From assembly GCA_004431415.1 (NCBI GenBank), contig QPMI01000453.1, forward strand, positions 598,330 through 662,329: 64,000 nucleotides of DNA, in the 5' to 3' direction. The stretch is from Cyanophora paradoxa CCMP329 (taxonomy: Eukaryota > Plantae > Glaucophyta). This document shows, one piece after another, positions 1-64,000 of this stretch (within the stretch, counting starts at the first letter, position 1; every line of letters begins with the position of its first letter). A model generated the notes under the pieces. It worked only from the letters and a program-made list of their open reading frames with translations, searched no databases and was not told where the DNA came from. The position numbers were made by a program, and so were the translations under genes.

Positions 1-969
1 TAATCGTGTTGCCGCGCATGGAGGCGTTCATGTTGAGGTGGCCGTGCAGCTCCCAGGATCCGCCAGGGCCGAGCAGCTGGAAGTGGCTGACCGGCGGGTG
101 GTGCGACGTCTGCTCGCAGAAGAGGGTCGTTCCGTCGGACATGGTAGCCTGGAACGTCTCGCCTGCGCCGGGGCCGGGGGCTCGCCTCGAGGGCCGGCGC
201 CGAGGGGCACGGCGGCGCCGGGCGCACCGAGAATGGGGTTGAACGGCTTGCGGTTGGTGCCGATCTCCTTGTGGAAGCCGGCGACGGAGAACGCGACGAC
301 GTACTTCAAACGCTCGATGGGGTCCTTCGTGCTCTCTGTAGGGGACGCGAGGTCAAGGCCAGCGGCGCGAAGCGCTAGCGTGCGAGCTTCGTGCGCGAAT
401 GACTGAGCAAGCGCCGAGAGGGCAGAAGGATACGTGCAGCCTTGGTGAGGAGAGGCGTGTAGAGCCAGAACTCGGCCATGCGGTCGAGGAAGGAGCGAGG
501 CTCGAAGAAGCGGACAGGCAGCGAGACACTAGAGATCTGCCCGCCGTGGAGCAGGTTCGAGGGCAGGCTCTTGAGGAAGTCCCATCCGATTCTGGCGCGA
601 ACCTTTCCGCGTGAACGCGGGGCGCTCCCGCCAGGCAGGGCTTACGCACTTTCGCTGCTCAACGATCTCGGCGGCATTCGCGTATATGAGCCCGCTATTG
701 CGACGTGAGCGTCAGCGGACGGCGCGAGCCCGGGAGGAGAGCGCCGCGGCTTGCCCGTTTGCGGCGCGACGGTCGTCCACCGAATCCACCTCCTCCAACG
801 GGAAGCCCGCAACCTGGACGTCCGGGGTCTTCGAGGGACCGGCCATTCCCGAGGGGCCCCCGCCTGAGCCGATGATCTTCGCTATTTCCTCCTCCGCAAG
901 GCGTTGAACATCGCTGAGCTCATCTTCCGCAGGTACGATTGCTATCGGAGGCCCGGCTTTGTCCGCCAT
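1..969 (-). CDS. Oxysterol-binding protein (OSBP/ORP) family, multi-exon, runs off the window start
   Basis: Spliced minus-strand exons give MADKAGPP..., SVSLPVRFFEPRSFLDRM, ERLKYVVAFSVAG...RKPFNPILG|ETFQ and CEQTSHHPPVSHF, i.e. the OSBP KPFNPxLGETF and EQxSHHPP signatures. Confidence 0.9.
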
Positions 970-1203
970 GGCCCCTGTAGGCTGCAAGAAGCTCGCGGAT
1001 GGCTTTGGCCGACTTCTTCCCCCCTCCACCCGGGTACAGGTTTACGGGAAAGGCGGGAGGCCGGCGCCGCAAGCGCGCGCCGTCCTTAAGCTTGTCGTTC
1101 CTCTCTGCCCGGAGGAGCTCTTCGCAAGCTCCAAGTGCCGGGAGGCGGTCCGCGGCAGCAGCGGCCTACAAGCGCGTTGCAAGCCGACGGCAGCTGTCCG
1201 GAG

Positions 1204-1897
1204 ATGGAGGCGATACCGCGAGCTCGCTCTTTTGGCGCCATCGGGTCCCTGCATGGCAGTAAGCCCGAAGATGTTCTGCGCCAGGAGGAGGCCCGCAAGA
1301 AGGCCTACGCGCAGGAGCTAGGTCCGTCCTCCCGCCACTATCCTTCTCTCAGCCCGATGAGCTAGCCGCGAATGTCCGACCACCGCGCCGCGCCGCCTCC
1401 TGACGCGCCATTCCAGAGCGCCAGATCCAGGAGCGCAACGCGCGTAACCGGATGGAGAAGGAGATTGCCCGCGGCGGCAGGGACTCGTCCCCTTTCCCGC
1501 AGGCGTCCGAGCCCTACACGACGCCCAAGGGCCGGCCGTCCGCCCCGTGCGCACCCCGGAGCTCTCGCCGTGCTCTGCCCGAGCGACGCCGCGCTGACGC
1601 CTCCGCTCCGCTCGGACCGCAGGGAGCTCTACGGGGCGTACGACGCGTACGCGCCGCCGCCGCCGCGCGCCCCCTCGCAGCCCGAGGCGGGGGACCGCGG
1701 CGGCTACGGCGCGGGGCCCTCCAGCTCCTACTTCACATCGCAGCACGGCGGGCCGTCGCTGTGGCCCGCCGGCCCGGGCCCAGTCTCGCCCACCGGGGCC
1801 GCTTACGGCTCCGGGGCCGCGGCGGGGCCCAGCCCGAGCCCGCCATCCGGCCCCCCCGGGAACGCCGGCGGGTCGTGGGGCGCGTCGCCGCCGTACC

Positions 1898-1929
<32 letters not shown>

Positions 1930-3225
1930 TCGCCGTACCCTTCCGAACGGAGCCCGCCGGGGCCGCCCCCCGGGATGAGCCCCGGGCCGTACAGCGCCTA
2001 CGGGTCGGGGACGCCGTCCCCCGGGGGGGACAGCCGCTTCACGCGGTTCAAGGCGGAGCAGATGGACCCGGCGGCGCAGGTGGACAAGATGCGCAAGGCG
2101 GCTCAGCAGCGGGAGATGCAGGAGGCCCTGCAGCGCCAGATCGAGGAGAAGAAGCGGCGGACGGAGGAGGAGAAGCGCGAGCGCGCGCGGCGCGAGGCCG
2201 AGGAGGAGGCGAGGCTCCAGAGGCAGCAGGAAGAGCTCCGGGCCGCCCCCGGCGAGGGCGGAGACGCCGGCAAGCGGCGCGGGAAGGCCGCGGGCGCGAT
2301 GAACCCGGGCCCGGGGCCGGCTGGGACGCTCGCCGGCATCGGGAAGCCTGTGCCGCCTGGGGCGCCAGGCAGCACTTACAGCTCCGCCCCGCCCGCCGTC
2401 GGGGTACGCCAGGAGGAGGCAGGGCGCCCCCGCTGGCCCCCCCCGCCCCTCGAGGACCCCTCGGGCCCCGGGCCCGCTGCGCCCCTACCCCCCTCCCGCA
2501 TCCCCCGCGCGTCCAGGTCCCGTCCCGACTCGGTGCGCTCCCGTACCCCCCTCGCTTCGGCCGAGCGCTGAGCTTTCGCCGCAGCGGTCGCCGAGCCCGC
2601 CGCGCGACAGCGGCTACGGGTACGGCACGGGCGCCTACGGCAACGGCAACGGGGGCAGCTTCGGCGCAAGCTACGGCACGGAGCGGGGCGGCGGGGGCGG
2701 AGGGGGCGGGGGAGCGAACGGGGCGGGGTACGTCGACGCCCTTAGGGAGGCGGCCCTCTCTGAGATGAAGGACGTCATCCGGGTACGACAATTCCTAATT
2801 CCGCCCCCGCCCCCGCCTCCTACTCGCTCACGCCGATGTGCGCGCAGGAGCTGAGGGAGGAGAGGCAGGCGCTTAAGGCCCAGATCGGCGAGCAGGGCAC
2901 CGCGGCGGAGCGATTCCGCGCCGAGCGCGACGCGGCGCAGCGGGAGCGAGACGCGGCGAACGGCGAGCTGACCCGGGCCCGAAACAGTGCGCCCCGGAGC
3001 CTCTTCCTCTCTTTCTATCTTCCGACCCGCTTTTCTTTTTCGCCGCAGCGATCGCGGACCTGGAGCGGGCCCTGGCCGAGCGGGAGCGGGAGGTAGAGAT
3101 ACTTCGTAGGCAGCAGCGGGAGGCCGGCCCGCCCCCGGGGGTACCCATGGAGCGGCAGATCCCGGGCCCCGCCGGCGCCGGCCCCGCCTCCCCCGGCGGG
3201 CCCCTCTCGCTTTCCCCGGCCCCCT

Positions 3226-3256
<31 letters not shown>

Positions 3257-6069
3257 CGCGCGGGCCGCCGCCGCCCGCGGTGGACCCGGCGCCTCGCCCT
3301 CGCCGGCGGCTCGCCTCGGGGCCGGGGCCGGTGCCGGCGCGGCGGCCGCCGGGGGCGTGGCGGCGAGCCAGGAGCTCGTCCGGGCCTCCCTCGCGTCGGA
3401 CAGCAAGCTCATCTTCCCGGACGGGCGCATCCAGACCCTCAAGAAGGGCCAGGGCTTGGCCGGGGCCGGGGCCGGCCCCGCGCAGCAGCAGCAGCTCGAG
3501 AGCTCGCTCCTCCGCATCGGGCGCCCCTCCTCCGACGCAGCCGCTGCCGGGCGGCCCTCGACCCCTTCCGACCCGTTCTCAGTAGGGCAGGGCCAGGGGG
3601 CGGGCGCGCCCCCGTCGACCCCTGGGGCCCGCATGCTCGCCGCGTTCGCGGGGGAGAGCCGCCCCCTCTCGGCCGCCCTCCCCTCCTGGACAACCCGAGT
3701 GGACGTCGGCGTCTCCCGCATCCCTACCCCCGGCGCAATGCCCCCCCCGCCCCCGGCCTCCTCGTCCAGATCGGCCCCCGCCTCCCCCGCCGGCCGGGCC
3801 TTCGAGCTACCCCCCTACGACCCCTCCCGCCCGCCCTCCGCGCCCCTCCCCTCCCACTCCGACGTCCTGCCGTACCCCCGCGCCCCCGCCGCCGACGCCC
3901 GGCCCCCGACGGGGTACGCCCCCCCTCTCTCTCTCTCTACCCCCCCCCCTTCTGAATCTTTCTCGCGCAGGGCCGGCGTGGGCCTCGCCTCGATCCCGGA
4001 GGGCGGAAGCGCGCACGGGAACGCCGACGCCGACTCCGACCCGCTGCTGGAGGACACGGGCGGCCAGCGGCTCTCGGCGATCCTCCGGTCCATCGAGCGG
4101 CGCATGAAGGCGCCCCTCGAGGTCGAGCTCCCGCCTGGACCTAGGGCCGCCAACGACGACGACGCCGAACTCCGGTCGCTCCGCGCCTCTTTGGACGCGT
4201 CGCTGGCGGCCGCTGCGGCCGCCACCAACGCCCTCGCGCTCGCCTCGTCGCCCCTCGCCGCCGCCGCCCCGCCCTCCCCGGCCCACCGCGGCCCTCCCAT
4301 CTCCGTCTCTCCCTCCTCCGCCCGCGCCGGCTCGGCCGCGGCGCCCGCGCGGGCAGCGACGGCGGCGTCCCCGCACGGCGCGGCGGCGGGCCCGGCGGCG
4401 CGCTCGCCCCACGGCGGAGGTGGAGGCGGAGGAGGCCCATCGTTCTTCCTGCAGCCGGGCGAGTCGGCGGCGCAGACGATGGAAGCCATCCGCGCCCGCA
4501 CGCCCGAGCCGCGCCCCGCCTGGGGCGCATCTTCCCCCTCCGCAGCAGCAGCCGCCGCCGCCGCGGCCCCCGCCGTCCGCGCCAGCGGACACTCGGACTG
4601 GGGCGAGGCCGAGGAGCTGGACCCTGTACCCCACGGCGACGGGGACATGCCCGGCCGGCCCGCCACGGGCGGCGCCGCCTCTTCACGGCCCCTCACCCGC
4701 GCCGGGAGCCGCCCGGGTACGGCCGAGGACCGGCCCTACACGCCCTTCTCGGTCGAGGGGGAGGGAATGGACGAGGCCGGGGGTACCGGCGGCTCCCCCT
4801 CGGGGTACCGGGGTCGCGCGGAGTGCGCCGAGCGCCCTTCGAGCGCCTCCCGCGCGTCTCTGTACGCCGAGGACCCGGCGCTGAGGCCCCTGACCGCCGC
4901 CTCGGCCGCCTCCTCTTCTTCGCTATGGCGGGACACGGCCCCGCGCCACGCCTCCGTCGGCGCTCCGGCCTCGTCCACAGTGGGCGGCGGAGGCGGCGCC
5001 GGCGCCGCCGCCGCGACCGCGACCGCGACGAGCCTCTGGGGCAGCGGGCCCCTCGCGGCGCCCACGCTCTCCTCCGTCGGCCTCGGCGCCCCCTCCTCCT
5101 CCTCGGTGCCTTCCTTCCCTGCCTTCTTAACGAACGAACGAACAATCAAACAAACAACTAAACAAAGCCTTCATAGCCTTCTTAACACCTTCCTATCTTC
5201 CTTCTTCCTTCCTAGCTTGTCCTGACCGCGCCCGCTTCGCACTCGTGCAGAGCTCGGGACGGCGCCCGGCGCCCCGCGGGAGCGAGGGCATCGCGCAGGC
5301 GCTCGGCGGCCGCGGCCCTTCCTCTTCTTCCTCGGGCTACGGCGGCGTCGTCGGGGAGGGATCGGCCCCGGCGCGCCGCCCGCGCGGGTCGTCGTCGCCC
5401 CCGCGCCAGTCCGCCTCCCGCGGGCGCTCCCGCGGCGACGTCGATGCCGCCCCTTCTTCCTCTTCCTACCTCGCCCCGCCCTCCTCCTCCTCGTCCTCCT
5501 CCCGCCCCCGCGCCGTCTCTCCGACGCCGCAGGCACCCTCCTCCTCCTCGCGCGGCGGGCGCCCCTCCGCCGCTGCGCGCGAAGCCCCCGTCTCGCCGCC
5601 GGGCCCGGGTACCCCTCTCCGCCCCACCTCTGCCTCCGACGTCCTCGCCGCCGCCGCCCGCGCCGCTGGCGGCGCCGCCTCCTCGTCCCGATCGCTGTAC
5701 CCCCCGCGGTCCCCGGAGAGCCGGCCGTGGTCGGGCGGGGACCGCCCGGCGCCGCGGCGCCTGGACAACAGCGACCTGCTCGCCAAGTACGACGAGGTCC
5801 AGAGCGCCCTCGCCCGCGCCGCCGCGGCCCGCGCCGAGGCCGCCACGTCCCGCCCCACGACCGCCGCCTCGGACAGCGGGCGGCCCAAGACCGCCCGCGG
5901 GCGTACCCCCGAGGGCGCCAGGCCCTCCCTAGGCCTGGGTGGGGACGAGACCCCGGGCCAGGGCCAGCGGGTGGTGCTTAGCGCCCGCGCGGGGCCCAGG
6001 CCCTCCGGGGGCGCCACCCGTGTGGACGACGTCCTCGCCTTTGTGGGGCCGCGCATCGCCGCGCCCTGA
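1204..6069 (+). CDS. Large low-complexity coiled-coil protein, CCDC66/CSPP1-like (centrosome/cilium), multi-exon
   Basis: MEAIPRARSFG...RKKAYAQEL followed by QQREMQEALQRQIEEKKRRTEEEKRERARREAEEEARLQRQQEEL resembles the CCDC66-domain coiled coil. The rest is Pro/Ser/Ala-rich, and exon boundaries are approximate. Confidence 0.55.
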
Positions 6070-6541
6070 ACGCTTTCATCATTTCTTAGCTAGATATAGC
6101 TTAGCTAAGCTATTGTTGGTCTCTCTGTTTCTTAGGTAGCGAGCTTAGCTTACAGCTTGGCTATTGGTCTCTGCGCCAGGCCTCACTGGGACGCCCCAGC
6201 GTCGAGCGACCGCGCTCCTAGCGCCCCCGCCGGCCTCGGAATCGATACCAGTACTAGTTTTCTGTCCTGTTTGTTCAATCGAAAGATCTAGAACGCACCA
6301 CTCAGCTGCAGGTCCGACACGACGGATGCACAGAACCATGGCCACACACGAATCAGATCTAGATCTAGATCTAGAGGTCTAGCTATAGGTACGTAGAGTG
6401 AAAAGAATTCTGCCAATGATGAAAATAAACTGTGAACTGCACACTACTGTAGAGCTAACTTAGTAGTAAGGGAATGATATGGTTTCAGTCGAGAAGAAGA
6501 AAAAGGCTGAATAGGGGAAGGGCCGGCGTAACAAGTCATAC

Positions 6542-8531
6542 TCACTGCCACGAAGCGAAGAGGGGGCCGAGGCTTCAGGCGGGCGGGGCGGCGGGGGCCT
6601 GGCGGAGGCCGGGGGGGGCCAAGAGGACCGCCCCGTAGCTGCGGAGGAGGTGCCGGAGGGGCGGGGGTACGGCGAAGGCTGCGGGGCGGGCCTCCGGGGC
6701 GGGTACGAGGAACGGCCCGGGGTACGCGGGGGCGGCCGAGAGCTCGTGGGCGGCGGTGCAGGCGCGGAGGCGGGCGGCGGCGAGCTCGTCCGCGTCTGCC
6801 AGAAGCGCGGCGCGGCGCTCCCGCAGCGCCGCCAGCGCCGCCGCCTCCGCCTCGTCAAAGAACGCGTTCACGTCCGCCGCGCACTCGGCGCGCTGCCGCT
6901 CGATCGCGGCGCGCGCGGCCGAAAGCGAGGGCGACGAGGCCTGGGCCCCCCCGCCGCCCGCCGGCCGCGCCTCGGACAGCTCGAAGCCAGCTGAGGCGGC
7001 CGTCGCCTGCAGCGACTCCAGGGGTACGCTGCTCGCGTCCCGCCTCAGCTGAGCAAGGAGCGCCTCGAGCTGCGCGGCGGCCCCGCGGCCCGCCCAGTGC
7101 CTCTCCTCGCGCGGAATGAAGGGCCGGCAGCGCGCCGCGCCGTCCAGGGCGACGTAGGGCCAGCTGCAGGGCGGGCGGGGCCGCCGGGGCCGGCGGGGCA
7201 GCGACGGCGGCGAGGGGCGCGCCCCCCGGGGCGTGGCGAGGGAGGTGGAGGAGGGCGAGGCGGGCGAAAGGCACTCGCCCTGCCCTCGGAGACCGGCGGG
7301 GGCGAGCTGGCGTCGGACGGGGCGAGTGAGGGCGGCCCGCCGCCGTGCGCGCCGTCTTCCGAAGGAGGAGGGGACCGCGGGGCAGGCCGCGGCCGTTTCG
7401 CCTTGGGCGCCTCGCCCTCGAGCGGGGCCGTCGGCGGGCGCCGCTGGGCCTGGGACGACGGAGGAGGGGGGGCGGGGGCGCTGGCCGAGGCGGGCGGGAA
7501 AGGAAGGACGACAGGGGCGGCAGGGGAGGCGAGGGCTGCGGCGGCCGGCCGGGGCGCCGTGACGCGAACAACATGGGAGCCGTCGACGGGTACGCCACTG
7601 CGACGGCGGCCCGCGGCCGGCCCACCACCGCCACCGCCGCCGCCGACGCCGCCGCTGCAGCCGCCGCCGCCCGAGGCGTCACGGGCTGGGCCGAGACCGC
7701 AACGACCGCCGGCCGCGCGACGACGGTAACGGGCACGGGGGCCGTGCTGCCGGGACGCGGGGCTCTCCTCTGCACCGCCGACACGACGGGCCGCGCAGCC
7801 TTCTCCACCCTCTCCTCCTCTCCCTCGCTCTTCACATCGTGCGCGGCCCGTCGCTCGACGGCCGCCGGAGCTTCCCGCGCCGGCCGCGCCTCGGCGGGGC
7901 GTGGCGGTTCCTGTGGCAGCTGCGGCTGCGGCGGCGGCTGCGGCGGTGCGTGCTGCGCGCTGCCGTCTCGCAGCGCTGCGTCCGCCTCCGCAACTGCGAC
8001 GGCGAACTTCCGCGCGAGCGACTTGGAGCTGATCTTCTGATTCCGGAGCTCCGGGTGGTCCTCAAAGTTCTTCACCTTCGCCGCGTATCCTGCGGCGCAA
8101 GCGGACCGTCAGCAGCGCTTCGAGGCACGTGAATGACTCTGCGCGGGGCCGCGATGGCGCCTGGTGCGGCGGGGGGCACGCATGCGGACCGTAGATCGAC
8201 GACTCTTGCTCCCCGCAATAGGCAACCACCACGCGCCCCTCCTTCCCAGCTTTCAGCGTGCCTGAAGCCTGCAGCTGTGCCACCAGCGCCGGTGCGCACA
8301 GTACGGCCGGCCAGAAGGGCCTGCACGGGCGGGTCAGATCGGCGCGTTCCCGCGCATTCCGCGCCACCCCCGTTTTGGAGGGCGTGAGCGGAGCGCATGT
8401 CATACGCACCAAGCGCCGCTGTCATCGAGCGCCCTGCGCTGCGCGTTAGCCAGGCGACCGAGGGCGCTGCCGGCAGCGTCGGAGCCCGCCGCTCACCAAA
8501 CCAGGCGAATCCCCTCGTCCGCTATCTCCAT
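6542..8531 (-). CDS. PWWP-domain chromatin reader protein, multi-exon (3' end approximate)
   Basis: Splicing GT-AG introns gives MEIADEGIRLVWALDDSGAWPFWPAVLC...GRVVVAYCGEQESSIYGYAAKVKNFEDHP...KFAVAVAEA. This matches the PWWP pattern LVWA-x-P(W/F)WPA...V-x-(F/Y)-x-G...LKxF...FxxAVxEA. Confidence 0.65.
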
Positions 8532-8967
8532 GCCCCCCGGAGGGCTCTTACTTCGCGCTCTAGCTATCTCCGCATGCCTTCCGCTCGCAACGCTCTCGCT
8601 ACGTCGAAGTCTTGGTCGACGTCGCGTGTATACGTATCCCCCTCGACTCGGCGAGCTCAGAACTCGGGAGAACGCTCAGCCGGCGCCAGCGCCGCCGGCG
8701 GCCGGCGCTAGCGCTGTATACGCCTGCAAGCCTGCAAGCCTGCGCTGCATGTATACACCGGCGCTAGCGCGAGCGCTGCAAGCCTGCAACTGTACATGTG
8801 TGCACGTGGCTCGATCATGATCTAAGCGCCGCGCTCTGCACTCGATGACGCTCGTATGATATTCTCTGCAGGCAACAGCACACACGCACAGCCTGCACGT
8901 TAACGCTCTCAGCTGCAGGCCAGAGGCCTATAGGCCTAGGCCTAGGCTGGACAGGCGCCGGCGCCTC

Positions 8968-11923
8968 TCAGTCTGCAGCTGGCTCCGCGGGGCTGCCGGC
9001 GGGGATGCGGGCCGGGAACGCCAGCACGGTGCGGTAGCGGGCGCCCCGCTCCTCGAGCTTCTCCACCGCGCGCGCCGCCTGCCCGAACGGCAGGACCTCC
9101 ACCTGTCCGATCCCGGATCAAATTCGGATCGAATTCGAATCCGCGGAGGACCAGCTAGTGCTAGTATACTCGCATGGGGCCTAGCCCCCCCCTAGTACTC
9201 GCCTGCAGCGAATTCAAACCCTATAGCAAGGCCTCGGATCCCGGATCAAATTTGAATCCGCGAACTGGAAATTGAAGGAGAAACCCGCGCGCCTGGGGCC
9301 GGACGCCGTGCATGGCCGCGAAGCCCAGCATGTCGCGCATGGCAGCGGCGCGACAGCGAATTCAAACCCTATATACAGCTAGGCCTCGGATATATATTGG
9401 TCCCAGATCAAATTTGGATCAAATTTAATTCGGATCGAATTCGAATCTAGTACGCGCCTGGGGCCGGACGCCGTGCATGGCGGCGAATTCCAGCATGTCG
9501 CGCATGGCCCGCCGCCCGCCGATGACCGAGCCGACCACGGAGCGCTGGCGCAGGCTCAAGTCCCCCAGCCCCACCTTCGAAATGATGAGTTTGTTTGAGC
9601 GTAAGCTTAATTATAAGCTTAATTCAATAGCGTTCGTTTTGAGCTTTAATTTAAGCTTGAGCTGAAGGACCTTGAGCTCGGATTCGAATTCAAATTAAAG
9701 GACCTTGAGCTCGGGCGCGGCGTTCCCGACGATGCAGAGCGTGCCGAAGGGCCGGAGGAGCCGCAGCAGGCCCGCCCAGTTGCCCTCCGCCGGCGTCGTG
9801 TCCAGCAGGAAATCGAAGGGCGCGGCCCCCCCGTACTGCTCGAGAATCAGTTGCCTTCAGATCGAATTACACGATTAGAAGTACTAGTGATCGAGGGCCG
9901 GGTGGATTAGCTATAAATCGCCTGGAGTTATTCTAGCTTCTAAACTTCGAGCGGGAAATCGAAGGGGGCCGCCCCCCCGTCCTGCTCGAGAATAATCAGA
10001 TCCTCGAGATCGAGCTCGGCCCGGCGGCGACGTCGACGCGCGCCCGGCGGCCTTCAGATTAAATAAGAAGAAGGTAGCTCGGGCGGGCGGGGCCCTTCTA
10101 GGACTCGAAGGCGGGCGGGGTCCTTAAGCTTCTATTAAAGGATACAGTAAAATGACTCGGGACTCGGGCGGGCGGGGTTGTTCTATATTAAAGAATATAT
10201 ACAGTGAAATGATCATGGGATTTAAGAGCCTAGGCCCCAGAAGGGGGCCTAGATCAAATCAGAGGAAGGAAGAGGGCGCGCCTGGGACTCGAGGCGGGCG
10301 GGGTCCTTCGGGTCGTAGACGCGGAAGTCGTGCGCCCCGAAGCTGCGCGCGGGCGCCGCTGTGAGCGGAGAAGTCTGCGGAGGGGAAGGCGGCTAGGTCT
10401 ACATCTAGGTACCTAGAAAGTCTAGAAAATTTTAAATCAAAGGAAAACCTAAGTGAAGGGAATTTGGCATAGGGCGGCGGGGCGGGGCACCGGCGGGCGT
10501 CCTCGGCCTTCCGGTCGCTCGTGGAGAGCACCGTCACCTGCCCCGGCCCGCGGCGCGCGGTCAAGCTCACGCCAATCTTAAGGGGCCAGCGCGGGCCGCT
10601 ACCGGAGATCTAGAACTAAAGACAAATCGGGGGGGGGGCGAGGGCGCGCCCTGCAGCCCATGGCGCGGGCGAACTGCACGGCGAGGTGGCCCAGTCCCCC
10701 CAGGCTCACGATCCCGACCTCCCCGCCCGCCCGCGCGTACCTGATCACGAGGACGAAGTTTTGAATTCGAATTTGAGTTTGTGTAACGTTATAATTAACG
10801 GAGGGATGGATCGAATTCGGACCGCTGGAGGGGCTGGAACACGGTTACGCCCGCTGCGATCGCGAGCGAGCGCGTCAGAGGTGAGAAGGGGATAGAGGGG
10901 GGGGGACGAGGGGGGGAGGGGGGGGGAGGGCCGCGGGTACCGCAGAGGAGGGGGGCCGCCTCCTCGCTCTTCATGGAGGGGGGTATCTTGAACGCGAGGC
11001 GCGCGGGGGCGCGCAGGTGCGACTGGAAGCCGCCCAGGTTCCCCCCCGTGATGAGGCCGGCGGGTCCGCCCGGCTGCTCGCAGACTTGCTCCTGCGCGCT
11101 CGGACGGTGGGTGCTAGCGCCTCGGCCAAGAAACAAGGGGACTCGGAAGTTTAATTTAAGCCTATGAGCTTCGAATATTCATGATCACCTCGCCGGCGAT
11201 GCAGGACTTGCAGGCGCCGCAGGAGTCGCGGAGCCAGCCGAAGCCCACGCGGTCGCCCACCTTGAGCCCCCTCGCCGCCTCCTCTCCGACCTGCGCCGGC
11301 GGCGTGGCTAACGTGGGATCGAATTCGAATTCAAATCGGGCGCGCCCGCGTGACGAGGCCGACGACTTCCTGCGCCGGCGCCGGCGCCGCGCGCGGGCGT
11401 CAACGTCAGATCTAGCCACGCGAGATTGAATCTCGCGCACGTGGCCGGGAATCAGCGGGTACTTCGTGTGTCCCCAGAAATTGTCGCGCATCCACAGGTC
11501 GCTGCGAAATAATTTTAGAGAATTTGGGGTCGAAGGTGCACGTGCATGCGCAAGCTTAAGCGCATGCGCGTCCGCGGCCGCTCGCCTGTGGCAGACGCCG
11601 CAGTGGGTGACTGCGCCAGAGGGAGTCAGCGAGAATCAACGCTCACGAGGCTTACAGCTAATCGGGCACCCTGGACTTCGATGTCGGAGATACCGAGCGG
11701 CGGCGGCGAGTACTCGTATGGGCTGCGCGCGTCAGTGAGCCGGCCGGCGCGCGTTTTAATCAGAGAGAACGCACGTCAATTTCCCGCCCTTCTCCAGGTA
11801 TGCAAAGCCGGTGATCGTCGCGTCATTCTGCTGCGGAAGCGGCTCTTCCGAGGCCGCCGCTGCGCCCGCCTTGGATGCACTGCCGGGCCGCTCGGGGCGC
11901 AGCACGTTGATCAGCTTTTCCAT
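8968..11923 (-). CDS. NAD(P)-dependent Zn alcohol dehydrogenase (cinnamyl-ADH/YahK-like), many exons
   Basis: Exons encode VTHCGVCH|SD, YPLIPGH|E, LKVGDRVGFGWLRDSCGACKSC, EEAAPLLC|AGVT, GLGHLAVQFARAMGC, FDFLLDT and RSVVGSVIGG...ARYRTVL. Confidence 0.9.
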
Positions 11924-14900
11924 TTAATTGCCGCTTCGTCGAGTGTCGATGACCGGGGCCGGCAGCGCCGGGATCCGGAGAGCTAGAGGGTGGAGATAGA
12001 GGAGGCCGCGGCCGGCGCCGGATCCGGAGGGGAGGATCGAGTCCGATTTTAATTTCTGCCGCCGGCGCCTCGATCCTCTCCTCCCCCCCCCCACCCCCCA
12101 CCCCCCCCACCCCCCTCCCCCCCTCGAGGCCGCGGCGGTCGGCGCCGGAGGGGATCGAGGATGTCAAGCGCATCGGCCTGACGTCGACTCGCGATCGGTG
12201 ATCATGATTTTATATAATTAATTTGATTTTTGCCTCTATCTCGAGCTCCTCGATCCGAGTCCGAGTCTTTAATTCTGCAGCTGCAGCTTGCGGTTTGCTT
12301 CTCGCGCATGAATGCATGCCTCAGTGCATATGTATGCGCAGCTTGCGTCCGACGGTCTTCAAGGCTTGCAATATAATTGCAAGTCAGATGGACTCGCGAT
12401 CGAGCAAATTCATGATTTTGATCATGATCATCCGATCATCGGATCCATGGATCCGCATGCATGCACTGCGGCAGTACTAGTACTAGTTGTTCATGACTCG
12501 AGCAAATTCATGTGATCATCCATATGCATGGATACGCGCGGCATCACCTTCACCTTCCCCCCCCCCCCCCCCCCCCCCCCCCCTTCATTTTCCTTCCTCC
12601 CTCCTCCTCCCCGGGCCTCCCCTTCCTTCCCTCCGAGGCTCCCCCTCCCCCCGCGCCCCCCCCCCCCCCCCCCACCCCCCTCCCCCCCTCCCCTCCCCCC
12701 CCCCTCCCCGCCCCCCACCCCCCACCCCCGGCCCTCTTGCATTCCCGCGGGCCGGGGAGGCACTAGCCGCGGTCTGTCTCGACAGAAATAATTATATATA
12801 TAAGCCGATCGCGATCCGGTTTTCGATTTCAAAAGCGTATACATAGTTATGATCGATGTCGACGTCATAATCAAGCACAGGCGTCGACGCGAACGTCGGC
12901 GTTGAAGCCCTCGCCACCCTCGAGCATCTGCGATATATATAGAGCGCGCATGCGTAAGGAAGGTGCGCGCATGTTAACGTTCAGAGCGATCGAGACTCTG
13001 AGAGACTTTGAGAGAGCGCGCGCACTGCAGCCTCGGCCTCCATCTCTGCCTCGATCTCTGCAAAGTCCATCTCCGCTTCGGCCTCCACGTCTTCGGCGGC
13101 CACACCCTGCGAGGCAATCGCCATAACTATAAGTTTTGATGATTATAGTTGCGAATTCAAATCCACTGGCCAGACTCGAGGTCTATGTCACAGTGTACTC
13201 ATGATCATCGATATCACGGCCCGGCCGGGCGGTTAACGTTTCACCCACTGTGACCGCCCCGGCCCGCGCGCGCGCGCGTGCCTGCGTGGTAGTGTCGAGG
13301 AGCAGGTTCGTGCATGATTCACTCCCTAAGAACGTATGGAAGACGGACGCTCCCGAAGGAACTCCCGAGGATTTGAGGCAGTTGGCTGCAGCCTCACTCT
13401 TGGAAGCGCCGGAAAGAGATCTGAGAACATCGCCCTTACAGTCCCGCGAGGCATAGCAGACGGAATCTGTTGCAAATGCGGACGAAATCACGCTCTCTAA
13501 GAAGCAGGACGACGACGACACGCACTGCCCATGATGTTGATCGATGCAACGACGTTGACGCGTACGGCTGATATCGATATCTGAGGAAATGCACGCTGTT
13601 AACGTTGTTGATGATGCGCATACGCGCCTGACTTCATGATCGCCACACGTACGTACGAACCCGAAATTATAATTAAAGCTTAGAGTATACGTATTGTGCT
13701 CGACACTGCTCGTTTCGATTCAAGTTTAAATTTCGATCAGGGTCCGCCGAAGGACTTAGCGGCGAGTCAGCGCTACGCCGCTACCTACCGGCAGCGCCGA
13801 CTCCGCCGAGTCAGCGGCGACCGCGCCTGGCCATGTGGCCAGGCGCGCCAGCCTGCGCCAGGTCCTCCACTCGAGTCGATCGCTCCGGAGTCCGGACTAC
13901 AACGAGTCTACAATGACTCTACATAACTGCATTTGCCTCTTTCTCAGCCTTTTTTAATCATTGAACTTCCGAAAGTTCGGAATTTGCCTCTCAGCCTTTT
14001 TCTAAGTGCCTCTTTGGAGGCTCTTTCGCAGCCTTTTGATTTTTTTGCCTCTTTCTCAGCCTTTCAAGTTTTTTGCCTCCTGCAGAACTTCGGGAAAACA
14101 GGAAGCCTACTAGGCGAGCCCGTGGAGGCTGTGGAGCTATAGGCTATAGCCCATAGCCTAGTAGGCTACTATATACAGCTACTACTAGTACTAGTCTACT
14201 AGTAGAGTACTACTACTACCTAGCTACATGCATATGAGAGAAAGTCACTAGTACTGGGCCGGGCTCTAGATCTCCGGGATCCATCTCCCCCGGCCGCCTC
14301 GCCGCGGCCCGGCCCCGGGCCGCCGGGCACCCGCGCGCTGCTCTAGATTTAGATCTTGTAATGTGGGCGGAGGCGGGGGATGAGGAGGCCTAGCTATATA
14401 TATAGGGCGCCGATCGCGTCGGGTGCGGCGGCGCCGGGCCCGGGCCGCGCTGATCATATGCATGATCATGATCATGAGGGCACGCGCGCCTGCTGCCTCT
14501 AGGCCTTAGCGGGGCGCCGTTCCCCATGGCCACGCCACCCCATGCACAAATGCTTTCTCGAATTCGAAGGTGCGGCCTGGCCGAGCCGCTGGGAACAGCG
14601 GCGCCGGCGCGCGGGGAGGGGGCCGGACCTATCCCGGGCCCCCCGGTCCAGCCCCCCTCCCCGCGGCCCCCCAGGGGGGAGAGAACCGTCAGGGGGGGAA
14701 CGGGAGGAGGGTACAGGGCGCGTGCCTGGCCGACGGAGGCGAAGCGGTAGAGGTCCCGCGGGGGTCCGAGGCCCGCGGGTCCCACGTGAGGGGGGGGGAA
14801 GGGGTGGGTGTTAAGAGCCTCGGACATCTCTCGACTTGACACAGATGGACACCTCAGTTATATCTCTATAGCTAGCCATTCGTCTCGGTGTGTGCGAATT

Positions 14901-16005
14901 CAGTAAATTAAACTAGTTAAGAGCCTCGGAGGGGGCGGGGGAGGGGGGGGGGGAACGAGGCCTGGGGGGGGGGGGGGGGACGAGGCCTGAGGGCGAGAGT
15001 GTGCTTCTCCGTCAACCAGATACTGCACATGTCGCCGAGTCGTCGTCCGACGGTCCCCGCCCGTCTGCGAAGGCCCGGAGCTCGAGGCATTGCAGGGAGG
15101 AGAGGATGGGGCCGGGGGGTGGGGGGGTGGGGGGGGGTGGGGGGGGGGGGGGGGGGGGGGGGGTGGGGGGGGGTGGGGGGGGGGGGGGAGGGGGGGGGGG
15201 GGGGGGGGCAACAGGATGAACTCGGCGTCGTGGCTCCACGCGAATACCTCAAGCTCCGCATGCGCATGCGCAGCCAGTGGCGGGCTCTCGGTCGGCTGCT
15301 AGCTATATATATATAGCTATAGCGCTGCGAGAAGCGCCCGGCCGCCGGATCGGCTTCTCCAAAAGCATATCGCTGCCTCGCCGCATGTCGATGGCCGCCG
15401 GACTCAGGACCGGCCGCGGCGGGAGAGGGCCGAGAAGGGCAGCTCGAGGGAGCCTCGGATCGGAGCAGGGTCGAAGAAGGGTGGGGGCAGGGTCGAAGAG
15501 GGGATCCGGATCCGGATGCATAACGTTTCGGAGCAGGGATGGCCTATGGATCGAAAGCGGATCCAGAATGAGGGGGGAAAATCGAATTTAATGCATGAGC
15601 CGATCGGATTCGGACCGAGGATTGGATCGGGGGGCCAGCCTGCCACCGGCCCGCGCTAGCTGGCGTCCCACAGCCCCAGTCCGACGGTCATCTACGAGGA
15701 AAGCCCGCGCAGGCGCGCCGCTCCCTTCGGAATACGGAAATTACTGACGATTATTACCTTACAGTACAGGTGAGAGAAGGCAAGGAAGGAGGCGAGGGGC
15801 CGAGGGGGCGAGGGGCGAGGGCGAGGCGAGGGAGGGCGAGGGGCCCTCACGGGGGGCGGGGCGGGGGTCGGGCGGGAGCAAAAGACGGAGGGAGGGAATC
15901 GAGAGCTGAAGGATGGATGGAGAGGGTGGAAGGATGGATGGAGGAGAGGGGGCTGGATGGGTGGGGCGAGGGCGGGCCCCGGGCGGCGGCGGCCAGCCGG
16001 CCGGC

Positions 16006-16701
16006 TCACAGGCCGATGGGCAGAACGCCGTCCTTAGTCTTGTGCACTTTAGAGTGGTACACGCCCGTCTTCAGCGATCCCTCCTTGTACATCCCCGAGT
16101 GGACGAATTGCTGCGGCGCGCCGTCGCGTTAGGACGGGCGGGGCAAGACGCAGGCGGCATGCACGGCAACGCACAGTGGTGAACTTTCCGTTCAGCCCCA
16201 GCCGGACCTGCACCTGTTCCTTGTCCGGCATCCTAGCGCCGTAGACCTGCGCGGGTGCGGCGTCAGCTTGCGGCGGGCACGGGTCGGGGCGCCGCGTGCG
16301 GCGGACCTGATTGGATGTTTTGTAGATGGGATGAGCGCCCTTGTTGATCACCGGTTGTTCTACAAGAACGGAGTGAACGACAGGCTATAGCTAAAGCTTT
16401 GGAGTCCCAACGCACCAGGCTGGATGCCTTGCGAGGCCGCATATGCCGCCTGCTCCTGCTGCTGTTGTAGGACGTCCGGGATGATGTAATGCGGCACCCT
16501 AGGCAGCGCCGGATCAACGCCATATGTGCTGCGGTTCACAGACTGCTGCGGGGGCGTCGGAATCTGCGGTCGGCCAGTCAAGGGCCGCAGACAGCGCGGC
16601 GGGCGGTCGGCGGGCCAGGCGGCCACTATAGTCGAGCTACAGGCGAGTTTGTTGCGCGGAACCGCCGCAGGACTCACGTTCTTGGCATACTTCGACTCCA
16701 T
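16006..16701 (-). CDS. PIERCE1/2 (C9orf116/DUF4490)-like axonemal microtubule inner protein, multi-exon
   Basis: Spliced product HPIYKTSNQ|VYGARMPDKEQVQVRLGLNGKFTT|QFVHSGMYKEGSLKTGVYHSKVH matches the family pattern YRTSNxxYG...KFS...GMxxxxxLxT. Confidence 0.7.
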
Positions 16702-16872
16702 GCCTGCACGCTTTGCGCTGTATCGCGGCTAGGTAGCTCTGACTAAACTCGCTATACCGCTCGGTCCGCTGGTGAGTGGGTGCGACGGCGGTGGAGGGGT
16801 GCGGCCTTGCTATTTTGCTTCCTTGCTGGGTACAGGGTGACGAGGTCTTGGGTACACACTGACCAACGAAAG

Positions 16873-17852
16873 ATGGCGCTCTTCGCTTCGACCGCCCTGC
16901 CCCTCACCGCCGCCTCGGCCGTCGTCGTGACCGGCACTGCCGCGACCTGCCCGGCTCGCCGCCCTCGTAGCATCCGGGCGTCGTCTTTCGTGCCGTCCTT
17001 AGTCCCGGCATCGGCCTTCGCCGTGCGCGCCCAGCCTGCTCCGGTCTTCGAACTCGTCTGCAAGAAAGGCTTTGGGGAGGTGAAGCGTCCGGCGACGCCC
17101 TCGTCCAAGGTGCGCGCGCGACTTTGCACGTGCAGCGTGCTGCGGGCCACGCCGCGGCCCAGCGCCCCATTTAGCCTCTCGGCGATGCCAGAGCATCATT
17201 AGAGCTCAGCTGGAGCTTACCAGCGCCCGCTGCAGCCGGCCTCGCCGCTTTCGCTAACATCATTCGCCGCAGGAGGACCCCGAGTTCAAGAAGCAGGCGG
17301 AGACCTACGACGAGAAGCGGAAGGAGGGCTTCCCGGAGTTCAACGTGTACATCCGCCGCAAGGGCGACAACCCGCCGAACTGGTGCGGTCTCCCCGACGT
17401 AGGCAACGCCGGGCCGCTGCCGCTGACGCGCAGGGCGCAGGTACCCGGTTGGCTCTATGTGCGTGCAGGAGGTGCTCGCGGCGAAGGCCGTCTACGAGAA
17501 CGAGGAGGGCCTCGTCAAGTCGGCCGTCAAGATGTACCCGAAGTGAGCGGCGCCGTTTCCGCGGCCGGCCGGCGGCCCGGCGGCGGCGAGCTCACGCGCC
17601 CCGGGGTGCAGGTACAAGGACGTGCCGATGGAGGAGTTCGAGTACGGGTACCAGCTCAAGGGCAACAAGGACTACCCGATCGACGTCGCCGAGAAGCCCG
17701 AGCCGAAGGCCCCGGGCGTCTTTGACGCGCTGAAGAGCACCCTCAGGTTCCTTCTTGCTTCGAATTCCCTGACTTCTGCTCTTTCTTTCTGTTAATCTTC
17801 TCTTTTGCTTTCTTTTCGCAGCGGCATCTTTAAGAAGGACGAGTCTGCGTAG
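16873..17852 (+). CDS. HHL1-like plastid (photosystem II repair) protein with N-terminal transit peptide, multi-exon
   Basis: Ala/Ser/Thr-rich leader MALFASTALPLTAASAVV..., then KKGFG...FPEFNVYIRRKGDNPPNW|YPVGSM...AVYENEEGLVKSAVKMYPK...FEYGYQLKG, typical of cyanobacterial/plant HHL1-like proteins. Confidence 0.7.
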
Positions 17853-18167
17853 AGTCCCATCCCAGCCCAGCTTAACGTTGGCCGGGACGGCCGCTTTCAA
17901 GCCTCGCTTTCTTCTTGTTCCCTTTCCTGCTATGCTGTTTTGATTCGAGTAGCTAGGAATGCAGAGGGTAGCGCGCTTATACTTGCAATTGAGTTTTGAT
18001 CATGACTCCAATCCGCTCCCTGGGCCCGGGGTGGCCATGGGGGAGAGCGGCCGGGACTCGGGACTCGAGCGGGGCGGAGGAAGGGAGGGACGGAATTCGA
18101 AACAAGAGAGAGACAGCGCACTTTAAGCCGGCGCCGGCGCCGGCCGGACTCCGGGCCCCGGGAAGCT

Positions 18168-19796
18168 CTAGGAGAGGAAGAAGCGCGTGTTGGCGAAGTC
18201 CTCCAGGAGCGGGTTGTAGAAGGTGCGCGTCCGCGTCCGGCCGGGCTCCCCGTGGAGCCGCATGAACTCGGCCGTCTTGCCCACGCGCACCGCCTCGCGG
18301 GGCCGCCCCGTCACCTTCCGGTACACGTGCGCGAGCCGCGGGAAGTCAACCTTGCTCGCTCAGCGAGTCAGCGAAATGCATGCAGGCTTCGTGTGGAGGA
18401 AAGGGAGGGAGAGAGGCCGCACGGGGAAGAAGATGTCGGCTCGGCCCTTCTCCACGAGGTACGTCTCGTGGGCGATGCTGCGCGGATGGAGCCGAGCTCG
18501 AGTCAGTGAGCGAACGAAGTGGAAGGGGGGCGCGCGCGCGCGCGCGCCTGCGGCCTTCGCGGGTCTCCTGGACGACCGGGGCGTTGCGGCCGCCCAGCTC
18601 GGGCGAGCGGAGCGCGTCCTCGAAGCCGCCGTCGAAGTCCGCGGCGATGAGGTGGTGGCCCGGGAGCTTCTCGGCGAGGACCTCGCACAGGAGCGTCGCG
18701 CCGGTCGCGAGCCACTCCCGCCGCGGCGGGAGCGGCTCCGGCCGCCTCACGGGCGGCATGACGGAGAGAAGCGCGGCCCGCACGCGCTCGCCGAGGGGCG
18801 GGGAGGGCGGCGTAGGGGGCGGCTGCCCCGGGTCGGGCAGCGGGGCGAGCGGGGCGTAGGGCGGCGGGGCGTCCGGTTCCAAGGGGAAGTCTGCGAGGTA
18901 CCCCAGGTGCCGCTGCGGCCGAAAGCGCGAAGCTTAAACAGGCAGGGTACTGTGGCTTTCTAGTAAGCCTTCCTTAAAAGGGCGCACGAGGAGCAAGGGG
19001 TCGGCGGCGGGGCTCAGGACCTCCTTGAAGCAGCCCGGGGCCTCCTCGGCGACCCGGGCCTCGTTCAGCACTACGCGGGGAGCTTGTCCGTCCCTCTTCA
19101 CGACCGAGCGCACGACGACTGCGGCGGGGGAGGGTGAGCGAGCGAGGGGCTAGCCGGGCAGAGCCGGCGGGGCGGGGCGGGGCGCGCCGTCGTGGGGCAG
19201 GTTGTCGAGGAGCTCGTTGGCGATCACGGGCGGGGCGCGCCGTCGTGGGGCAGGTTGTCGAGGAGCACGTCCCGTTGCCGCCGCCCACCTCGTAGATCTC
19301 AAGCGGCCCGTCGTGGCCCTCCGCCGCCCGCCTCCGCACGATGTAGCGCCCGATCGCCCGCGACCACCACGGCTGCGGGGCCCCGCGGTTGCTGCCGGGG
19401 ACGCGGGGGCGCGGGGCAGGGCGGGCGCGGACCTGGAAGAGCTCGACCGGCGTGTGCCAGCTCTTGCCCTCGCGCGCGTAGATCTCTGCCACGAGCCGCC
19501 GGTAGTCGCTCTCGCCGAACAGCTAGCAAGGACATAAGCACGCCACGAAGCAGCGGAGGCGGCGCTGGCGCTGCAGCTGGACAGCGGACCTTCGTGAACT
19601 CGATCGGCGTCGGCGAGGCTATACTCGCGTTCCGAACGAAGTAGCCATGGTCCGCGTGGTAGAGCGAGTCCGCGATGAACTCGCGCACCAACACGGGACG
19701 CCGCGCCGCGGTGGACGCGAGGCGCGCGATGATCCGCCGCCCGAGCGCCGCGCCCGCCGGGCAGCGCGGCGCGGCCGCCGCCGCGAGGCGAAGCAT
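18168..19796 (-). CDS. NDUFAF7/MidA-family SAM-dependent methyltransferase (mitochondrial), multi-exon; central part appears missing in this sequence
   Basis: VLVREFIADSLYHADHGYF, WHTPVELFQPWW, LEIYEVGGGNGT, VIANELLDNLPHD, GRADIFFP|VDF and YNPLLEDFANTRFFLS*, after an Arg/Ala-rich presequence. Confidence 0.8.
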
Positions 19797-19891
19797 GAGC
19801 TCGCTCGAGGTGCTCGGACTCCGGCCCGGAAGAGCGCTGCTTCGCCGCAGCGGTTAGGGGGATACAGTCTCTTCACGAAGGTTCAGGAAGG

Positions 19892-21453
19892 ATGCGCGCC
19901 CTCGTCGCGGCTGCTGTCGCGCTGCTGGCCCTCGCGGCCGTGGCGTCTGCGTACGACACTCGCGGTGTCGTCTCGCTCGATCGCTACACATTCGACAAGT
20001 ACGCGCTTTCCTCCATTCCTTCGATGTCACTCGTGCGAACGCGCCCCGACTTCTCAGGATTGTGGACGGACATCGCCCTGTGCTGGTGAGCGCGCGCGGC
20101 GCGGTTACTAGAAGCAGCGGGCTGCGGTTTGCATGCGGGTCTCGCGAATGTCGGCTGCGAGGCGCGGTATAGCGACGGGATTAATAGTCCCTTTGAGGTA
20201 GCGCGTTCCGAATTCGTCCGACGGGGCCCGTCCCGCGCGCGGCGGCGGTTAGCATCCGGCCAACATGCCTACGTCAGCAACATCCGGCCGGGTCTCCTGG
20301 AGGCAGAACGGACCTCCTGCCGCTCCCGCGCGTTTGGTAGGGGTTTTTCGCTTGTTCTGATGCGGTTCGCGCGCAGGTGAAGTTCGACAAGAAGTGGAGC
20401 ACGAACGAGGTCGGCGACACTCGCCCCCACGCGTACGCGACCGGGCGGCGCTGACGCCGCCGCACGCGCAGGCGTACAAGGACGTCGCTGGGAAGGTCGC
20501 GAACAGCACCGGCAGCACCATCCTCGTGGCGGAGGTGGATGTCTCCGAGTACGGCGAGAAGGAGGGCACCGAGCTCGCCGAGCGCTTCGGCGTCAAGAAG
20601 GAGGACTTCGTGCGCGCTCCGCCGCCGCCGCCGCACGCGCACGCGCACGCCCCGCACGCCGCTGACCGCCCGCGCCCGCGCCCGCCCCGCCCCGTCCCTC
20701 ACAGCCTACCTACTTCCGTGCGCGGCGCCGCCCGCCCCCGCCCCCGCCCGCCCCGCCCCGCCCTGTCCCGCTGATCCGGCGCCGGGCCCGCGCAGTGTTC
20801 CTGAAGGCAGCGAACGAGGAGCCCGTCAAGTTTGCGGTGCGCGCGGGACGCGGCTGCCGCGGCTCAGAGTCCGGAGACTGACCTTCCCGCAGGGCGACAA
20901 GTCCAGCAGCGATGACATCCTGCGCTTCGTTCGCAAGCACGGCGTGTACGTCGGCCTCCCCGGCTGCTCCAAGGAGCTCGACGAGATCGCCGCCAAGTTC
21001 CTCGACGCCGACTCGGCCGCCCGGTCCGCGAACGAAGTCGAATCATGTACCCCCTACCCGCCCGACTCATCTGACTCGGGGGGTACAGGGATACGGTGCT
21101 CGCGGAGGCTCAGAAGCTGGTGGAGGCGGCGGGTGCCGACGCGGCGGACCCGAAGGAGGCGAAGAAGGCCAAGCAGTCCGCCGAGGTGCGCCTGGGCGGG
21201 GCGGCCGGGGCGGCCCGCTTCGAATTTGATCCGCGGAACTGATTTGATCCGCGCGCGGCCGCAGAACTACCTGAAGATCATGCAGAAGATCAAGGAGCAG
21301 GGGGAGGACTTCGTGACCAAGGAGGAGAAGCGGCTGGAGAAGCTGCTCGCCGACAAGAGCGTCGAGAAGGGCAAGAAGGAGAGCTTCCGCCGCAAGGCCA
21401 ACGCCGTCTACTCCTTCCTGGAGGCCATCAAGCGCAAGGCCACCGGCAAGTAG
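19892..21453 (+). CDS. ERp29-like (PDI-D) ER protein, multi-exon
   Basis: Signal peptide MRALVAAAVALLALAAVASA, then GVVSLDRYTFDK|IV...VL|VKFDK, ILVAEVDVSEYGEKEGTELAERF, GVYVGLPGCSKELDEIAAKF and YLKIMQKIKEQGEDFVTKEEKRLEKLL. Confidence 0.85.
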
Positions 21454-22006
21454 GCGGGCACGTGCACGGCCCTAGCTAGCTAGCTAGCTAGCCAGGGGCG
21501 CCGCCGGGCCGCTATCGCTCCGCGCCCCTTGACGGCTTTATTCTTTCTTTCAAAGTTTCAAAGGACCTCTCATGATCATGATCAAGCTTGCACCGCAAGC
21601 TTAAGCTGAAGTCGCCGCGCGCGCGCGTTGCTGAAGGGCGTTGGGAGCCCAGGGCTCGACAGGGCCCCCAACTCGCCGCCTAGGCCTAGCTATAGGCGGG
21701 CCTAGGGGGCCAACTACCCGCCAGTTGGGGGCCCGGGGCCTAGGCGCTCGTCGCCACTGGCGACGAGACGAACCAGGCCCGGCCGCGCCCCTTGTCCTTC
21801 TTTCTTTGATTCCAACAAGCTCAACTGTTAAATTAAAGGACGTTCTCGGGCCTCACTGGGGCGGCCTCGAGCTCGCCGGGGGCCAGGCCGAGGTCCGAGA
21901 GGCGGGGCCAGGGGCCAGGCCACGCCCCTTCTCCTCCTTTCTTTGATTTCAAAACCTCCTTTCTTTGATATCAAGAGCACTGAATCACTAGAGGGCCTCG
22001 CTCAAG

Positions 22007-23693
22007 CTAGAGGACGTCCTCGGGCCTGACCGGGGCGGCCTCGCCGGGGGCCAGGCCGAGTTCCGAGAGGCGGAGGCGCCCGACGGCCGTGCGGACGAGC
22101 CGCAGCGTCGGGAGGCCGACGTGCGCCGTCATGCGCCGCACCTGCCTGCGCAAACTAAGCCGAAAAGCCCGGGCCGGGTCTCGAGGAGAAGCTAGGGCGC
22201 GTGCGCCCGCCGCAGGCTAAGCGGAGCTGAGCTCGGAAGTAGCTAGCTTGGGCCCGGCCGGCCCGGCGGCTTCGGGCGCGCGCGGGGGGCCGGGCCGGGC
22301 CGCGGCGGAGGCCTAGGATAAGCTAGGGCGCGGGCTAAGCGGAGCTGAGCTTGGGTCGGCCCAAGTGACTTGGGGCGTGCGCGGGGGGGCTACGCTTCGC
22401 TAAGCCGAGGAGCCCGGGCCGGCTAGAGGCCCGGCGGCTCCGGACGCGCGGCGTGCGCCGCCCGCCGCAGGCTAAGACTAGAGAACTCGCGGCCGGCTTG
22501 GGGCTAAGACCGCAGGCTAGCTCGGGCGGGCTCGAGGATAAGGGGCCGGGGCGCACCGGCTCGAGGATAAGCTAGGGCGCGCCGGGGGGGAGGGGGGGGG
22601 AGGGGGGGAGGGGGGGGGCTAGTGCTTAAGGGGACGGGCACTGCCGGGCTGGAGGGGAGGGGGGGGGGAAGGGGGGGGGTGCGCACCGGTTCTTGCCCTC
22701 GGTCAGGGTCAGCTCCAGCCAGCTCGTCGGGATCGCTTTGCGGAAGCGCACGGGCGGCTCCCTGCGCCCTCGCGTGGTTCGCGGGGCGGGGCGCTAAGGG
22801 CCGGGCCGGGGCGGGCCGGGGCGGGGCGGGGCGGGGCGGGGCGGGGCGGGGCGGGCCTGGGCCAGAAGGAGGCCTCGACGGCGGGGTCGAGGAGGCGGGC
22901 GAGGCAGGGGCGGACTCGCCCCAGGCGGGCGCCCACCTCCCCGCCCGCCCGCAGCGCCGCCAGCCGCTCGTCGTCGTCGCCCTCCACCAGACCTTCCACC
23001 TGAGACAGGGGCGATCGGGGGCGCGGGGCGGGGCGCGCGGGCGGGGCGGGCGGAGGCTCGACGCGCGCGCCTGGACGGTGTAGGTTCGCGGGTGGCCGCG
23101 GCGCGGGTCGAGGTACCGATCGATGAAGGCGCGGTCGTCGGACAGGAGCAGAAGCCCCTCTGAGTCGCTGCGCGGACCGGGCGGCCGGGCGCGCGCGTCA
23201 GAGAGCGCGGCGCAGGCATGGTTCGCTGCATAGAGCGCGCGCGCGCGCGCCTGTCCAGGCGCCCGACTGGGTAGACTCCGGGCGGCAGATCGAAGTCGGA
23301 GAGCGTGCGCATCCGCTCGTTCGTCGCGTTCGACGGCGTCGTGAACTGCGAGACCACGTCGTAGGGCTTGCAGAAGGCGATGAGGAGGCCGCGCCCCGCG
23401 GGGGCCGGCCGCGGCGTCCGCGCTGGCGCCCTTGAGCGCGCGAAGGGGCGCGAAGCTGCGCTGGGATCGCGCCGAGACCTCGCCACGCCCTCGCCGCGGC
23501 CCGCCGGCCCCTCGGCCGGCCGATCTCTCCTGCGCCGGGGCGGCGCCGGGCTGCGCTCCTCCGCCGCGAGCACCGGCTCGATGTGCAGCGGTCGCGCGAA
23601 GGTCAACGGCGCCGGCAATCGCCCGTACGAGCCCAGGAGCGGCGGAGACCAGCTGCGCCCGAGCCGGAGCGCGCAGGCAACCCAGGCCGGCAT
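22007..23693 (-). CDS. RsuA/RluE-family pseudouridine synthase, multi-exon (start uncertain)
   Basis: [21 protein letters not shown]|[11 protein letters not shown] (catalytic GRLD), RTYTVQ|[29 protein letters not shown]|[18 protein letters not shown]. Confidence 0.9.
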
Positions 23694-23899
23694 GGAAAGT
23701 CCTCGCTTCACTCGCGTGCAGCGCGAGCTCGTGGAGACCGCCCAGGATGCGCCACACCGGGCCAGATCGTCCAAGAATCCGCCGGCGCCTCGCAAGGCCA
23801 CCGAGCGAGGCCGTTCAAGAACTCCCGGCCACGCGGAGGATGAGCGCTAGCGCTAATATAATCGATATCGTGAAGGTGTACGCGAGCGCGATCGGTTCC

Positions 23900-24190
23900 G
23901 CTCCGCGAGCGCTAAAGAGGCTGTATCCCCCCTCGAATAACCGCTGCGGCGAAGAAGCGCACTTCCCGCGCGCCTCGAGCTCGCGTCGCGAATTAAGCAT
24001 GAAGCATGATATCATCCTAGGCCTGCCGGTGCTCGGGCGGCGGATTATCGCGCGCCTCGAGCTCGCGTTCGATCGATGTAGACGTAGACGAGAACGCGAT
24101 ATATATATCGATGCAATTGCACGCGCGCGGCGCCCGCGGGCCGTGCTCGTGCGCATGTGCGAGTTCACCGCGGCTACTTCGTTCGGATCC
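23900..24190 (+). pseudogene. Degraded inverted copy of the 5' region and first exon of the NDUFAF7-like gene (19630-19880)
   Basis: Translates KRLYPP..NRCGE.A.F...LGRRIIARL...ARRP..VLVR..EF. This matches the minus strand of 19619-19876 (KRLYPPNRCGEAALF) and the gene start (LGRRIIARLASTAARRPVLVREF), with interrupting insertions. Confidence 0.7.
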
Positions 24191-25136
24191 ACAGCTATTA
24201 GATCTTCGGATCTAGATCTTCGAATTCGACGAATTCCAGCCCCGGCCCTCCCCCCCTCGAGCTCCCTTCCGCCGGGGCGCCTCCGCCCTCCTTCCGCCTC
24301 CTTCCGCCCTTCAAATTTCCGCCCTTCAAATTTCTTCCTTTCTTTGCTTCGTGCCCCTCACGTGTCCGCGCAGGACCCCCGCGCTGCCTTAGCCCCTGCC
24401 GCCGCCACCGCCGCCGGCCCGTCCCCTCGAATTCCGGATCCTTCGAATTCGCCTGGCGGCGGCCGCGGCCGCGCCGATCGCGAGCTGTCCGGCGGGCACG
24501 GCGCTCGGGCAGGGGATTATCGCGCGCCTCCGCTAGCGCTGCTTCACGGCATGCAAATATGCTCACGCCCTCGCGATCATGAATTGTTTTGGCTGCAGCG
24601 TCGGCGCTGCCTCCGGATCCGCTGCTTCGAATTCGCGGCCCGGCGGCCTGCTCGCGCCCTCCGCAGCTCTAGATCTCTAGCTATAGCTGCCGGGATTTCA
24701 CTAGTGATCATAAATAGCTGGCACTCGCCTGTCGAGCTCTTATTATTAAGCTTCCAGGTCTTCGCCCCGGCCCGCCCCGCCCCCTCGCGCCGCGGCGTCC
24801 CCGGCAGCTGCAGCAAGCTTCAGCGCGGGGCTGGGCGATGGACGGGGCCTAAATTAAAGCAGCAAGCTCCCAGCAAGCATAGTCGCGGGCGATCGGGCGC
24901 TTATTCATATGTATGCGATCGGGCGATCGTAATTGTACATATATATGCATGTCGCCGTAGAATATCGCGTGGAGGCGGGCGCGGCGGCGGATCCGGACCG
25001 GATCGTAGGGCCACGACGAACCGTTTGATTTAATTTGAGATCTACGAGCTGGGTAGCACGCGGCAACGGAAACCTGCGCGAAGGACGTGCTGGATTAATA
25101 TTCCCTCCGCTCCAATTTCTTGCCCCCTCCCCTCCC

Positions 25137-25169
<33 letters not shown>

Positions 25170-28100
25170 ATTCCTTGTACGCCGCCTAGTTAGCGCGACG
25201 CAGCTGCGCACGTGGCGCTTTCAAGGCGAGCGCGCGGCCACGGGCTCCGGGAAGGTGAGCTGGGATCCGCGGCCGGAGGCTCTTCTCTCGCATCTGACCG
25301 TCGGCCTTGCGCGCCGAAAGCTTTAAAGTAGGCGCCCGCAGATGCGTCTTGCATTACGGCGATTCTCGAAATCTAAAGAGCCGTTGTGCGTGCGCTGCCC
25401 TACCTCGAGCTCGACCTCTCCCCGCCCCCCCCGCCCCTCCCCCCCCCCCCCCCCAACCCCGCCCCCCCCCCCCCCGCCGCCCCCTCCCCCCCCGCCCCGC
25501 CCTCTGGATCCCCCCTCCTCCCCACGTGCACACCACCCCGGCCCCTCCCCCATATGCATGGCCACGTGAGCACCCCCGTTCCCCTCCGATCCCCCTCCCA
25601 CCCCCCGCCCCCCCCCCCCCCCCCCCCTTCGAATTCACGTCTGCGCGCCATCGGTTTAATTTACCCAACCGATCGCGACCCCCAACCCCCACCGCGTTCC
25701 CTCCATCCCCCATCCCCTACCCGGCGGCCCTCCGGATCCGCTCATTTTGATTCTGCAGGCGCCTTTAATTTGTGGCGGCCCGGCCGCGGGCCGCCGCGCC
25801 GGCGTTAACGTTATACAATTAACGTTGGCCCGCGGCCGTTCCCTGTGGATCCCACAGCACAGCGAACCCGGGCCATACCTGCGCTTTAGTGCTCCTGTCG
25901 CCAGCCTGGCTCCGCCTCCCCCACCGGTGCCACTGCGCCGCCCAAGCCGGCGCCGCAAAAGCACTGGCTTTCTGAGCAAATAAGCGTCGAAACGAAAGAC
26001 GTAAGCTTAAGATTTAGAATGACACCCGGGACCTGTGAGTTTAGAGTAAATTAAACGTTTGCAAGGGTTATGTCTAGTTTTGGCCTTCTTCTCAAATTTA
26101 AAGACGCCCGGCGGCCGAGCCGCGGCGAAGGGGGTACCCATCGCAAGAAGGCGGCCCTCGCCCTCTTGACACTGATGTAGCTCTCTCAACTCGAAAATTA
26201 TGTCAGAACCGAATGGAACGTTGCGAGTCACTGAGTAGCTGATCATGATAGATCTTGCTAGCTATGTAGCACCAGGCGGTGGGGTTTGCCCTCACCGGTG
26301 AGCTTGATCATGATTTCCGATCGCAGAGTACACACATGACTCGGTGGAGATTTTTAACTGATCACCGAGTCATGATACTGTAAACTTCATGATGAACGGG
26401 AAATTCCTTTTTTCAGACCGATACCAATATATAGTTGCCCTTCGGATTTAATTCGCTTCGAATTCAGCTGCGTTTTTTGTTTTGGTGAATTACCGGCCAC
26501 AGTCTCTAAACACGTGCAGATATGCATGCTGTACATGTTTCACTTGTGCAAACGGAAATTGGTAATTAAAATGAGTGTTGGAATAGGAAGCTTGCAAAGG
26601 TCATTGTTCGATGATGATCAAATTAAAGCAGGAAGGACGCAGTTTTGAAATTAAATGCGAAATTAAGACATCTCTCATTCGAATTCGAAGCAGTGTTTGA
26701 AAACACTGCCCCCCCGCCACCCCCTCCCTCCCCCGCCAGTAGCAAGAACAGTACTCATCAGTGCAACTCTTGTATACGATGACGCAAAACTATATATATA
26801 GAGGAAACAAGTCCGGTTTGATCATGAGTCACTGGGCAAACGACGCGTTCACTGCTGAGTTCAGGCCAAGTCGGACGATTTCAAGCCATGATCGATGAGT
26901 TCAAGCTTTCCGGATCCTGATCTTTATCATGAATTACGATCCGAATATTTAATCGAATAGCACCGGGGGGTTGCGAGCTCGAGGGGGCGGATCCCGGAGC
27001 CCCCGGGCCCCCGGCCCTGCTTGTCATGGCCATAAACGGGACGCTTATAATTAAATTGCAATAAATTGCAACTGGCCTACAAAATCGGGAACTGGCATGC
27101 GCATGCGCATGCGCAGGAGCACGGCGTCCTACAGAAGGAGGGCGTGCGCGTTCGCGTGCGCGCGGCCATGGGTGTCGTCGGCCCAGGCGAGCCCGTCGAC
27201 GGCGGCATCGACCTCGACATCCGCCTCCTCGCCCCCAGTGGAGGCGTCGGCCGCCACGTCGACGGCCGTGTACGGAACAAACTGCGGGACAGTCTAGAGT
27301 GAGACCAGGCCTATAGCGCTAGCGAGCTTTAGGTGCAGAGCACGGCCATCGGCAGACCTGGTCGTCGGCATCCAGCTGGCTATTGATAGGGCCCGTTCCG
27401 GCGCAGGTCAGTTCGATCGAATCGCCTCCGCTCGTCGACGTGTTCACGCAGCTGCGCGCCCCTTCTCAGCGCACGGGCCGCGGCCGGGCTTCGCGGCACA
27501 ATCGCAAGCTGCGAACTCGGTGCGGCTGGCGGCAAGCTTGTTGAGGTGAGCGCTGAGGCCCGTGCACTTGATCGATACGCCGAACTTCCCGTCGTTGGTC
27601 GGCGCAACCAGCGAGCAACTGATCGGGGTCGCGATCACGATCATTATCAGCCTGCAGCTGGCAGGAGGACATTTCGAGCGCGGGTGCGCATGGGCACGAC
27701 GCACTCAGAGCGGCCAGCGATGGCGGGCCTGAGGGTGTTGACGAAAGCGGCTTGGGCAGCTTGGGCCTTCGAGGTGCTGCGGCCGCGGTCGGGATCGGCG
27801 GGTCGTGGGCGTCATATACATTGATATCATCATGTCATTGATTGATATTCTAAGTTATGATCGTGATCATTTTTACGATCATCGGATAGAGCGCACGCTA
27901 GTTGGTCGGCCGTAGCGTTGGCGCAAGTACCGGGCGTTGCAGTTGTTCCTGTTATCGATTTGCCGATAGTCACGTACCGCCCGCTCTGGTACACATCAGT
28001 CACGCCGTTCTGGCCATAGCCAGCGCAGAACCTGCGCGCGGGGATTGCGGAAATTGTGATGAGCGATATCGATTGCGAGTCAAGATATGATCACCGTCGA

Positions 28101-28848
28101 CCGTCGGACAGGCCTAGGCATCAGTGCTAATATTGCGCGCACGCGGCAGCGTCCGTGGAGGTGCTGTAGCCGTTGAACCAGGCGTCCGCGTATTGCGCCG
28201 GATTCGCAGTTCCAATAGCCGTTCCGGTGCAGTTCGCCGCCTTGAAGCAGGCGATGCCGCTAAGGGTTCCGAGCACCATGGCTGTCGTTCAAAGATGGGA
28301 GGGAAAAGCTGTGCGCGTGCTGGTCACGTTCACTGTGTGTGACTGTACATGTGGTCAGTGGTCGCCTCAGGTCGTAGGCTCAGTAGTGTAGTAGTACTAC
28401 TGTAGTTACAGTGTACTACGGTAGTAGGCCCTGCCGCCCTGTACATGTATACTACGTATACGTATATATACTGTAGGCGTAGTTGAATTGCCGCGTAGTA
28501 AAATTGCTGAATTCTTCCAAAACCGGAATTGCCGTGGCAATTGCAATAATTTAAATTGCCGACCGTACTCGGAGATGATCGACTCGGCGACATCGATATC
28601 GGGTTTTCAGCAACTTTTCACTGAGTCACTGCTTTCCGAGTTCGAAAATTTCAGACGTCGACCGTTTTCTGAACTTGAAAAATTCGATTTCGAGCTGAGA
28701 GTCTGAGACTCCTACTAGGCTAAGAGGTTCGGTTTTGGAAATTTAATTTCCAGGCAAATTCCAGCTTAATTTTATAACGGTTGAACGTACGAAAAGCAAC
28801 CAAACTCTGAATTCGAACACTACTGATATACCTCGCACATATATGACA

Positions 28849-28917
28849 GGGAGTCGGGAGTCGGGACTCGGGACTCGGGAGTCGGGAGTCGGGACTCGGG
28901 ACTCGGGAGTCGGGACC
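28849..28917. repeat. 7-bp microsatellite GGGA(G/C)TC, about 10 units
   Basis: Read directly: variant order G,G,C,C,G,G,C,C,G, which gives a 28-bp higher-order period. Confidence 0.9.
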
Positions 28918-29649
28918 GGAGGCCCTGAGGGTCGGCCAGGTCCCACCGTCCCCGCCAGGAGAGAGCAGCGATTGCGGACACACTCAGTGTGACAGAACAT
29001 CGAGACTCGGGCTATGATCCATCATCGTCATACCTCCGGCGGTCCTCCGCTGTGCCTCAGAGTAGGGTTTTTTACATATATATAAATCAGACTAAATTTT
29101 GTAAATCTGGTGGAATTTTCTAGCGGTTTTCATAAATGTCTAGGCGTCGACCTAGCAGGTGGCTGCAGGTCGGCCTAGGTCCGGGAATTTCGGCAGGGGA
29201 TTTCCGGGAATCCGGCCGCCAGCTCTCGCGGCCGGATCGCACGCGCTCTCCGGTCTCTCTGCAGCCTGAAACGCACGTTCGAAGTCCTCGAAAGCCCGCG
29301 CGGCTCGTCTTCTTCTCAGGCGCGGGGCCCCGCGAGCGCCTGCGTCCCGGCCCGCGCCCCGGCCCGTCCGCCTACAGCCTCGCCCTCTCGCACACGCACT
29401 CGGCGTAGTACTTTCTCACCGCGGTACGCTTAGTCCGCCCCCGCGCGCACTCCCCGCGCCGCGCGCGCCGTCGTCTCCTTCGCTGACACTCGCGACTCCG
29501 CTCGCCCCGCTGCAGCCAGCGCCGCACGACGCGCGCCCGACCGCGTACCACATCAATGCTCTGCGCACTCTTCGAATCCACGTTCATCGTCCCCCGAGCC
29601 CTCTTCTGCGCCGCGACCCGCTGACCGCCCCGTGCAGCCCCGGCCGCTG

Positions 29650-31480
29650 CCGCGCGCGGGGCCGGCGGGCGGGCACGGGGCGGGGCGGCGCTCACCCGCT
29701 CCCTGCGGCGCAGCTGCGCGGCGTAGCGCCGGTGCTGGCGGGGGCGGACGGCGGCGATCGGGGGGCCCGCGGCAGGTGCGCCGCGCGCCGGGCGGGCGGC
29801 GGGGCCGGCCCTAGCGAGCGGGGCCCCGCGGGCCCTCCCTGGGGAGGGCCCCGCGCGGGGCCGGCGGGCGGGCGAGAGGCGGGGCGGCGCTCACGCGCTT
29901 CCCGCGCGGCAGGTGCGGGGCGGCGCAGCGGCGATGGCGGCGGCGGCCAGCGGCGATCGGGGGCCCGTAGCAGGTGCGCCGCGCGCCGGGCGGGCGGCGG
30001 GGCCGGCCCTAGCGAGCGGGGCCCGCGGGCCCTCCCTGGGGAGGGCCCCGGCGCGGGCCGGCGGGCGGGCGAGAGGCGGGGCGGCGCTCACGCGCTTCCC
30101 GCGCGGCAGGTGCGGGGCGGCGCAGCGGCGATGGCGGCGGCGGCCGGCGGCGATCGGGGGCCCGTAGCAGGTGCGCAGCGCGCCGGGCGGGCGGCGGGGC
30201 CGGCCCTAGCGAGCGGGGCCCCGCGGGCCCTCCCTGGGGAGGGCCCCGGCGCGGGGCCGGCGGGCAGGCGAGAGGCGGGGCGGAGCTCACGCGCTTCCCG
30301 CGCGGCAGGTGCGGGGCGGCGCAGCGGCGATGGCGGCGGCGGCCGGCGGCGATCGGGGGCCCGTAGCAGGTGCGCAGCGCGCCGGGCGGGCGGCGGGGCC
30401 GGCCCTAGCGAGCGGGGCCCCGCGGGCTCTCCCTGGGGAGGGCCCGGCGCGGGGCCGGCGGGCAGGCGAGAGGCGGGGCGGCGCTCACGCGCTTCCCGCG
30501 CGGCAGGTGCGGGGCGGCGCAGCGGCGATGGCGGCGGCGGCCGGCGGCGATCGGGGTGCCCGCGGCAGGTGCGCAGCGCGCCGGGCGGGCGGCGGGCCGG
30601 CCCTAGCGAGCGGGGCCCCGCGGGCTCTCCCTGGGGAGGGCCCCGGCGCGGGGCCGGCGGGCAGGCGAGAGGCGGGGCGGCGCTCACCCGCTCCCTGCGG
30701 CGCAGCTGCATGACGTAGCGGCGGTGCTGGTGGCGGCGGACGGAGGCGCTCGGGGGGCCCGCGGAAGGTGCGCCGCGCGCCAGACAGGCGGCGGGGCCGG
30801 CCCTAGCGAGCGGGGCCCCGCGGGCCCTCCCTGGGGAGGGCCGCGGCGCGGGGCCGGCGGCGGACGAGAGGCGGGCGGAGATCACGCGCTTCCCACGCAG
30901 GTGCGGGCGGCGCGGCGACGCTGGCGGGGCGGCCGGCGGCGATCGGAGGGCCCGTAGCAGGTGCGGCGCGCCGGGCGGGCGGCGGGGCCGGCCCTAGCGA
31001 GCGGGGCCCGCGGGCCCTCCCTGGGGAGGGCCCCGCGCGGGGCCGGCGGCGGGCGAGAGGCGGGGCGGCGCTCACGCGCTTCCGCGCGGCAGGTGCGGGG
31101 CGGCGCAGCGGCGATGGCGGCGGCGGCCAGCGGCGATCGGGGTGCCCGCGGCAGGTACGCAGCGCGCCGGGCGGGCGGCGGGCCGGCCCTAGCGAGCGGG
31201 GCCCGCGGGCCCTCCCTGGGGAGGGCCCCGCGCGGGCCGGCGGGCGGGCGAGAGGCGGGGCGGAGCTCACGCGCTTCCCGCGCGGCAGGTGCGGGGCGGC
31301 GCAGCGGCGATGGCGGCGGCGGCCGGCGGCGATCGGGGGCCCGTAGCAGGTGCGCAGCGCGCCGGGCGGGCGGCGGGGCCGGCCCTAGCGAGCGGGGCCC
31401 CGCGGGCTCTCCCTGGGGAGGGCCCCGGCGCGGGGCCGGCGGGCAGGCGAGAGGCGGGGCGGAGATCACGCGCTTCCCCG
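29650..31480. repeat. GC-rich tandem satellite, ~197-bp unit, about 9 copies
   Basis: The anchor CCCTAGCGAGCGG recurs near 29809, 30007, 30204, 30403, 30600, 30801, 30991, 31187 and 31383. Confidence 0.95.
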
Positions 31481-31789
31481 CCAGCCGATGGTCCCCCGAG
31501 GGCCCTACAAGCTCGCGTCGACGCATGAAGATTCTTAATGTGGCCTGGGTCTGACCGCTGTGCGCGCAGGGACCCACACCCCCTGCCCCCGCCGCCCCCT
31601 GCACCCGGTACCCCTGGTGCGAGCCCCGCGCCGTGCTCCAGCTAGACCATGGCCTTCTTCCTTCGACGCGTCGACAAGCGCGTCGACGCGTAGAGATGAT
31701 TCCTTCTTCGAATTGTAGATATACGCATGTGTGACGCATGTGCAACGCATATGCAAGGCATGCGCAACGCATGCGCAGTGCACGTGTGT

Positions 31790-32260
31790 GCTCTCATGCC
31801 CCAGGGCGGGCCCCGCGCCTCCATGTAATGTAAACAACATATATGGACCAGAGATTCAGAATCAATAAGATGAGCCGGGGTCGCCGGGCACAAGTGAGTG
31901 AGAAAGGCCCGCCTCGATGGAGTAAGAGGGGCACATGAGGTGATCGGCCCGCGGAACCACGCCAGGCCGCCCCAGGACGGGCCCCGCGCCTGCGTCGGGG
32001 CACTGAGACACGACATTTATGAAACATAGATTGAGAATCCAGAACATGAGCCGAGGGCCCCCGGCGCAAGACAGAAGGCCCGCCCGGCCTTGAGGGAGTG
32101 AGGGGTGCGCATGCACGTGCACATGATCATGATCATGAGGTGATGGGCCCGCGGAACCACGCCAGGGCACCCCAGGGCAGGCCCGGCGCCAGAATCGGAT
32201 CACTGGGAAACAACATGTATTATACAGGGATTTAGAATCTATAAGATGAGCTGGGGGCGC
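31790..32260. repeat. Diverged ~180-200-bp tandem repeat, 2-3 copies
   Basis: ATGAGGTGAT(C/G)GGCCCGCGGAACCACGCCAGG at ~31935 and ~32135; AGAATC...A(A)GATGAGC / AGAACATGAGC blocks at ~31858, ~32034 and ~32235. Confidence 0.7.
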
Positions 32261-32700
32261 AGGTTTCTAGGGAGATGGTCGTAGCGAGACGAGGGCACCA
32301 TGTGCCCCACAATCGTTTCTTTTCGAACTGGATATCTTTGGATGGGAATTAGTTATATTAGATCCAAGTGTATCATAAGAACGGCAATGAAAAGGGCTTT
32401 CAGAATATATAAAAAGGTCGGGACTCGCAAATTGACCTAACCCGTAAGAGTCCGCCGAAACGTCCGACAAGCACTCAAGGTCGACAGGCTGAGTCTTACC
32501 CGATAGTGTCATCATGAAAACTGACCTCGATGTATGACTCTATAACCACTCAACAACAGCATTTATATTGCATATAAAGGCTTAAAGAAGCCTCATACAT
32601 ATCTGTTTCATTGGGCAAAGTTTGTTGGAACGAGATTTCGGAAACAATCGCTGCCATGCCCCAACGTGCCCCAACATCATGGCATGCTCTGCGCATGCGG

Positions 32701-32997
32701 GGGCCTGGAGGGTGCGGGCCTTCGCGCTCCGCATTGCTGGCAGCGAGAGGCCTCCACGGGCAAGATTGCTAGAGGCCTAGGGGAGGGCGCTGCGCATCTC
32801 GCGCGGGGGGTACGGCAGCGCCTGGGCGACGGGGGCCCGAGGTGGGGCGGCCGCAGGAGGGGCTCTTCGGAGGCTGGCCCGGGGGCCTGGACGGTGCGGG
32901 CCTTCGCGCTCCGCATTGCTGGCGAGAGGCCTCCACGGGCAAGATTGCTAGAGGCCTAGGGGAGGGCGCTGCGCATCTCGCGCGGGGGGTACGGCAG
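32701..32997. repeat. ~180-bp tandem repeat; the second copy is truncated by the viral left end
   Basis: GGGCCTGGA.GGTGCGGGCCTTCGCGCTCCGCATTGCTGG...GGGGGGTACGGCAG occurs at 32701 and 32882. The first copy continues CGCCTGGG, while the second runs straight into ACACATATTG. Confidence 0.9.
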
Positions 32998-33092
32998 ACA
33001 CATATTGAAAAACGAATTTAAATCCCTCGTTCATCTCGATCGCTTCGCGATCTCGATTCACTCTGGATTTAAATTCGTTTTTCAATATGTGT
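32998..33092. other. Left terminal hairpin: 28-bp perfect stem around a 39-nt insert with inner stem GATCGC-ttc-GCGATC
   Basis: ACACATATTGAAAAACGAATTTAAATCC (32998-33025) is the exact reverse complement of GGATTTAAATTCGTTTTTCAATATGTGT (33065-33092). Confidence 0.9.
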
Positions 33093-33782
33093 TAATTTAA
33101 TACAAAAATACATATTTATCGATTAATTTCTTTAACTTTTTATGCAAACTTTGTATAAATTAATGCAAACTTTGTATTAAAATGATAAACGCGTTTAATT
33201 TAATGCATATTCACGATTGATTCAATCGATATTATATCGATAGATTATGTTCTTTGTCGATTACATATATAACTTCGATTGATTAACATTAAACTACTTA
33301 AAGAACGATATAATCGCGATTAATTCGCATAAATTCGCATAAATTCGCATAAACTCGATATATCTCATCGGTATTGAAGTAGACCACCGCCCATTTTGTA
33401 TCGGAAAACGCAAAAACTGTCACAGAGTTGCATTATGTCCAATTAAACAATCGATGGGATTGCGGATTTACATTTTTGCACCGAAAAAGTGTCACAGAGT
33501 TGCATTATGTCCAATTAAACAATTGAGAAGATTGCGCGATTTTCTATTGGAATATATCGGAACTGCATCATGTCCAATTAAACAATCGATGAGATTGCTG
33601 ATGAACATTTTTGCATCGAAAAACTGTCACTGAGTTGCATTATGTCCAATTAAACAATCGATGAGATTGCATATGTTCTATAAAACAGAATAATTGAGAT
33701 CAAGTGTGACAGGTAGTATTCAAATGATATTCAGTAAGAGATAGTTTTGTTTTTGAGAAAGTCAGTAAGAGGGGTGGAATGT

Positions 33783-34223
33783 CTGTGACGCCTGTGACGG
33801 CTGTGACGCCTGTTTTCAGAAGTCTGTCATTTTTGAAAATTTTAAAAAGTTTGAAAGTAGGTGTCACAGGCGTCACAGGCGTCACACTCAATTAAATTAG
33901 GTGTCACAGCGAAATTGCAGACCATTTCCAGTAAGACAACTTCGCATTTTCGGAAAGGTGGATTAATGGATAGTGTTTTGTAGGTGTCAGAGGTGTCACA
34001 AGACGGATTTCAGTAAGACAAGAATATATTTTTGAATATCTCAGTAAGAGAAAGAGATTCCATTTTTAATTGGGTGTGACGCCTGTGACGGCTGTGACGG
34101 CTGTTTTAAGAAGTCTGTCATTTTTGAAAATTTTAAAAAGTTTGAAAGTAGGCGTCACAGGCGTCACAGGCGTCACAGTCAATTAAAGAGGCGTCACAGT
34201 CAATTAAATAGGTGTCACACCCG
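33783..34223. promoter_or_regulatory. Two inverted-iteron modules in the left TIR (putative replication origins)
   Basis: Each is (TGTGACGSC)x3, a ~50-bp AT-rich spacer, then (GGYGTCACA)x3-5; located at ~33783-33909 and ~34066-34223. Function is inferred. Confidence 0.6.
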
Positions 34224-34278
34224 ATTATCTGACCATTTTCAGTAAGACCATCTGAAATTCTGAATTTCTCAGTGTCAA

Positions 34279-34680
34279 CTAACTCGGAAATCGCAATACT
34301 CTATGTTTCTCCGATTTCTCCAACCCTGAAAACACACCTGTTATTCTCTCATCTATCTCATGAGATACTCTCGTGGTTTTCCTCTCTGCTTCTAATCCAC
34401 AACTGAATATATCAATCGCCAACATACCTTCATTTGAGTAACAATGAGCAGTGCAATGGCTCTCATCCAGCAGAAGAACCATTGCAAAACCAGGAGGAGA
34501 AATACCACCATCGAAAATCTCGCAATGCTTGTGAACTACTCGAATACCTTGCTCTTGAATAATAGTTTGCAAGAACTGCATTAACCACCTGGTTGTTGTC
34601 TCCAAGTCCTCCATTCCTACTGCTAATTGGGTTCTGAATTTGTAATCCAGCATCACATGGAAGCCTCGATGAGTATTCAT
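34279..34680 (-). CDS. speD: Prokaryotic-type pyruvoyl-dependent S-adenosylmethionine decarboxylase proenzyme (AdoMetDC family)
   Basis: 133 aa; GFHVMLD...GFAMVLLLDESHCTAHCYSNEGMLAIDIFSCG retains the E-S autocleavage site, the HxxxH motif and the catalytic Cys. Confidence 0.9.
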   Translation of the reverse strand: MNTHRGFHVMLDYKFRTQLAVGMEDLETTTRWLMQFLQTIIQEQGIRVVHKHCEIFDGGISPPGFAMVLLLDESHCTAHCYSNEGMLAIDIFSCGLEAERKTTRVSHEIDERITGVFSGLEKSEKHRVLRFPS

Positions 34681-34682
34681 TT

Positions 34683-34871
34683 ATGAATAATTTAGAAAAA
34701 TTAAAAAACGCGATTGGTAGAATGCGAACCATCTTAGCAAGAGTGCTACCATATGAGTTGGTGGATATCATTCTGCTGCACTACCACAAGACCTGTCCAA
34801 ACTGCTTTGATACATGCATAATCACAAAGGGAAAATGGGGAAAGATCCTCATTTCTCTCTCAAAGATCTAA
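34683..34871 (+). CDS. Small hypothetical protein (LPYELVDIILL, CxxC)
   Basis: 62-aa ORF that exactly fills the gap between its neighbours. Confidence 0.35.
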   Translation: MNNLEKLKNAIGRMRTILARVLPYELVDIILLHYHKTCPNCFDTCIITKGKWGKILISLSKI

Positions 34872-35140
34872 TCAAAATATAATACTACTGGTTTATCATC
34901 TATCACAATTCCTGATGTAGTCTTTTTTCTGTAAGCATGAGAGGATTTCTTGTTGCACTCTCTGCATCCACTTCCCCTTACATGATTAAATGGGTAGGTT
35001 TGGAGGATCTTGTTGCATTTGAGGCATCTAACAGAGACCTTCTCTTGTGCTTTCTTATAGACTGTCTCACTGTAATCGAATTTAGCATCACCATGAACCA
35101 TCATTGCAGACTCTATGAATTTCTTTGTTTTATCATCCAT
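34868..35140 (-). CDS. Single Zn-ribbon repeat protein (DUF723-like)
   Basis: FIESAMMVHGDAKFDYSETVYKKAQEKVSVRCLKC...NHVRGSGCREC, the same repeat found in 55495-56460. Confidence 0.75.
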   Translation of the reverse strand: MDDKTKKFIESAMMVHGDAKFDYSETVYKKAQEKVSVRCLKCNKILQTYPFNHVRGSGCRECNKKSSHAYRKKTTSGIVIDDKPVVLYFD

Positions 35141-35167
35141 CCCTCTCTCTATATATACCTGAGATTT

Positions 35168-35997
35168 CTATGGAGCAGTATCCTGCCCGAAAATGGGGAA
35201 GTAGCGATTTGTGCCGTAATATTCTGCATATGTATTCTGTTTTGCAATAGCATCGGTTCTCTCAGCATAGAGAATGCATTTGTAGATACCAAATCTGGTG
35301 GCTCTCACCAAGAACTGGTAATCTTCAAGACCGAAATTCACACCATGATAAGCGATTCCGAAATTGTCATATGGAGTGATCACAACTGCAATATTTGGGG
35401 TTCCACCCTCTACTTGACAGACAGCATAAACATCTGGTGGGATATCGACAACCACCTTGTAGTGGTCACCAATCTCAACAAGAGAATCAACTACTGATGT
35501 CTGCTCATTCACAACAATTGGGAAGATCTTGATAATATATGGTGCATTCATACTGGGGACATAGGTGCGAATTCTGGTGTTGGGATCAATGGGATTGGGT
35601 TGATCATTTACGAAAAGAGGCGCACCAACAGCTCCACCAATCCGAAGACCATCACCAATATATGCTCCCCCGTTTTGCAGTTAATAGCTCCCGACCGAGA
35701 TTCAAAAGAATAAGTAGAAAGAGGATCACCATAACTGTCTGGGTCTCCATAGTGGGCAGAAAAGTTTGCATTTGTGACAAGGAGTTTCGTTGTCTTAACT
35801 ATACCATTATTTTTATCACACCTGAGTTCCTGCAATCTCAGTTTGTGGGTGGAACCAAATGTATTCATGGTAGGTTGCACTTCTGTGGATTGGAGACCTT
35901 CTACATCATCAAAGGTAGCATGCTGCAAAACGTGATTCGCAGGTGCTGCTAATGATAGTTGGGGTGTAATAATTCGTTCTGGTATTGGGGCAGCCAT
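35168..35997 (-). CDS. Putative virion accessory protein A (~276 aa once a +1 G is restored at 35667-35671); paralog of 36021-36914
   Basis: ORFs 35608-35997 and 35168-35551 join as ...KTGGAYIGDGLRIGGAVGAPLFVNDQPNPIDPNTRIRTYVPSMNAPY. The C-terminus VVDIPPD...VVITP...ILYAERTD resembles tail/fibre C-terminal domains. Confidence 0.65.
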
Positions 35998-36020
35998 TTT
36001 ACATTAAAGTGATATATAAT

Positions 36021-36914
36021 TTATGGGGTTGGGTCATCAATCACATCTGGTTCCTGGTAAAACCCTGTTGTGAAGATATCTGCAACGTTTACCCCTCGAA
36101 GTGCCGAAACAGCTGCTATATCTGTCCTCAGTCCCATAATCATAGTATTGTAAACTCCAACCTCAGTTACAAACAAATCATAGGTAAATGTCAAATTGTT
36201 ATAAACACAATATCCTCGACCGAAATGGTTTGATGCTTGAACAAAGAATAGGTAATTATGACCTGTTTGATTGTTGTTTGCTCTGCACATAGATAGCATT
36301 GCTGTGGGAAGCGGAATATTTCTTCTTACTCGATCAGTTCCTGTTATAATAACCAATTCCGAATTTTCAAGAGTGACAGAGGAAGCAACATAGAAATGTA
36401 GAAAAGGTTGCTGTGCAACTGGTGTATAGAAACGTATTCGTTGGGGATTCTCTACATTTTGTTCAAGAGTATCTGGGACATCATTATACGAAATTGAGGA
36501 TGAAAGTTGACCTGAAATTCGACAGCCACCCCCAATAAATGCTCCTCCTGATCTCACAGTAACAGCAGCAGAATTCTTATCGAAATCAAGGGCTTTCAGA
36601 TCAACACTGTAAGCATCAGGACCTCCATTAGTAGGTTGGAAGAAATTCGCATTTGAGACAAGGAGTCGAGTTGTTTTAACCACACCAGAATTCTTGTCTG
36701 CTCTCAGTTCTTTAACTCGAATAATCGAATTCTTATCAAAGGAGTTACCATTGGAATTGGGTCTCTCTGTTGATTCTAAACCACGAACCTCATCATTAAC
36801 TTCATGCTGGCGAAAGTGCATAGCAGGGGATCCAAGGGAATATATTGGAAGTTGAACTCGATTATATTCACCCATTGCTTCTTTTACTAAGAAGGAAAGA
36901 AAAATAAACACCAT
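36021..36914 (-). CDS. Putative virion accessory protein B; paralog of 35168-35997
   Basis: Shares ELRxDKNxGxVKTTxLLVxNANF and GGAxIGxGxRIxG with protein A; the C-terminal halves differ. Confidence 0.65.
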   Translation of the reverse strand: MVFIFLSFLVKEAMGEYNRVQLPIYSLGSPAMHFRQHEVNDEVRGLESTERPNSNGNSFDKNSIIRVKELRADKNSGVVKTTRLLVSNANFFQPTNGGPDAYSVDLKALDFDKNSAAVTVRSGGAFIGGGCRISGQLSSSISYNDVPDTLEQNVENPQRIRFYTPVAQQPFLHFYVASSVTLENSELVIITGTDRVRRNIPLPTAMLSMCRANNNQTGHNYLFFVQASNHFGRGYCVYNNLTFTYDLFVTEVGVYNTMIMGLRTDIAAVSALRGVNVADIFTTGFYQEPDVIDDPTP

Positions 36915-37223
36915 TCAAGCCAAAGCAATTAGATTGGATCCAAGAGATTGGTAAGCGGTTGTTAGACATTGGATGTTGGATGTCATCGCTTTGAGGTTAG
37001 AATCACATTCACCATATTTTGTTACTGGGTCACCATAAGCCGATTGCGCAAGGACATTAACCAAAAGGTTTTTATATTCATGAACAACCGGTGACAGTTT
37101 GTTGGTTTGCTGTATCGTTTTTTCGACAGTTTGTAGTGCGGCTACAAGTTTGATAGTATCGAATGCAAGAGCGACAGGCTCAGAAGAAGTAGAAGGAGTT
37201 CCACCGAGTGGATAGGTCGCCAT
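36915..37223 (-). CDS. Hypothetical helical protein (102 aa)
   Basis: ATG-start ORF abutting both neighbours in the same orientation. Confidence 0.6.
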   Translation of the reverse strand: MATYPLGGTPSTSSEPVALAFDTIKLVAALQTVEKTIQQTNKLSPVVHEYKNLLVNVLAQSAYGDPVTKYGECDSNLKAMTSNIQCLTTAYQSLGSNLIALA

Positions 37224-37226
37224 TTA

Positions 37227-40200
37227 TTATACTGTGACATTTTTAATTTGGTCTATTTGACTTTGTAAATCTTTGCATTTCTGCGATAACTCCTTCACTG
37301 CTTCAATGAGAACAGGAATTAAACCTGTGTATTCAAGAGATAGGTAGCCATCGTCTTTTTTAACATTAACTACCTCTGGTATTACCTTTTGAACATCTTG
37401 TGCAATTAAACCTAATTTTGTTCCGTCTTTTTCGCTTCCAATTCGTTTAAAACTTACTCCTTCTAATCTCTCGATTGCTGAAAGAGCGCCGGTTATCTTT
37501 TTAATATCTGTTTTGTATCTTATGTCACTTCCTTGTGTTAAATACCCTCCTATCCACATCCATCCTCCATGATACATGTAACAAATATCAGTATCTTGTT
37601 CATTTCGGAATACAAGGGGAATATCTCCCCCTCCTTTCAAATATGTAGAAGTTTGGTTACCGAAATGGATACGATTATATCCATCACTTGAACTAAACCA
37701 AGTCCCCACAGATCCTGTTAAGATATTTGGTTTACTATAAACGTTATTCCAATGAATATAGCCGGTGTGACCACCATAACTATTTCCTACCCAAATTTTC
37801 ATGTAACTAATACCCATAATATGAACTCTTCCAATCTTTGGTCTAATCCGAATAGTGAGGAATCTATTTCCAAGATGTATTGGAACATTATTTAAACCAC
37901 TGTGGTTACCATCAGGCGATGTGGCGTATGGTTGATAACTATTCACTGATGTAATAAAAACTTCATTCCCTTGTCTATTAACTCCCCAAATTTCAAAAAG
38001 TCGTGAGTTAGTCCAAGGTAAATAGGTTAAAAATGCTGTTCCTGTGTGGTATCCATCGGGTATATCGAAGTCAATCCAAGCGGTAGAAGTTTCGTCATCA
38101 GATTGATTATTATGGACATATGAACCATAATTATAATATGGATCCCATGCTGTACTCCATGCCCATGTCCAACCCTCAGAACATCTATTAAATGCAATAC
38201 CTCCTACTGTTTTATCTGCTGTGTGAAACTTTGGGACATCATTACCGTTTATTTGGAGTTTGGTAGTAGCATTAATAGTGGATGCTGTAATAGTATTATT
38301 CACCCAAAAGTTACCGTTACCATATGATTTTAAGATTGCTGCATCCGCTGAGTTTCTAAATTCAATTGACACACCGTCAGCATTCGGTCTCCCTCGTATA
38401 TATGTGCAATCGCCATTACCAAACCAAATTCGCTCGACTGCATCTACTGATTTTAACCATGTATTTGTTGGCCATGTTGCTGTTCCTGGGAGGTCTGCGG
38501 CTGAGTAAAATGATGGTTTACTAAATACGTTATCCCAAGAGATCATGCCCAATTCATTATCAGTTGCTCTCTGTCTGCTCCACCCAAAAACACCCGTTAG
38601 ATAAATGCGACCTTTTCGACCTTGAATGTATATCTTTGTGTAAAACTCACAATTGATTGAGGCAAACAAAACAGTATTATGTGTCCCATCTTGATAAACT
38701 GCCTGGATTCCCTGATAGGCATTTACTCGTTTTAAGAAATGTTGATATCCATTAGTTGTTTGCCCATAGATATCGAAATATCTGCAATTATGCCAAGGCA
38801 TGTGCTGGATGTAAAATGATTTCATACCTGTGGGGACATTCCACCTCATCCAACAGCCGCTACAATCTTCATCATTTTGTGGTGTTGTATAACATCCTGT
38901 TTGTCCTGTTCTTGCGATCCAATTCAAATTCCAGTTATTCGCGCTTCTATCTGTCGAAACCACATCTAATTGATCGAATTCATAACCTTTTGGAATTGTG
39001 GTTCCACCAATTTGTAAAGTGGTAGCATTTACAGTTCCTGTTACAGTTCCACCTGTGAGAGGTAGATAATTCGCAAGAGCTGATGTTAATTCGGTATCTG
39101 TAACAAAATCTGTAACAGCTAACTGTAATTCTGTATTTGTAACATAATCTTTGTTTTCTAAATAATCATCTGTAACAACACCGGAAAGGGTTGTATTGTG
39201 TAAGTTTTTCGCCGCCATTCTCTGATTGACTTCTAAGGCGCCACCTGATGTCGTTTTTATCCACGCCATCTCACATTTCCCATGATCATCTGTGGGTTGT
39301 CCCACAACAGGAAGGTAGTTTACAACTTTCTCCCTTGTGAACACAATTTTAGGTCTTGCTCCATCATATGCGCTTTGATCTGTAACGTTTATTTGAATAG
39401 CTGCTGAAAAATCGGCTACTTGTCCTGTTTCTCCTGGGTGATAATTCGTTACATAGATACTTGGGAAAGTATCATTAACTCCCACATTAAAATCGCCATC
39501 ATAAACTCCATTAACAATTGGATCCCTGGGTAATCTTACTGCAAGAGTTCCCACCATTGGGGTTCCTGTTTGACCTGTAAAAGTCCCATTGAGACTAACA
39601 TAATGATCATTCAAATACAATCTTTCAGGTGTATTACTTGATTGGTAAAGAGTGACTCCATTAAAAACGTTTCCGATTGCATTCAATTGTGCAAAAACTG
39701 GCTGTTGATCTATTTCGTCCCAATTGTGCCTATGTGTGAAATCTGTTATTTGCGCTTTTGTGTGAGTATGGTCAAAATCTGTAATATCTGCTTTGACATG
39801 TTTGTGTGCAAAATCTGTGATTTGCGCTTTTGTGTGAGTATGGTCAAAATCTGTAATATCTGCTTTGACATGTTTGTGTGCAAAATCTGTGATTTGCGAT
39901 TTTGTGTGAGTATGGTCAAAATCTGTTATGTCTGCTTTAACATGTTTATGGTCAAAATCTGTGATCTGATCTTTGGTGTGTGTGTGGTTTTGTATCCAAC
40001 CTTGAACCACATTTGATGTTGTATAGTTTGGAATCACAGCATTTGAAGAGACGATTAAATTTTTTATATGAACATATTCAGCCGAAATTCGTAGATTATC
40101 AGGATAGTAAAGCGGCTGAGTTATTGGAAATCCATATGTCTGTTGAATGTAATATCTCACCTGTTGTTTCTCGCCTTCTGTCAAAACTCTATTGAAAACA

Positions 40201-43154
40201 ATGAGTTCTGCAAACTCACCCCAGTCGTGTCTTGTTCCAAAAAAATTAAATGTTGATGGCGGAAGCCAGTTTCCAGCTACTGTTCCTAAATGCTTCCCGT
40301 TCATTGAATATGATATACTTTCGGAAGTCACAGTGGTGTCCCAGTATGCATGTTTATAATTTGCGTATTCTTCATAAGGCATATGGACATGTGGAAGGTC
40401 ATTATATGTTGGGGTTCCATATTGCATGTTTATTCCAGCTGCTGTGTTAATATATCTATTCATGCCCATTTGCAAACAGGGGGGCTTACTGTCCAATCTA
40501 TAAAAGTTCCATAGTTAACTTCAAACACTCCTTCATCAGCAACATAAAATACTCCATTTGTGTATGAATCAGATCTCACATTACCCACATAGAAGAATGT
40601 TAACCCATTACTCCAATCCACGGTATCTGTTCTATTTGTGGTCAAACCAACACTTCCCGAACCAGAATTTAAAGTGATTTGATTGTTCAATAAAGGACTT
40701 ATCTTAAAGTATGATGTATTGGGTGAACTTCCTGTCAAAGCATACAAATTTGGAATGAATGGAATTGCTAATGTGGATCGGTTGCCGATTGGTTTTGCGT
40801 ATGCATTTTCAAGATCGGCATAACCTGATGGTTTAGCTGCCATTACACAATTCGGAATTGTAAATGCCGGATCTGTATTTGATGTAACAGGGTAATATGG
40901 TGTGTTATAAAAGACATCGACTTTTGTATTTCTATCTCCAATAAAAATATTACTTGTCACTGTAAGATTTCCATTCACTTTTAAATTACTCGTCTCTATA
41001 TTGCTACTGTAAATATTACTATTTACCGTAAGGTCTCCTGTGATTGTCCCACCAACAAGTGGAAGATACTTAGATAATTCATCTGCAAGTTCAGGTTTTG
41101 TAACATAATCTCCAAGCATAGCAAGAGTAACGAAATTAACGAGAATTACAGCCGTTAGGTAATCTTCTGTTACCACTCTCGAAATAGTCTCATTGTGAAT
41201 ATTCTTTGCAGCCATCCTCTGATTGGCTTCCAGAACCCCACCATAGTTTGTTTTAATCCATGCAAGCTCTGCCCTTCCATAGTTATCATTTGCAGTTCCC
41301 ACTATGGGAATATAGGAATATTTATCTCGACTGAAAACTATCATTGGTCTTGATCCATCTAGACTGCTTACATCTGCTACATGAACCTGTATAGCAGAGT
41401 TGTAATTTTGGTAGGTTGCTGGGTCTGTTGGGACTCTGAATGTATCTGTGGGAATGTCAGCCTCCATGTAGCTTGACACAAAGATATTTGGTATGGTTGC
41501 TCCTGGTTCTGGTGGTGGATTATAAGAGCCTGGTAATGTCCTAATATGAAGTGGTCCTCTCATAGCTGAATTCGCAAGTGTCCCATTCACATGAACATAG
41601 TGGTGATTCAAAAAGATCCTTTCAGGGACATTGCAAGTCTGGTAAAGAGAAACTCCCAGAGTAGCAAGAGGCTCAACTTTTGCAAATTCTGGTTGGTCAT
41701 TGATCTCATCCCAGGTGTGTTCATGGTTGCTTGCTGCAAACTTATCTGGAATCCCATCAATATCACCCCAATCATGCCTGTGGTCTTCTGGTGGGTATTT
41801 CTGTGGTTTGCCTAAGATCTCATCCCAGTCATGATTGTGATCCTCTGGGGGATACTTTGCAGGTTTATTATTAATTTGTTCATAATCAGGAAAGAACTCC
41901 CAGATCTCAGGTCGAAATCCATCTGGTAATAATTCTTCATGGGGTTCATATGGTTGCTCATAATCAACAACTGGTGGTTCGAGACCATCTGCTAAATATT
42001 CCTCATGGGGTTCATAATTCTGCTCATACTCATACTCTTGTGGATCTAAACCATCTGGTAAATACTCTTCCTCATTGGGATCATATTGATCATATTCATA
42101 CTCTTGTGGGTCGAAACCATCAGGTAGGTATTCCTCCTCATCTGGAACGAATTGGTATTCGTCAAGCTCCAAAATATCAATTTCAGGAGGTAAATATTGC
42201 TCATCAATTTGCTTTCTTGGTTCAATTATCGGTTTATTTCGAACCTGCTCCCAACTCACAATGTGTTGACCAAAAGGAACTGTCTCATCTGCTGTGTATT
42301 CTCTTCCTGGTTGCTTTTTGGGTGTTAAATCTGGTGGATCCCATGGTAGTGGGAAGGGAACTGGGACAGGTCCATAATACTCAAAGATCTCTCTTATGGT
42401 CTTCTCACTTACAAGTTTCTCTCCATTTGCATAGACATTGCTTCCATGGATATTTCGCCATTGTCTGGTTCTAATACCAAGATCTTTGGTGTTTGTCACC
42501 AAAGGTAAAAGGTGCCTATCCATTTCGACAAGGTCTGGGTGTAAATGAACTGTTACTGGTTGAGTGGGGCTACTGTTGACAGTGATAGACGCCTTATTCT
42601 TTGCTGTATCACCAGGTAGTTGGAAACCGAATTGCGCATTAGAAGCCGAATTCGCCACAATATCTCGTGGATAAACATTGTTAGTGAACTCGATTTTGTT
42701 GGTTTCTCCATGGGGGCTATCTGTAATATTTCGGGAATTTGTGCAATTGCATTTGATCCTTCATTATAGATTCTCAAACCACTCTGATGCCACCCTTCTC
42801 ATTTTGAACATTGAATATTAACCTACCACTATCGAATCGAGTTGGAATATCTGGATGGGTTCCACTGGTTTTCAGTTTTCTTGGTCTGCTCCTGGTTGCT
42901 TTAATCTGGGCTACTTGATTCGATTTCACATTCCCCATGCTGAAAGCAACACTCACATCCTCCTTTTCGGGATCCATTTCGTTTATTGAAAGTGCATGCT
43001 CTCTTGGGTGAGTCTTTGAGGGTTCATCTGCACTGTGATCAATTGAGATTGACCCTCTGGCTGTCAAGTTATCGAAATTCACATGTTTGTTATCTGCCTT
43101 CCCTCTTCCTGATGAGGGAATGGTTTGAAGGTTTGCTGGGTAATTGAAACTCAT
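37227..43154 (-). CDS. Giant fibre/spike protein (~1970 aa across three frameshifts) with HxH tail-fibre repeats and a C-terminal peptidase S74 chaperone domain
   Basis: ORFs 42774-43154, 42553-42777, 40460-42658 and 37227-40496 overlap end to end. Contains HTHTKAQITDF repeats and ends SDIRYKTDIKKITGALSAIERLEGVSF...GLIAQDVQKVIPEVV...YTGLIPVLIEAVKEL. Confidence 0.8.
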
Positions 43155-43203
43155 CCCTGTTTACTCTACTTATAGAGATTTATTAAATTTGAGTTAAGTA
43201 AAG

Positions 43204-44744
43204 ATGCCCCTTCGTGTAATTCTCTCATTATCAGGTGGGGAGCTCGTGGTATAATTATTACGAGATTGTTAAAAGAAATCGAAACTCGAACAGGAAAAAG
43301 AGTAATTGACCTTGTTGATCTGGTGAGTGGAACATCCACTGGTGGGATAATTGCGATTGGTCTCAATGTGAAAAATCCCGAATTTCCAAACGAACCTAAA
43401 CTTACTGCAACCGATTTGCATTCCACTTATCTCAATCAACTCCCCTTAATCTTTGCAAATCCCAGAAATATTATTGATAATGCACTTTTCAACACCAAGT
43501 ATGATGTGACCCCATTGGAGACAGCCATTCTCACTGTTACTGGTGAGTCTCTCATTCAAGACTCTCTCAAAGATGTAGTGATCACAAGTTTTGACACTGT
43601 GAGTATGAAGCCCATTTTTATCACCAATGATAACTCCTACAAATCCATCCCCAGCAAGATTGCTGCAAGATCCACCTCTGCTGCTCCAACATATTTCTCA
43701 CCTGTGAACTATGATGGGATGTCTCTAATTGATGGTGCAATCTCAGGTAACAACAATCCCAGTGTCTGTGGTTACAGTCATGCTAAGAAGATCTATGATG
43801 ATGATGATGATATTATAGTGATAAGTATATCCTGTGGTGAAGTCAATGAAACAGATGCTCCAAATGTGGGTTACTCTTATGAAGATGTGAACAGCTGGGG
43901 CATCCTCTCTTGGATTGCTTCGACCTCTGGAAGTCCATTAATCAATATGTTGATGGCTGCAAGTGAACTGTCTGCTCTGGAAAAGATGCAAGAGTTTCTC
44001 CCATACAATGATGATCAAGGATATGCAAGATATTATAGACTCTCTGTTCCACTTCCAAAGACCATAGTAAACTCTTTGGATGATACCTCTAAAATACCAG
44101 ATATGATAGATGCAACCGAAATATATATAGCAGCAAACACTGTGATGATTGATAGACTCTGTGATTTACTGGTTGCAAATTACGAAATCAAGAACCCTGC
44201 AAGGTTCTATATATCATCCACTCTGAATAACATACCTCCCATTGATGCTAACTGGTATCTTCTATCAGATGGTGCATTCACTGCTTCATCATCAAAAATT
44301 GGAAGGGAGGCATTTAAAGCAAGACCTTCCTTGACAGGTTGGGAAGCAAATGCATCTGCTCCTGATGGGATATGGAGTGTTCCCACTGAGTATCTCCAAG
44401 TAACCTTCCCATACATATTTGAGGTTGCATCTATAATTGCATATGGTTCTGGTGTAACAAACGCTTTTATTAAGACCTTCAATGTTGCAACATCACAAGA
44501 TGGTGTTTCCTGGTCATTTATCAAGTATGAAGGTGTCAACAGAGTGTTTATGTGTGAAACTATTAATAATGCCCACAACAGTGGTGATGTCTCATACAGT
44601 TCTGGGTATCCCACCTCTATTAGAGACGTTTTCTATATTGGCTACCCTCTGAGGACAAGGTATATTCGAATTTATCCACTTGTATACATCAACACCCCAA
44701 CTATGAGAGTGGATGTCACAGGTGCATTTATTCGAAGTGTATGA
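43204..44744 (+). CDS. Patatin-like phospholipase fused to a C-terminal F5/8 type C (discoidin) domain
   Basis: Restoring one G near 43237-43240 gives MPLRVILSLSGGGARGII. Also GTSTG, ARSTSAAPTYF and LIDGA, then EYLQVTF...FIKTFNVATSQDGVSW...RTRYIRIYP...MRVDVTG. Confidence 0.88.
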
Positions 44745-44965
44745 TACATCAGGACTTCTGATGTATGATACAGTGGCTTCTGTATCTTCACCCACATTAT
44801 GGCGATTTTTACAGTAGCTACTGTATTTTATTACCAGGTGCTCCGTTTTTAAATCTGAAAACAGATTCGGAATCGCCACGATAGCGCCAATCAGGATTCG
44901 TCGTGATCGGGCACTTACAAAATAAAAAATTGACAAGGAGTTTCTGGATTCTCCCAACTTCTGCT

Positions 44966-45208
44966 ATGGATCCCATCTACCAAGACCCTGCTATCATCCA
45001 TGCTGCCCAGTCAGACTGGATCCATGATTTCAAGACTGCTTTCTATTACAATTTCTTCATGTCACAGCCAGAGCATGTGAGACTGTTCTTTGTTTATAAT
45101 TACCAACTGGTCTCAAACCTTGAAACTTTCTTCTTGGAAATTATTGAAAAAGATAGACAAATGAGGAAAATTCGCCAGAGGTCTAAGAGATTCCGAAAGC
45201 GTTGTTAA
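44966..45208 (+). CDS. Hypothetical protein (80 aa)
   Basis: MDPIYQDPAII...KRFRKRC, convergent with the integrase. Confidence 0.45.
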   Translation: MDPIYQDPAIIHAAQSDWIHDFKTAFYYNFFMSQPEHVRLFFVYNYQLVSNLETFFLEIIEKDRQMRKIRQRSKRFRKRC

Positions 45209-45209
45209 T

Positions 45210-46625
45210 CTATTTCCTCTGCCCTCTTCGTAGATTGAATCGAGTTTGGGGTGCAGTATATGTTTCTTTGGTGGTTGAAAAGTCATTATACCACCTCTGA
45301 CTGTTGACTTCTGATAATTTCTGGGTTCCTGCTATGGTCAACTTCTTTAATTCTTTCTCTACTCTACCCTTCTTTTGTGCTCTTGCTTCTGTGAGGGTTC
45401 TTTTGGTATTTCACTTGCTTTTTCTATGCCCTCCTTTCTGATTGCTGAATCAACCCTGGCTTCCTCCTTTGCCTGTTCAAGAGCATCCACTGTGGGAGTT
45501 TCATGATACTCAACACCTTTAATGGGCAGCAGTTCATGAAAAGCGAATCTACCATCAACTATCTCACCACTGGGACTTCTGATTCTGAACTTGAAGCCCT
45601 CTCTGCCCTCCACACTATAAACAATTCGAGACCAATTAACCCCTTGCTTTGCAAATGGATTCTTTTCAACTTTCACTCTCACAAACATTCCAGGTTTCAG
45701 GGCATCAAGATACTCAATCGATTTCTTGAATCTCTGATCCTCCATATTCACTATCTCTTTGTAGTGGGCTTCTGTGGTCTCTGCTGGTTTTCTCTTGGTT
45801 GCAGAGTGAATGGTATTATTATAATTATACTCAATATCACCCAACACATCAAAAAATCGTGCAGTATTATTTGCAATGCAGTAGTTTGTGATCAATCTCT
45901 TGATCTGTCTGTTAAAGGCTTCAATTCGACCTTGGGTTCTGTGATCTGCAACATCACTTAGTTGATGCTCAATGAATTTTGTTCCCAAATAATCTGTGAA
46001 CAACACATTGGTAAATTCGCTTCCACTGTCACTCTGAATGCGAACAATTGGTCTGGGGACTCTCTGTTCAAGTTGCTTGAATGCTGCAAGTGTAGTAAGA
46101 GCACTCTTGTCTCTCATTGGAATTATGAACCCTGTTCTCAGGGTTGACTCCATTGCACTCATAAATGTATCATAACCATCATTCTGCTTTTTGTATGCAG
46201 GAAAGAAGAGCAGATCAATCACATAGGTATCAAGGGGTTGCCTTATTGGAATCATGGGATCTCTCTTTCGAGATAGGGTGGGTGCATTAATCTGGACGAC
46301 CTCCTGCTTATCATACCACTCTCTCATCTTCTTGTAGTTCTCCTCTGGTAGTTCCTGTCTCATTGCAGTAATCCCTTGTAGCCTGTCCTGGGATCATAGA
46401 ACTTCTTAGCAATCTTCGACTCTTTTGGTGCTGTCTCAGCTGGGAGGGTCTCTGGATTAATTGCTTGACCATCTCTGATCTTTTCAATATTCGACTGCTC
46501 TTCTCCTCCACTGGAACTGTGATGGGCAGGATATTCCCTCGATCTTCAATTGCCTCTTTTCTTACAATTCTGGGTGGTTGTCTCAATCCTATTTGTGTAG
46601 AAGGCATCTTTACCTTATCTCTCAT
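45210..46625 (-). CDS. Retroviral-like (rve) DDE integrase of Polinton type, frameshifted near both ends
   Basis: Core ORF 45359-46363: YVIDLLF...RIQSDSGSEF...QGRIEAFNRQIK...YNNTIHSATKRKP. An upstream frame adds KFYDPRTGYKG. Confidence 0.92.
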
Positions 46626-46790
46626 ATAATAAATGCAAGAGTCTGTGTGGAAGGAGAACACAATTCCAAACTACTTTGCAATTGAGCCCAATGATCCAGG
46701 ATTAAGATGTATATGGCTGCTGCATTTAATTCGCGGTTTATTACTTCTTGGAGAGCGAAACCAAAGAAAAAGAAAGATTGATGAAGTAGA

Positions 46791-49700
46791 TTAGAGCCCA
46801 AATGGAATGCTGTGAATTCCATCGTCTAATATCTTCCTTTTGCTATCGAGTTGGTTTAGAGCCACCCTTCTGCTCTCCAAATCATATAGGTTGTGGTCTT
46901 GCCTTCGCTTGTTTACTACTGCTACTGTTTTGGTGATGCCTTCAAACAGGCATCTCTTGAAATCATCAAAGTGAACCTCTTTGGAGGAAGTCCCAGACAT
47001 CTTTATTTTATCAAAGGTCTCAGTTCTGAAAGCATAGAGTTTCGATCTCAGACCTACATACTCCACAATCTTTGCATTTGGAAACTCGTTTTTATATTTA
47101 CCTGGAATCAAACGATTGCTCCTATCAAAGAGAGGGTGGGTGGGATCATAATTACTGCAATCCAGGTGTCCAGCAATTCGCTTCATCTCATTATTTAGAT
47201 CATTGGTATGCAGCAGGAGACAGAAAGAATCTGTATCATGGAATAGTAGCTCTGCTGTTTCCCAAGTTCTCCTCACCACATCATAAAAGAACCTGCTATT
47301 GTGGAGTTTCGCGAAATCCAGCACAAAAGCACCAATTGCAACAGGTTTATCTAAGTGAACATGCTTGGAATACATCTCAAAGGCAACAGCATTTTCGTTT
47401 AATACATTGGTTGCCTTGATGAGTGGACTTGCAGCATATTTCTTGCAAAGTTTCTCACTGTTTGCAATCTTTACCACAGAGCGACCCCTGCATGATTCGA
47501 GGCATTTACCATAGATTGCATTGTTCATTAATTTAAAGAAGTCACTCTCGAATCTGGACATAGATTGGCGCCTCAGTTTCGTATTTAGATCAATATAACT
47601 CTTCATGAATGCAGAGGTTGCAAATGAGAGAACCCTGTGAACCTTCGTGATTATAATACCTTTGCTCACAAGATAGATCAAGAGAGGTTGGGAAATCACA
47701 TAGTTATTTTGGGTGAGAATGTTGCAGTGAGTTTGGGGTCTTTGCTTATCTTCTCACCTGTGATATCCAGTAACTTTCTTTGATACCCACCCAGCATTTC
47801 GGTGGTGACATGTCTTTATTAACTACAAGTGGAAAATCGTAATGATCTGTGAGAGTTTGTGGGTATTCCAGGTCAACTTCAATAAAGGCACTTCGTCCTT
47901 GGGTCTCTTTAAGTGCCTCTGAGACATCTTCCCATCGAAAATCTCCAATGGGCAGTTCTTGACTGAGAGCAAAACCATACAGATTATTTGCATCCAAGAG
48001 AACTATATGGTCATCTGGGTTTTCCACCTTTGCATATCGAGTAGGCATTGTAGCAAACCCACCTCGAATTGCTCTCTCAATGAATTCGTATTGCCCTACA
48101 TCACTGATCTGCTCGATCTTTGCTCTGGTATAAATGAGCATTGCATCCCAGGATAATCCAGGAGCCGAAACATAGTGGGCAGGATCCAATCCATATTGGG
48201 AAAACGCCAATTCTCGGAAAGTCTGGAATTTACTCATAAGATCACCAGAATCCACTGCCTGGAAGTCCATGAAGTGCGAAGCATCTATGAATTTCCACAT
48301 GCCCCATTGCAGGGAGAGGTATTGATCGAAATTCTTGCTCAGGATCTCAACACGAAGTTTATCATCTTGCTGTGCAATTTTGCGGAATATTTCGTGTCCA
48401 CATTCATCCATGTGATCCACCACAATTGCTACTTTCGTTTGCTTTGAGATTCTCCTGTGGAGGTTGCAGTTTCGACATGCTTTTCCAATAAAGCTCCTGA
48501 TTGATGACAATGGTCTCTACTGGGAAATTCTCATGGGTAAATCGTTCAGCACAGATATAACAGTGTTTAGTGATCTTGTATTGTGCTTTCTGCTCTTCTG
48601 TGAGTGGGTGCATTGGAATATTGGTGAATAGAGTGCGGATTACTTGGGGTCTGATCTCTGTGAGAGTGGTAAACAGAGCACCAAGTGGATCTGATCCCTC
48701 GAAATAATGAGAGATCACCTCATCCCCCATCACAACTGTTAGAGAAACCGATTTTACCTCTCTCTTGCTGCGGTTCTCATCAATTGGAACCGAGTGACTA
48801 TCCATTTTCACATAGCAGATAGTGGGAAGCCACACAGTTTTGCGAAGATGTTGAAGCCCAAATGCAATGTGACTTCCAGATTTGGGCATTTACCTTTGCT
48901 CTCCCTCCAATCAATGCAGCGATTGCTTCTAATGAATCCAGCTTCTCCTGAGTTCTGAAACGAGACAGGCAGGTCTCACATAATAAATGCGACCATCATG
49001 GGCTTTATCAAAGGTGGTTTTCAGAGTCGACTCAGAGACATATGGTGATATAATGCCTCTATCATCCTCTTCGTTTTCGATTAATAAAAGGTTAATCTTG
49101 GTCTTTCTCCTCGGGTTGCTGGATTGTGAGAGGATAGAAGCACTGTGCTTGATTATCTGCACCATAAATGTTGATTGAGTTCAGGGTTCTGCTCCTCAAA
49201 TCGATCAATGATTCTGCATCACAGGCAACTGGAAACTGGATGCCTTCGAAATTGAGTTCGTTTAACCATCTTCTATACTGGCTGGGTTCATTGCTCTTGT
49301 GTTTATTAATGTCTTTCGGTGCAGGTAAGCCAAGATTGCATACTTGAAGCAGTCTTGACCATCAATATTCTTGACATTCACAGTTGCTCTCTTTATCCAA
49401 TCCACTCAGGTGTTGAGAAGAAGCAACCACCCACAGGAGCATAAGACATTATACCACTCTCAGCATCTCATGCGATCCAGTCTGTAACTGTCACCTGCAT
49501 CATCTGTTCCTGCATTGCTTGAAGTGCATTTCGCAGTTCAACATCAATATTTCGTGATCTTGTGATGACAAAGTAATCACTATAAATGAATTGGTGATCC
49601 ACACCCTTGGATCACTCACTTTGGTGAATTACAAATGAAGGTCAACCGAGTCTTAATTGCTCTCAGGTCTTGGAGTTTCTGTCTGAGTCTCTGGGTAGAG

Positions 49701-50038
49701 TAGTGCAATTCTCTCCAAGAATTCAATCCCATCTTGGATAACCTCCCCTCTTGCTCGATAGGTAACCAAGAGTATGCTTTGTTCATTGCTTCCCCATCTT
49801 CAATCTCGGTTCAATTGTCCCAACCTTAAACCTTCATCCCTGAATTCCTCCATTTCTCAAAACGATCATAAGCGATTGTAATTTCTGTGAGTTGAGATAA
49901 TCTTGGTCTCCTATCCAGGATTGCTGCCTGGCGATCATATTCGAATTCTGTAATATCACCAGTAACTAAAAGGGTTCCTAAAAGACCGAGTATTTCGTTT
50001 TTCTTTTCTTTGATGATTCTATTTGATTGGCGGGGCAT
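46791..50038 (-). CDS. Protein-primed family B DNA polymerase (Maverick/Polinton type), split by multiple frameshifts; N-terminal limit uncertain
   Basis: RATVNVKNIDGQDCFKY, HCYICAERF...CRNCNL (endo VII-like Zn finger), YGLDPAHYVSAPGLSWDAML, AIRGG, LLDANNLYG, FFKLMNNAIYGK, FHDTDSF and GLRSKLYA. Confidence 0.92.
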
Positions 50039-50093
50039 CTTTTACTTTAAGGGAACATATTATTTTGGGCGTTTTAAACGCATTTCGCATTTT

Positions 50094-50285
50094 TCAGGTT
50101 CTGATAATTCGCACATTCGTGCCTTTGGGGACATATACATTCACTGTGTCGAGTCTGCTTGCATAAACACGCTTCTTTTGATAGGTTCTACCATAACCTG
50201 CTCTGATCTTTGCAATATAATCCGCCACCTCTGCAATATCATTCTTTTCGACAAGCTGCTGCCGAATTTCATCAAAATAATCCAT
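50094..50285 (-). CDS. Hypothetical protein (63 aa)
   Basis: ATG ORF between the internal iteron module and pPolB. Confidence 0.45.
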   Translation of the reverse strand: MDYFDEIRQQLVEKNDIAEVADYIAKIRAGYGRTYQKKRVYASRLDTVNVYVPKGTNVRIIRT

Positions 50286-50425
50286 TTTCTGTCTTAGTCA
50301 AGTGAAATACGCAACGATCCCTTAAATCGCCAGTCAATTTTTGTCACAACACAACGATTTTCGATACGTTTTTATATTGTCCGATTAGAATCGAACAGTC
50401 ATCGACCCACAGGGGGAGTCTGTGG

Positions 50426-50585
50426 TTAATTGGGTGTGACGCCTGTGACGCCTGTGACACCTGTTTTCAGAGGTTTGTAGATTTTTGAAATTTTAAAAAG
50501 TTTGAAAATAGGCGTCACAGGCGTCACAGGCGTCACACTCAATTAAAAAGGTGTCACAGCTGTCACACAAACCATTTACAGTAAG
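50426..50585. promoter_or_regulatory. Internal inverted-iteron module (putative origin), a diverged copy of the TIR module
   Basis: TTAATTGGG(TGTGACGCC)2TGTGACACC, AT-rich spacer, (GGCGTCACA)3CTCAATTAAAAAGGTGTCACAGCTGTCACAC. It lies just past the helicase stop codon. Confidence 0.7.
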
Positions 50586-50604
50586 TTTTTAAAAAATAAG
50601 AAAT

Positions 50605-52996
50605 TCAATCAGTATTAGAATCGATTCTGTTTTGTTTACTCATCCCACCTTCAACATCACTGTCATCCACCAACTTGCGACTATGCTTCTTTTTGATCCC
50701 AAAGTAGCCACGAGCAAGAACACCATTGACTCGCTTTCTCTCAGCCTTCACATTAAAGACTTCGCGAAGTCTCTTCAAGATAGTGCATTCTGTGATTTTC
50801 TCATCAGATTTGCCCATGTGATCATCTTAAAGTGACTGATAATGGACTCACTTGTGGCGAAATCCCCTTGACTCTTGGTGAGTTCATAACTCTCACGAAT
50901 CCATTCTCCAATCTTGTCATTCTCATTGAAATATTCAACACCTTGATCAACAATGGACTGGGGTGGTTTGGTGACGAATTCATTGAGAGAATGGGTTCTC
51001 CACATTTCCAGGAGAATGGACATATGCGCCATTTTATAATCGTCATCATTCTTCATTAGGCGCATGAGAGTGGTGTCTGCTTTCTTCTCACCAGGCTGAG
51101 GATCGACCTTGAAGACATTTTCGAATCGGTAGTAGATAATTCGCCTTTGAATTGCTGCATCTGGTTTACTGATTCCCAAGTTGTCATTTGTGGACAAGAA
51201 CAACTGGAACATGGGAATGAATGTAACAAGATCTTTGAAAAGAGCTCGAACCTTCATCTCATTCCCACCAGTAACCTGTTTGATTTTGTTCAGTTGAAGC
51301 ATATCACCATCTTCTGCTTCATTACTGAAAACAATTCGTTTACCAAGAATGCAAGCGAGTTCTGGGGAAGCCTCTGACGAACTCTTCTTGGGTTTAGTCC
51401 AATATGTCATGTCCAGTGACCCATAATACTCACCAAATGTGTCTTTCACCAACTCTTGGAGCAGTGATTTCCCATTTGCTCCAATTCCAGTCCAGCAAGT
51501 GTATCTCTGATTTTCTGTCAAACCACTCAGGGCATAGGCGATTAATCCCAGCATGAATTCGCGGTCTGTATCCGATTCAATAATATCTGCATAGATGGAT
51601 TTAATCTTTGCAACCTTCTCTTGGTCAATTTCTGTGGTGTAATCGTAGCCAACAGTCTTACTCACCATATCATCTGGGAGTCCCTGTCGAAAAGTCATGG
51701 AGTTCAGGTCAAACACACCATTTGTAAATCCAATGATGTTGGGAACAGTATCAAGTCTCTCGAAAAAGGTCTTGTCACTGAACAGAACTGAAAGATCAGA
51801 CATAAGTGCAGTTCTGTATGTAGTCTGTTTGAGGCTCTTAGCAATTCCCAGCAGAATCTTTGACCTTTCCTCCAAGGAATTGCGGTTCTCTTCATCACGA
51901 AGTGCTCTCTGTGCGAGTTGAACAGAACGTTGAAGATAAACTGGACAGACCTTGCAGCTCAAACAGAGAAAGATTCGCTTCCCAGTTTCATCCATCTCCC
52001 AAATCCCACATACATCATTGAACTTGAACCAGGTCTTGTTGGAATACTTGTATTTGTCTTGCAGAACAAGATAGGCAACCTGTGCAACATCATAATGGGC
52101 ACCATCAGATCCAGCAGACCGATCAATCAGATTTTCGATCTTCACATCTGTCTCTTCCTTCACACGAACTGTGATGCTTCGCTTTTTGCAGTTTGCACTG
52201 TAACTCGAAACAATATATTTGTCCTTCTCCTTCCCTTGAACAATATACCAATTGTTCGAGTCATGGCTTCCCTTGCAGCAGGGACAGATCAGACCTTTGT
52301 TCTCAGCAGTGAAATTGTATCCCATCTTGGTCTCATTGATGATTGTGGGCAAGATGAAACCGAATTCTTCCAGTTTAGAAAGAATATGTTTCTGCAAATT
52401 CTCCTCAGCGCACCTCTCAAAATAAGAATGTGCACCTTTGGGAATTCGTAGTTGTCAACAATCCACTTTTGCAACTCAGCAGTAGGTTCATTTAACTCAC
52501 ACTCAGATGCCCATGGCTCTCTGATCCATGTTTTGTTGGGACTTGGACAAACATTAATTACCCCAGCAGTCCCAGTGGATGCAATCGTTTTGCAGTCGAT
52601 CTTGGGGTTTCCTTTGAATGCACCTGCTTTATCCCAGATCTTAATGGTGTCGAATTCAGCAGGTCGAGCGAAATAAGCATGATATCCTTTTTTGGTTTTA
52701 GCAAGTGGATTAACACCACCGAAATCATCAGGGAATTGCTCCTCGAATTTGGCGAAATCCTCCTCTTGGTCGAAGTCAATAACCATGATATTACGAGCAA
52801 GAATGCCCCAAGCAGTATATTTACCGGATTTCAGGGCTTCATCGAATTTATCCCAAGTCCAGGATCCGTCTTTATGAGCGAAAAGCGGTCTCTTGGTATC
52901 AGGATCAACAGGAATTACGAGATTCTCAGACAGGACATCGTCTTCACGAAGCCAGTCAACAAGGCGTTTCAGGGATTTCTTGGCGGCAGCGTTCAT
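50605..52996 (-). CDS. Bifunctional primase-polymerase (Prim-Pol/AEP) fused to a D5/P4-like SF3 helicase, with two frameshifts
   Basis: N-terminal WGILARNIMVIDFD...KTKKGYHAYF; Zn finger CPCC..HDSN; IGFTNGVFDL; Walker A GIGANGKS; Walker B IVFSNE; FLSTND; C-terminal RVNGVLARGYFGIK in ORF 50605-50817. Confidence 0.9.
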
Positions 52997-53189
52997 TTCG
53001 AAAATCGGGGCTTCTTACACTTAATGGAGAAATTAATTTCTCCGGATCCTTGTCATTTTTTGGCGGCTAACCTTTAAATACCTTTGGGTTTTCCGATTGG
53101 CGCTCGATACATGGTAATGATCCATCGAAAAGTCGATTGATCATGGTAACAAAAAGGATTCAGCGGATATCTGGGACTTTGGGGGCGGT

Positions 53190-53417
53190 TCAGTATTTTC
53201 TGGGACGACCAACTGGGCGTTTTACTGGATTATTGGGATCCATCTCAGCAGCTTTCCTGCGATAATATCGTTCCAGTGCCTTTTTACGATATAATTTACG
53301 AAATTCCTCATCTTGATAACGTTTCTGGAAATACAAGCGGTCATACAACCTTTTCCTCTCATTGGGATCCATTTCGCTCATTGCAAGTTCGAATTCGACC
53401 ACAGATTCAGTTTCCAT
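53190..53417 (-). CDS. Small basic protein with C-terminal AT-hook
   Basis: ALERYYRRKAAE...KRPVGRPRKY. Confidence 0.65.
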   Translation of the reverse strand: METESVVEFELAMSEMDPNERKRLYDRLYFQKRYQDEEFRKLYRKKALERYYRRKAAEMDPNNPVKRPVGRPRKY

Positions 53418-53618
53418 TTGATATGTTCCTTATATTTGGACGAGAAAATAATTTGTCCGGGTTCACCAATCAAACACACCTTACCCTTAAATCCCTTGTC
53501 ATTTTTTGCAGATCGAGACCAGTTCCTGTCTACGCTTTTTTATTGCGTCTTCTGTTGCATATTCAGCGGATTTCCTTTCAAGGATAGCATAGATCTCAGA
53601 GAGACTGAGCATTCGATA

Positions 53619-53852
53619 TTAATTACCGAGATTTAATTTCGGATCTGTGAAAGATACAGACCTTCGCCTCACTGTCTCTGTTTTAATATGCTCTTCGAAA
53701 TCCACCGAGTCTGTGGATAATCTCCTTCCACCAGATCCATGGCTTTCAGTGTCTGAGAACTCGATTTCGACTTTGGTGTCACAGCAACCACTGTGACAAT
53801 TGCTCACAATGTGGAGATTAAACATCTCAATGATTTTGCGCAGAAAATCCAT
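53619..53852 (-). CDS. Hypothetical protein (77 aa)
   Basis: ATG ORF in the co-oriented gene run; HIVSNCHSGCC. Confidence 0.5.
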   Translation of the reverse strand: MDFLRKIIEMFNLHIVSNCHSGCCDTKVEIEFSDTESHGSGGRRLSTDSVDFEEHIKTETVRRRSVSFTDPKLNLGN

Positions 53853-53879
53853 GATGCTTTCTCTTTTAATGCGAGATAA

Positions 53880-54614
53880 TTAAAGCCAAACTCGTCGTTT
53901 ATATACTGTTGGTGCAACACCTTTGTCCACCTCTGCCTTGGTAGCACCAGGTTCAATGGTGCCCTTTTGGGTTTTGGTCTTCATCTCATCAACTGCCTGC
54001 TCATCGATTTGAGTTTCTTTCTTACCAATGAACTGCTTATCTGGGAGACCAGTAATTCCCATTCTATACACCTCCTTTCGCAGCATCTCCTTTAATTTCG
54101 CTCTCTCTTTCTTCTCAGAGACATACTGTTCAAGTGCACTCGATTTCGCTTCCAGATCTTTTAGTTTCGCAGTCATTTCGTCCCATTGGGCTTTGGGAAT
54201 TCGGTGAATATTCTGTGTAGGTGCGACCTTGTAGGTGACCTCACCAGCCATGGATTGAATTACCTTGTCTGATTCCTTGGAGACACCTTCACCTTTGCGA
54301 GCAAGTGAGAGATCTTGCAGACCCAGTCCTTTATCATCAGCAGCACCAATAATTCGACGAGCACCTTCACCAACTGCTTTCATCTTTGTGGCTTCGGGTG
54401 AAATATTCAATTGATCACTGGTGGATGTTTGAGGCGCTTTATCATCGGGAGATTCTTCGTAAGCAGCATTGAGGGGATCTTCCTGTTGCTGTGATGCTTT
54501 CACTTCATTGACACCATTGAATTTCATGGGATCTGTGTTAATAGAACCGGTTCCAGAGGATGCAGAATATGACATAGCACCGGCAGGAACACCAACTTTG
54601 CGTTTGGAAGGCAT
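53880..54614 (-). CDS. Hypothetical charged protein (244 aa), possibly a core protein
   Basis: Intact ORF next to the packaging ATPase, containing a coiled-coil segment. Confidence 0.6.
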   Translation of the reverse strand: MPSKRKVGVPAGAMSYSASSGTGSINTDPMKFNGVNEVKASQQQEDPLNAAYEESPDDKAPQTSTSDQLNISPEATKMKAVGEGARRIIGAADDKGLGLQDLSLARKGEGVSKESDKVIQSMAGEVTYKVAPTQNIHRIPKAQWDEMTAKLKDLEAKSSALEQYVSEKKERAKLKEMLRKEVYRMGITGLPDKQFIGKKETQIDEQAVDEMKTKTQKGTIEPGATKAEVDKGVAPTVYKRRVWL

Positions 54615-54642
54615 TGTATATTTATTAGAAGCAGAGATTATT

Positions 54643-55425
54643 TTACAAACCTCTCTTATATCGCATCAGTTTATTCGAATGAACACCACTCTTGACCTCT
54701 TTGGGTGCTTCCTCTTTCTGTGGAGATGGTAGTTCATCTTCTTTCTTTTTGGGCTTCCTGTGGAACCGAGGAAATGGGAAATCTTTGACCAGATCCGCTT
54801 TATCAACATAATAGTTCACCGAATAATTTGCAGAAGACCACACAATATATTGGTAAGAGTGCACATACTCCTCAAACATCTTATAGAAATCGTCCTTGTT
54901 TCGCATGATATTATATTCCTCTTCAATGGCTTCGAGTTCTTTGCGATTTGCAGCACTCAGGAACACAGCATAATCCGAATTTACTCGAATTGTTGAAGAA
55001 ACCTTCCTCAGCTTCTGTGTGATGCAGATAATCGAGATTTTCGAATGGCGACCTCTGGAATAAAGAGATCCCACGATTTTGTCTCGGGTCAAATCAATGA
55101 TTTCGTTGTCTATTAGATCATCTAAGACCACACACAGGTGATTGACAGGTTCCCCTTTTTCGATTTTCTCCTGCCTTTCATCCAGTAATTTGGAAATGTA
55201 AGCAGCATCCCATTTCCCGAGTTGCAATGTTGCAACTGCATCCCAGAAATGATTGAAGGACGTCCCACTCACAACAAGAACAGTATCAATCTTTTTCGCA
55301 TCATGCAGCTGTTTCAACCAATATTTCACACATTCTGACTTGCCTGTTGCAGACTTTCCTATGAAAAGAGCACGAAATGGTGGGGTTATCATCTCAGATG
55401 CAACAAATTCTTCTAAATCGTTCAT
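54643..55425 (-). CDS. A32/FtsK-HerA family genome packaging ATPase
   Basis: Walker A FIGKSATGKS, Walker B LCVVLDD, and SRGRHSKISIICITQ...IRVNSDY. Confidence 0.93.
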   Translation of the reverse strand: MNDLEEFVASEMITPPFRALFIGKSATGKSECVKYWLKQLHDAKKIDTVLVVSGTSFNHFWDAVATLQLGKWDAAYISKLLDERQEKIEKGEPVNHLCVVLDDLIDNEIIDLTRDKIVGSLYSRGRHSKISIICITQKLRKVSSTIRVNSDYAVFLSAANRKELEAIEEEYNIMRNKDDFYKMFEEYVHSYQYIVWSSANYSVNYYVDKADLVKDFPFPRFHRKPKKKEDELPSPQKEEAPKEVKSGVHSNKLMRYKRGL

Positions 55426-55494
55426 GGCTTTGTAGATCTTTCTTATTAAAGATAGATAAAAATAACGAACTGTTACTGATAATGGTTTTACAGA

Positions 55495-56460
55495 TTAGAG
55501 AGATAAGAGGAATTGTTTAATGCACCGCTCAATATCAGTTTCTGTGTATGGGATGCGCAAGAGTTGGATATTGTTGGCTTCACAATAGCGGGTTTTAATC
55601 TGATCACGAATTTGCAGTTGCTCAAATGCTTTTTCTCCACCAAAAACCTCTACTGGTTCGAAGTGTTGGCGACCATCATACTCAATTGCGATTTTCAGAG
55701 CGGGAATATAGAAATCGAAGGGAAGTGCTTTTGTTTTACGACAGTCTTCAAAGGTAAATTGTCTGTTGTAATCAAGCCCAATTTCTTCCAAGACTGCTTC
55801 AATTGCAAGTTCACCTTTTGAGTTCTTGCAACGAGGGCAACCTCTATTCATCAGATGATTACAAGGAAGCTGATCGAATTCATTTGAGCATTTCATACAC
55901 TTGATGGATATTTTTGTTTTCTTGTTGACATACTTGACCTTGGAATAGTCATAGCGATCTCCATGGACTTCTTTCGCTTTCTCAATAAATAATTCTGTAT
56001 TATTTCGCCTGTGATGACCATTTTGTTGGAGAAAACATGCTTTGCACCCTTGCTTTCTCAAATGTGCATATGGTGCCTGCTCAAAGGTCGATTTACACCC
56101 ATTACACTTGATCAGAACTTTGCTTCTTGCATTCATATATTCAACGGCAGAATAATCATATCTGTCACCATGAACTTTCTTTGCCTCTTCAACAAAGGTG
56201 CTTTGTGGCTTCTTGCGATCATCATGAAGTTGTTTATCTCTGCAAGAAGGACATCCACCATTATTAACTCTTTTAGCCATGCAAATATGATTTCCAGCAA
56301 TTGTCTCAAAGTATTCCTGCAAGTTTTGCAAAACAGAGTAACCTTTGCATGGTATGACTTGTAAACAACCCGATCATATCCAAATTTATCTCCATGGGCT
56401 GCTTTGCTCTTCTCAATAAACTGTTCGATCGAGAGGGGTTTCTTTGTTTTATTATTGTAG
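55495..56460 (-). CDS. Three Zn-ribbon (DUF723-like) repeats plus a Vsr/DUF559-like PD-(D/E)xK endonuclease; frameshift near 56320
   Basis: Repeats F(I/V)ExAKxVHGDRYDYS...C..C...HL..GC..C, then LPFDFYIP..KIAIEYDGRQHF...DQIKTRYC...LLRIPY. An upstream frame supplies FIEKSKAAHGDKFGYD. Confidence 0.8.
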
Positions 56461-56542
56461 ACACCTTTTCTTTAAGTAGAAATCAAGGATGAAAAATGAA
56501 TCAAATTTTGCAGACTTAGGTAACAAAAACATACATTTGTGA

Positions 56543-57913
56543 TTATAGATTGATTCGCCTCAGGCCGTCCTTATCGACTATAATGAAACTGTGCATGAGA
56601 GCACGAACATTAACAGTGATTGTCTGGTCAGAAGGCATGTATAGAGTGAGGAAAGAGGAGGAGGAGTTCGTGAGATCAACATAGCCAGACTGGGCAATGT
56701 TGCGAATCGCTTTCTCTCCATCAACACAGAATGGTAGACCACTGAGGACATATTTGTCTGCAACCTTGTCCATATTTGAGCACTTGAAGGCATCCGCAAT
56801 TAATTCGGCACCTTTGAGGAGAGGGATGGGCTCAGTAGCATAGAGACGTTGACCATTAATTTCAACAGTGAAAGTAATGTCTTTTGAGTTAGCATGCGTT
56901 TTTAGGACACTGTGGGAACCATTGAAACCATCTATACCTGCGGCATCACGAACTGAAACAAGAAGACCATAGACAAGACCAGAGATCTGTGACAGGTTAA
57001 TACGATTTGGCTGAGCATTGCCTTTTGCAGCAAAATTGACACTGTCTACGAAACCAATATCCAGAGCAGGAATAGCCATACCAGTGGTCTTCACCTTCTC
57101 AATGACAGTAGCAAACAGTTCATCAGAAACATTAATAGCATGCATGTAAAGACGAGGAGAAGTGACTTTAATTTCGGGGGTTGTTCCAGAGATGGTGAAA
57201 GTGGTGATTTGTTGACCAACATGGGCAAGAGTAGCATTAGCAGTAGCACCAAGTCCATCATCCTCTGTCTTATCAGCAGCTGTTCCACCAACAACTGGAA
57301 GAGCACGACCACCATAAGAAGTCTCAACATAACCCTTTCCAGCATCCTTGAACCAGACAGTTACCACCATTTCTCCTGAGAGAGCACCAAGAGGTAGGTA
57401 GTGGTTTAGCCATGGGACTGGGATTTCAACAAAGAATGAACCACCAAGTCGGTTGGTTCCATGAGCAGGGATACCATGAACCATTCCCATTGAACGCTTC
57501 TTCTTGGCGAGTTGATCCTCACTGTAATAGATAAGAGGGAAATGAGCAAGGAAATCAGAAGGCACATGGAATGTGTAAGATCCATAGGTGATTTCAAGTC
57601 GAGAGACAAGAGCACCAACTGGGCGAACGTATCCATTGCGAACAAGGTCGGTATCACCAGCAAAAGTGACAGCTGGAAGGTCAAACGCAAGTTCGAGTTT
57701 TCCACAGAAATTGTAGCGAGGGAGCTTGAACGAAATGCGATTTCCAGCATTATTCTCGAAAGTGTTGCTTGGGTTCACAACAACAAGAACTGGCTTCGAC
57801 TTGGATTCAAGACCAAGCATGAGAGAGTTGTCCAGGAAGAACGCCTTGGCTTCTTCCGGGGTTGTTAGAGCTTCTTTCAGAGAAAGACGTTGGAGGGTCG
57901 AAGTAATATCCAT
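56543..57913 (-). CDS. Major capsid protein (double jelly-roll), ~456 aa, intact
   Basis: Size and position between the ATPase region and the pentons; NAGNRISFKLPRYNFCGKLELAFDLP...GALVSRLEITYG resembles DJR N-termini; QSGYVDLTNSSS near the C-terminus. Likely start is MDITS at 57913. Confidence 0.8.
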   Translation of the reverse strand: MDITSTLQRLSLKEALTTPEEAKAFFLDNSLMLGLESKSKPVLVVVNPSNTFENNAGNRISFKLPRYNFCGKLELAFDLPAVTFAGDTDLVRNGYVRPVGALVSRLEITYGSYTFHVPSDFLAHFPLIYYSEDQLAKKKRSMGMVHGIPAHGTNRLGGSFFVEIPVPWLNHYLPLGALSGEMVVTVWFKDAGKGYVETSYGGRALPVVGGTAADKTEDDGLGATANATLAHVGQQITTFTISGTTPEIKVTSPRLYMHAINVSDELFATVIEKVKTTGMAIPALDIGFVDSVNFAAKGNAQPNRINLSQISGLVYGLLVSVRDAAGIDGFNGSHSVLKTHANSKDITFTVEINGQRLYATEPIPLLKGAELIADAFKCSNMDKVADKYVLSGLPFCVDGEKAIRNIAQSGYVDLTNSSSSFLTLYMPSDQTITVNVRALMHSFIIVDKDGLRRINL

Positions 57914-57967
57914 GATTATCTCTTTTATTATACTGCAACATAAAAAATTCACCAATGATCCTTGATT

Positions 57968-58976
57968 TTACGCAAAATTCGCAATAACCGGATAAGATGG
58001 ATGGGTTTCCGCCATCCTCCTCTTGAAATATTCATACACAGGATCACCAGCAGGTTCATCACCATATCGAATTTCGAAGGTGAGATGCACAGGTTGACCC
58101 TCGAAATCAATTGGTTCATTAATTGCATTCACAATGTCAACCGAAAATGTGGAAAGTCCCAGATTCTTGTTATAGTATTTATAAATCGGATGGGCTTCTG
58201 TCGAATTATAAACGACATGCTCACCATAATCTTTATCTGGAACCACGATTTTGTGGAAATATCCAGTGAGGAGACCATCACCACATTGAACCAGATCACC
58301 CAACTCCTTTACTCTCACAAACAGAACACTATCCCTGGTCTTTTCAGGTTCAAATGAAGATATGATACCATGCACCATCGACCCAGTAAAGATACCATCA
58401 GTCAGAGTATTATAAACTTGTGATTGGATTGGTGTGTTACCATATCTCCCAGGATCAAGACCAAGCAGTCGAGCAGAACTCAAAACCTCTGAATCTGTGC
58501 CTGGGTTGGGTTAATTGCGGTTGAGAAAGCCAGGTAAAACGGTATGGTTGAATGGAATATAACTCGTTTCAGTGTATCATCCCATTTGCAACGAATAGCT
58601 ACTGCTGGTTCTCTCAATGCAAGTTTGGAGTTAATTACATTCACCAGTTGTTGGTGGTTTTGAATGGGTGTGCTGCGACTTATCACAATGTGTTTCCATG
58701 ATTCATAATCAGCAGCAGGTCGATCAGTTGGAATACCAGTGCTTCCTGCACCAGAAAGATATTCAGACCAATAAAGGTAGAATGCATTATCTATTGTCAC
58801 ATCTCCTACTTTGGTTTCACCACTCACCATGGGGATGCTGTTATAGAATTCTGCTGAGACCAGTCTTACTGCTCTTACAAATTCATATGTGCTGGGGAGG
58901 CGAGCAATAAACTCGAAGTAGGTCCATCTCCCGAAATTGTATTGAAAGAGCTCACTTCAATGTAATCCACAGGCAT
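57968..58976 (-). CDS. Minor capsid (penton-like) protein 1, two frameshifts
   Basis: Joined reading MPVDYIEVSSFN...SSFIARLPSTYEFVRAVRLVSAEFYNSIP...LSTFSVDIVNAINEPIDFEGQPVHLTFEI fits the PLV/virophage penton pattern. Confidence 0.72.
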
Positions 58977-59003
58977 CTTCTTTATCTATAAACATATATT
59001 AAA

Positions 59004-59933
59004 ATGATTCGGCTGGTCAATATAGATAGCAGAGACCGATCAGATGGACAAATAGAAAACTCCTACAAAGTTTCACTCACAACCCCAGTGACCAAACCAA
59101 GAGAATGTCGAGTTTTGTATGCAGAGATCCCCAACAGCATCTATAACTCCATTGGAACAGACCACCTTCTTGTCAGATTCTACTACCAAGGCATCTCTGA
59201 AACCAAGCAGGTCTTCCTTCTCCCAAGTGGTTACATAAATCAAGGTCATTTCGGGTCACCACTCCATATAATTATGGTCTGAATTTCACATTTACTGGGA
59301 GCAACAATCTCACATATGCATTCAAGGTCTACTACAACCCTACCTCCTACAAATTGGAGTTTTACAGTAATGTTCAATTCGATATGGTTGCATCTACACA
59401 GAGATTGGGTAAACTTCTTGGTGTGAGTTCAGTGGAGTGGGTGGCTTCCACTGAACAGATTTACGATTTCCCAGAGTCTGCAAGGTCTTTATATGCCCCC
59501 GAGAATTTCCTTTATTTCGCAGGAATACCAATCACCCAAACCATCCCCAATGGGGAATCACATTCACAGGATATGAATTCGAGGCATCTCGCTTAAACTA
59601 CAAGTTAGAAGCTTCCAAGATGACAGATATGAATGCAGAACAGTATTTATACATGCACATTAAAGAACTCTCCCCATTTGCTACAAACCACAATATTGTC
59701 CCACAATCTCAACCACAGAATCAAGGAGCGATTCTCAGATTGCAATTAAGTAAAGATATTGGACAGTATGTTTATCACAGTGGAGAGCACAGTGAATACA
59801 TAAAAATAACCGATCGAACCTTGTGATTAGAGAGTTAACAGTTGAGTTTCGCGATTATTATGGTGATCTTGTAGATATGAATGGAATTGACAACTCATTC
59901 CAGTTAGAGTTCTTGGCTATTGGTAATGATTAA
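59004..59933 (+). CDS. Minor capsid (penton-like) protein 2, several frameshifts
   Basis: MIRLVNIDSRDRSDG...SYKVSLTTP...VLYAEIPNSIYN...QYLYMHIKEL...IRELTVEFRDYYGDLVDMNGIDNSFQLEF. Confidence 0.8.
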
Positions 59934-60219
59934 ACCGATCCTGATAGAAGAACTCCCCATCTGTCTCGAAAATATTAAGAATGGGACTCTTTCGATCTTC
60001 TGTATACCATCGGCGAATTGTCTTATCCCATTTAGCACCATTCTTTTTCAAGAATCTACAAAGAGTTGATCTCCTTGTAATTCGCAATCCCATCTCTTGA
60101 AAGATCTCATAATGATCTTGTATTCTTTTCACAATCAAGATGTAAGTCCCATGGAAATTGTGATATTGCTGGTTAATCGGCATGTTTCCTTTACAGCATG
60201 ATGGGAAATCGTTTGTCAT
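59917..60219 (-). CDS. Hypothetical protein with a GAKWD-x4-WY motif (DUF5710-like)
   Basis: FLKKNGAKWDKTIRRWY. Likely start is MTNDF at 60219, just outside the right TIR. Confidence 0.45.
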   Translation of the reverse strand: MTNDFPSCCKGNMPINQQYHNFHGTYILIVKRIQDHYEIFQEMGLRITRRSTLCRFLKKNGAKWDKTIRRWYTEDRKSPILNIFETDGEFFYQDRFNHYQ

Positions 60220-60230
60220 TTTTTGGCGAA

Positions 60231-61822
60231 ACGAGAGTATCTCATGAGATAGATGAGAGAATAACAGGTGTGTTTTCAGGGTTGGAGAAATCGGAGAAAC
60301 ATAGAGTATTGCGATTTCCGAGTTAGTTGACACTGAGAAATTCAGAATTTCAGATGGTCTTACTGAAATGGTCAGATAATCGGGTGTGACACCTATTTAA
60401 TTGACTGTGACGCCTCTTTAATTGACTGTGACGCCTGTGACGCCTGTGACGCCTACTTTCAAACTTTCTAAAATTTTCAAAAATGACAGACTTCTGAAAA
60501 CAGCCGTCACAGCCGTCACAGGCGTCACACCCAATTAAAAATGGAATCTATCTCTCTTACTGGGATATTCAAAATATATTCTTGTCTTACTGAAATCCGT
60601 CTTGTGACACCTCTGACACCTACAAACACTATCCATTAATCCACCTTCTCGAAAATGCGAAGTTGTCTTACTGGAAATGGTCTGCAATTTCGCTGTGACA
60701 CCTAAATTAATTGAGTGTGACGCCTGTGACGCCTGTGACGCCTACTTTCAAACTTTTTAAAATTTCAAAAATGACAGACTTCTGAAAACAGGCGTCACAG
60801 CCGTCACAGGCGTCACAGACATTCTGCCCCCCTTACTACTCTTCTCAAAAACAGAAATATATCTTACTGAATATCATTTGAATACTATCTGTCACACTTG
60901 ATTTCATTTATTCTGTTTTATAGAACATCTGCAATCTAATCGATTGATCAATTGGAGACCATGCAACTCTGTGACACCTAAGTTATTGAGTGTGACGCCT
61001 GTGACGCCTGTGACACCTACTTTCAAACTTTTTAAATTTTCAAAAATGACAGACTTCTGAAAACAGGCGTCACAGCCGTCACAGGCGTCACAGCCGTCAC
61101 AGGCGTCACAGACATTCCACCCCTCTTACTGACTTTCTCAAAACAAAACTATCTCTTACTGAATATCATTTGAATACTACCTGTCACACTTGATCTCAAT
61201 TATTCTGTTTTATAGAACATATGCAATATAATCGATTGTTTAATTGGACGTGATGCAGTTCCGATATATTCCAATAGAAAATCCGCAATCTGATCGATTG
61301 TTTAATTGGACATAATGCAACTCTGTGACACTCTTTCGGTGCAAAAATGTAAATCCGCAATTCCATCGATTGTTTAATTGGACATAATGCAACTCTGTGA
61401 CAGTTTTTGCGTTTTCCGATACAAAATGGGCGGTGGTCTACTTCAATACCGATGAGATATATCGAGTTTATGCGAATTTATGCGAATTTATGCGAATTAA
61501 TCGCGATTATATCGTTCTTTAAGTAGTTTAATGTTAATCAATCGAAGTTATATATGTAATCGACAAAGAACATAATTTATCGATATAATATCGATTGAAT
61601 CAATCGTGAATATGCATTAAATTAAACGCGTTATCATTTTTAATACGAAGTTTGCATTAATTTATACAAAGTTTGCATAAAAAGTTAAAGAAATTAATCG
61701 ATAAATATGTATTTTAGTATTAAATTAACACATATTGAAAACGAATTTAAATCCAGAGTGAATCGAGATCGCGAAGCGATCGAGATGAACGAGGGATTTA
61801 AATTCGTTTTTTCAATATGTGT
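60231..61822 (-). repeat. Right terminal inverted repeat (1592 bp) with three iteron modules and a terminal hairpin at ~61728-61822
   Basis: Reverse complement of the left TIR, with an extra ~275-bp duplicated block (~60693-60968 vs ~60969-61250). Ends ...TTCAATATGTGT. Confidence 0.95.
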
Positions 61823-63600
61823 GCTGTGGTGGATCAGGAAGGCCCCGTACGTGATCCGCACCACCGCCGAGTAGGGGAACATGTCGAGCCCGCGCCTGAA
61901 GATGTTCTCCGCGATCTCGACCGCCCGCGGGCTGCTGTGCTCCTCCAGGAAGCGCGTCGCGACCTCGACGTGCCAGGCGCGGTCCAGCGCCAGGCCGTAG
62001 GCCCGCCCCGTGCAGAGGTACCGCCGGTAGTAGAAGCCGCAGTAGTAGTAGCCGAGGGCGCCGGCGGGGACGATGCCGAGGATCATGAGCGTGTAGAAGG
62101 CGGCGGGCGTGGTCGACTCGCGGAGCCGCTTGTCGGCGGCGCCCTCGAGGAACATGAAGATGGAGATCCACAGGAAGGCAGCGTACGACGCGCAGCGCAG
62201 CTGGTTCATCCACAGGCGGAAGAAGGGGTAGTATCTACGCACAAATGTTTAAGACTGAATACAAAAAGCGGCCCATGACCATGACAAGGCACGCACGCGA
62301 GGACCGACCAGAGGCGGCTGCGACGCAGGCGACGGAGAGGGCGCCGTGAGCGTCTGGTTGAAGTCGGTGTAGCAGAGGACGACCTGGACCGCCAGCATCG
62401 CCGTCAGGTTCATGAGCTCGCTGCGCGACTGCCGCGGTTGAACAGACGCCCTTGCTGTACGGGTTGCTGCGCCCAGGACAAGTCAGGGTCGTCGCGTGGC
62501 GCTGGCCCGGCGGCCTTGGATGCATGCGCAGGCCATGCTCGCCTCTCATAGTAGAAGAGGCCTGCACTCGGCACAGGCATTCACGATATCGATTAGTCGA
62601 CGAACGTCAGAGCGCGAAATATTCGCGGTTCGATATTTCGCGATCGCGGACCGTAGCTGTACGTGAGCAGCAGGAAGGCGAAAGCGGTGACGCCCGTGAC
62701 GGCGCACATCATGACGTGGTAGGCCCCCAGCACGTCACCTCGGGAAGCTGCGCGCGCCCGTGGCGGTCAGATCTAGAGAGAGCGAAGCCCTCGAGCCGAG
62801 GGTGGGGGCGGGACCTGTAGTGGGGGTCGCCCGAGGCCCGGGCTGCGGCAGTCGTAGACCTCGAGGAGGACCACCAGAAATGGGATGTAGACCGCGTTCG
62901 GGAACACTGCGCGCGCCGATAGCGATATCGATATCGATCCAGGCCCAGGGGGGGACTCGAGCTCGCGATCGAGCGCACAGTGCCCGAAGACGCGGAGGTA
63001 GCGCAGGGGGAACTTGAACTTGAAGCTGCAGGCACAGGGCCAGGGCGTCGGCGCGGTGAAGTACGAGACGAGTGGTTCAAGGCCCGCACCTGTGCATGCT
63101 AAAGGCGTACCCCACGTACGCGGCGTTCATCGCGGCGATCCAAATGACGGCGGAGACGAAGCCGTACAGGATCGTGAACTGCGCGCACGCGCGGAATTCA
63201 ACTTCCCTTCGGGCGTGAGACGGAGCGGGTCTGGCCAAGGATGGGCCCACCGCTCCAGGTCCACCAGACGCCGTCGAACCGGAACCAGTCGTGGAGGAAG
63301 TGGCCCAGCTCCTGTGGGCGCCGGGGCGCGGCCGGGTGATCAGGAGACGGGCGCCGGTCAATTGCAAGCAGGGCAGGCGGACTCGGGCGGACCGTGTAGG
63401 GCCCGCCCCAGGGGACGGGTTCCCGTTGACGCCGGGGAGCCCCAGAACATCATGCACATCGCTGCGGGGGCGCGGCGTGAGGGCGACGGCGACCTCGGGT
63501 CGGCGGGCGGGGCGGGCCGGCGAGGGCGCACGCATGAGGAGGACGAGGTGACCTGCACGACGAGGTCGAAGACCTGCCAGCGCTGCTCCGGCTCGTGTCT
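61823..63600 (-). CDS. TmcB-like multi-pass membrane protein (N-terminal part), multi-exon, interrupted mid-exon by the virus; start approximate
   Basis: Exons FTILYGFVSAVIWIAAMNAAYVGYAF, FPLRYLRVF, VYIPFLVVLLE, YYPFFRLWMNQLR and HVEVATRFL...AENIFRRGLDMFPYSAVVRITYGAFLIHHS|viral end. Confidence 0.65.
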
Positions 63601-64000
63601 TTAATGGCCACCAGGGCGATGCCGAATATAGTCGTGCGGACGGACTCCAGGGCGACGCGGACTTCCCCGATCGCCCCGGGCGCCTCCGTCCGACTCGAGG
63701 CCCACGACCCCGCCTGCGAGCCGCCCCCGTGCGACGAGGCGCCATCCCCGCCCGCCTTCCTCCGCCGAACCACCATCCCCGAGCCTCACCCGACGCCGAG
63801 CCCCGCGGCCGGGGCTCGGCTGCAAGCTGATGAAGCTGGGCCGAAAGGAAGCGCAGCTCTCGAAAGGAGATCTTTGCAGACTCGGCTCTCGATTCCGCTG
63901 CCAGCTGTTGGGCCCACGCGTATACTTGTTCTCGTCGAAACTGTCACGGCGGCGGCTTCGAATTCCGTAGATCCGCGGCCACTCCTTGCACAGCACGCCC

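Follow-up and report, generated by a model that had tools for sequence, protein, structure and literature searches.

What kind of virus occupies the low-GC island in this stretch of the Cyanophora paradoxa genome, and why does it carry two replicase genes? An earlier note had called the element a distinct lineage of Polinton-like viruses (PLVs) with two replication modules. We analyzed the whole 64,000-nt stretch, referred to here as the window. The GC content was 0.34-0.44 across 33-62 kb, compared to 0.46-0.86 elsewhere in the window, and the island at positions 32998-61822 was 28.8 kb in length and was bounded by 1.4- and 1.6-kb TIRs. These values lie within the range used for PLVs (a 14-40 kb genome with TIRs). 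The left and right TIRs were 96-97% alike (mismatches at 9/590 and 26/745 bases), with unequal numbers of sub-repeats. The element started with a short AC repeat, and its 95-nt terminal hairpin had a z of -11.2, with 0/200 shuffles folding equally well. The boundaries and repeats are as follows.

32690-32997, no strand: left host flank, a GC-rich tandem repeat of ~180 nt with unit 2 truncated by the element
32998-34374, no strand: left TIR, 1,377 nt
32998-33092, no strand: terminal hairpin, 95 nt, perfect 28-bp stem
33775-33908, no strand: palindromic unit, left TIR copy 1; 9-bp repeats flanking an AT-rich spacer, origin-like
34066-34199, no strand: palindromic unit, left TIR copy 2; 9-bp repeats
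50426-50585, no strand: internal palindromic unit, 88-90% identical to the TIR unit, left-TIR orientation
60231-61822, no strand: right TIR, 1,592 nt; three palindromic units plus a terminal hairpin
61823-64000, minus strand: right host flank, an intron-rich membrane-protein gene truncated at the element end

The genes for capsid formation and packaging were located in the right part of the element.

54643-55425, minus strand: A32-like packaging ATPase, uninterrupted (PF04665, Pox_A32, E 3.5e-11)
56543-57913, minus strand: MCP, double jelly-roll, 456 aa, uninterrupted (profile, model and fold searches)
57968-58956, minus strand: candidate penton 1, two frames (motif and position; hhalign E 0.0055, probability 6.6%)
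59004-59930, plus strand: candidate penton 2, four frame pieces (motifs)

The 456-aa protein was indeed a double jelly-roll MCP, and its profile matched a solved MCP with an E value of 1.2e-6. A single-sequence AlphaFold model gave a pLDDT of 35; the model used here was built from a seven-sequence alignment (pLDDT 63.6, pTM 0.69). The repeat-rich, non-capsid protein P0005 was excluded from the MCP alignments, and alignment A3 omitted fragments P0006 and P0007 and included P0011. The best Foldseek match had an E value of 1.5e-19, and the Z score was 30.0 for PBCV-1 (rmsd 3.2, 355 aligned), compared to 17.2 for mavirus, 17.4 for Sputnik, and 9.8 for adenovirus. The top fold matches were nucleocytovirus MCPs, but this closeness is only relative because the structure library is biased, with no PLV, Maverick, or aquintovirus capsid identifiable among the solved structures. 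The Atlas matches to the MCP had a low recognition score. The MCP did not match a profile built on five ORFs of capsid size in Maverick-type relatives (best E 1.3) or PF21738, which three relatives matched at E <1e-40, and no virophage capsid Pfam matched in the element in a search whose control did match PF21915.

The packaging ATPase was also confirmed, and both it and the MCP were single open frames, as had been proposed. In the case of the two claimed pentons, both proteins carry penton-like motifs, and their size and position also fit, but no search with either candidate gave a significant match (best, the hhalign match of penton 1). A maturation protease of the Ulp1/adenain type was not detected among 658 six-frame pieces (best E 1.1) in a search that recovered 5/5 held-out controls. 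In addition, no Pfam peptidase of the Ulp1/adenain clan matched in the element, and a protease signal was absent from the 297-aa and 244-aa ORFs. The earlier claim of no protease therefore stands for a capsid protease, but pPolB bears a vOTU-like Cys/His pair. A reduced morphogenetic module without a protease is an Aquintoviricetes trait, and the element shows it. The remaining genes, apart from the replicases, are listed below.

34279-34771, minus strand: AdoMetDC-like gene, two frames (PF02675, E 6e-11)
34868-35140, minus strand: short zinc-ribbon ORF (PHROGs, E 6.6e-11), similar to the N-terminal end of the 55495-56280 endonuclease
35168-35997, minus strand: two-frame gene, paralogous to the 297-aa ORF (tblastx)
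36021-36914, minus strand: 297-aa ORF
36915-37223, minus strand: predicted 102-aa ORF
37227-43154, minus strand: giant fibre, at least four frame pieces (PF13884, S74, E 5.9e-16; PHROG tail fibres)
43266-44744, plus strand: patatin phospholipase-discoidin (F5/8) fusion (PF01734, E 1.3e-15; PF00754, E 7.3e-7)
44966-45208, plus strand: predicted 80-aa ORF
45359-46661, minus strand: rve (DDE) integrase whose N-terminal part lies in a different frame (PF00665, E 0.0011, under the cut-off)
53190-53417, minus strand: predicted 75-aa basic ORF
53619-53852, minus strand: predicted 77-aa ORF
53880-54614, minus strand: 244-aa charged ORF
55495-56280, minus strand: free-standing zinc-ribbon endonuclease (PHROG endonuclease, E 3e-71)
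59917-60219, minus strand: 100-aa ORF with a weak DUF5710 match (E 7.8e-4, under the cut-off)

These matches supported the AdoMetDC, patatin-discoidin, and giant fibre genes that had been reported. The AdoMetDC-like protein contains the self-cleavage motif, ESH. The fibre pieces likely form one gene of ~1,970 codons with internal duplications, PTR-like repeats, and an S74 chaperone at the C-terminus, and the fibre centre varied between copies. The rve integrase was upheld as well, since its Pfam match was backed by a PHROG transposase match (1.2e-11) and by a tblastn search with integrases of relatives (E 9e-20); no chromodomain match was found in it. The zinc-ribbon ORF and the endonuclease N-terminus were 29-35% alike in tblastx. 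The endonuclease sits in a ~1.06-kb cassette next to the 3′ end of the MCP gene. Depth and joints indicate that only about one copy of the element carries it, and a single-copy endonuclease gene in this position was not found described in the literature searched. The gene at 35168-35997 had no Pfam or PHROG match, an Atlas search with the 297-aa ORF gave no usable match, and the 75-aa ORF ends in an AT-hook-like motif.

The element does not represent a new PLV lineage, and its family is already catalogued. The earlier note had named grouping inside a described family of like gene content as a refutation, and in substance this is what we observed. Specifically, the nearest MCP was Cyanophora paradoxa protein P0001 (gene_47449; 60% identity over 461 columns), which Table S2 of PMC10120064 lists as a confirmed viral MCP, and the gene families of the element recur in a 2025 table (PMC12220804 Table S6), which likewise has no protease. 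The MCP identity exceeds the 25% clustering threshold and places the element within the published Cyanophora paradoxa set (PMC10120064 Tables S2 and S4; PMC12220804 Table S6, section 13), which shares its MCP family, its gene families, and the lack of a protease. By eye, the MCP of gene_64235 looks closer than that of gene_47449. In Table S6, the 156 glaucophyte elements include none with a protease (0/156), 139 with an A32 ATPase, 85 with rve, 49 with pPolB, 40 with D5_N, 8 with Prim-Pol, 37 with S74, 89 with a lipase, and 66 with AdoMetDC, and the text of PMC12220804 names the discoidin-patatin fusion. Such elements are estimated to make up 7.3% of the Cyanophora paradoxa assembly, with 366 capsid genes. 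The published tables give group counts rather than maps, two MCP clusters appear without a group name in the two papers, and the Cyanophora elements are counted there but neither described nor placed. In the parts of PMC10120064 and PMC12220804 covered, we found no account of pPolB occurring together with Prim-Pol/SF3, of an exonuclease loss, or of the palindromes, and the supplementary data may hold maps or placements. Our own searches found eight MCP matches and one ATPase match (86%); no relatives with genomic context were found in IMG/VR scans (MCP, ATPase, helicase, and P0008 queries) or in metagenome scans (P0011 and MCP pair queries).

The two replicase genes lie next to each other.

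46791-50285, minus strand: pPolB, several frames (DNA_pol_B_2, Pfam, E 4.5e-6)
50605-53014, minus strand: fusion of Prim-Pol (AEP) and a D5/P4-type SF3 helicase, three frame pieces

Both were present, as the earlier note had stated. The Prim-Pol/SF3 protein matched PF09250 (Prim-Pol, E 2.3e-5), PF08706 (D5_N, 2.4e-10), PF19263 (1.6e-7), and a PHROG primase (E 3.4e-49), and its catalytic and Walker motifs were visible. The pPolB was 28-35% identical to Maverick-type pPolBs and had intact polymerase motifs A, B, and C and an intact vOTU-like Cys/His pair, and none of ExoI, ExoII, and ExoIII was found in the window copy. ExoII and ExoIII were kept in 7/7 related pPolBs; the strict ExoI pattern was missed in 4/7 of these relatives too, so the absence of ExoI alone is weak evidence. 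One short-read contig crossed the shortened exonuclease region, with two gaps. The loss was read on the window copy, and the read differences considered were the best-supported ones, with 448 more beyond them. The absence of all three motifs from this pPolB was not found described in the literature searched, and exonuclease loss has been tied to helicase gain (PMC11161782).

Because pPolB lacks exonuclease motifs, the two proposed replication modules are better read as one likely replisome, as in mavirus. We think it probable that the element is an integrated multi-copy PLV with a DJR capsid and no maturation protease, in which a pPolB that lacks the proofreading motifs would be assisted by the primase-helicase; joint action of the two replicases is a prediction. 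No single read contig spanned both genes, and for other copies we deduce their physical linkage from equal depth. As a counterpoint, Prim-Pol occurs in just 8/156 glaucophyte elements (PMC12220804 Table S6).

An unlikely alternative is that a replicase replacement is midway, with pPolB decaying and Prim-Pol/SF3 as the working replicase, priming from terminal hairpins and palindromes. Such a replacement would agree with the eroded exonuclease, with pPolB being the most fragmented gene of the window, and with the perfect 95-nt hairpins, which fit a fading pPolB because passages of bioRxiv 2026.07.28.741278 report terminal hairpins with non-pPolB replicases and call double replicases transient. 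However, the polymerase motifs and the vOTU Cys/His pair are intact, the pPolB contigs matched the other core genes in depth and in divergence (~1-2%), and the indel rate of the window explains the pPolB breaks.

The internal palindromic unit, the sole copy outside the TIRs, separates the Prim-Pol/SF3 end from the pPolB start. Exact 9-mers occurred 29 times versus 0.47 expected, with 24 in the TIRs, 5 in the internal unit, and none elsewhere. The palindromic unit alone was kept internally and the rest of the TIR was absent, which fits selection for that unit. The 9-bp repeats may be like the phage P4 origin motif; a literature search showed no occurrence of that motif in the papers listed. An origin-like palindrome in both TIRs and once between replicase genes was not found described in the literature searched. 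The tripled 9-mer was also seen in four IMG/VR contigs, which were rejected: all four are unrelated and phage-like, gave no tblastn match with the element, and have the 9-mer within longer runs of coding repeats of a Val-Thr-Pro-like type.

It is somewhat more doubtful still that two elements fused, namely, an 11-kb right half (Prim-Pol/SF3, ATPase, MCP, and pentons) and a transpoviron-like pPolB-rve module with accessory genes, leaving the internal palindrome as a TIR remnant and not an origin. The unit does lie exactly between the modules in left-TIR orientation, pPolB and the integrase are Maverick-like and the MCP is not, and repeat-bracketed replicases are on record, one of them in a Cyanophora contig. 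Yet a simple remnant sits poorly with the retention of the palindromic unit and nothing else of the TIR, and the halves were alike in depth in three runs. Fusion as history is compatible with the one-replisome explanation.

The flanks raised the issue of whether the window holds a single insertion. No target-site duplication (5-6 bp, a Polintoviricetes trait) was found at any boundary shift tried. The contexts of the two flanks were unlike each other, as if they came from separate loci, and the rest of the right-flank membrane-protein gene was not found in the left 33 kb of the window. Two insertions are probably combined in the window copy, and such a mosaic, rather than a family trait, may be behind the missing duplication. 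A host contig entered the right TIR by just 27 letters in three runs (the bridging bar was 31 letters), and none of the read contigs listed bridged the left junction. The element is complete from TIR to TIR in gene content, as had been claimed, but is not one proven insertion.

Core contig depth in run X1 was 985-1,929, compared to 54-61 for single-copy contigs, and this read depth points to ~20-40 near-identical copies in the genome, contig depth being a rough guide and not a copy count. Six core X1 contigs differed from the window at only 35/3,666 bases, so the expansion is recent, and the suggested recent activity is upheld in this form. Four single- or low-copy X1 contigs showed 0 substitutions and 6 gaps relative to the window in ~2,850 bases. 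The window frameshifts are likely mostly assembly errors; pPolB, Prim-Pol/SF3, the fibre, AdoMetDC, both penton candidates, and the integrase start were split over several frames. Run X20 (RNA or possibly DNA) was left out; its coverage was largely confined to the parts with the highest copy number and did not extend to the host flanks. It is very improbable that the two-replicase layout is an assembly artefact joining halves of different elements: the missing duplication, the unlike flanks, the TIR mismatches, and the many indels would allow it, but all 30 bins were covered in three DNA runs, core contigs of both sides had similar depth, the genes show no redundancy and come with a single TIR pair, and a switch of path from one family copy to another accounts for the flanks with gene content unchanged. 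The endogenous PLV in Cyanophora is a real integrated multi-copy DNA virus.

With a single replisome, the vOTU domain of the excised element would cut a terminal protein from pPolB, which has a candidate terminal-protein domain, and this protein would prime at the AC-repeat ends. Prim-Pol/SF3 would load on the palindromes of 9-bp repeats, where it would separate the strands and prime again. The A32 ATPase would package the progeny genomes, the fibre and the patatin-discoidin fusion would serve in cell entry, and the rve integrase would insert the DNA. Host copies are likely silenced by CpG methylation. Cyanophora paradoxa is culturable, its methylome is published, and its genome contains endogenous giant-virus regions, which puts silencing and helper dependence within reach of study.

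Should the one-replisome reading prove right, the proposed exonuclease-for-helicase trade would gain an independent case, and the palindrome is a concrete DNA site whose binding is testable in vitro. A broader and speculative picture, which we consider unlikely, is that glaucophytes have a separate lineage of small integrating viruses, so far without a name, whose capsids are nucleocytovirus-like. In this lineage, a Maverick-type pPolB would have lost proofreading, as a third, independent exonuclease-for-helicase trade, and would now act together with a primase-helicase firing from internal iteron palindromes, and AdoMetDC (66/156) could drain SAM against host CpG silencing. If true, these viruses would show on a small scale how replication moved from protein priming to a primase-helicase on the path toward giant viruses.

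Compared to known systems, the element shares TIRs, a pPolB with a vOTU-like domain, an rve integrase, and an A32 ATPase with Maverick/Polinton elements and adintoviruses (Polintoviricetes). It differs from them in having a separate Prim-Pol/SF3, an unmatched MCP, no Ulp1/adenain protease, no exonuclease motifs, and, in the window copy, no target-site duplication. Mavirus and EMALE-type virophages likewise have a pPolB with a reduced exonuclease, a separately encoded SF3 helicase, and an rve integrase, and form low-GC islands in a GC-rich protist genome. Unlike these virophages, the element has neither the virophage-type MCP (Z 17.2 versus 30.0) nor the protease that define Virophaviricetes, its helicase bears a Prim-Pol domain, and its pPolB is of Maverick length and type. 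The Halocafeteria virophages and PLVs (bioRxiv 2026.07.28.741278) and the multi-replicase polisuviruses (bioRxiv 2026.10.13.758929) have other hosts and other capsid types; in the passages of these papers covered, palindromes occur mostly with non-pPolB replicases, and exonuclease erosion was not found. The nucleocytovirus-like PLVs (Zora, Zephyr, and Alpensee) and Mriyaviruses are described in bioRxiv 2026.06.19.733378, whose main text does not name Cyanophora. An uncontrolled Pfam search of the element gave no HUH or VLTF match. These viruses resemble it in PLV size and, as far as the biased structure library allows, may do so in a capsid fold nearest to nucleocytoviruses, and rve, pPolB, or primase-SF3 occur among them.

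The element lay in an island of 34 to 44% GC within a eukaryotic genome that was otherwise GC-rich and intron-rich. Inverted repeats of 1,377 and 1,592 nt flanked it. They started with identical letters at both element ends, were 96 to 97% alike when aligned, and differed in sub-repeat number; there were 9 mismatches between them in 590 bases and 26 in 745. The features that matter here were as follows.

32998-61822, the element, a Polinton-like virus (PLV)
32998-34374 and 60231-61822, terminal inverted repeats (TIRs)
46791..50285, minus strand, pPolB gene
50426..50585, palindrome between the pPolB and Prim-Pol/SF3 genes
50605..53014, minus strand, Prim-Pol/SF3 gene
55490-56550, endonuclease cassette
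56543..57913, minus strand, gene for the 456-aa major capsid protein (MCP)

Pfam matches among 31 ORFs were AdoMetDC, S74, patatin with F5/8, DNA_pol_B_2, Prim-Pol, D5_N, and Pox_A32, together with a weak rve match. PHROGs added a primase (3.4e-49), a transposase, and an endonuclease (3e-71), and the largest gap in the gene map was no more than 319 nt. Two genes are putative pentons, a likely assignment judging from their motifs and position. The AdoMetDC gene reached with its 3' end into the inner end of the TIR (34279-34374 and 60231-60326), and this stretch was accordingly duplicated at the right end. In the host sequence, about nine 199-nt units with 86% GC stood in tandem (29600-31500), and one ORF had an ERp29 C-terminal domain (20539-21453; E 4.6e-14).

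The 456-aa protein had no match in Pfam. As the earlier note had proposed, it was recognizable as a double jelly-roll capsid protein: a seven-sequence profile matched a solved MCP (E 1.2e-6), and a structure model (pLDDT 63.6) gave Z scores of 30.0 with PBCV-1, 17.4 with Sputnik, 17.2 with mavirus, and 9.8 with adenovirus. The model also had nucleocytovirus capsids as matches in BFVD, where the top match was unnamed (E 3.5e-21), and in the PDB (E 1.5e-19).

A search of representatives with the MCP returned eight matches altogether. The closest relative, which was 60% identical and the sole close one among 7,998 candidates, was a Cyanophora paradoxa protein that HHpred had already marked as a viral MCP (98.47, E 7.5e-7); the same source counted 366 MCP matches in two unnamed clusters, 7.3% of the assembly (PMC10120064). 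This capsid match, rather than the host genes, points to Cyanophora as the likely host. Of 156 glaucophyte elements tabulated elsewhere, Pox_A32 was counted in 139, lipase in 89, rve in 85, AdoMetDC in 66, pPolB in 49, D5_N in 40, S74 in 37, and Prim-Pol in 8, and all nine protease columns were 0 (PMC12220804 Table S6). A discoidin-patatin fusion had also been named for glaucophyte elements (PMC12220804), and Cyanophora relatives of an adintovirus-like element were noted earlier (PMC8502044). Membership tests placed the element in neither the Maverick nor the virophage groups. The description of the element and its gene set in the earlier note largely stood, but its claim of a distinct new PLV lineage did not, given the 60% identity to a catalogued MCP and the tabulated gene families with proteases in 0 of 156. 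The element is a member of a catalogued yet unplaced glaucophyte PLV family. The available text of a study that defined PLV groups did not name Cyanophora (bioRxiv 2026.06.19.733378).

The reported lack of a maturation protease held up. Pfam found no peptidase in a further 111 frame pieces, and an adenain-like profile, built from five ORFs of related contigs, gave a best E of 1.1 over 658 six-frame pieces; a leave-one-out control picked up 5/5 of the proteases that had been held out (E 4e-4 to 4e-38). A strongly diverged or heavily broken protease could escape such a search. The pPolB carried a vOTU-like Cys motif (E 7.7e-5), with the His motif across a frame break; a vOTU-like protease of pPolB has been proposed to free the terminal protein (PMC11161782). 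As separate observations on related contigs, L003 (IMG/VR) paired a Sputnik-type virophage capsid with a Maverick-type pPolB that kept ExoII and ExoIII, and L008:2740-4248 was a single 503-aa ORF with adenain-like protease, rve integrase, and chromodomain together. This may be a genuine fusion or reflect an overlooked stop.

Depth and differences were taken from 4 of the 24 listed sequencing runs. In run X1, core contigs had depths of 985 to 1,929 versus 54 to 61 for single-copy contigs, and ratios in runs X7 and X10 were similar. These values pointed to roughly 20 to 40 near-identical copies, depth being no count. Over 3,666 bases, six long X1 core contigs and the window disagreed at 35, which fits a recent expansion. 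Among the best 12 of 96 and 12 of 13 indels, one-letter differences coincided with the places where the reading frames of pPolB, Prim-Pol/SF3, the two pentons, AdoMetDC, and the fibre break, and four single- or low-copy X1 contigs showed 0 substitutions and 6 gaps over about 2,850 bases. Because the indels fell at the breaks and gaps occurred without substitutions, assembly error can explain the frame breaks, although some could be genuine in the window copy.

No target-site duplication of 3 to 8 nt was present at any equal boundary shift tested, and none of 5 to 6 nt at independent shifts. The left flank was a truncated tandem repeat, and the right flank was a truncated membrane-protein gene that had no continuation within the left 33 kb of the window. 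We infer that the window joins two insertions via their common element, through the assembler or recombination.

The endonuclease cassette had single-copy depth (54, 46, and 37), and joints that skipped it had depths of 264 to 942. The last MCP codons were echoed downstream of the cassette, and these codons differed in other copies. It is likely a free-standing homing endonuclease directed at the MCP 3' end. The fibre centre (39992-40947) had about two-copy depth, with far deeper neighbours (39024-39851 and 41094-42749) and many joints; receptor-binding modules appear to be shuffled among copies. Apart from the TIRs, the deepest bins (7,000 to 29,000) were those of two unassigned paralogous genes at 35168-36914, which therefore are likely common to many more elements than this subfamily.

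C. paradoxa has 32% CpG methylation, enriched on viral-origin genes, and endogenous giant-virus regions (PMC12344493). The element was poor in CpG, with observed/expected values of 0.21 to 0.72 in its genes (patatin and integrase having the lowest) versus 1.11 in the left host flank. Silencing and helper dependence of the element would be plausible. A role of AdoMetDC against methylation is speculative; its product is described as inhibiting methylation reactions (PMC2933235), and viral homologues can use other substrates (PMC10407285, PMC9992855).

The points of greatest interest, besides the single-copy endonuclease, were the exonuclease loss and the origin-like palindromes. Seven frame pieces matched a pPolB profile in the correct order, with intact motifs A, B, and C. 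ExoII and ExoIII were kept in 7/7 relatives of pPolB, whereas the window protein had no ExoI, II, or III and was about 100 to 110 residues shorter in this part, which one short-read contig traversed with 2 gaps. The Prim-Pol/SF3 protein had visible catalytic and Walker motifs. The left TIR contained two copies of a unit of inverted 9-bp repeats with an AT-rich spacer, the right TIR three, and one more copy lay immediately beyond the helicase gene (29 exact 9-mers versus 0.47 expected). This layout resembles origins that SF3 initiators bind. We lean toward a combined mode, in which protein priming would start replication at the element ends and the helicase would be loaded, with re-priming, at the 9-bp-repeat palindromes. 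The element also had terminal hairpins of 95 nt, which would allow self-priming in place of protein priming.

Double replicases and repeat-bracketed modules, with one Cyanophora example (bioRxiv 2026.10.13.758929), and pPolB alongside a D5 primase-helicase and palindromes at the termini (bioRxiv 2026.07.28.741278) have been described. We found no published description of the exonuclease loss or the 9-bp-repeat palindromes in Cyanophora elements in the main texts available; supplements may contain one. In mavirus and Tlr1-like PLVs, exonuclease loss accompanies helicase gain (PMC11161782). The element fits this pattern as one more example, in its case with a Prim-Pol/SF3 protein.

Follow-up and report, generated by a model that had tools for sequence, protein, structure and literature searches.

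A terminal hairpin with strand-specific G·A pairing in a Polinton-like virus integrated in the genome of Cyanophora paradoxa, and its likeness to actinobacterial telomeres

The window, that is, the whole stretch of 64,000 nucleotides of Cyanophora paradoxa CCMP329 DNA analysed here, contains one whole element of 28,825 bp (32998–61822) with a GC content of about 40%, embedded in eukaryotic host DNA of about 65% GC; the composition steps down at position 32998 and back up at 61822. The element is a Polinton-like virus (PLV) integrated in a eukaryote genome. It is bounded by terminal inverted repeats (TIRs), the blocks of which are 96–97% identical and which have the length known for Polintons and PLVs, and it carries genes for an A32-type packaging ATPase as in PLVs, an rve integrase and a likely jelly-roll capsid protein (Table 1). 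Among the other genes are those for a fibre that carries an S74 chaperone and for a patatin-F5/8 fusion; a patatin-discoidin fusion is known from glaucophyte and rhizarian PLVs (PMC12220804). With Polintons (Mavericks) and PLVs the element shares the TIRs, the rve integrase, a protein-primed DNA polymerase B (pPolB), the A32 ATPase, the likely jelly-roll capsid and the patatin-F5/8 fusion of glaucophyte PLVs, but it differs in the possession of both pPolB and a primase-helicase (AEP-SF3), in its NCLDV-like divergent capsid, in the absence of a target-site duplication at this copy, and in the lack of a detected Ulp1 maturation protease, for which no Pfam match was obtained in 26 ORFs, a scan that a broken or divergent gene could escape.

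Table 1. Location of the repeats, palindromes and main genes of the integrated element. Positions and strands refer to the window.
Feature	Position	Strand	Remarks
Left terminal inverted repeat	32998–34374	+	~1.4 kb
Right terminal inverted repeat	60231–61822	-	~1.6 kb, with one additional ~280-bp unit
Left terminal hairpin	32998–33092	-	95 nt; - strand is 3'-terminal here; flush with element end
Right terminal hairpin	61728–61822	+	95 nt; + strand is the 3'-terminal G·A strand
GCTTCGC (invertron motif GCTXCGC) on 5' strand, GCGAAGC mini-hairpin on 3' strand	33042–33048	+	Mirrored at 61771–61777
Iteron palindrome, TIR copy	33780–33900		~120 bp, imperfect; inward-facing 9-bp iterons around A/T core
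Iteron palindrome, further TIR copies	34063–34190, 60415–60545, 60700–60830, 60985–61115
Iteron palindrome, lone internal copy	50424–50562		Just downstream of primase-helicase gene; 25-bp perfect stem
rve (DDE) integrase	45359–46363	-	Pfam rve, E 0.0011, below cut-off; NCBIfam IS481 family, 7e-14
Polinton-type protein-primed PolB (pPolB)	46791–50040	-	~8 frameshifts; upstream boundary uncertain
Prim-Pol (AEP) and D5-like SF3 helicase	50775–52996	-	Two overlapping frames; Pfam Prim-Pol 2.3e-5, D5_N 2.2e-10; TIGR01613 1.6e-32
A32-type packaging ATPase	54643–55425	-	Pfam Pox_A32, 3.5e-11
Likely jelly-roll capsid	56543–57913	-	ESM feature score 0.98 to Capsid_N / Capsid_NCLDV clusters

The capsid candidate gave no Pfam match; the ESM clusters matched by it carry Capsid_N at 12–18% and Capsid_NCLDV at 13%, the recognition value being under the threshold, its AF2 model has a pLDDT of 33, and a distant relative, P0008, shows a weak match to Capsid_NCLDV (0.012). 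The protein is highly divergent, with eight relatives among 1.84 billion representatives, and its features are nearest to those of NCLDV-type capsids. One close relative each was identified for the capsid protein and the ATPase, both without DNA context, and a search for related loci of capsid, helicase and integrase found none. The region 37227–42523 is occupied by two long fibre-like genes with internal repeats of 36 bp and 66 bp, the first gene ending in the S74 chaperone domain. The gene for S-adenosylmethionine decarboxylase (34279–34680) has its 3' end inside the left TIR, and this end is duplicated at the right TIR boundary (60231–60326). The TIR interior (33415–33680 and 61215–61410) contains tandem repeats of ~65–72 bp, which are very variable between copies in the host runs. 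A promoter scan gave a result at chance level.

The pPolB has 255 relatives and is of the Polinton type. A profile made from 40 of its 82 full-length relatives detects the part that extends from a vOTU-like segment (near 49400, E 1.3e-6) to the end, and the region expected to hold the terminal protein gave no significant match to the same profile; the TP-vOTU architecture of pPolB has been described (10.1101/2024.03.18.585575). Upon frameshift-aware alignment of 46794–49381, about eight frameshifts and no in-frame stops were detected, a pattern of indels alone that speaks for assembly error, as in the case of the hairpin (see below). Decay of pPolB is nevertheless possible, because the 3.2-kb fibre gene, which is longer and more homopolymer-rich, is free of frameshifts. 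Within 46791–52996 the frameshifted pPolB gene lies beside the AEP-SF3 helicase gene, and a replacement may be in progress there. No HUH Rep/NS1 nickase, RuvC-type (A22) resolvase, protelomerase or tyrosine recombinase was found among 26 ORFs scanned with Pfam and 21 with NCBIfam, and neither database gave a match to Tap or Tpg. Candidate nucleases are the product of 55495–56280, which has zinc fingers and weak DUF5889/DUF2726 matches, and an endonuclease VII-like insert present in relatives of pPolB. In addition to these enzymes, the element carries six copies of the iteron palindrome, which are candidate origins for the primase-helicase. The internal copy adjoins the primase-helicase gene, an arrangement suggestive of a gene-plus-origin module that arrived as a whole and then invaded the TIRs.

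The 95-nt hairpins at both ends of the element, the subject of the original prediction, were confirmed, with the outer and inner stems as described there and the mirror copy at the right end. The left hairpin consists of a 28-bp perfect outer stem, a 39-nt insert, an inner 6-bp stem and a 3-nt loop, and no other perfect short-range inverted repeat in the window is as long as its outer stem, the runner-up measuring 25 bp. A chance fold was rejected, as 0 of 200 shuffles folded equally well for each of the four terminal 95-mers, with folding z-scores ranging from -9.0 to -13.8. The arms of the insert, formerly regarded as non-pairing, hold five further Watson-Crick pairs beyond the two stems, and on the 3'-terminal strand G·A pairs occupy all the remaining positions. 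In position-by-position pairing, the 3'-terminal strand is thus paired at 47 of 47 positions (39 Watson-Crick and eight G·A), whereas the same eight positions are T·C mismatches on the 5'-terminal strand. Of the eight G·A pairs, one closes the tip and the others form two tandem GA/GA steps and a triple step; the probability that eight of eight non-Watson-Crick positions are G·A was estimated post hoc from base composition as ~1e-6. When both strands of the window were scanned for rods made of Watson-Crick and G·A pairs, the two ends alone were detected, each on its own 3'-terminal strand. The sequence GCGAAGC at the tip is extraordinarily stable and nuclease-resistant and is present at single-strand primase origins (PMC13037366), and in tandem GA/GA steps the sheared stacking is far stronger than that of canonical steps (PMC8163305). 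A nuclease-resistant rod with sheared G·A pairs is the predicted fold of the 3' strand; the energy gap between the two strands given by the folding program is only 1.4 kcal/mol.

The sequence of the ends was checked with short-read contigs from five of 23 listed host runs, dated 2012 and 2024. The right end as assembled contains an A4 run and a T6 run, but in four of four runs the contigs carry one A inserted behind 61737 and lack one T at 61807, and contigs of 3.3 kb in single copy across the right copy's own junction carry the one-base gap. Since the A4 and T6 runs are corrected by these contigs as assembly errors, the right end is most likely the exact reverse complement of the left end, both ends being identical in sequence. 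The terminal 28-mer had been counted four times; its exact form occurs twice in the window as assembled, and the count of four holds after the right-end correction. The right host junction is bridged in four of four runs, and no bridging record for the left junction was found among the records listed. An assembly artefact as the origin of the hairpin was rejected, because the hairpin is present in all five runs.

The depth of contigs that lie in the hairpin exceeds that of the junction contig from the same run 41- to 68-fold, a rough ratio of depth rather than of copy number. Substitutions are listed in 33 rows for the next 608 bp (33093–33700) and in none for 32998–33092, for which 5.2 were expected (P ~0.006, one row in host DNA being excluded), a contrast biased upward because differences close to contig ends go unlisted. 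Being flush with the host junction, present in multiple copies and conserved relative to the adjoining TIR, the hairpins are structured genome ends under selection and exceed what protein priming needs, in agreement with the original prediction. The hairpin is, however, not invariant family-wide, as X3 record 28, a minority contig with a depth of 935, differs in one letter and has another stem. Among loose ends, a variant insert was identified with three GCGAAGC units and purine-only flanks, which by eye can be drawn either as a rod with all unpaired positions purine-purine or as three fingers; a second variant end carries five changes midway along the 28-bp arm, the inner arm alone being seen.

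At both ends of this copy the purine strand of the insert is the 3' strand. The same orientation is seen in X17 record 22, which crosses the outer arm between the purine insert and another host flank. A contig of 55 letters and depth 1414, X17 record 18, continues without a break from the TIR interior through the full stem to the first two letters of the purine insert, which argues against a common flipped isomer, since such an isomer would fork the graph at this point (the word length of the contigs, as deduced from the tables, is 31). No loose ends before 61728 were found among the 24 rows listed of 32. In X12 and X3, by contrast, contigs are interrupted at the expected position of the fork or next to it. 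The evidence for a single insert orientation, contrary to flip/flop, is weak to moderate.

No target-site duplication was detected at this copy, with end shifts of 2 allowed, in the range of 5–6 bp that is strictly expected for Polintons. The left flank (32960–32997) is an interrupted GC-rich tandem repeat of ~185 bp, of which the continuation is absent, and the right flank (61823–61860) is an unrelated host reading frame, of which a paralogue is present in the runs. The two ends may therefore derive from different insertions, joined via recombination or mis-joining. Two of ten listed flank rows are reverse-complementary over exactly six bases, a hint of the family-level 6-bp duplication typical of rve integrases. 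Flanks beginning with GC seemed to be favoured, but this was attributed to a display bias, because flanks that match the window align further. The host DNA upstream of the element (29600–31500) contains a tandem array of GC-rich ~199-bp repeats.

The original prediction compared the ends with the flip/flop hairpins of poxviruses, asfarviruses and parvoviruses. The element does share with the parvovirus 3' hairpin and the vaccinia telomere a terminal fold-back with imperfect pairing that could serve for priming or for closure of the end, and the foldable terminal palindrome with a paired 3' end of the parvoviruses is present. The comparison is not supported as the closest analogue, however, with respect to the mismatches, which are extrahelical bases in parvovirus and vaccinia but all G·A on one strand here, with no second isomer seen; the optimisation of a single strand, which is the 3' strand at both ends, the unforked X17 record 18, and the absence of HUH Rep and RuvC-type resolvase from the ORFs scanned also speak against it. 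Covalently closed telomeres of the poxvirus type, with flip/flop isomers cut from concatemer junctions, are highly unlikely. Vaccinia hairpins occur as two isomers handled by a resolvase, and their mismatches are essential for maturation (PMC8956199), to which the imperfect palindrome and A/T-rich stem of the element would correspond, and selection on one isomer might suffice to fix the G·A pairs. Against this model stand the evidence for one orientation, as an integrase acting on the last bases of the 28-bp perfect stem would be blind to isomers, the failure of the Pfam and NCBIfam scans to find any of the resolving enzymes listed above, and the position of the whole palindrome flush with host DNA, which would arise only after a nick-and-copy step.

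A role of the palindrome solely as a cruciform or integrase-binding site in excision and integration, or its origin as an inert by-product of strand switching, is scarcely credible. The flush junction and the encoded rve integrase would agree with the former, and accidental annealing is named as an alternative in a preprint on viruses of Halocafeteria (10.64898/2026.07.28.741278), but a cruciform would extrude both strands, so that the strand-specific G·A design is unexpected, and accidents yield perfect palindromes rather than eight of eight G·A pairs kept in an independent insert variant.

A closer match than the poxvirus and parvovirus ends is the actinobacterial telomere with 3' overhang, which would work alike, although the element is not a member of that class. 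The linear replicons of Streptomyces are copied from an internal origin and their 3' overhangs form hairpins closed by sheared G·A pairs; the overhangs are patched by terminal-protein priming, and fold-back also templates the repair of truncated ends (PMC5449611, PMC4513846). The GCTXCGC motif is known from the telomeres of Rhodococcus (PMC7276702), and the present hairpin has it at its centre, on the same strand. Within the first 200 bases of each of the four plasmid ends compared (pRHL1, SAP1, pSV2 and pBD2), G·A-closed hairpins were found in all four plasmids, 14 on the 3'-terminal strand versus two on the 5' strand. Three of these plasmids also have G·A steps that are double or triple, and GCGAAGC itself occurs twice in pRHL1. 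The element has in common with these invertron telomeres GCTXCGC on the 5' strand, the GCGNAGC tip on the 3'-terminal strand, the tandem and triple G·A steps and the back-pairing of terminal bases; the invertron arrangement of a GNA-loop hairpin with G·A on the 3'-terminal strand is thus present as a sequence pattern, its sheared geometry being predicted. The actinobacterial telomeres differ in that several short palindromes are packed within the first ~180 nt and are GC-rich, whereas a single rod of 47 positions with an A/T-rich stem is found here, and in that they use Tap/Tpg, whereas the element is a eukaryotic integrating virus without matches to these proteins. Between the 95-mer and the plasmids, chance-level partial matches only were obtained, with no homology past the motif, and the likeness would reflect convergence.

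Terminal palindromes have been reported for virophages of Halocafeteria seosinensis (subtypes 1, 2, 5 and 6) and for PLV subtype 4, together with a self-priming model, and they occur there mainly with replication genes other than pPolB (10.64898/2026.07.28.741278). These elements resemble the present one in the palindrome at the TIR extremity beside the host junction, the rve integrase and the primase-helicase genes, and differ in that the palindrome of subtype 5 measures 52 nt against 95 nt here, where pPolB is present as well. The main text of the preprint (10.64898/2026.07.28.741278) makes no mention of mismatch, flip, sheared, overhang, loop or Streptomyces, while its figures and supplements may differ, and the accessible portions of PMC11296320, PMC12747079 and PMC8502044 hold nothing further on PLV hairpins. 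Terminal palindromes in such viruses are therefore already known, and a search of the open-access literature did not reveal the strand-specific G·A design.

The 3' end of the element very probably exists and functions as a folded single strand, a conclusion common to three readings, namely the patching of an overhang, self-priming and the capping of a displaced strand. Self-priming had been raised in the original prediction and is a live rival, although a somewhat unlikely one. In such a rolling-hairpin scheme, the paired 3'-terminal T would prime, and a nuclease would reopen the end asymmetrically with one orientation kept. The fold-back is exactly flush, with the 3'-OH against an interior template, the optimisation of the 3' strand would be accounted for too, pPolB may be dead, and both candidate nucleases could serve for reopening. 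The same model was proposed for the Halocafeteria virophages and PLVs (10.64898/2026.07.28.741278), and the Streptomyces literature remarks on the likeness to parvovirus 3' ends (PMC5449611, PMC4513846). Against it, no HUH Rep/NS1 nickase was found in the ORFs scanned, and simple terminal resolution would flip the insert at every round, contrary to the single orientation seen. Asymmetric resolution as in MVM would be required.

Strand displacement primed by protein as in adenovirus, with the rod capping the 3' end of the displaced strand and loading the second-strand enzyme, is distinctly unlikely; the internal palindromes would play no role in making the overhang. This scheme is consistent with the Polinton-type pPolB with its vOTU-like motif, the ACAC tip and the preserved orientation, and G·A mini-hairpins are primase signals at single-stranded origins such as those of G4 and RSF1010 ssiA (PMC13037366). 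However, the local hairpin would lose out to a 1.4-kb panhandle, the scheme does not account for the primase-helicase or for the iteron palindrome next to it, and pPolB is frameshifted.

The explanation preferred here, tentatively, is that the 95-nt palindrome is a telomere, that is, a folded 3' overhang that remains after copying by the primase-helicase and is filled in, probably by protein priming, without inversion. The proposal starts from the observed position, pairing pattern, strand polarity, multi-copy conservation and gene content, and its replication steps are conditional. The free linear genome would be copied by the Prim-Pol/SF3 helicase from the internal iteron palindromes, and the 3' ends would be left single-stranded, so that selection for folding would act on the 3'-terminal strand only. 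The rod would then shield the end, lend its inner arm as a template for lost terminal bases and mark the end for the priming enzyme. The gap would be filled from the very end without inversion of the insert, most likely by terminal-protein priming with pPolB, and the ACAC tip is compatible with slide-back initiation. The rve integrase would insert the open duplex end produced in this way, in which the complete palindrome has a single orientation. Patching of an overhang would explain the strand polarity, the kept orientation, the two replication systems and the integrase-ready open ends together.

The eight G·A pairs out of eight, the unique rods, the likeness to the plasmids, the conservation, the GCGAAGC units of the variant, the single orientation and the presence of both enzyme systems point to overhang patching as a possible, still provisional, account. 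Several observations count against it: it is predicted from integrated copies, the free genome, the 5' protein and the overhang not being among the things observed; pPolB is broken by about eight frameshifts, with a terminal-protein region that gave no profile match; the Halocafeteria palindromes occur mainly with non-pPolB genes, so that protein priming is perhaps unneeded (10.64898/2026.07.28.741278); and no homologue of Tap/Tpg was found in Pfam or NCBIfam. Furthermore, rods were present at 0 of 40 ends of 28 viral contigs with related pPolBs, although most of these are not true ends, TIRs being found at both ends in two contigs only. The flush 28-bp stem buries the 3' template and would be an ideal self-primer, and the X12 and X3 contigs break near the fork, X3 record 28 having its different stem. 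It is doubtful, though conceivable, that the full combination holds, in which a eukaryotic virus would have independently evolved a Streptomyces-type telomere, with primase-helicase copying, a G·A-zipped 3' overhang and terminal-protein patching, and would have retained both systems.

The analysis bears on the question of how PLVs with a primase-helicase finish their linear ends. The strand that carries G·A tells which strand becomes single-stranded in replication, and the kept orientation separates end patching from the rolling-hairpin and closed-telomere models. The design points to a convergence of eukaryotic viruses with actinobacterial telomeres; if true, the Streptomyces-type telomere would add a third strategy of end replication to those of the Polinton lineage, and the element would represent a transition state in the replacement of pPolB by primase-helicases. 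The G·A signature can be screened for across the catalogued PLVs and virophages. The exact terminal and inner motifs gave no match in viral contigs and metagenomes. The motif of the variant insert gave one match in the viral contigs, which was set aside as it is internal in a contig of 16.6 kb and not at its end. This unrelated viral contig (L002, 601–624) carries tandem GCGAAGC units in a non-coding stretch away from the ends.

Follow-up and report, generated by a model that had tools for sequence, protein, structure and literature searches.

What does a lone decarboxylase gene do in a small virus integrated into the genome of an alga? The gene in question lies in the 64-kb stretch of Cyanophora paradoxa DNA analysed here (64,000 nucleotides, referred to as the window) and encodes a 133-aa protein. 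An earlier note, made from the sequence alone, read this protein as an S-adenosylmethionine decarboxylase (AdoMetDC) that would either boost polyamines or consume SAM to blunt methylation. Our analysis leads to a different reading that we hold to be somewhat probable, namely that the gene product is a self-cleaving, pyruvoyl-dependent arginine decarboxylase (SpeDA), encoded by a viral accessory gene that would make agmatine from host arginine, and not a SAM decarboxylase.

The decarboxylase gene is the first ORF at one end of an element that spans positions 32998-61822 (28.8 kb) and has a GC content of 40%, against 67-68% in its flanks. In its length, which falls in the range of 15-40 kb, its terminal inverted repeats of 1.4-1.6 kb and its low GC relative to the host, the element agrees with the description of a polinton-like virus (PLV), and with its genes for packaging (the ATPase), replication and integration (the rve match being weak) it is a PLV (Table 1). 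The capsid candidate has a sole sequence homologue, EukProt protein P0095 (60%), and its predicted fold reached a pLDDT of 33. The patatin-F5/8 fusion has been reported for glaucophyte and rhizarian PLVs (PMC12220804). A neighbouring ORF at 35168-35551 gave weak Atlas leads. Several frames are split in this copy, which counts against the reading adopted here, in the regions of the protein-primed polymerase (46791-50041), the primase-helicase (50775-52996) and the likely minor capsid protein (59004-59700). A 1-nt indel at 34701-34703 is present in nearly all aligned contigs, which suggests that some of the frame breaks are assembly errors or specific to this copy.

Both ends of the element (32998-33089 and 61731-61822) are near-perfect palindromes of about 90 nt, with a DNA fold of -29.5 kcal/mol, which suggests hairpin-like termini, here in an element that also carries a protein-primed polymerase and an rve integrase. 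Both terminal repeats (33775-34250 and 60366-61150) contain a GTCACA-rich unit of about 130-290 nt, which is also present once internally (50426-50585), upstream of the polymerase region, and is a possible origin or promoter element. At the junctions of the element no target-site duplication was seen, and blastn returned no match between the two flanks. A GC-rich host coding frame (61823-62209, minus strand) that encodes a membrane segment and then a TPR-like stretch runs into the element at its right end and has no continuation in the left flank; its product presumably resembles TmcB-type proteins. Next to the left end (31000-32997) lie GC-rich repeats about 180-200 nt long, with an exact 76-nt duplication that stops at the junction.

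Table 1. Features of the integrated element, with positions counted from the first letter of the window.
Feature	Position	Strand	Evidence or remark
Left terminal inverted repeat	32998..34374		ends in a palindrome of about 90 nt and has GTCACA-type repeats inside; the decarboxylase gene has its 3′ end here
SpeD-family pyruvoyl decarboxylase proenzyme, likely arginine decarboxylase (SpeDA)	34279..34680	-	uninterrupted ATG-to-stop frame (34680-34279); predicted cleavage E73|S74; H79, C94
Two fibre-like genes, the first with a terminal S74 chaperone domain and a phage tail repeat	37227..42523	-	PF13884, PF12789
Fusion of a patatin-like lipase with an F5/8 (discoidin) domain	43266..44744	+	PF01734, PF00754
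Retroviral-type (rve) integrase	45359..46363	-	PF00665, E 0.001, under cut-off (weak)
Protein-primed family B DNA polymerase (pPolB), several frames in this copy	46791..48889	-	PF03175, E 2.9e-6 on 47746-48411; frame map
Prim-Pol primase and D5-like helicase, two overlapping frames	50775..52996	-	PF09250, PF08706, PF19263
A32-type packaging ATPase	54643..55425	-	PF04665, E 3.5e-11
Zinc-finger endonuclease-like gene	55495..56280	-	a short relative at 34868-35140 adjoins the decarboxylase gene
Likely major capsid protein, 456 aa, divergent	56543..57913	-	12-18% of members in its ESM Atlas neighbours carry Capsid_N/Capsid_NCLDV, with recognition under the threshold; no Pfam match
Right terminal inverted repeat	60231..61822		96-97% identical to the left arm; one additional repeat unit of about 290 nt
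Exact duplicate of the decarboxylase gene's final 31 codons plus stop codon	60231..60326	+	in the right repeat; tblastn 100% over residues 103-133

The 133-aa protein matched the Pfam family AdoMet_dc (PF02675; E 6e-11, 43.1 bits against a cut-off of 25). Residues 49-87 of the Thermotoga maritima AdoMetDC align with it without a gap, such that S63, H68 and C83 fall on S74, H79 and C94, and the equivalents of this Ser/His/Cys set are named as essential for processing in excerpts of PMC10407285. An AlphaFold model built on a 21-sequence alignment reached a pLDDT of 90, and its five best PDB fold matches were all class 1b AdoMetDCs (the top ones including 1tmi, 1vr7, 1tlu and 2iii), so the protein as modelled has the class 1b SpeD fold. 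As a point against the arginine reading, the window copy carries Asn83, a position held by Asp or Glu in 161 of 181 distinct family cores. Contigs from five runs guessed to be RNA lie over the gene, one of them spanning 34265-34761, and we base no conclusion about expression on them. None of the 30 element ORFs scanned with Pfam is a spermidine synthase, and tblastn of the 64-kb window found neither SpeY nor agmatinase. In these respects the earlier description holds up: an intact SpeD homologue with its cleavage site and cysteine, standing alone in an integrating virus.

Comparison with relatives pointed to a particular branch of this family. The core SPPGF..LDESH.[ST][AV]H[CS]Y is present in all 54 near-length homologues, and its sequence places the window protein in the SPPGF subfamily of marine Poseidoniales, to whose members it is 39-45% identical over the full length. 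The best 80 of 436 genome matches were Marine Group II archaeal records, except for one labelled Yoonia. When seven class 1b phage proteins, among them the three validated AdoMetDCs of S-PM2, P2559S and YS40, served as the outgroup of a tree, the SPPGF subfamily was split from them at 100/99. The window protein and the Poseidoniales loci shared a clade of 32 rows supported at 100/100, a clade that holds relatives of the assayed proteins and not their own sequences, so that membership of the assayed SpeDA clade is judged by taxon, single copy and neighbourhood. According to excerpts of PMC10407285, proteins of Poseidoniales, Gimesia, Solirubrobacter, Nannochloropsis and Tribonema form one clade, and tested homologues from Poseidoniales and marine groups II/III, Gimesia, Nannochloropsis and Tribonema acted on arginine only among Arg, Orn and Lys.

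The genomic surroundings of the cellular genes are consistent with this activity. A SpeY/DHS homologue (PF01916) lies near the gene in 150 of 157 cellular loci, which are partly redundant, and in the seven others the sequence stops within 194 nt of the gene at a contig end. The SPPGF family was found in 78 of 81 sampled Poseidoniales genomes, and all five Poseidoniales genomes looked at for PF02675 and the agmatinase family PF00491 had one gene of each, adjacent or fused in three. Of 73 longer forms of the SPPGF family, 67 are fused to PF01916 and one to PF00491. The linkage of the decarboxylase with SpeY makes sense because SpeY couples agmatine, as described in an excerpt of PMC13625781. By analogy with the tested relatives, we consider it likely that arginine is the substrate of the window protein, which the earlier note had named as one possibility, and that the proenzyme would be cleaved between E73 and S74. 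Two further arrangements within the family were seen. In some proteins (P0132, P0135, P0156, P0158, P0159 and P0165) SpeDA is joined to a methyltransferase of the NNMT/PNMT/TEMT type (PF01234) and to SpeY; one or more of them come from a eukaryotic transcriptome, and these fusions may make an N-methylated polyamine. Large phage-like contigs also carry SPPGF-family genes, with no SpeY nearby (L001:10001-10378, L002:6781-7182 and L006:9653-10198).

Among viruses, the nearest relatives with genomic context are three genes on giant-virus contigs (L008-L010; 45-50% identity), one of which (L008) encodes an NCLDV capsid, an ERV oxidase, RNase III and a D5 helicase. The window protein, P0002 and the giant-virus clade grouped at 99/93 (99/87 in another tree), and this grouping makes an exchange of the gene between a PLV and a giant virus likely, in whichever direction it took place. 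The closest viral branch is 45-55% identical to the window protein and could have undergone a renewed change of substrate. The family also occurs in a second, unrelated PLV group: four IMG/VR contigs (L003, L004, L005 and L007) carry a separate 125-aa SpeDA-like branch near an ATPase-capsid block, together with an A32 ATPase, a 450-aa putative capsid, a primase-helicase and a lipase. L007 also carries a SET-domain gene. The SpeDA-like gene was present in four of the 80 best loci out of 111 with the second group's capsid, the four being those that had seeded the query. The capsids of the two PLV families had no detectable similarity to one another (probability 0.7%). A single origin for the decarboxylase genes of both groups was weakly rejected (AU test, p 0.048), and on this basis two origins of the gene in PLVs are favoured. 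IMG/VR held no relative of the window capsid, and single-sequence patterns found none there of the window decarboxylase; free viruses of the window's PLV lineage were thus not found.

If the protein is an arginine decarboxylase, self-cleavage of the proenzyme at E73|S74 would create the pyruvoyl group, and the mature enzyme, which would need neither PLP nor SAM, would convert host arginine to agmatine during viral replication. Neither the element nor the three giant-virus loci nor the 80 PLV loci yielded a gene that uses agmatine. Because the element has no downstream enzyme, we infer, as the weakest step of the proposal, that the agmatine would be handed to enzymes of the host or of a co-infecting giant virus, giving more putrescine or homospermidine; alternatively, agmatine itself might serve as the cation. 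The resulting polyamines or cation would then aid translation and DNA packaging; the route through polyamines is the one proposed for the arginine decarboxylases of pelagiphages in excerpts of PMC9992855. A polyamine-related role, as the earlier note had suggested in its first alternative, is plausible.

The same enzyme might have the opposite effect, in that draining arginine, or leaving agmatine as a dead end, would handicap a co-infecting giant virus and integrated copies would defend the host. Several points agree with such a role: a gene that converts agmatine does not accompany the decarboxylase; in Imitervirales, according to excerpts of PMC9992855, arginase, ODC and HSS lead from arginine to homospermidine, while AIH/NCPAH were found in chloroviruses only; and PLVs are described as antiviral elements in an excerpt of PMC12220804. 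However, the closest relatives of the window gene (L008-L010) are the giant viruses' own gene, which fits a pro-viral role better, and the tested SpeDA enzymes of the clade work slowly, with a kcat/Km of 20-180 per M per s in excerpts of PMC10407285. Since giant viruses retain the same gene, we favour a supply of polyamines over an effect of lost arginine or accumulated agmatine and consider the defensive role unlikely. We give as little credence to its extension, that PLVs acquired a stand-alone arginine decarboxylase on at least two occasions as a metabolic weapon that starves the giant virus of arginine and polyamines, although if true this weapon would be the first enzyme-level mechanism for the defence of an algal host by PLVs.

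That the protein is a true AdoMetDC after all, making decarboxylated SAM for a host spermidine synthase or draining SAM to blunt methylation, is quite unlikely. The Pfam, PDB and fold matches are to AdoMetDC, and validated class 1b AdoMetDCs are known in algal giant viruses (PMC9992855). Yet the window protein scored 42.1 bits on the AdoMetDC equivalog model TIGR03330, under the cut-off of 75.65, and six relatives scored 43-65 bits, so that all seven proteins scored remained below it. Nor is the subfamily linked to spermidine synthase, which was found in none of the 81 sampled Poseidoniales genomes, against 10 of 14 control genomes, and was fused (PF01564) to none of the 73 longer forms. Homologues from Poseidoniales and marine groups II/III that lie in speB-speY clusters did not complement E. 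coli speD, and the tested members of the subfamily had no SAM activity, both according to excerpts of PMC10407285.

Individual residues bear on the same question. The positions of Trp70-Pro71-Glu72 in the T. maritima enzyme are Tyr-Ser-Asn in the window protein, and we take these three residues to have a role in SAM binding. The HxWP proline is missing from the window protein and from all 181 distinct family cores, and the FxPxG proline is retained in the window protein. We infer that the former is the diagnostic gamma proline of Fig. 8 in the excerpted PMC10407285; its loss is not a decisive mark, because the validated YS40 AdoMetDC also lacks it. Grouping the window protein with the class 1b outgroup was barely rejected, at a borderline p of 0.0485 (AU test). 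The name AdoMetDC, as used in the earlier note, is probably wrong, given a score of that size in a subfamily whose tested members decarboxylate arginine and whose fusions exclude spermidine synthase.

The proposed attack on methylation fares no better: depletion of SAM by the window enzyme is unlikely, because the tested Poseidoniales SpeD homologues decarboxylate arginine and not SAM, and it would call for a substrate on which the subfamily seems no longer to act. CpG is scarce in the element (o/e 0.59, with an excess of TG/CA); the left host flank has 1.11, and 47 free PLV loci have a median of 0.87 (range 0.66-1.16). This deficit would suit past methylation by the host, and is compatible with it, but is uninformative on the activity of the decarboxylase.

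A shift of the viral branch to ornithine or lysine would yield putrescine or cadaverine directly, with no need of a partner enzyme, and would so account for the stand-alone state of the gene. The speDC genes are independent of agmatinase in the excerpted account of PMC10407285, and one phage enzyme uses both Arg and Orn. Nevertheless, the four residues given there as diagnostic of SpeDC (Gln, Thr, Phe and Tyr) are absent from the window protein, whose core reads ESH, AHC and LAID, and we regard such a shift as distinctly improbable.

Copies of the gene were found in other sequence data. Of 24 listed runs, which all come from one organism, 14 contained half or more of the words of 34240-37200, and one may be the source of the window. 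The contigs of four such runs held several variants, with 8-26 differences over 80-180 nt, and identical variants recurred in runs of 2012 and 2024. Changes were counted from the best-supported rows only, with 58 and 10 further rows outside the count, in stretches of at least 80% identity and with variants pooled and unphased. Of 41 listed differences in the gene, four in a gapped zone were dropped, leaving 37 in codons 23-100, outside the terminal repeat. Among these, 25 were silent, against 20% silent sites (pN/pS 0.12, p 7e-10). Diverged copies in the same organism are under purifying selection, the reverse of the single copy free of selection that would have spoken against a function in the earlier note. 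Two apparent stop changes were set aside: one, read together with the neighbouring change that the same contigs carry, turns codon 76 into a Leu codon, and the other falls in the gapped zone outside the count. It is extremely unlikely that the gene is a neutral passenger, retained partly through its 3′ end in the terminal repeat, for while its final 31 codons and stop do fall within the repeat and the gene is patchy in PLVs (four of the 80 best loci in the second group), the excess of silent changes was measured outside the repeat and largely refutes this explanation, and in a more distant variant, read by hand, 8 of 10 residues are unchanged across 30 nt despite 11 base changes.

The presence of the domain in PLVs is already on record. 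Table S6 of PMC12220804 (2025) lists PF02675 in endogenous PLVs, in 66 of 156 glaucophyte elements, 45 of 706 from Rhodomonas lacustris, 17 of 57 from Cryptomonas pyrenoidifera and 10 of 177 from C. borealis. These genes share the domain with the window gene and are labelled AdoMet_dc only, and for the cryptophytes the match is at the level of the domain, not the subfamily. The main text of that paper has no mention of AdoMet, adenosyl, decarboxylase, polyamine or spermidine, PMC11633385 names no decarboxylase other than phosphatidylserine decarboxylase, and polintons have no mention in PMC9992855. A search for PLVs together with S-adenosylmethionine decarboxylase or polyamine found no relevant publication; subscription papers and other supplements may say more. 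What we did not find in print is the assignment to an arginine decarboxylase clade, the evidence for selection, the link to giant viruses and the second PLV lineage.

PLV genomes are small and hold mostly structural and replication genes, and a metabolic enzyme under selection in one of them is unusual. The gene is shared with giant viruses and so connects the two kinds of virus. Reading it as an arginine decarboxylase would correct an annotation that probably affects many PLV genes labelled AdoMet_dc. The enzyme is only 133 aa long and can be assayed in the existing E. coli speD system, and it also offers a way to ask whether PLVs feed or starve the polyamine metabolism of their hosts or helper viruses.

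Among known systems, the class 1b AdoMetDC of T. maritima (PDB 1tlu, 1vr7) is alike in fold (TM-score about 0.63-0.72) and in its processing residues, but it shares only 18-19% identity with the window protein, reads HTWPE where the latter reads HCYSN, and has a partner spermidine synthase. The viral polyamine enzymes described by Li et al. 2023 (PMC9992855) comprise the class 1b AdoMetDC of algal giant viruses, the SpeD-derived arginine decarboxylase of pelagiphages and the PLP-dependent arginine decarboxylase of chloroviruses, and have in common with the window gene that a small viral accessory decarboxylase feeds polyamine metabolism. The SpeD homologues of eukaryotic viruses validated there are true AdoMetDCs, unlike the arginine decarboxylase proposed here, and the chlorovirus enzyme has another fold and is accompanied by a full pathway, whereas the window gene is alone. 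The closest counterpart is the SpeDA of the Poseidoniales, Gimesia, Solirubrobacter, Nannochloropsis and Tribonema clade, which, in the excerpts of Li et al. 2023 (PMC10407285), shares with the window protein the class 1b SpeD fold, the S/H/C triad and the lack of a spermidine synthase partner; in contrast to that cellular clade, the window gene resides in a eukaryotic virus, alone, with neither speY nor speB.

Follow-up and report, generated by a model that had tools for sequence, protein, structure and literature searches.

How Polinton-like viruses (PLVs) cross the membranes of their hosts is an open question. One gene that bears on it lies in a 64,000-nucleotide stretch of the Cyanophora paradoxa CCMP329 genome (hereafter the window), where an endogenous PLV carries, head-to-head with a fibre gene, a gene for a patatin phospholipase joined to a C-terminal F5/8 type C (discoidin) domain. 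An earlier note, made from the letters alone, had read the protein as a membrane-targeted entry or egress enzyme co-regulated with the fibre. Both the fusion and the entry hypothesis are already known. Discoidin domains fused to patatin in rhizarian/glaucophyte PLVs, with a proposed role in entry or endosomal escape, are reported in the accessible portion of PMC12220804 (2025), the sole relevant title in a literature search for patatin, discoidin and virus; the novelty that the note implied therefore fails. The fusions described there share with ours the two domains, the virus group and likely the host lineage, and neither 'patatin' nor 'discoidin' appears in the text of its two supplements. 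The small additions made here are the head-to-head fibre link, likely intact frames and a phage-like patatin; the fibre link, the domain order and the phage-like patatin go unmentioned in the accessible portion of that paper, as does the host whose elements bear the fusion. Since architecture and hypothesis are in print, the value of the locus is that of a test case: it supplies a likely intact, multi-copy and assayable candidate with its own targeting domain, from an alga that is likely culturable.

The element and its gene content

The fusion gene sits in an AT-rich island with an inverted repeat of about 1.4 kb at either end, and the surrounding eukaryotic sequence is GC-rich. An A32 ATPase, a fragmented protein-primed polymerase (pPolB), a Prim-Pol/D5 gene, a weak rve match, an S-adenosylmethionine (AdoMet) decarboxylase and an S74 fibre together identify the element as a PLV. 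Its size and repeats fall within what is expected of PLVs (14-40 kb with terminal inverted repeats), as do its core genes (A32 packaging ATPase, pPolB or primase-helicase, and integrase, the last by the weak match only). Its main features, apart from the lipase and fibre genes, are as follows.

32998..61822, no strand: endogenous PLV, 28.8 kb, GC about 0.40 versus host GC of about 0.55-0.80
32998..34374, no strand: left terminal inverted repeat, with an imperfect palindrome of about 94 nt at its tip
34279..34680, minus strand: S-adenosylmethionine decarboxylase, its 3' end inside the terminal repeat
45359..46363, minus strand: rve integrase, weak (E 0.0011, below the Pfam cut-off)
46791..48889, minus strand: protein-primed DNA polymerase B, in pieces, upstream end provisional (DNA_pol_B_2, E 4.5e-6, at 47746-48510)
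50775..52996, minus strand: Prim-Pol plus D5-like helicase, two pieces with a break near 52439
54643..55425, minus strand: A32 packaging ATPase (Pox_A32, E 3.5e-11)
56543..57913, minus strand: likely major capsid protein, 456 aa
60231..61822, no strand: right terminal inverted repeat, its tip bearing the complementary palindrome

For the double jelly-roll major capsid protein expected of a PLV there is one candidate, which lacks a family match and is likely that protein given its size and position; its single match among 7,997 candidates is a Cyanophora paradoxa protein (P0121, 60% identity). The gene content agrees with the glaucophyte row of Table S6 in PMC12220804, which for 156 elements counts 89 lipases, 66 AdoMet decarboxylases, 85 rve integrases, 37 S74 domains, and no protease or SLATT. 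AdoMet decarboxylase is thus common among glaucophyte PLVs in that table; here its 3' end recurs in the right terminal repeat.

The palindromes at the tips (32998-33092 and 61728-61822) are imperfect and could fold into DNA hairpins of -32 and -30 kcal/mol. Such ends are unusual alongside a protein-primed polymerase and may serve as end structures in replication or excision. The 5-6 bp target-site duplication sometimes present in PLVs is absent, since the flanks at 32997 and 61823 differ. At the right end (61823) the element splits the reading frame of a likely host membrane protein, whose continuation was not found at the left flank, where GC-rich tandem repeats of about 199 bp lie. The mismatched flanks possibly reflect recombination between copies or a mis-join. 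Scans of host open reading frames yielded little.

Several other genes and repeats were seen. A zinc-finger/endonuclease-like gene next to the capsid gene (55488-56565; weak DUF4379 and DUF5889 matches) is missing from most copies, the joined form reaching a depth of 724-849 versus 46-54 with the gene, and looks like a mobile insertion. Downstream of the fibre, two tandem paralogues of no known family (35168-35997 and 36021-36914; 44% and 25% identity by piece) are possibly virion proteins. The 9-bp GGCGTCACA repeat array, otherwise confined to the terminal repeats, has an internal copy just 3' of the helicase gene (50426-50559), a possible candidate for an origin or binding site.

The fusion protein and its fibre neighbour

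The lipase and fibre genes diverge from a short spacer.

37227..43154, minus strand: fibre gene, 1,976 aa across three breaks (near 42789, 42711 and 40464)
43155..43203, no strand: head-to-head spacer, 49 bp, 73% AT, each ATG being preceded by TCTA on its own strand
43204..44744, plus strand: patatin-F5/8C fusion gene, 513 aa when read across one break near 43236
43204..44190, plus strand: patatin domain, with the Gly loop at about 43234-43250, GTSTG at 43329-43343 and DGA at 43731-43739
44259..44726, plus strand: F5/8 type C (discoidin) domain, in which the hydrophobic spikes of factor VIII C2 are not retained

Read as it stands in the window, the ATG at 43204 does not share the frame of the ORF; a placeholder at the break restores the 513-aa frame. 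The ORF at 43266-44744 matches both Pfam Patatin (PF01734; E 1.3e-15, 58.6 bits against a cut-off of 27.7) and F5_F8_type_C, so that the two domains lie in one ORF. The patatin motifs are complete, as the earlier note had claimed: G.GARG spans the break at residues 11-16 of the repaired protein (GGGARG in the note), and the Gly-rich oxyanion loop, the GxSxG serine and the DG aspartate align to those of potato patatin. A sequence search of the PDB returned potato patatin (E 1.3e-14) and CapV (E 6.4e-10). The structure model of residues 1-310 has a pLDDT mostly of 75-97, one loop excepted, and its best Foldseek match is the patatin 4pkb (E 1.5e-15). By profile, motifs and predicted fold, all the tests run, the N-terminal part belongs to the patatin family. 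The protein has no signal peptide and no clear transmembrane helix (the best 19-residue hydropathy, 1.5, falls in a catalytic strand); the missing signal peptide fits cytosolic synthesis and packaging, not secretion.

The C-terminal part is by sequence a member of the F5/8C family, in line with the note. It narrowly passes the PF00754 profile (E 7.3e-7, 29.8 bits against 28.2) and matches factor VIII C2 in the PDB at E 1.5e-7, or 5.6e-9 when only the C-terminal part is used. Matches are to factor VIII, lactadherin and neuropilin, with none to carbohydrate-binding modules, and the ten best Atlas family matches agree on an F5/8-type domain (score 0.85) and include galactose-binding domains, which we take only as a lead. 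A single-sequence model of the domain (pLDDT 28) was discarded as meaningless; in the full model, likewise built without an alignment, the pLDDT of this part was below 50. Factor VIII and lactadherin C2 are the best sequence matches among solved structures, but the discoidin domain differs from them by an insertion of about 14 residues and by lacking both the flanking cysteine pair and the spikes. In factor VIII C2 the spikes are Met2199/Phe2200 and Leu2251/Leu2252 (PMC13676316); the aligned positions here are gaps or small or polar residues. The note had named phospholipids or glycans as ligands of such domains; phospholipid binding of the factor VIII kind is not supported, since the spikes are missing, and the alignment places the domain outside the lipid-spike subgroup.

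The fibre gene opens as a single 1,976-aa ORF from the ATG at 43154 only if the reading is carried across all three breaks. It ends in a C-terminal Peptidase_S74 chaperone, and its downstream pieces match phage tail fibres. The protein contains an internal duplication (41% identity across 291 aa). Contigs are far deeper over 41000-42600 than over 40300-40947, which suggests that the copies have a common shaft and variable distal parts.

The opposite-strand start codons are indeed 49 bp apart (43204 and 43154), and the spacer is likely a bidirectional promoter. TCTA, which we take to be a motif linked to giant-virus late promoters, precedes 7 of 15 start codons in the element (shuffle mean 3.3, p=0.025), a pattern noticed post hoc. 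It recurs in a second head-to-head pair, 57968-58976 (minus) and 59004-59826 (plus), interrupted at homopolymer runs; these are presumably two minor capsid genes, a label given from motif resemblance. The 27-bp spacer of that pair and the lipase/fibre spacer both carry TCTATAA. The mimivirus early motif is AAAATTGA, and it is not present in the 49-bp spacer; a literature search joining TCTA with mavirus found no paper. Gene gaps across the element are 0-56 bp, so that closeness alone tells little. Of the proposed co-regulation with the fibre, what stands is a weak indication from the shared AT-rich spacer and the TCTA on both sides; the short distance does not add to it. Run X20, which bears another organism label and whose RNA type was guessed, covers part of the lipase gene at a depth of about 2 and is evidence neither way, and the same holds for X21 and X24, which were compared over 45000-61900.

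Relatives of the lipase and its possible role at entry or exit

The patatin is distant from all relatives found (24-36% identity). An F5/8 domain is absent from the precomputed annotation of the 120 patatin homologues listed of 140 matches, the C-terminal region had no match at E<=1 among 258 candidates of 270-861 aa, and single-protein scans found no relatives in viral or metagenome contigs. In the best 80 of 168 viral patatin loci there was no match to the discoidin domain or to seven other genes of the element. These searches are insensitive, and their negatives do not establish that the fusion is rare; the architecture search that the note had called for thus returned no fused relative, while the fusion itself is published (PMC12220804).

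In a FastTree phylogeny of 106 sequences, including 75 of the 120 homologue matches and 30 of the 80 viral loci, the query falls on a long branch (1.27) among patatins from phage contigs, with L001 as sister (support 0.87). The closest viral relatives are the patatins of phage WO and other phages (phrog_25573), at 27-33% identity and often beside tail or lysis genes; these stand alone, with a discoidin match in none of the 80 loci, whereas ours is fused. One phage contig (L011, 756-6729) encodes an F5/8C domain in a tail fibre, then a tail chaperone, a GH108 endolysin and a patatin, so that both domains occur unfused in one module; its F5/8C domain has no match to that of the query. Patatins are also mentioned in other viruses (PMC12085832; 10.1101/2024.03.25.586562).

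Lipases paired with a phage-like fibre in small non-enveloped dsDNA viruses have counterparts in PgVV-14T (Gezel-14T), other PLVs and Polintons. Those lipases are α/β hydrolases or parvovirus-like PLA2, whereas this one is a patatin, and within this comparison a discoidin domain is described only here. The PgVV-14T particle contains its α/β-hydrolase lipase together with a fibre (10.1101/2022.07.28.501842), PLV lipases have been repeatedly acquired and proposed as packaged entry factors (PMC4642659), and a phospholipase has been labelled a capsid-associated gene (10.64898/2026.06.19.733378).

The best explanation, which we hold tentatively and which may well be right, is that an intact patatin-discoidin lipase is made with the fibre, packaged, and breaches a host membrane at entry. 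The enzyme would be expressed late, together with the fibre, and become part of the virion; its putative patatin activity would open the host plasma or endosome membrane, and the discoidin domain may hold it at the membrane or at a surface glycan. By analogy, it would work like the known PLV virion lipases. We count in favour of this reading the catalytic motifs and patatin fold, a gene maintained in many copies (see below) and the missing signal peptide, with PgVV-14T and the proposal in PMC4642659 as precedent. The 89 lipases and absence of SLATT among the 156 glaucophyte elements are counted likewise; in cryptophyte PLVs, according to the accessible portion of PMC12220804, abundant SLATT, a putative pore-former, goes with an absence of lipases. 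Against it, the lipase lies on the strand opposite to the fibre block, in an element where gaps of 0-56 bp are usual; the setting of the nearest phage patatins points to exit, the factor VIII spikes are missing, prediction did not confirm the discoidin fold, and part of the X8 depth lacks the extra base at the lipase break (see below). If it is true, PLVs use a third lipase fold, unrelated to the α/β hydrolase and PLA2, to get through membranes.

The lipase could instead serve exit: it would be produced late, stay unpackaged and weaken host membranes from within the cytosol to free the progeny, its discoidin domain targeting the inner leaflet. We regard this as possible, if clearly less probable. 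The lack of a signal peptide suits it, and so does the setting of the nearest viral patatins: in four of the five tree-nearest loci (L005, L011, L007 and L017) the patatin is preceded by tail-fibre, tail or endolysin/amidase genes, and six of the seven GenBank phage records matched are Wolbachia WO, whose patatin has been proposed as part of a lytic cassette (PMC9203015). However, a tail or lysis gene occurs within three upstream genes in only 7 of 36 patatin clusters (80 loci; E<=1e-15; one cluster has no upstream sequence), the query's long branch joins it to L001, where a terminase gene precedes the patatin, and the PLV lipase for which there is proteomics, that of PgVV-14T, is in particles. 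Of the note's two options, entry is thus the likelier and matches the published view of PLV lipases (PMC4642659; 10.1101/2022.07.28.501842), while the phage relatives carry signs of exit.

Frame breaks, copies and the remaining readings

Packaged entry supposes an intact enzyme, and the window breaks its frame. The one-base repair proposed by the note is borne out by short-read contigs, which have an extra base at 43236 in all three DNA-type runs (the whole depth in X1 and X2; 1041 of 1554 in X8). The fibre breaks behave in the same way: contigs add one base at 42789 and at 42711 in 3/3 DNA-type runs, and at 40464 in both runs that cover it. All four breaks are located in homopolymer runs. Across the element, 14 of the 15 one-base insertions listed (the element-wide variant table has 54 further rows) fall in runs of at least two bases, and in those the window carries the shorter form. 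A 1,042-nt low-depth contig over the copy-specific endonuclease gene differs from the window by no substitution and one gap, in both X4 and X8. The extra bases in homopolymer runs and the pattern of this contig point to homopolymer deletions in the assembly; the lipase and fibre breaks are likely assembly errors, and the lipase gene is likely intact in the organism. Because the contigs mix many copies, the intactness of this one copy is not strictly proven, and with a third of the X8 depth at 43236 lacking the extra base, a genuine break in it is possible. What looks like decay of such elements in a long-read assembly can thus be homopolymer error.

Contigs run unbroken across the patatin-discoidin junction (X2, 44049-44368, depth 1579; X8, 44049-44536, depth 1046), and an X2 contig spans the spacer and both start codons (42970-43250, depth 1381). 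The X8 lipase contig is about 23 times as deep as the copy-specific stretch (46), which suggests some tens of copies, contig depth being a rough guide and not a true copy number. Among the 15 best-supported variants listed in the lipase ORF (241 further rows are in the table), 13 are synonymous, versus 23-28% expected (p 3e-7 to 3e-6), and the gene therefore looks maintained across many copies.

It is accordingly unlikely that this copy is decayed cargo, a functionless pseudogene within a dead element. Decay would account for the window's breaks in lipase, fibre, polymerase, helicase and other genes, for the mismatched flanks without a target-site duplication and for the part of the X8 depth without the extra base, but the placement of the insertions and the 1,042-nt contig fit assembly error, and the lipase variation is mostly synonymous. 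For a virophage with a poor yield two explanations have been offered, one of them a frameshifted lipase (PMC10945749).

Remodelling of host lipids is a further reading, and quite an unlikely one: a cytosolic acyl hydrolase, with a galactose-type binding domain, would act on plastid galactolipids or other membranes and free fatty acids or shut the host down. Plant patatin gives the strongest match by structure and by profile, galactolipids are substrates of plant patatin-like enzymes (PMC6162203), the phosphatidylserine spikes are missing and the Atlas look-alikes include galactose-binding domains. Yet the discoidin domain matches factor VIII, lactadherin and neuropilin, not carbohydrate-binding modules, the lipase has no targeting signal, and the fusion may occur in rhizarian PLVs too (PMC12220804). 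Similarly improbable is a more elaborate version, in which a eukaryotic virus took up a patatin from a phage lysis cassette and the discoidin domain redirected it to galactolipids or galactosylated surfaces, giving a fibre-co-regulated galactolipase that opens algal, possibly plastid, membranes, and not a parvovirus-style endosomal phospholipase.

Least probable of all is a suicide effector in the host's defence, where a CapV-like lipase would kill the cell once a giant virus triggers the integrated element: endogenous virophages do protect hosts (PMC10945749), the lipase shares the patatin fold and catalytic motifs of CBASS CapV (E 6.4e-10, above), and 3 of the 11 top homologues tested (P0001, P0007 and P0061) pass the CBASS lipase cut-off (NF041079), but the query itself, short of 21 N-terminal residues, scores 104.7 bits against 200, no Pfam match to a cyclase or cyclic-nucleotide synthase lies among the 23 element ORFs scanned, the discoidin domain is extra to CapV, and plant patatin outranks CapV as a match by both structure and profile.

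Follow-up and report, generated by a model that had tools for sequence, protein, structure and literature searches.

How does a linear DNA element that encodes both a protein-primed polymerase and a primase-helicase start its replication? The question arises from the window analyzed here, a stretch of 64,000 nucleotides from Cyanophora paradoxa CCMP329 (contig QPMI01000453.1, positions 598,330 to 662,329), in which a block of short opposed repeats lies directly behind a primase-helicase gene and recurs in the ends of the element that carries it. The element spans 28.8 kb (32998–61822) at ~40% GC, between flanks that are mostly 55–80% GC, and is bounded by terminal inverted repeats (TIRs) of 1.4 and 1.6 kb (Table 1). 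Its TIRs, its size within the 14–40 kb range of PLV/Maverick-type elements, its shift in GC from the host and its gene set (an A32 ATPase, a protein-primed family B polymerase, a primase-helicase and an integrase whose rve match falls below the Pfam cut-off) mark it, as judged from the DNA, as an integrated Polinton-like virus (PLV) in a GC-rich eukaryotic genome.

Table 1. Features of the element, in window coordinates; for the modules, the ~105-bp unit is given within its wider repeat block.
Feature	Position	Strand	Remarks
Left terminal inverted repeat	32998..34374	+	
Left TIR outer module	33783-33887 within 33783..33908	.	785 bp from element end
Left TIR inner module	34074-34178 within 34066..34219	.	
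rve-type integrase	45359..46363	-	PF00665 E 0.001 (below cut-off); PHROG transposases E 1e-11
Protein-primed family B polymerase, several pieces	46791..50038	-	PF03175 on 47746-48411; upstream limit inferred
Internal module	50434-50538 within 50426..50567	.	3 iterons, 51-bp AT-rich core, 3 inverted iterons and 2 outer sites
Primase-helicase, C-terminal piece	50605..50817	-	Last helix and wing of winged-helix-like domain (RKRVNG...RGYFGI)
Primase-helicase, middle piece	50775..52325	-	D5_N and SF3 ATPase (PF08706, PF19263), start of C-terminal domain
Primase-helicase, N-terminal piece	52289..52996	-	Prim-Pol domain PF09250; 49% identical to P0007 N-terminus
A32-like packaging ATPase	54643..55425	-	PF04665
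Candidate major capsid protein	56543..57913	-	Size and position only
Right terminal inverted repeat	60231..61822	-	96-97% identity to left TIR
Right TIR inner module	60426-60530 within 60385..60538	.	Inverted relative to left TIR and internal copy
Right TIR middle module	60715-60818 within 60694..60818	.	
Right TIR outer module	60990-61111 within 60970..61111	.	Five iterons on one arm

Despite the rve-type integrase, no target-site duplication of 4–8 bp (5–6 bp being usual for PLV/Maverick-type elements) was found at offsets of -3 to +4 from the element ends (32998 and 61822); the two flanks may stem from different insertions or from a misjoin; many catalogued PLVs lack such a duplication, according to the accessible part of PMC12220804. 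The candidate for the double jelly-roll major capsid protein of a PLV has a single homolog (60% identical), no Pfam, PHROG or PDB sequence match, and a two-sequence fold model with a pLDDT of 33. Other products include fibre-like proteins, a patatin/discoidin protein and a putative HNH-type endonuclease, and the PTR repeats and discoidin domains mentioned for glaucophyte PLVs in the same accessible text (PMC12220804) are likewise present in the element. The polymerase gene has many positions where short-read contigs show additional bases. An Rfam scan of the element gave no matches, and GC skew was set aside as evidence because it is confounded by coding strand. The inner end of the left TIR reaches ~95 bases into the 3' end of an S-adenosylmethionine decarboxylase-like gene (34279–34680), and the right TIR stops just short of an unrelated ORF (60219–60231); host DNA to the left of the element holds an array of ~198-bp GC-rich tandem repeats (29600–31500).

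Six modules of ~105 bp occur in the element: one internal, two in the left TIR and three in the right, the left TIR thus having one fewer. Each is built of three to five nine-base iterons, a 50–51-bp AT-rich core and then inverted iterons, the three inverted units leading into TCAAT(T)A and then one or two additional sites. An earlier note on this DNA had placed one copy past the helicase stop and five in the TIRs, and we found the module at all six places, beyond what shuffling produces: the two-armed pattern occurred six times in the element and in none of 300 mononucleotide shuffles of it, TGTGACGCC with at most one mismatch matched 59 times against 12.6 ± 3.7 expected (a count reached in 0 of 100 shuffles), and the exact 9-mer was present 29 times in the element and never in 35 kb of host flank. 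Set against a threshold of at least two opposed iterons per side, all six modules carry 3–5 per arm, which agrees with the three or more originally noted and extends it to five in the outermost right copy. Two other parts of that description needed narrowing. The nine-base units are real, but only the word TGTGAC is invariant, TGTGACGGC and TGTGACACC variants being common; and the AT-rich core is real, but the letters quoted for it were those of the TIR version. The cores are 73–76% AT, compared with 60% for the element, and only 0.4–1.8% of the element's 30-bp windows are less stable; a AAAATTTTAAAA tract is present in the left-TIR cores.

The internal copy does combine kept iterons with a diverged spacer, as had been claimed. 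Compared with the five TIR copies, its TGTGAC cores differ at 0 of 36 positions, the last three iteron bases at 2–3 of 18, and the spacer at 8–9 of 49 columns (homopolymer gap shifts included). Its arms are symmetric at 40 of 44 positions, an imperfect dyad, versus 33–37 of 44 in the other copies, and its DNA hairpin has a z score of -11.7. The internal copy is likely the older one, from which the TIR copies would have been duplicated and homogenised; because it has the highest symmetry it is favoured as their source, though only mildly, and so is copying from the internal site to the TIRs.

The TIRs hold other repeats as well. In the outer part of the left TIR, ~72-bp units starting TGTCAC(A/T)GAG begin at 33418, 33490 and 33625, and such units, with one TGTGAC site each, form a second TIR repeat type (33418–33700 and 61330–61402). 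A third type consists of CAGTAAG words at 33732–34240 and 60359–61155, some spaced 31 bp; the same word also adjoins the internal module, at 50579. The AT content of the left TIR reaches 75–81% between 33100 and 33300.

The gene beside the internal module is carried on the minus strand (52996–50605) in three pieces, split by two frameshifts in the assembly. Short-read contigs from four of four runs, in each of two sets, show a single additional base at either break; the interruptions are therefore probably errors of the assembly or peculiar to this copy, and the short reads indicate that unbroken copies exist. These contigs have one more additional base near the 3' end, and the true stop may therefore lie some codons away from the assembled one (50605), which leaves 38 bp to the outermost iteron. 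An intact homolog, P0007, one of the closest homologs (P0007–P0011), matches the protein across its Prim-Pol (49%) and helicase (36%) parts, and the structural model of P0007 predicts with confidence a C-terminal helix-helix-hairpin domain whose best matches are ASFV C962R and poxvirus E5/D5. Against the tails of homologs the helicase tail gave a weak match (10 bits), pairwise BLAST and hhalign with the 70-aa tail gave no significant match, and a search with the Prim-Pol region returned P0007 itself only. At least half of the words from the helicase region were present in 19 of the 24 runs listed, all labelled as one organism.

The dyad, the AT-rich core, the protein's domains and the position 3' of a primase–SF3 helicase gene with a winged-helix-like tail bear out the SaPI/P4-like origin architecture that had been suggested. 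The arrangement, read from sequence, argues that the module is probably an iteron origin, to which the element's own Prim-Pol/SF3 primase-helicase would bind. The internal copy adjoins the gene, as a rep-linked origin does, and the five TIR copies lie 10–17 kb from it. The C-terminal winged helix would, to extrapolate from SaPI PriRep5 and P4 alpha, read TGTGAC with its beta-wing; one hexamer would load on each opposed arm through these winged helices, the A/T-tract core would melt, and the Prim-Pol domain would prime.

The closest experimentally tested counterparts are the origins of SaPIs, phage P4 and plasmid pRN1, and the design has so far been demonstrated in satellites of bacterial viruses. 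SaPI origins, as described in the accessible sections of PMC9371898, have 6–12 iterons directly downstream of rep, opposed around an AT-rich centre and bound by the winged helix, and two Rep hexamers are proposed to load on the opposed arrays and melt the core. In SaPI5, PriRep5 uses the wing to read its iterons, and it distorts AAAATTTTAAAA tracts (10.64898/2026.10.17.759575, available part). Like SaPI5, the element has a fused primase–SF3 helicase with a C-terminal winged helix (winged-helix-like in the element), opposed iterons around an AT-rich centre directly 3' of the gene, and A4T4A4-type tracts; the iteron words, TGCAACC in SaPI5 and TGTGAC(G/A)CC here, are related. The dimensions differ, a SaPI origin being ~300 bp with a ~100-bp core and the module ~105–140 bp with a 50-bp core. 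Unlike a SaPI, moreover, the element is eukaryotic, its protein belongs with eukaryotic-virus D5s, it has six copies of the module (five in TIRs), and it also encodes a protein-primed polymerase. Phage P4 has an octamer word, bound by alpha, at ori and crr. It resembles the element in having a winged-helix primase-helicase at repeats, which alpha binds through that winged helix (PMC4234260, in the text available), and more than one repeat block per genome; its primase is of Toprim type, whereas the element's is Prim-Pol (AEP), and the element is linear and TIR-bounded. The Sulfolobus plasmid pRN1 shares the domain order Prim-Pol, SF3, winged helix and a ~100-bp dyad just 3' of the gene, a stem-loop origin at which ORF904 is proposed to load, melt and prime (same excerpt of PMC4234260), but the pRN1 origin lacks iterons and the element's stem is made of them in tandem.

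Searches by DNA pattern alone covered two collections, viral contigs and prokaryotic genomes. The strict pattern matched three times (one viral contig, two prokaryotic genomes), and at all three a D5-type or AAA_25 helicase gene stops no more than ~22 bp away. With a looser GTGAC pattern the matches numbered at least 120, and 80 of these have flanks. Among the matches listed, a gene of at least 150 aa ended within -250 to +400 bp at 60 of 80, and at 42 of 80 that gene is a D5, VapE, AAA_25, DUF927 or Prim-Pol helicase/primase gene (Pfam, E 1e-5); these 42 fall into 38 clusters at 90% identity and 22 at 50%. Eighteen of the 60 genes ending near listed matches had no helicase match at E 1e-5. 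Of the 20 among the 80 listed where no gene ended within that interval, one has a D5 helicase ending 434 bp away (L051), one a giant-virus-type D5 that starts at a distance of 350 bp (L033), and three have helicases 1.3–1.7 kb away (L004, L025 and L062). Generic modules stood behind other genes of giant-virus loci in 2 of 1500 cases.

Does the iteron word go with the protein, a question that the earlier note had also raised? An arginine in the wing suggests that it does among phage and prokaryotic D5s, by a rule that was set post hoc. The element's wing, RKRVNG...RGYFGI, compares with RKRVNG...RMFCGI at a phage locus with GTGAC iterons (L055). An Arg four residues before the conserved Gly is found in the element's helicase and in 17 of 21 GTGAC-linked D5-type phage proteins, as against 8 of 32 scorable unselected prokaryotic D5s (44 loci fetched, 12 unscored) and 5 of 90 scorable eukaryotic-virus homologs (123 rows, 33 unscored). 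At the unselected loci, with a repeat of L003 left out and the rows being related, at least two RTGAC on both sides occurred in 3 of 7 Arg versus 0 of 24 non-Arg loci (p 0.008), and at least one on both sides in 5 of 7 versus 5 of 24 (p 0.02). Rows are related throughout the wing comparison, and the regular expression miscalled L009, L384 and L404, with errors in both directions; among the exceptions, L370 has Arg without GTGAC and L379 has GTGAC without Arg. We take these sequence comparisons as a fair hint that the wing Arg is linked to the GTGAC word. By eye, most unselected bacterial D5-type genes in L368–L411 are followed by iteron dyads, and the word seems to vary with the wing: T with TGTAGC/GTGGCA, I with GAGCA, N with GGGAG.

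Those relatives of the helicase that were retrieved with their DNA mostly lack the module. Three alignment searches with the helicase returned mainly core giant-virus D5 genes, and a 6-mer detector that recovers all six element modules found none behind the helicase relatives (0/78, 0/69 and 0/75). With a 5-mer detector and duplicates removed, the module was absent behind core giant-virus D5 genes (0/197) and partial genes (0/13) and present behind one of four non-core D5 relatives. That one (L284) lies on a contig from a giant-virus bin; its helicase is non-core and D5-type, with Asn at the wing position, and opposed GGAGG pairs surround a 61-bp AT-rich core ~95–180 bp behind the helicase stop at 4020. 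Another non-core helicase, represented by L364 and L365, has no module behind it. At L209 (5159–5510), GTGA/TCAC repeats seen by eye and unscored by the detector flank a long AT-rich stretch behind a helicase, on a contig where we also saw, by eye, an A32-like ORF. Elsewhere, a 421-kb IMG/VR contig has its GTGAC iteron dyad (L033:4001–4090) on the upstream side of a giant-virus-type AEP_C962R/D5 gene, at a distance of 350 bp, in contrast to the 0 of 197 other core D5 genes with one downstream. Single-protein locus searches of viral contigs with the helicase and the capsid candidate gave no match, nor did a search with alignment A7. Among the loci retrieved there was no second element with modules in its TIRs, so amplification into the termini rests on one family.

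The proposal that the helicase and origin were taken as a cassette from a phage or SaPI-type source found no support when the proteins were compared. The helicase matches eukaryotic-virus D5 proteins at E 4e-98 and phage proteins at best at E 5e-23, phage records reach at most 26% identity, and its tail scores better against eukaryotic-virus tails than against phage tails. In a quick tree it falls among eukaryotic-virus D5-type proteins, at an unresolved position, and outside a 17-row phage D5 clade (SH-aLRT 100); eight rows were dropped from this tree for want of a Walker A match, and three that remain, P0021, P0006 and P0005, have long branches and may have been cut wrongly. Tree position, low phage identity and tail scores thus leave capture from a phage or SaPI unsupported, and the cassette is not a SaPI/PICI one in the sense of a phage- or satellite-lineage Rep in a bacterial island. 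A phage domain swap into the tail was rejected on the tail scores. The cassette may have come from another eukaryotic DNA virus. The design common to phages, satellites and the element is, from the sequences compared, more likely old or convergent.

One short-read contig (X3, 50433–50537) matches the internal module without a difference, and another (X1, 50518–51771) runs from the module's right arm through 1.2 kb of the helicase gene. A junction from 50547 to 50416, seen in three of five runs, fits a tandem duplication of the internal module, and a variant of the helicase 3' end with 28 differences in 224 bases starts at the same outer iteron sequence (two runs). Reads cover the module several times as deeply as its flanks, which is no measure of copy number. 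From the right flank (50595), short-read contigs run on into different sequence for at least 255 bases; this continuation points to further module contexts in the host.

Other explanations of the modules have to be set against an origin. The internal copy might be the relic left end of an older 11.4-kb helicase-plus-capsid element, bounded on the other side by the right TIR, with the polymerase/integrase/fibre block added later and with no present role as an internal origin. Its orientation is that of the left TIR, and the accessible parts of two papers offer parallels: helicases stand beside PLV inverted repeats, Gezel-14T has a repeat common to its TIR and an internal site at the far side of its end module (PMC11296320), and repeats bracket one replicase in the two-replicase genomes of polisuviruses (10.64898/2026.10.13.758929). 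We nevertheless think it improbable that the copy is only such a relic, since the copy's similarity to the TIRs is confined to 50426–50585, with none of the ~780 terminal bases kept, since its iteron cores are invariant while the spacer drifts and its dyad is the most symmetric of the six, and since it occupies the standard position of a helicase-linked origin. Relic-end history may in any case be compatible with origin function.

Sub-terminal transposase-type repeats and adenovirus-type packaging repeats are precedents for reading the TIR repeats as integrase or packaging-machinery sites, with the copy at the helicase gene incidental. Five copies out of six have a sub-terminal position, genes for an rve integrase and an A32 ATPase are both present, and single TGTGAC sites also open the ~72-bp outer TIR units; yet over 700 bp separate the modules from the ends, and sites of this kind would explain neither the internal copy and the dyad around an unstable core nor the same word and layout behind prokaryotic helicases, which makes the idea decidedly unlikely. 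A role in transcription, with host bZIP factors binding the module as a promoter or enhancer, is less probable still. Most iterons do contain TGACG, a small ORF and the polymerase gene lie downstream of the internal copy, and the 59917–60219 ORF begins ~170 bp beyond the right inner copy. The invariant word is TGTGAC, however, and 17 of the 56 sites in the TIRs and internal block read TGTGACA; in the left TIR the copies point toward the 3' end of a gene, the modules keep no constant orientation to the genes downstream, no such array stands in the 80 bases ahead of 25 starts, and the same layout in bacteria cannot need bZIP factors.

A further argument against an origin is that an element with a protein-primed polymerase needs no internal priming. 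Internal priming on a linear genome would leave unfinished ends, which the protein-primed polymerase could complete. We give about an even chance to the analogy-based proposal that the TIR copies are sub-terminal origins, 0.7–1.4 kb from each end, from which the protein-primed polymerase elongates and completes the ends; alternatively, helicase loaded near the ends might assist terminal-protein-primed synthesis. Streptomyces linear replicons, which combine an internal origin with terminal-protein-primed end completion (available text of PMC5449611 and PMC4513846), follow the same scheme, as an analogy only, the proteins being unrelated. More tentatively, and with doubt prevailing, the element could be a hybrid replicon with a self-loading primase-helicase, a phage-like wing code, sub-terminal origins in both TIRs and a protein-primed polymerase finishing the ends; origins at both borders could over-replicate and release the integrated copy, and iteron origins could be general, and predictable from sequence, for non-core D5-type replicases of eukaryotic DNA viruses.

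PLV inverted repeats were hypothesised as primase-helicase origins in 2024, in the accessible part of that paper without iterons (PMC11296320). PLV end modules and two-replicase polisuviruses, as far as the available text of the two papers goes, resemble the element in repeats shared between TIR and internal site and in two replicase classes; those portions (PMC11296320; 10.64898/2026.10.13.758929) name no iteron, core or recognition residue, unlike the present analysis. In the end modules described there the helicase abuts the TIR beside a tyrosine recombinase, whereas the present element has its helicase in a central position and an integrase of the rve type. AEP-SF3 genes are common in PLVs (10.64898/2026.06.19.733378; PMC10120064, both in part). 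Our literature search found no iterons reported in PLVs, virophages/Polintons or giant viruses, although supplements (e.g. that of PMC11296320) could show such repeats. As a design, such an origin is commonplace among phages and satellites, and what is new, module copies in both TIRs beside a protein-primed polymerase, rests on one family. The element offers a 105-bp candidate site, a six-base word and one wing residue as handles on how PLV replication starts, and an origin at the modules would suggest a reason for the co-occurrence of a protein-primed polymerase with a primase-helicase in some elements, as well as a function for long repetitive TIRs.

In a separate set of phage contigs, a GTGAC dyad adjoins, by eye, a terminase-small-subunit-like gene and not a helicase stop (L004, L006, L010, L017, L022, L025, L027 and L035, and likewise L043, L046, L048, L056, L069, L075 and L081); three of these 15 contigs have two modules in tandem.
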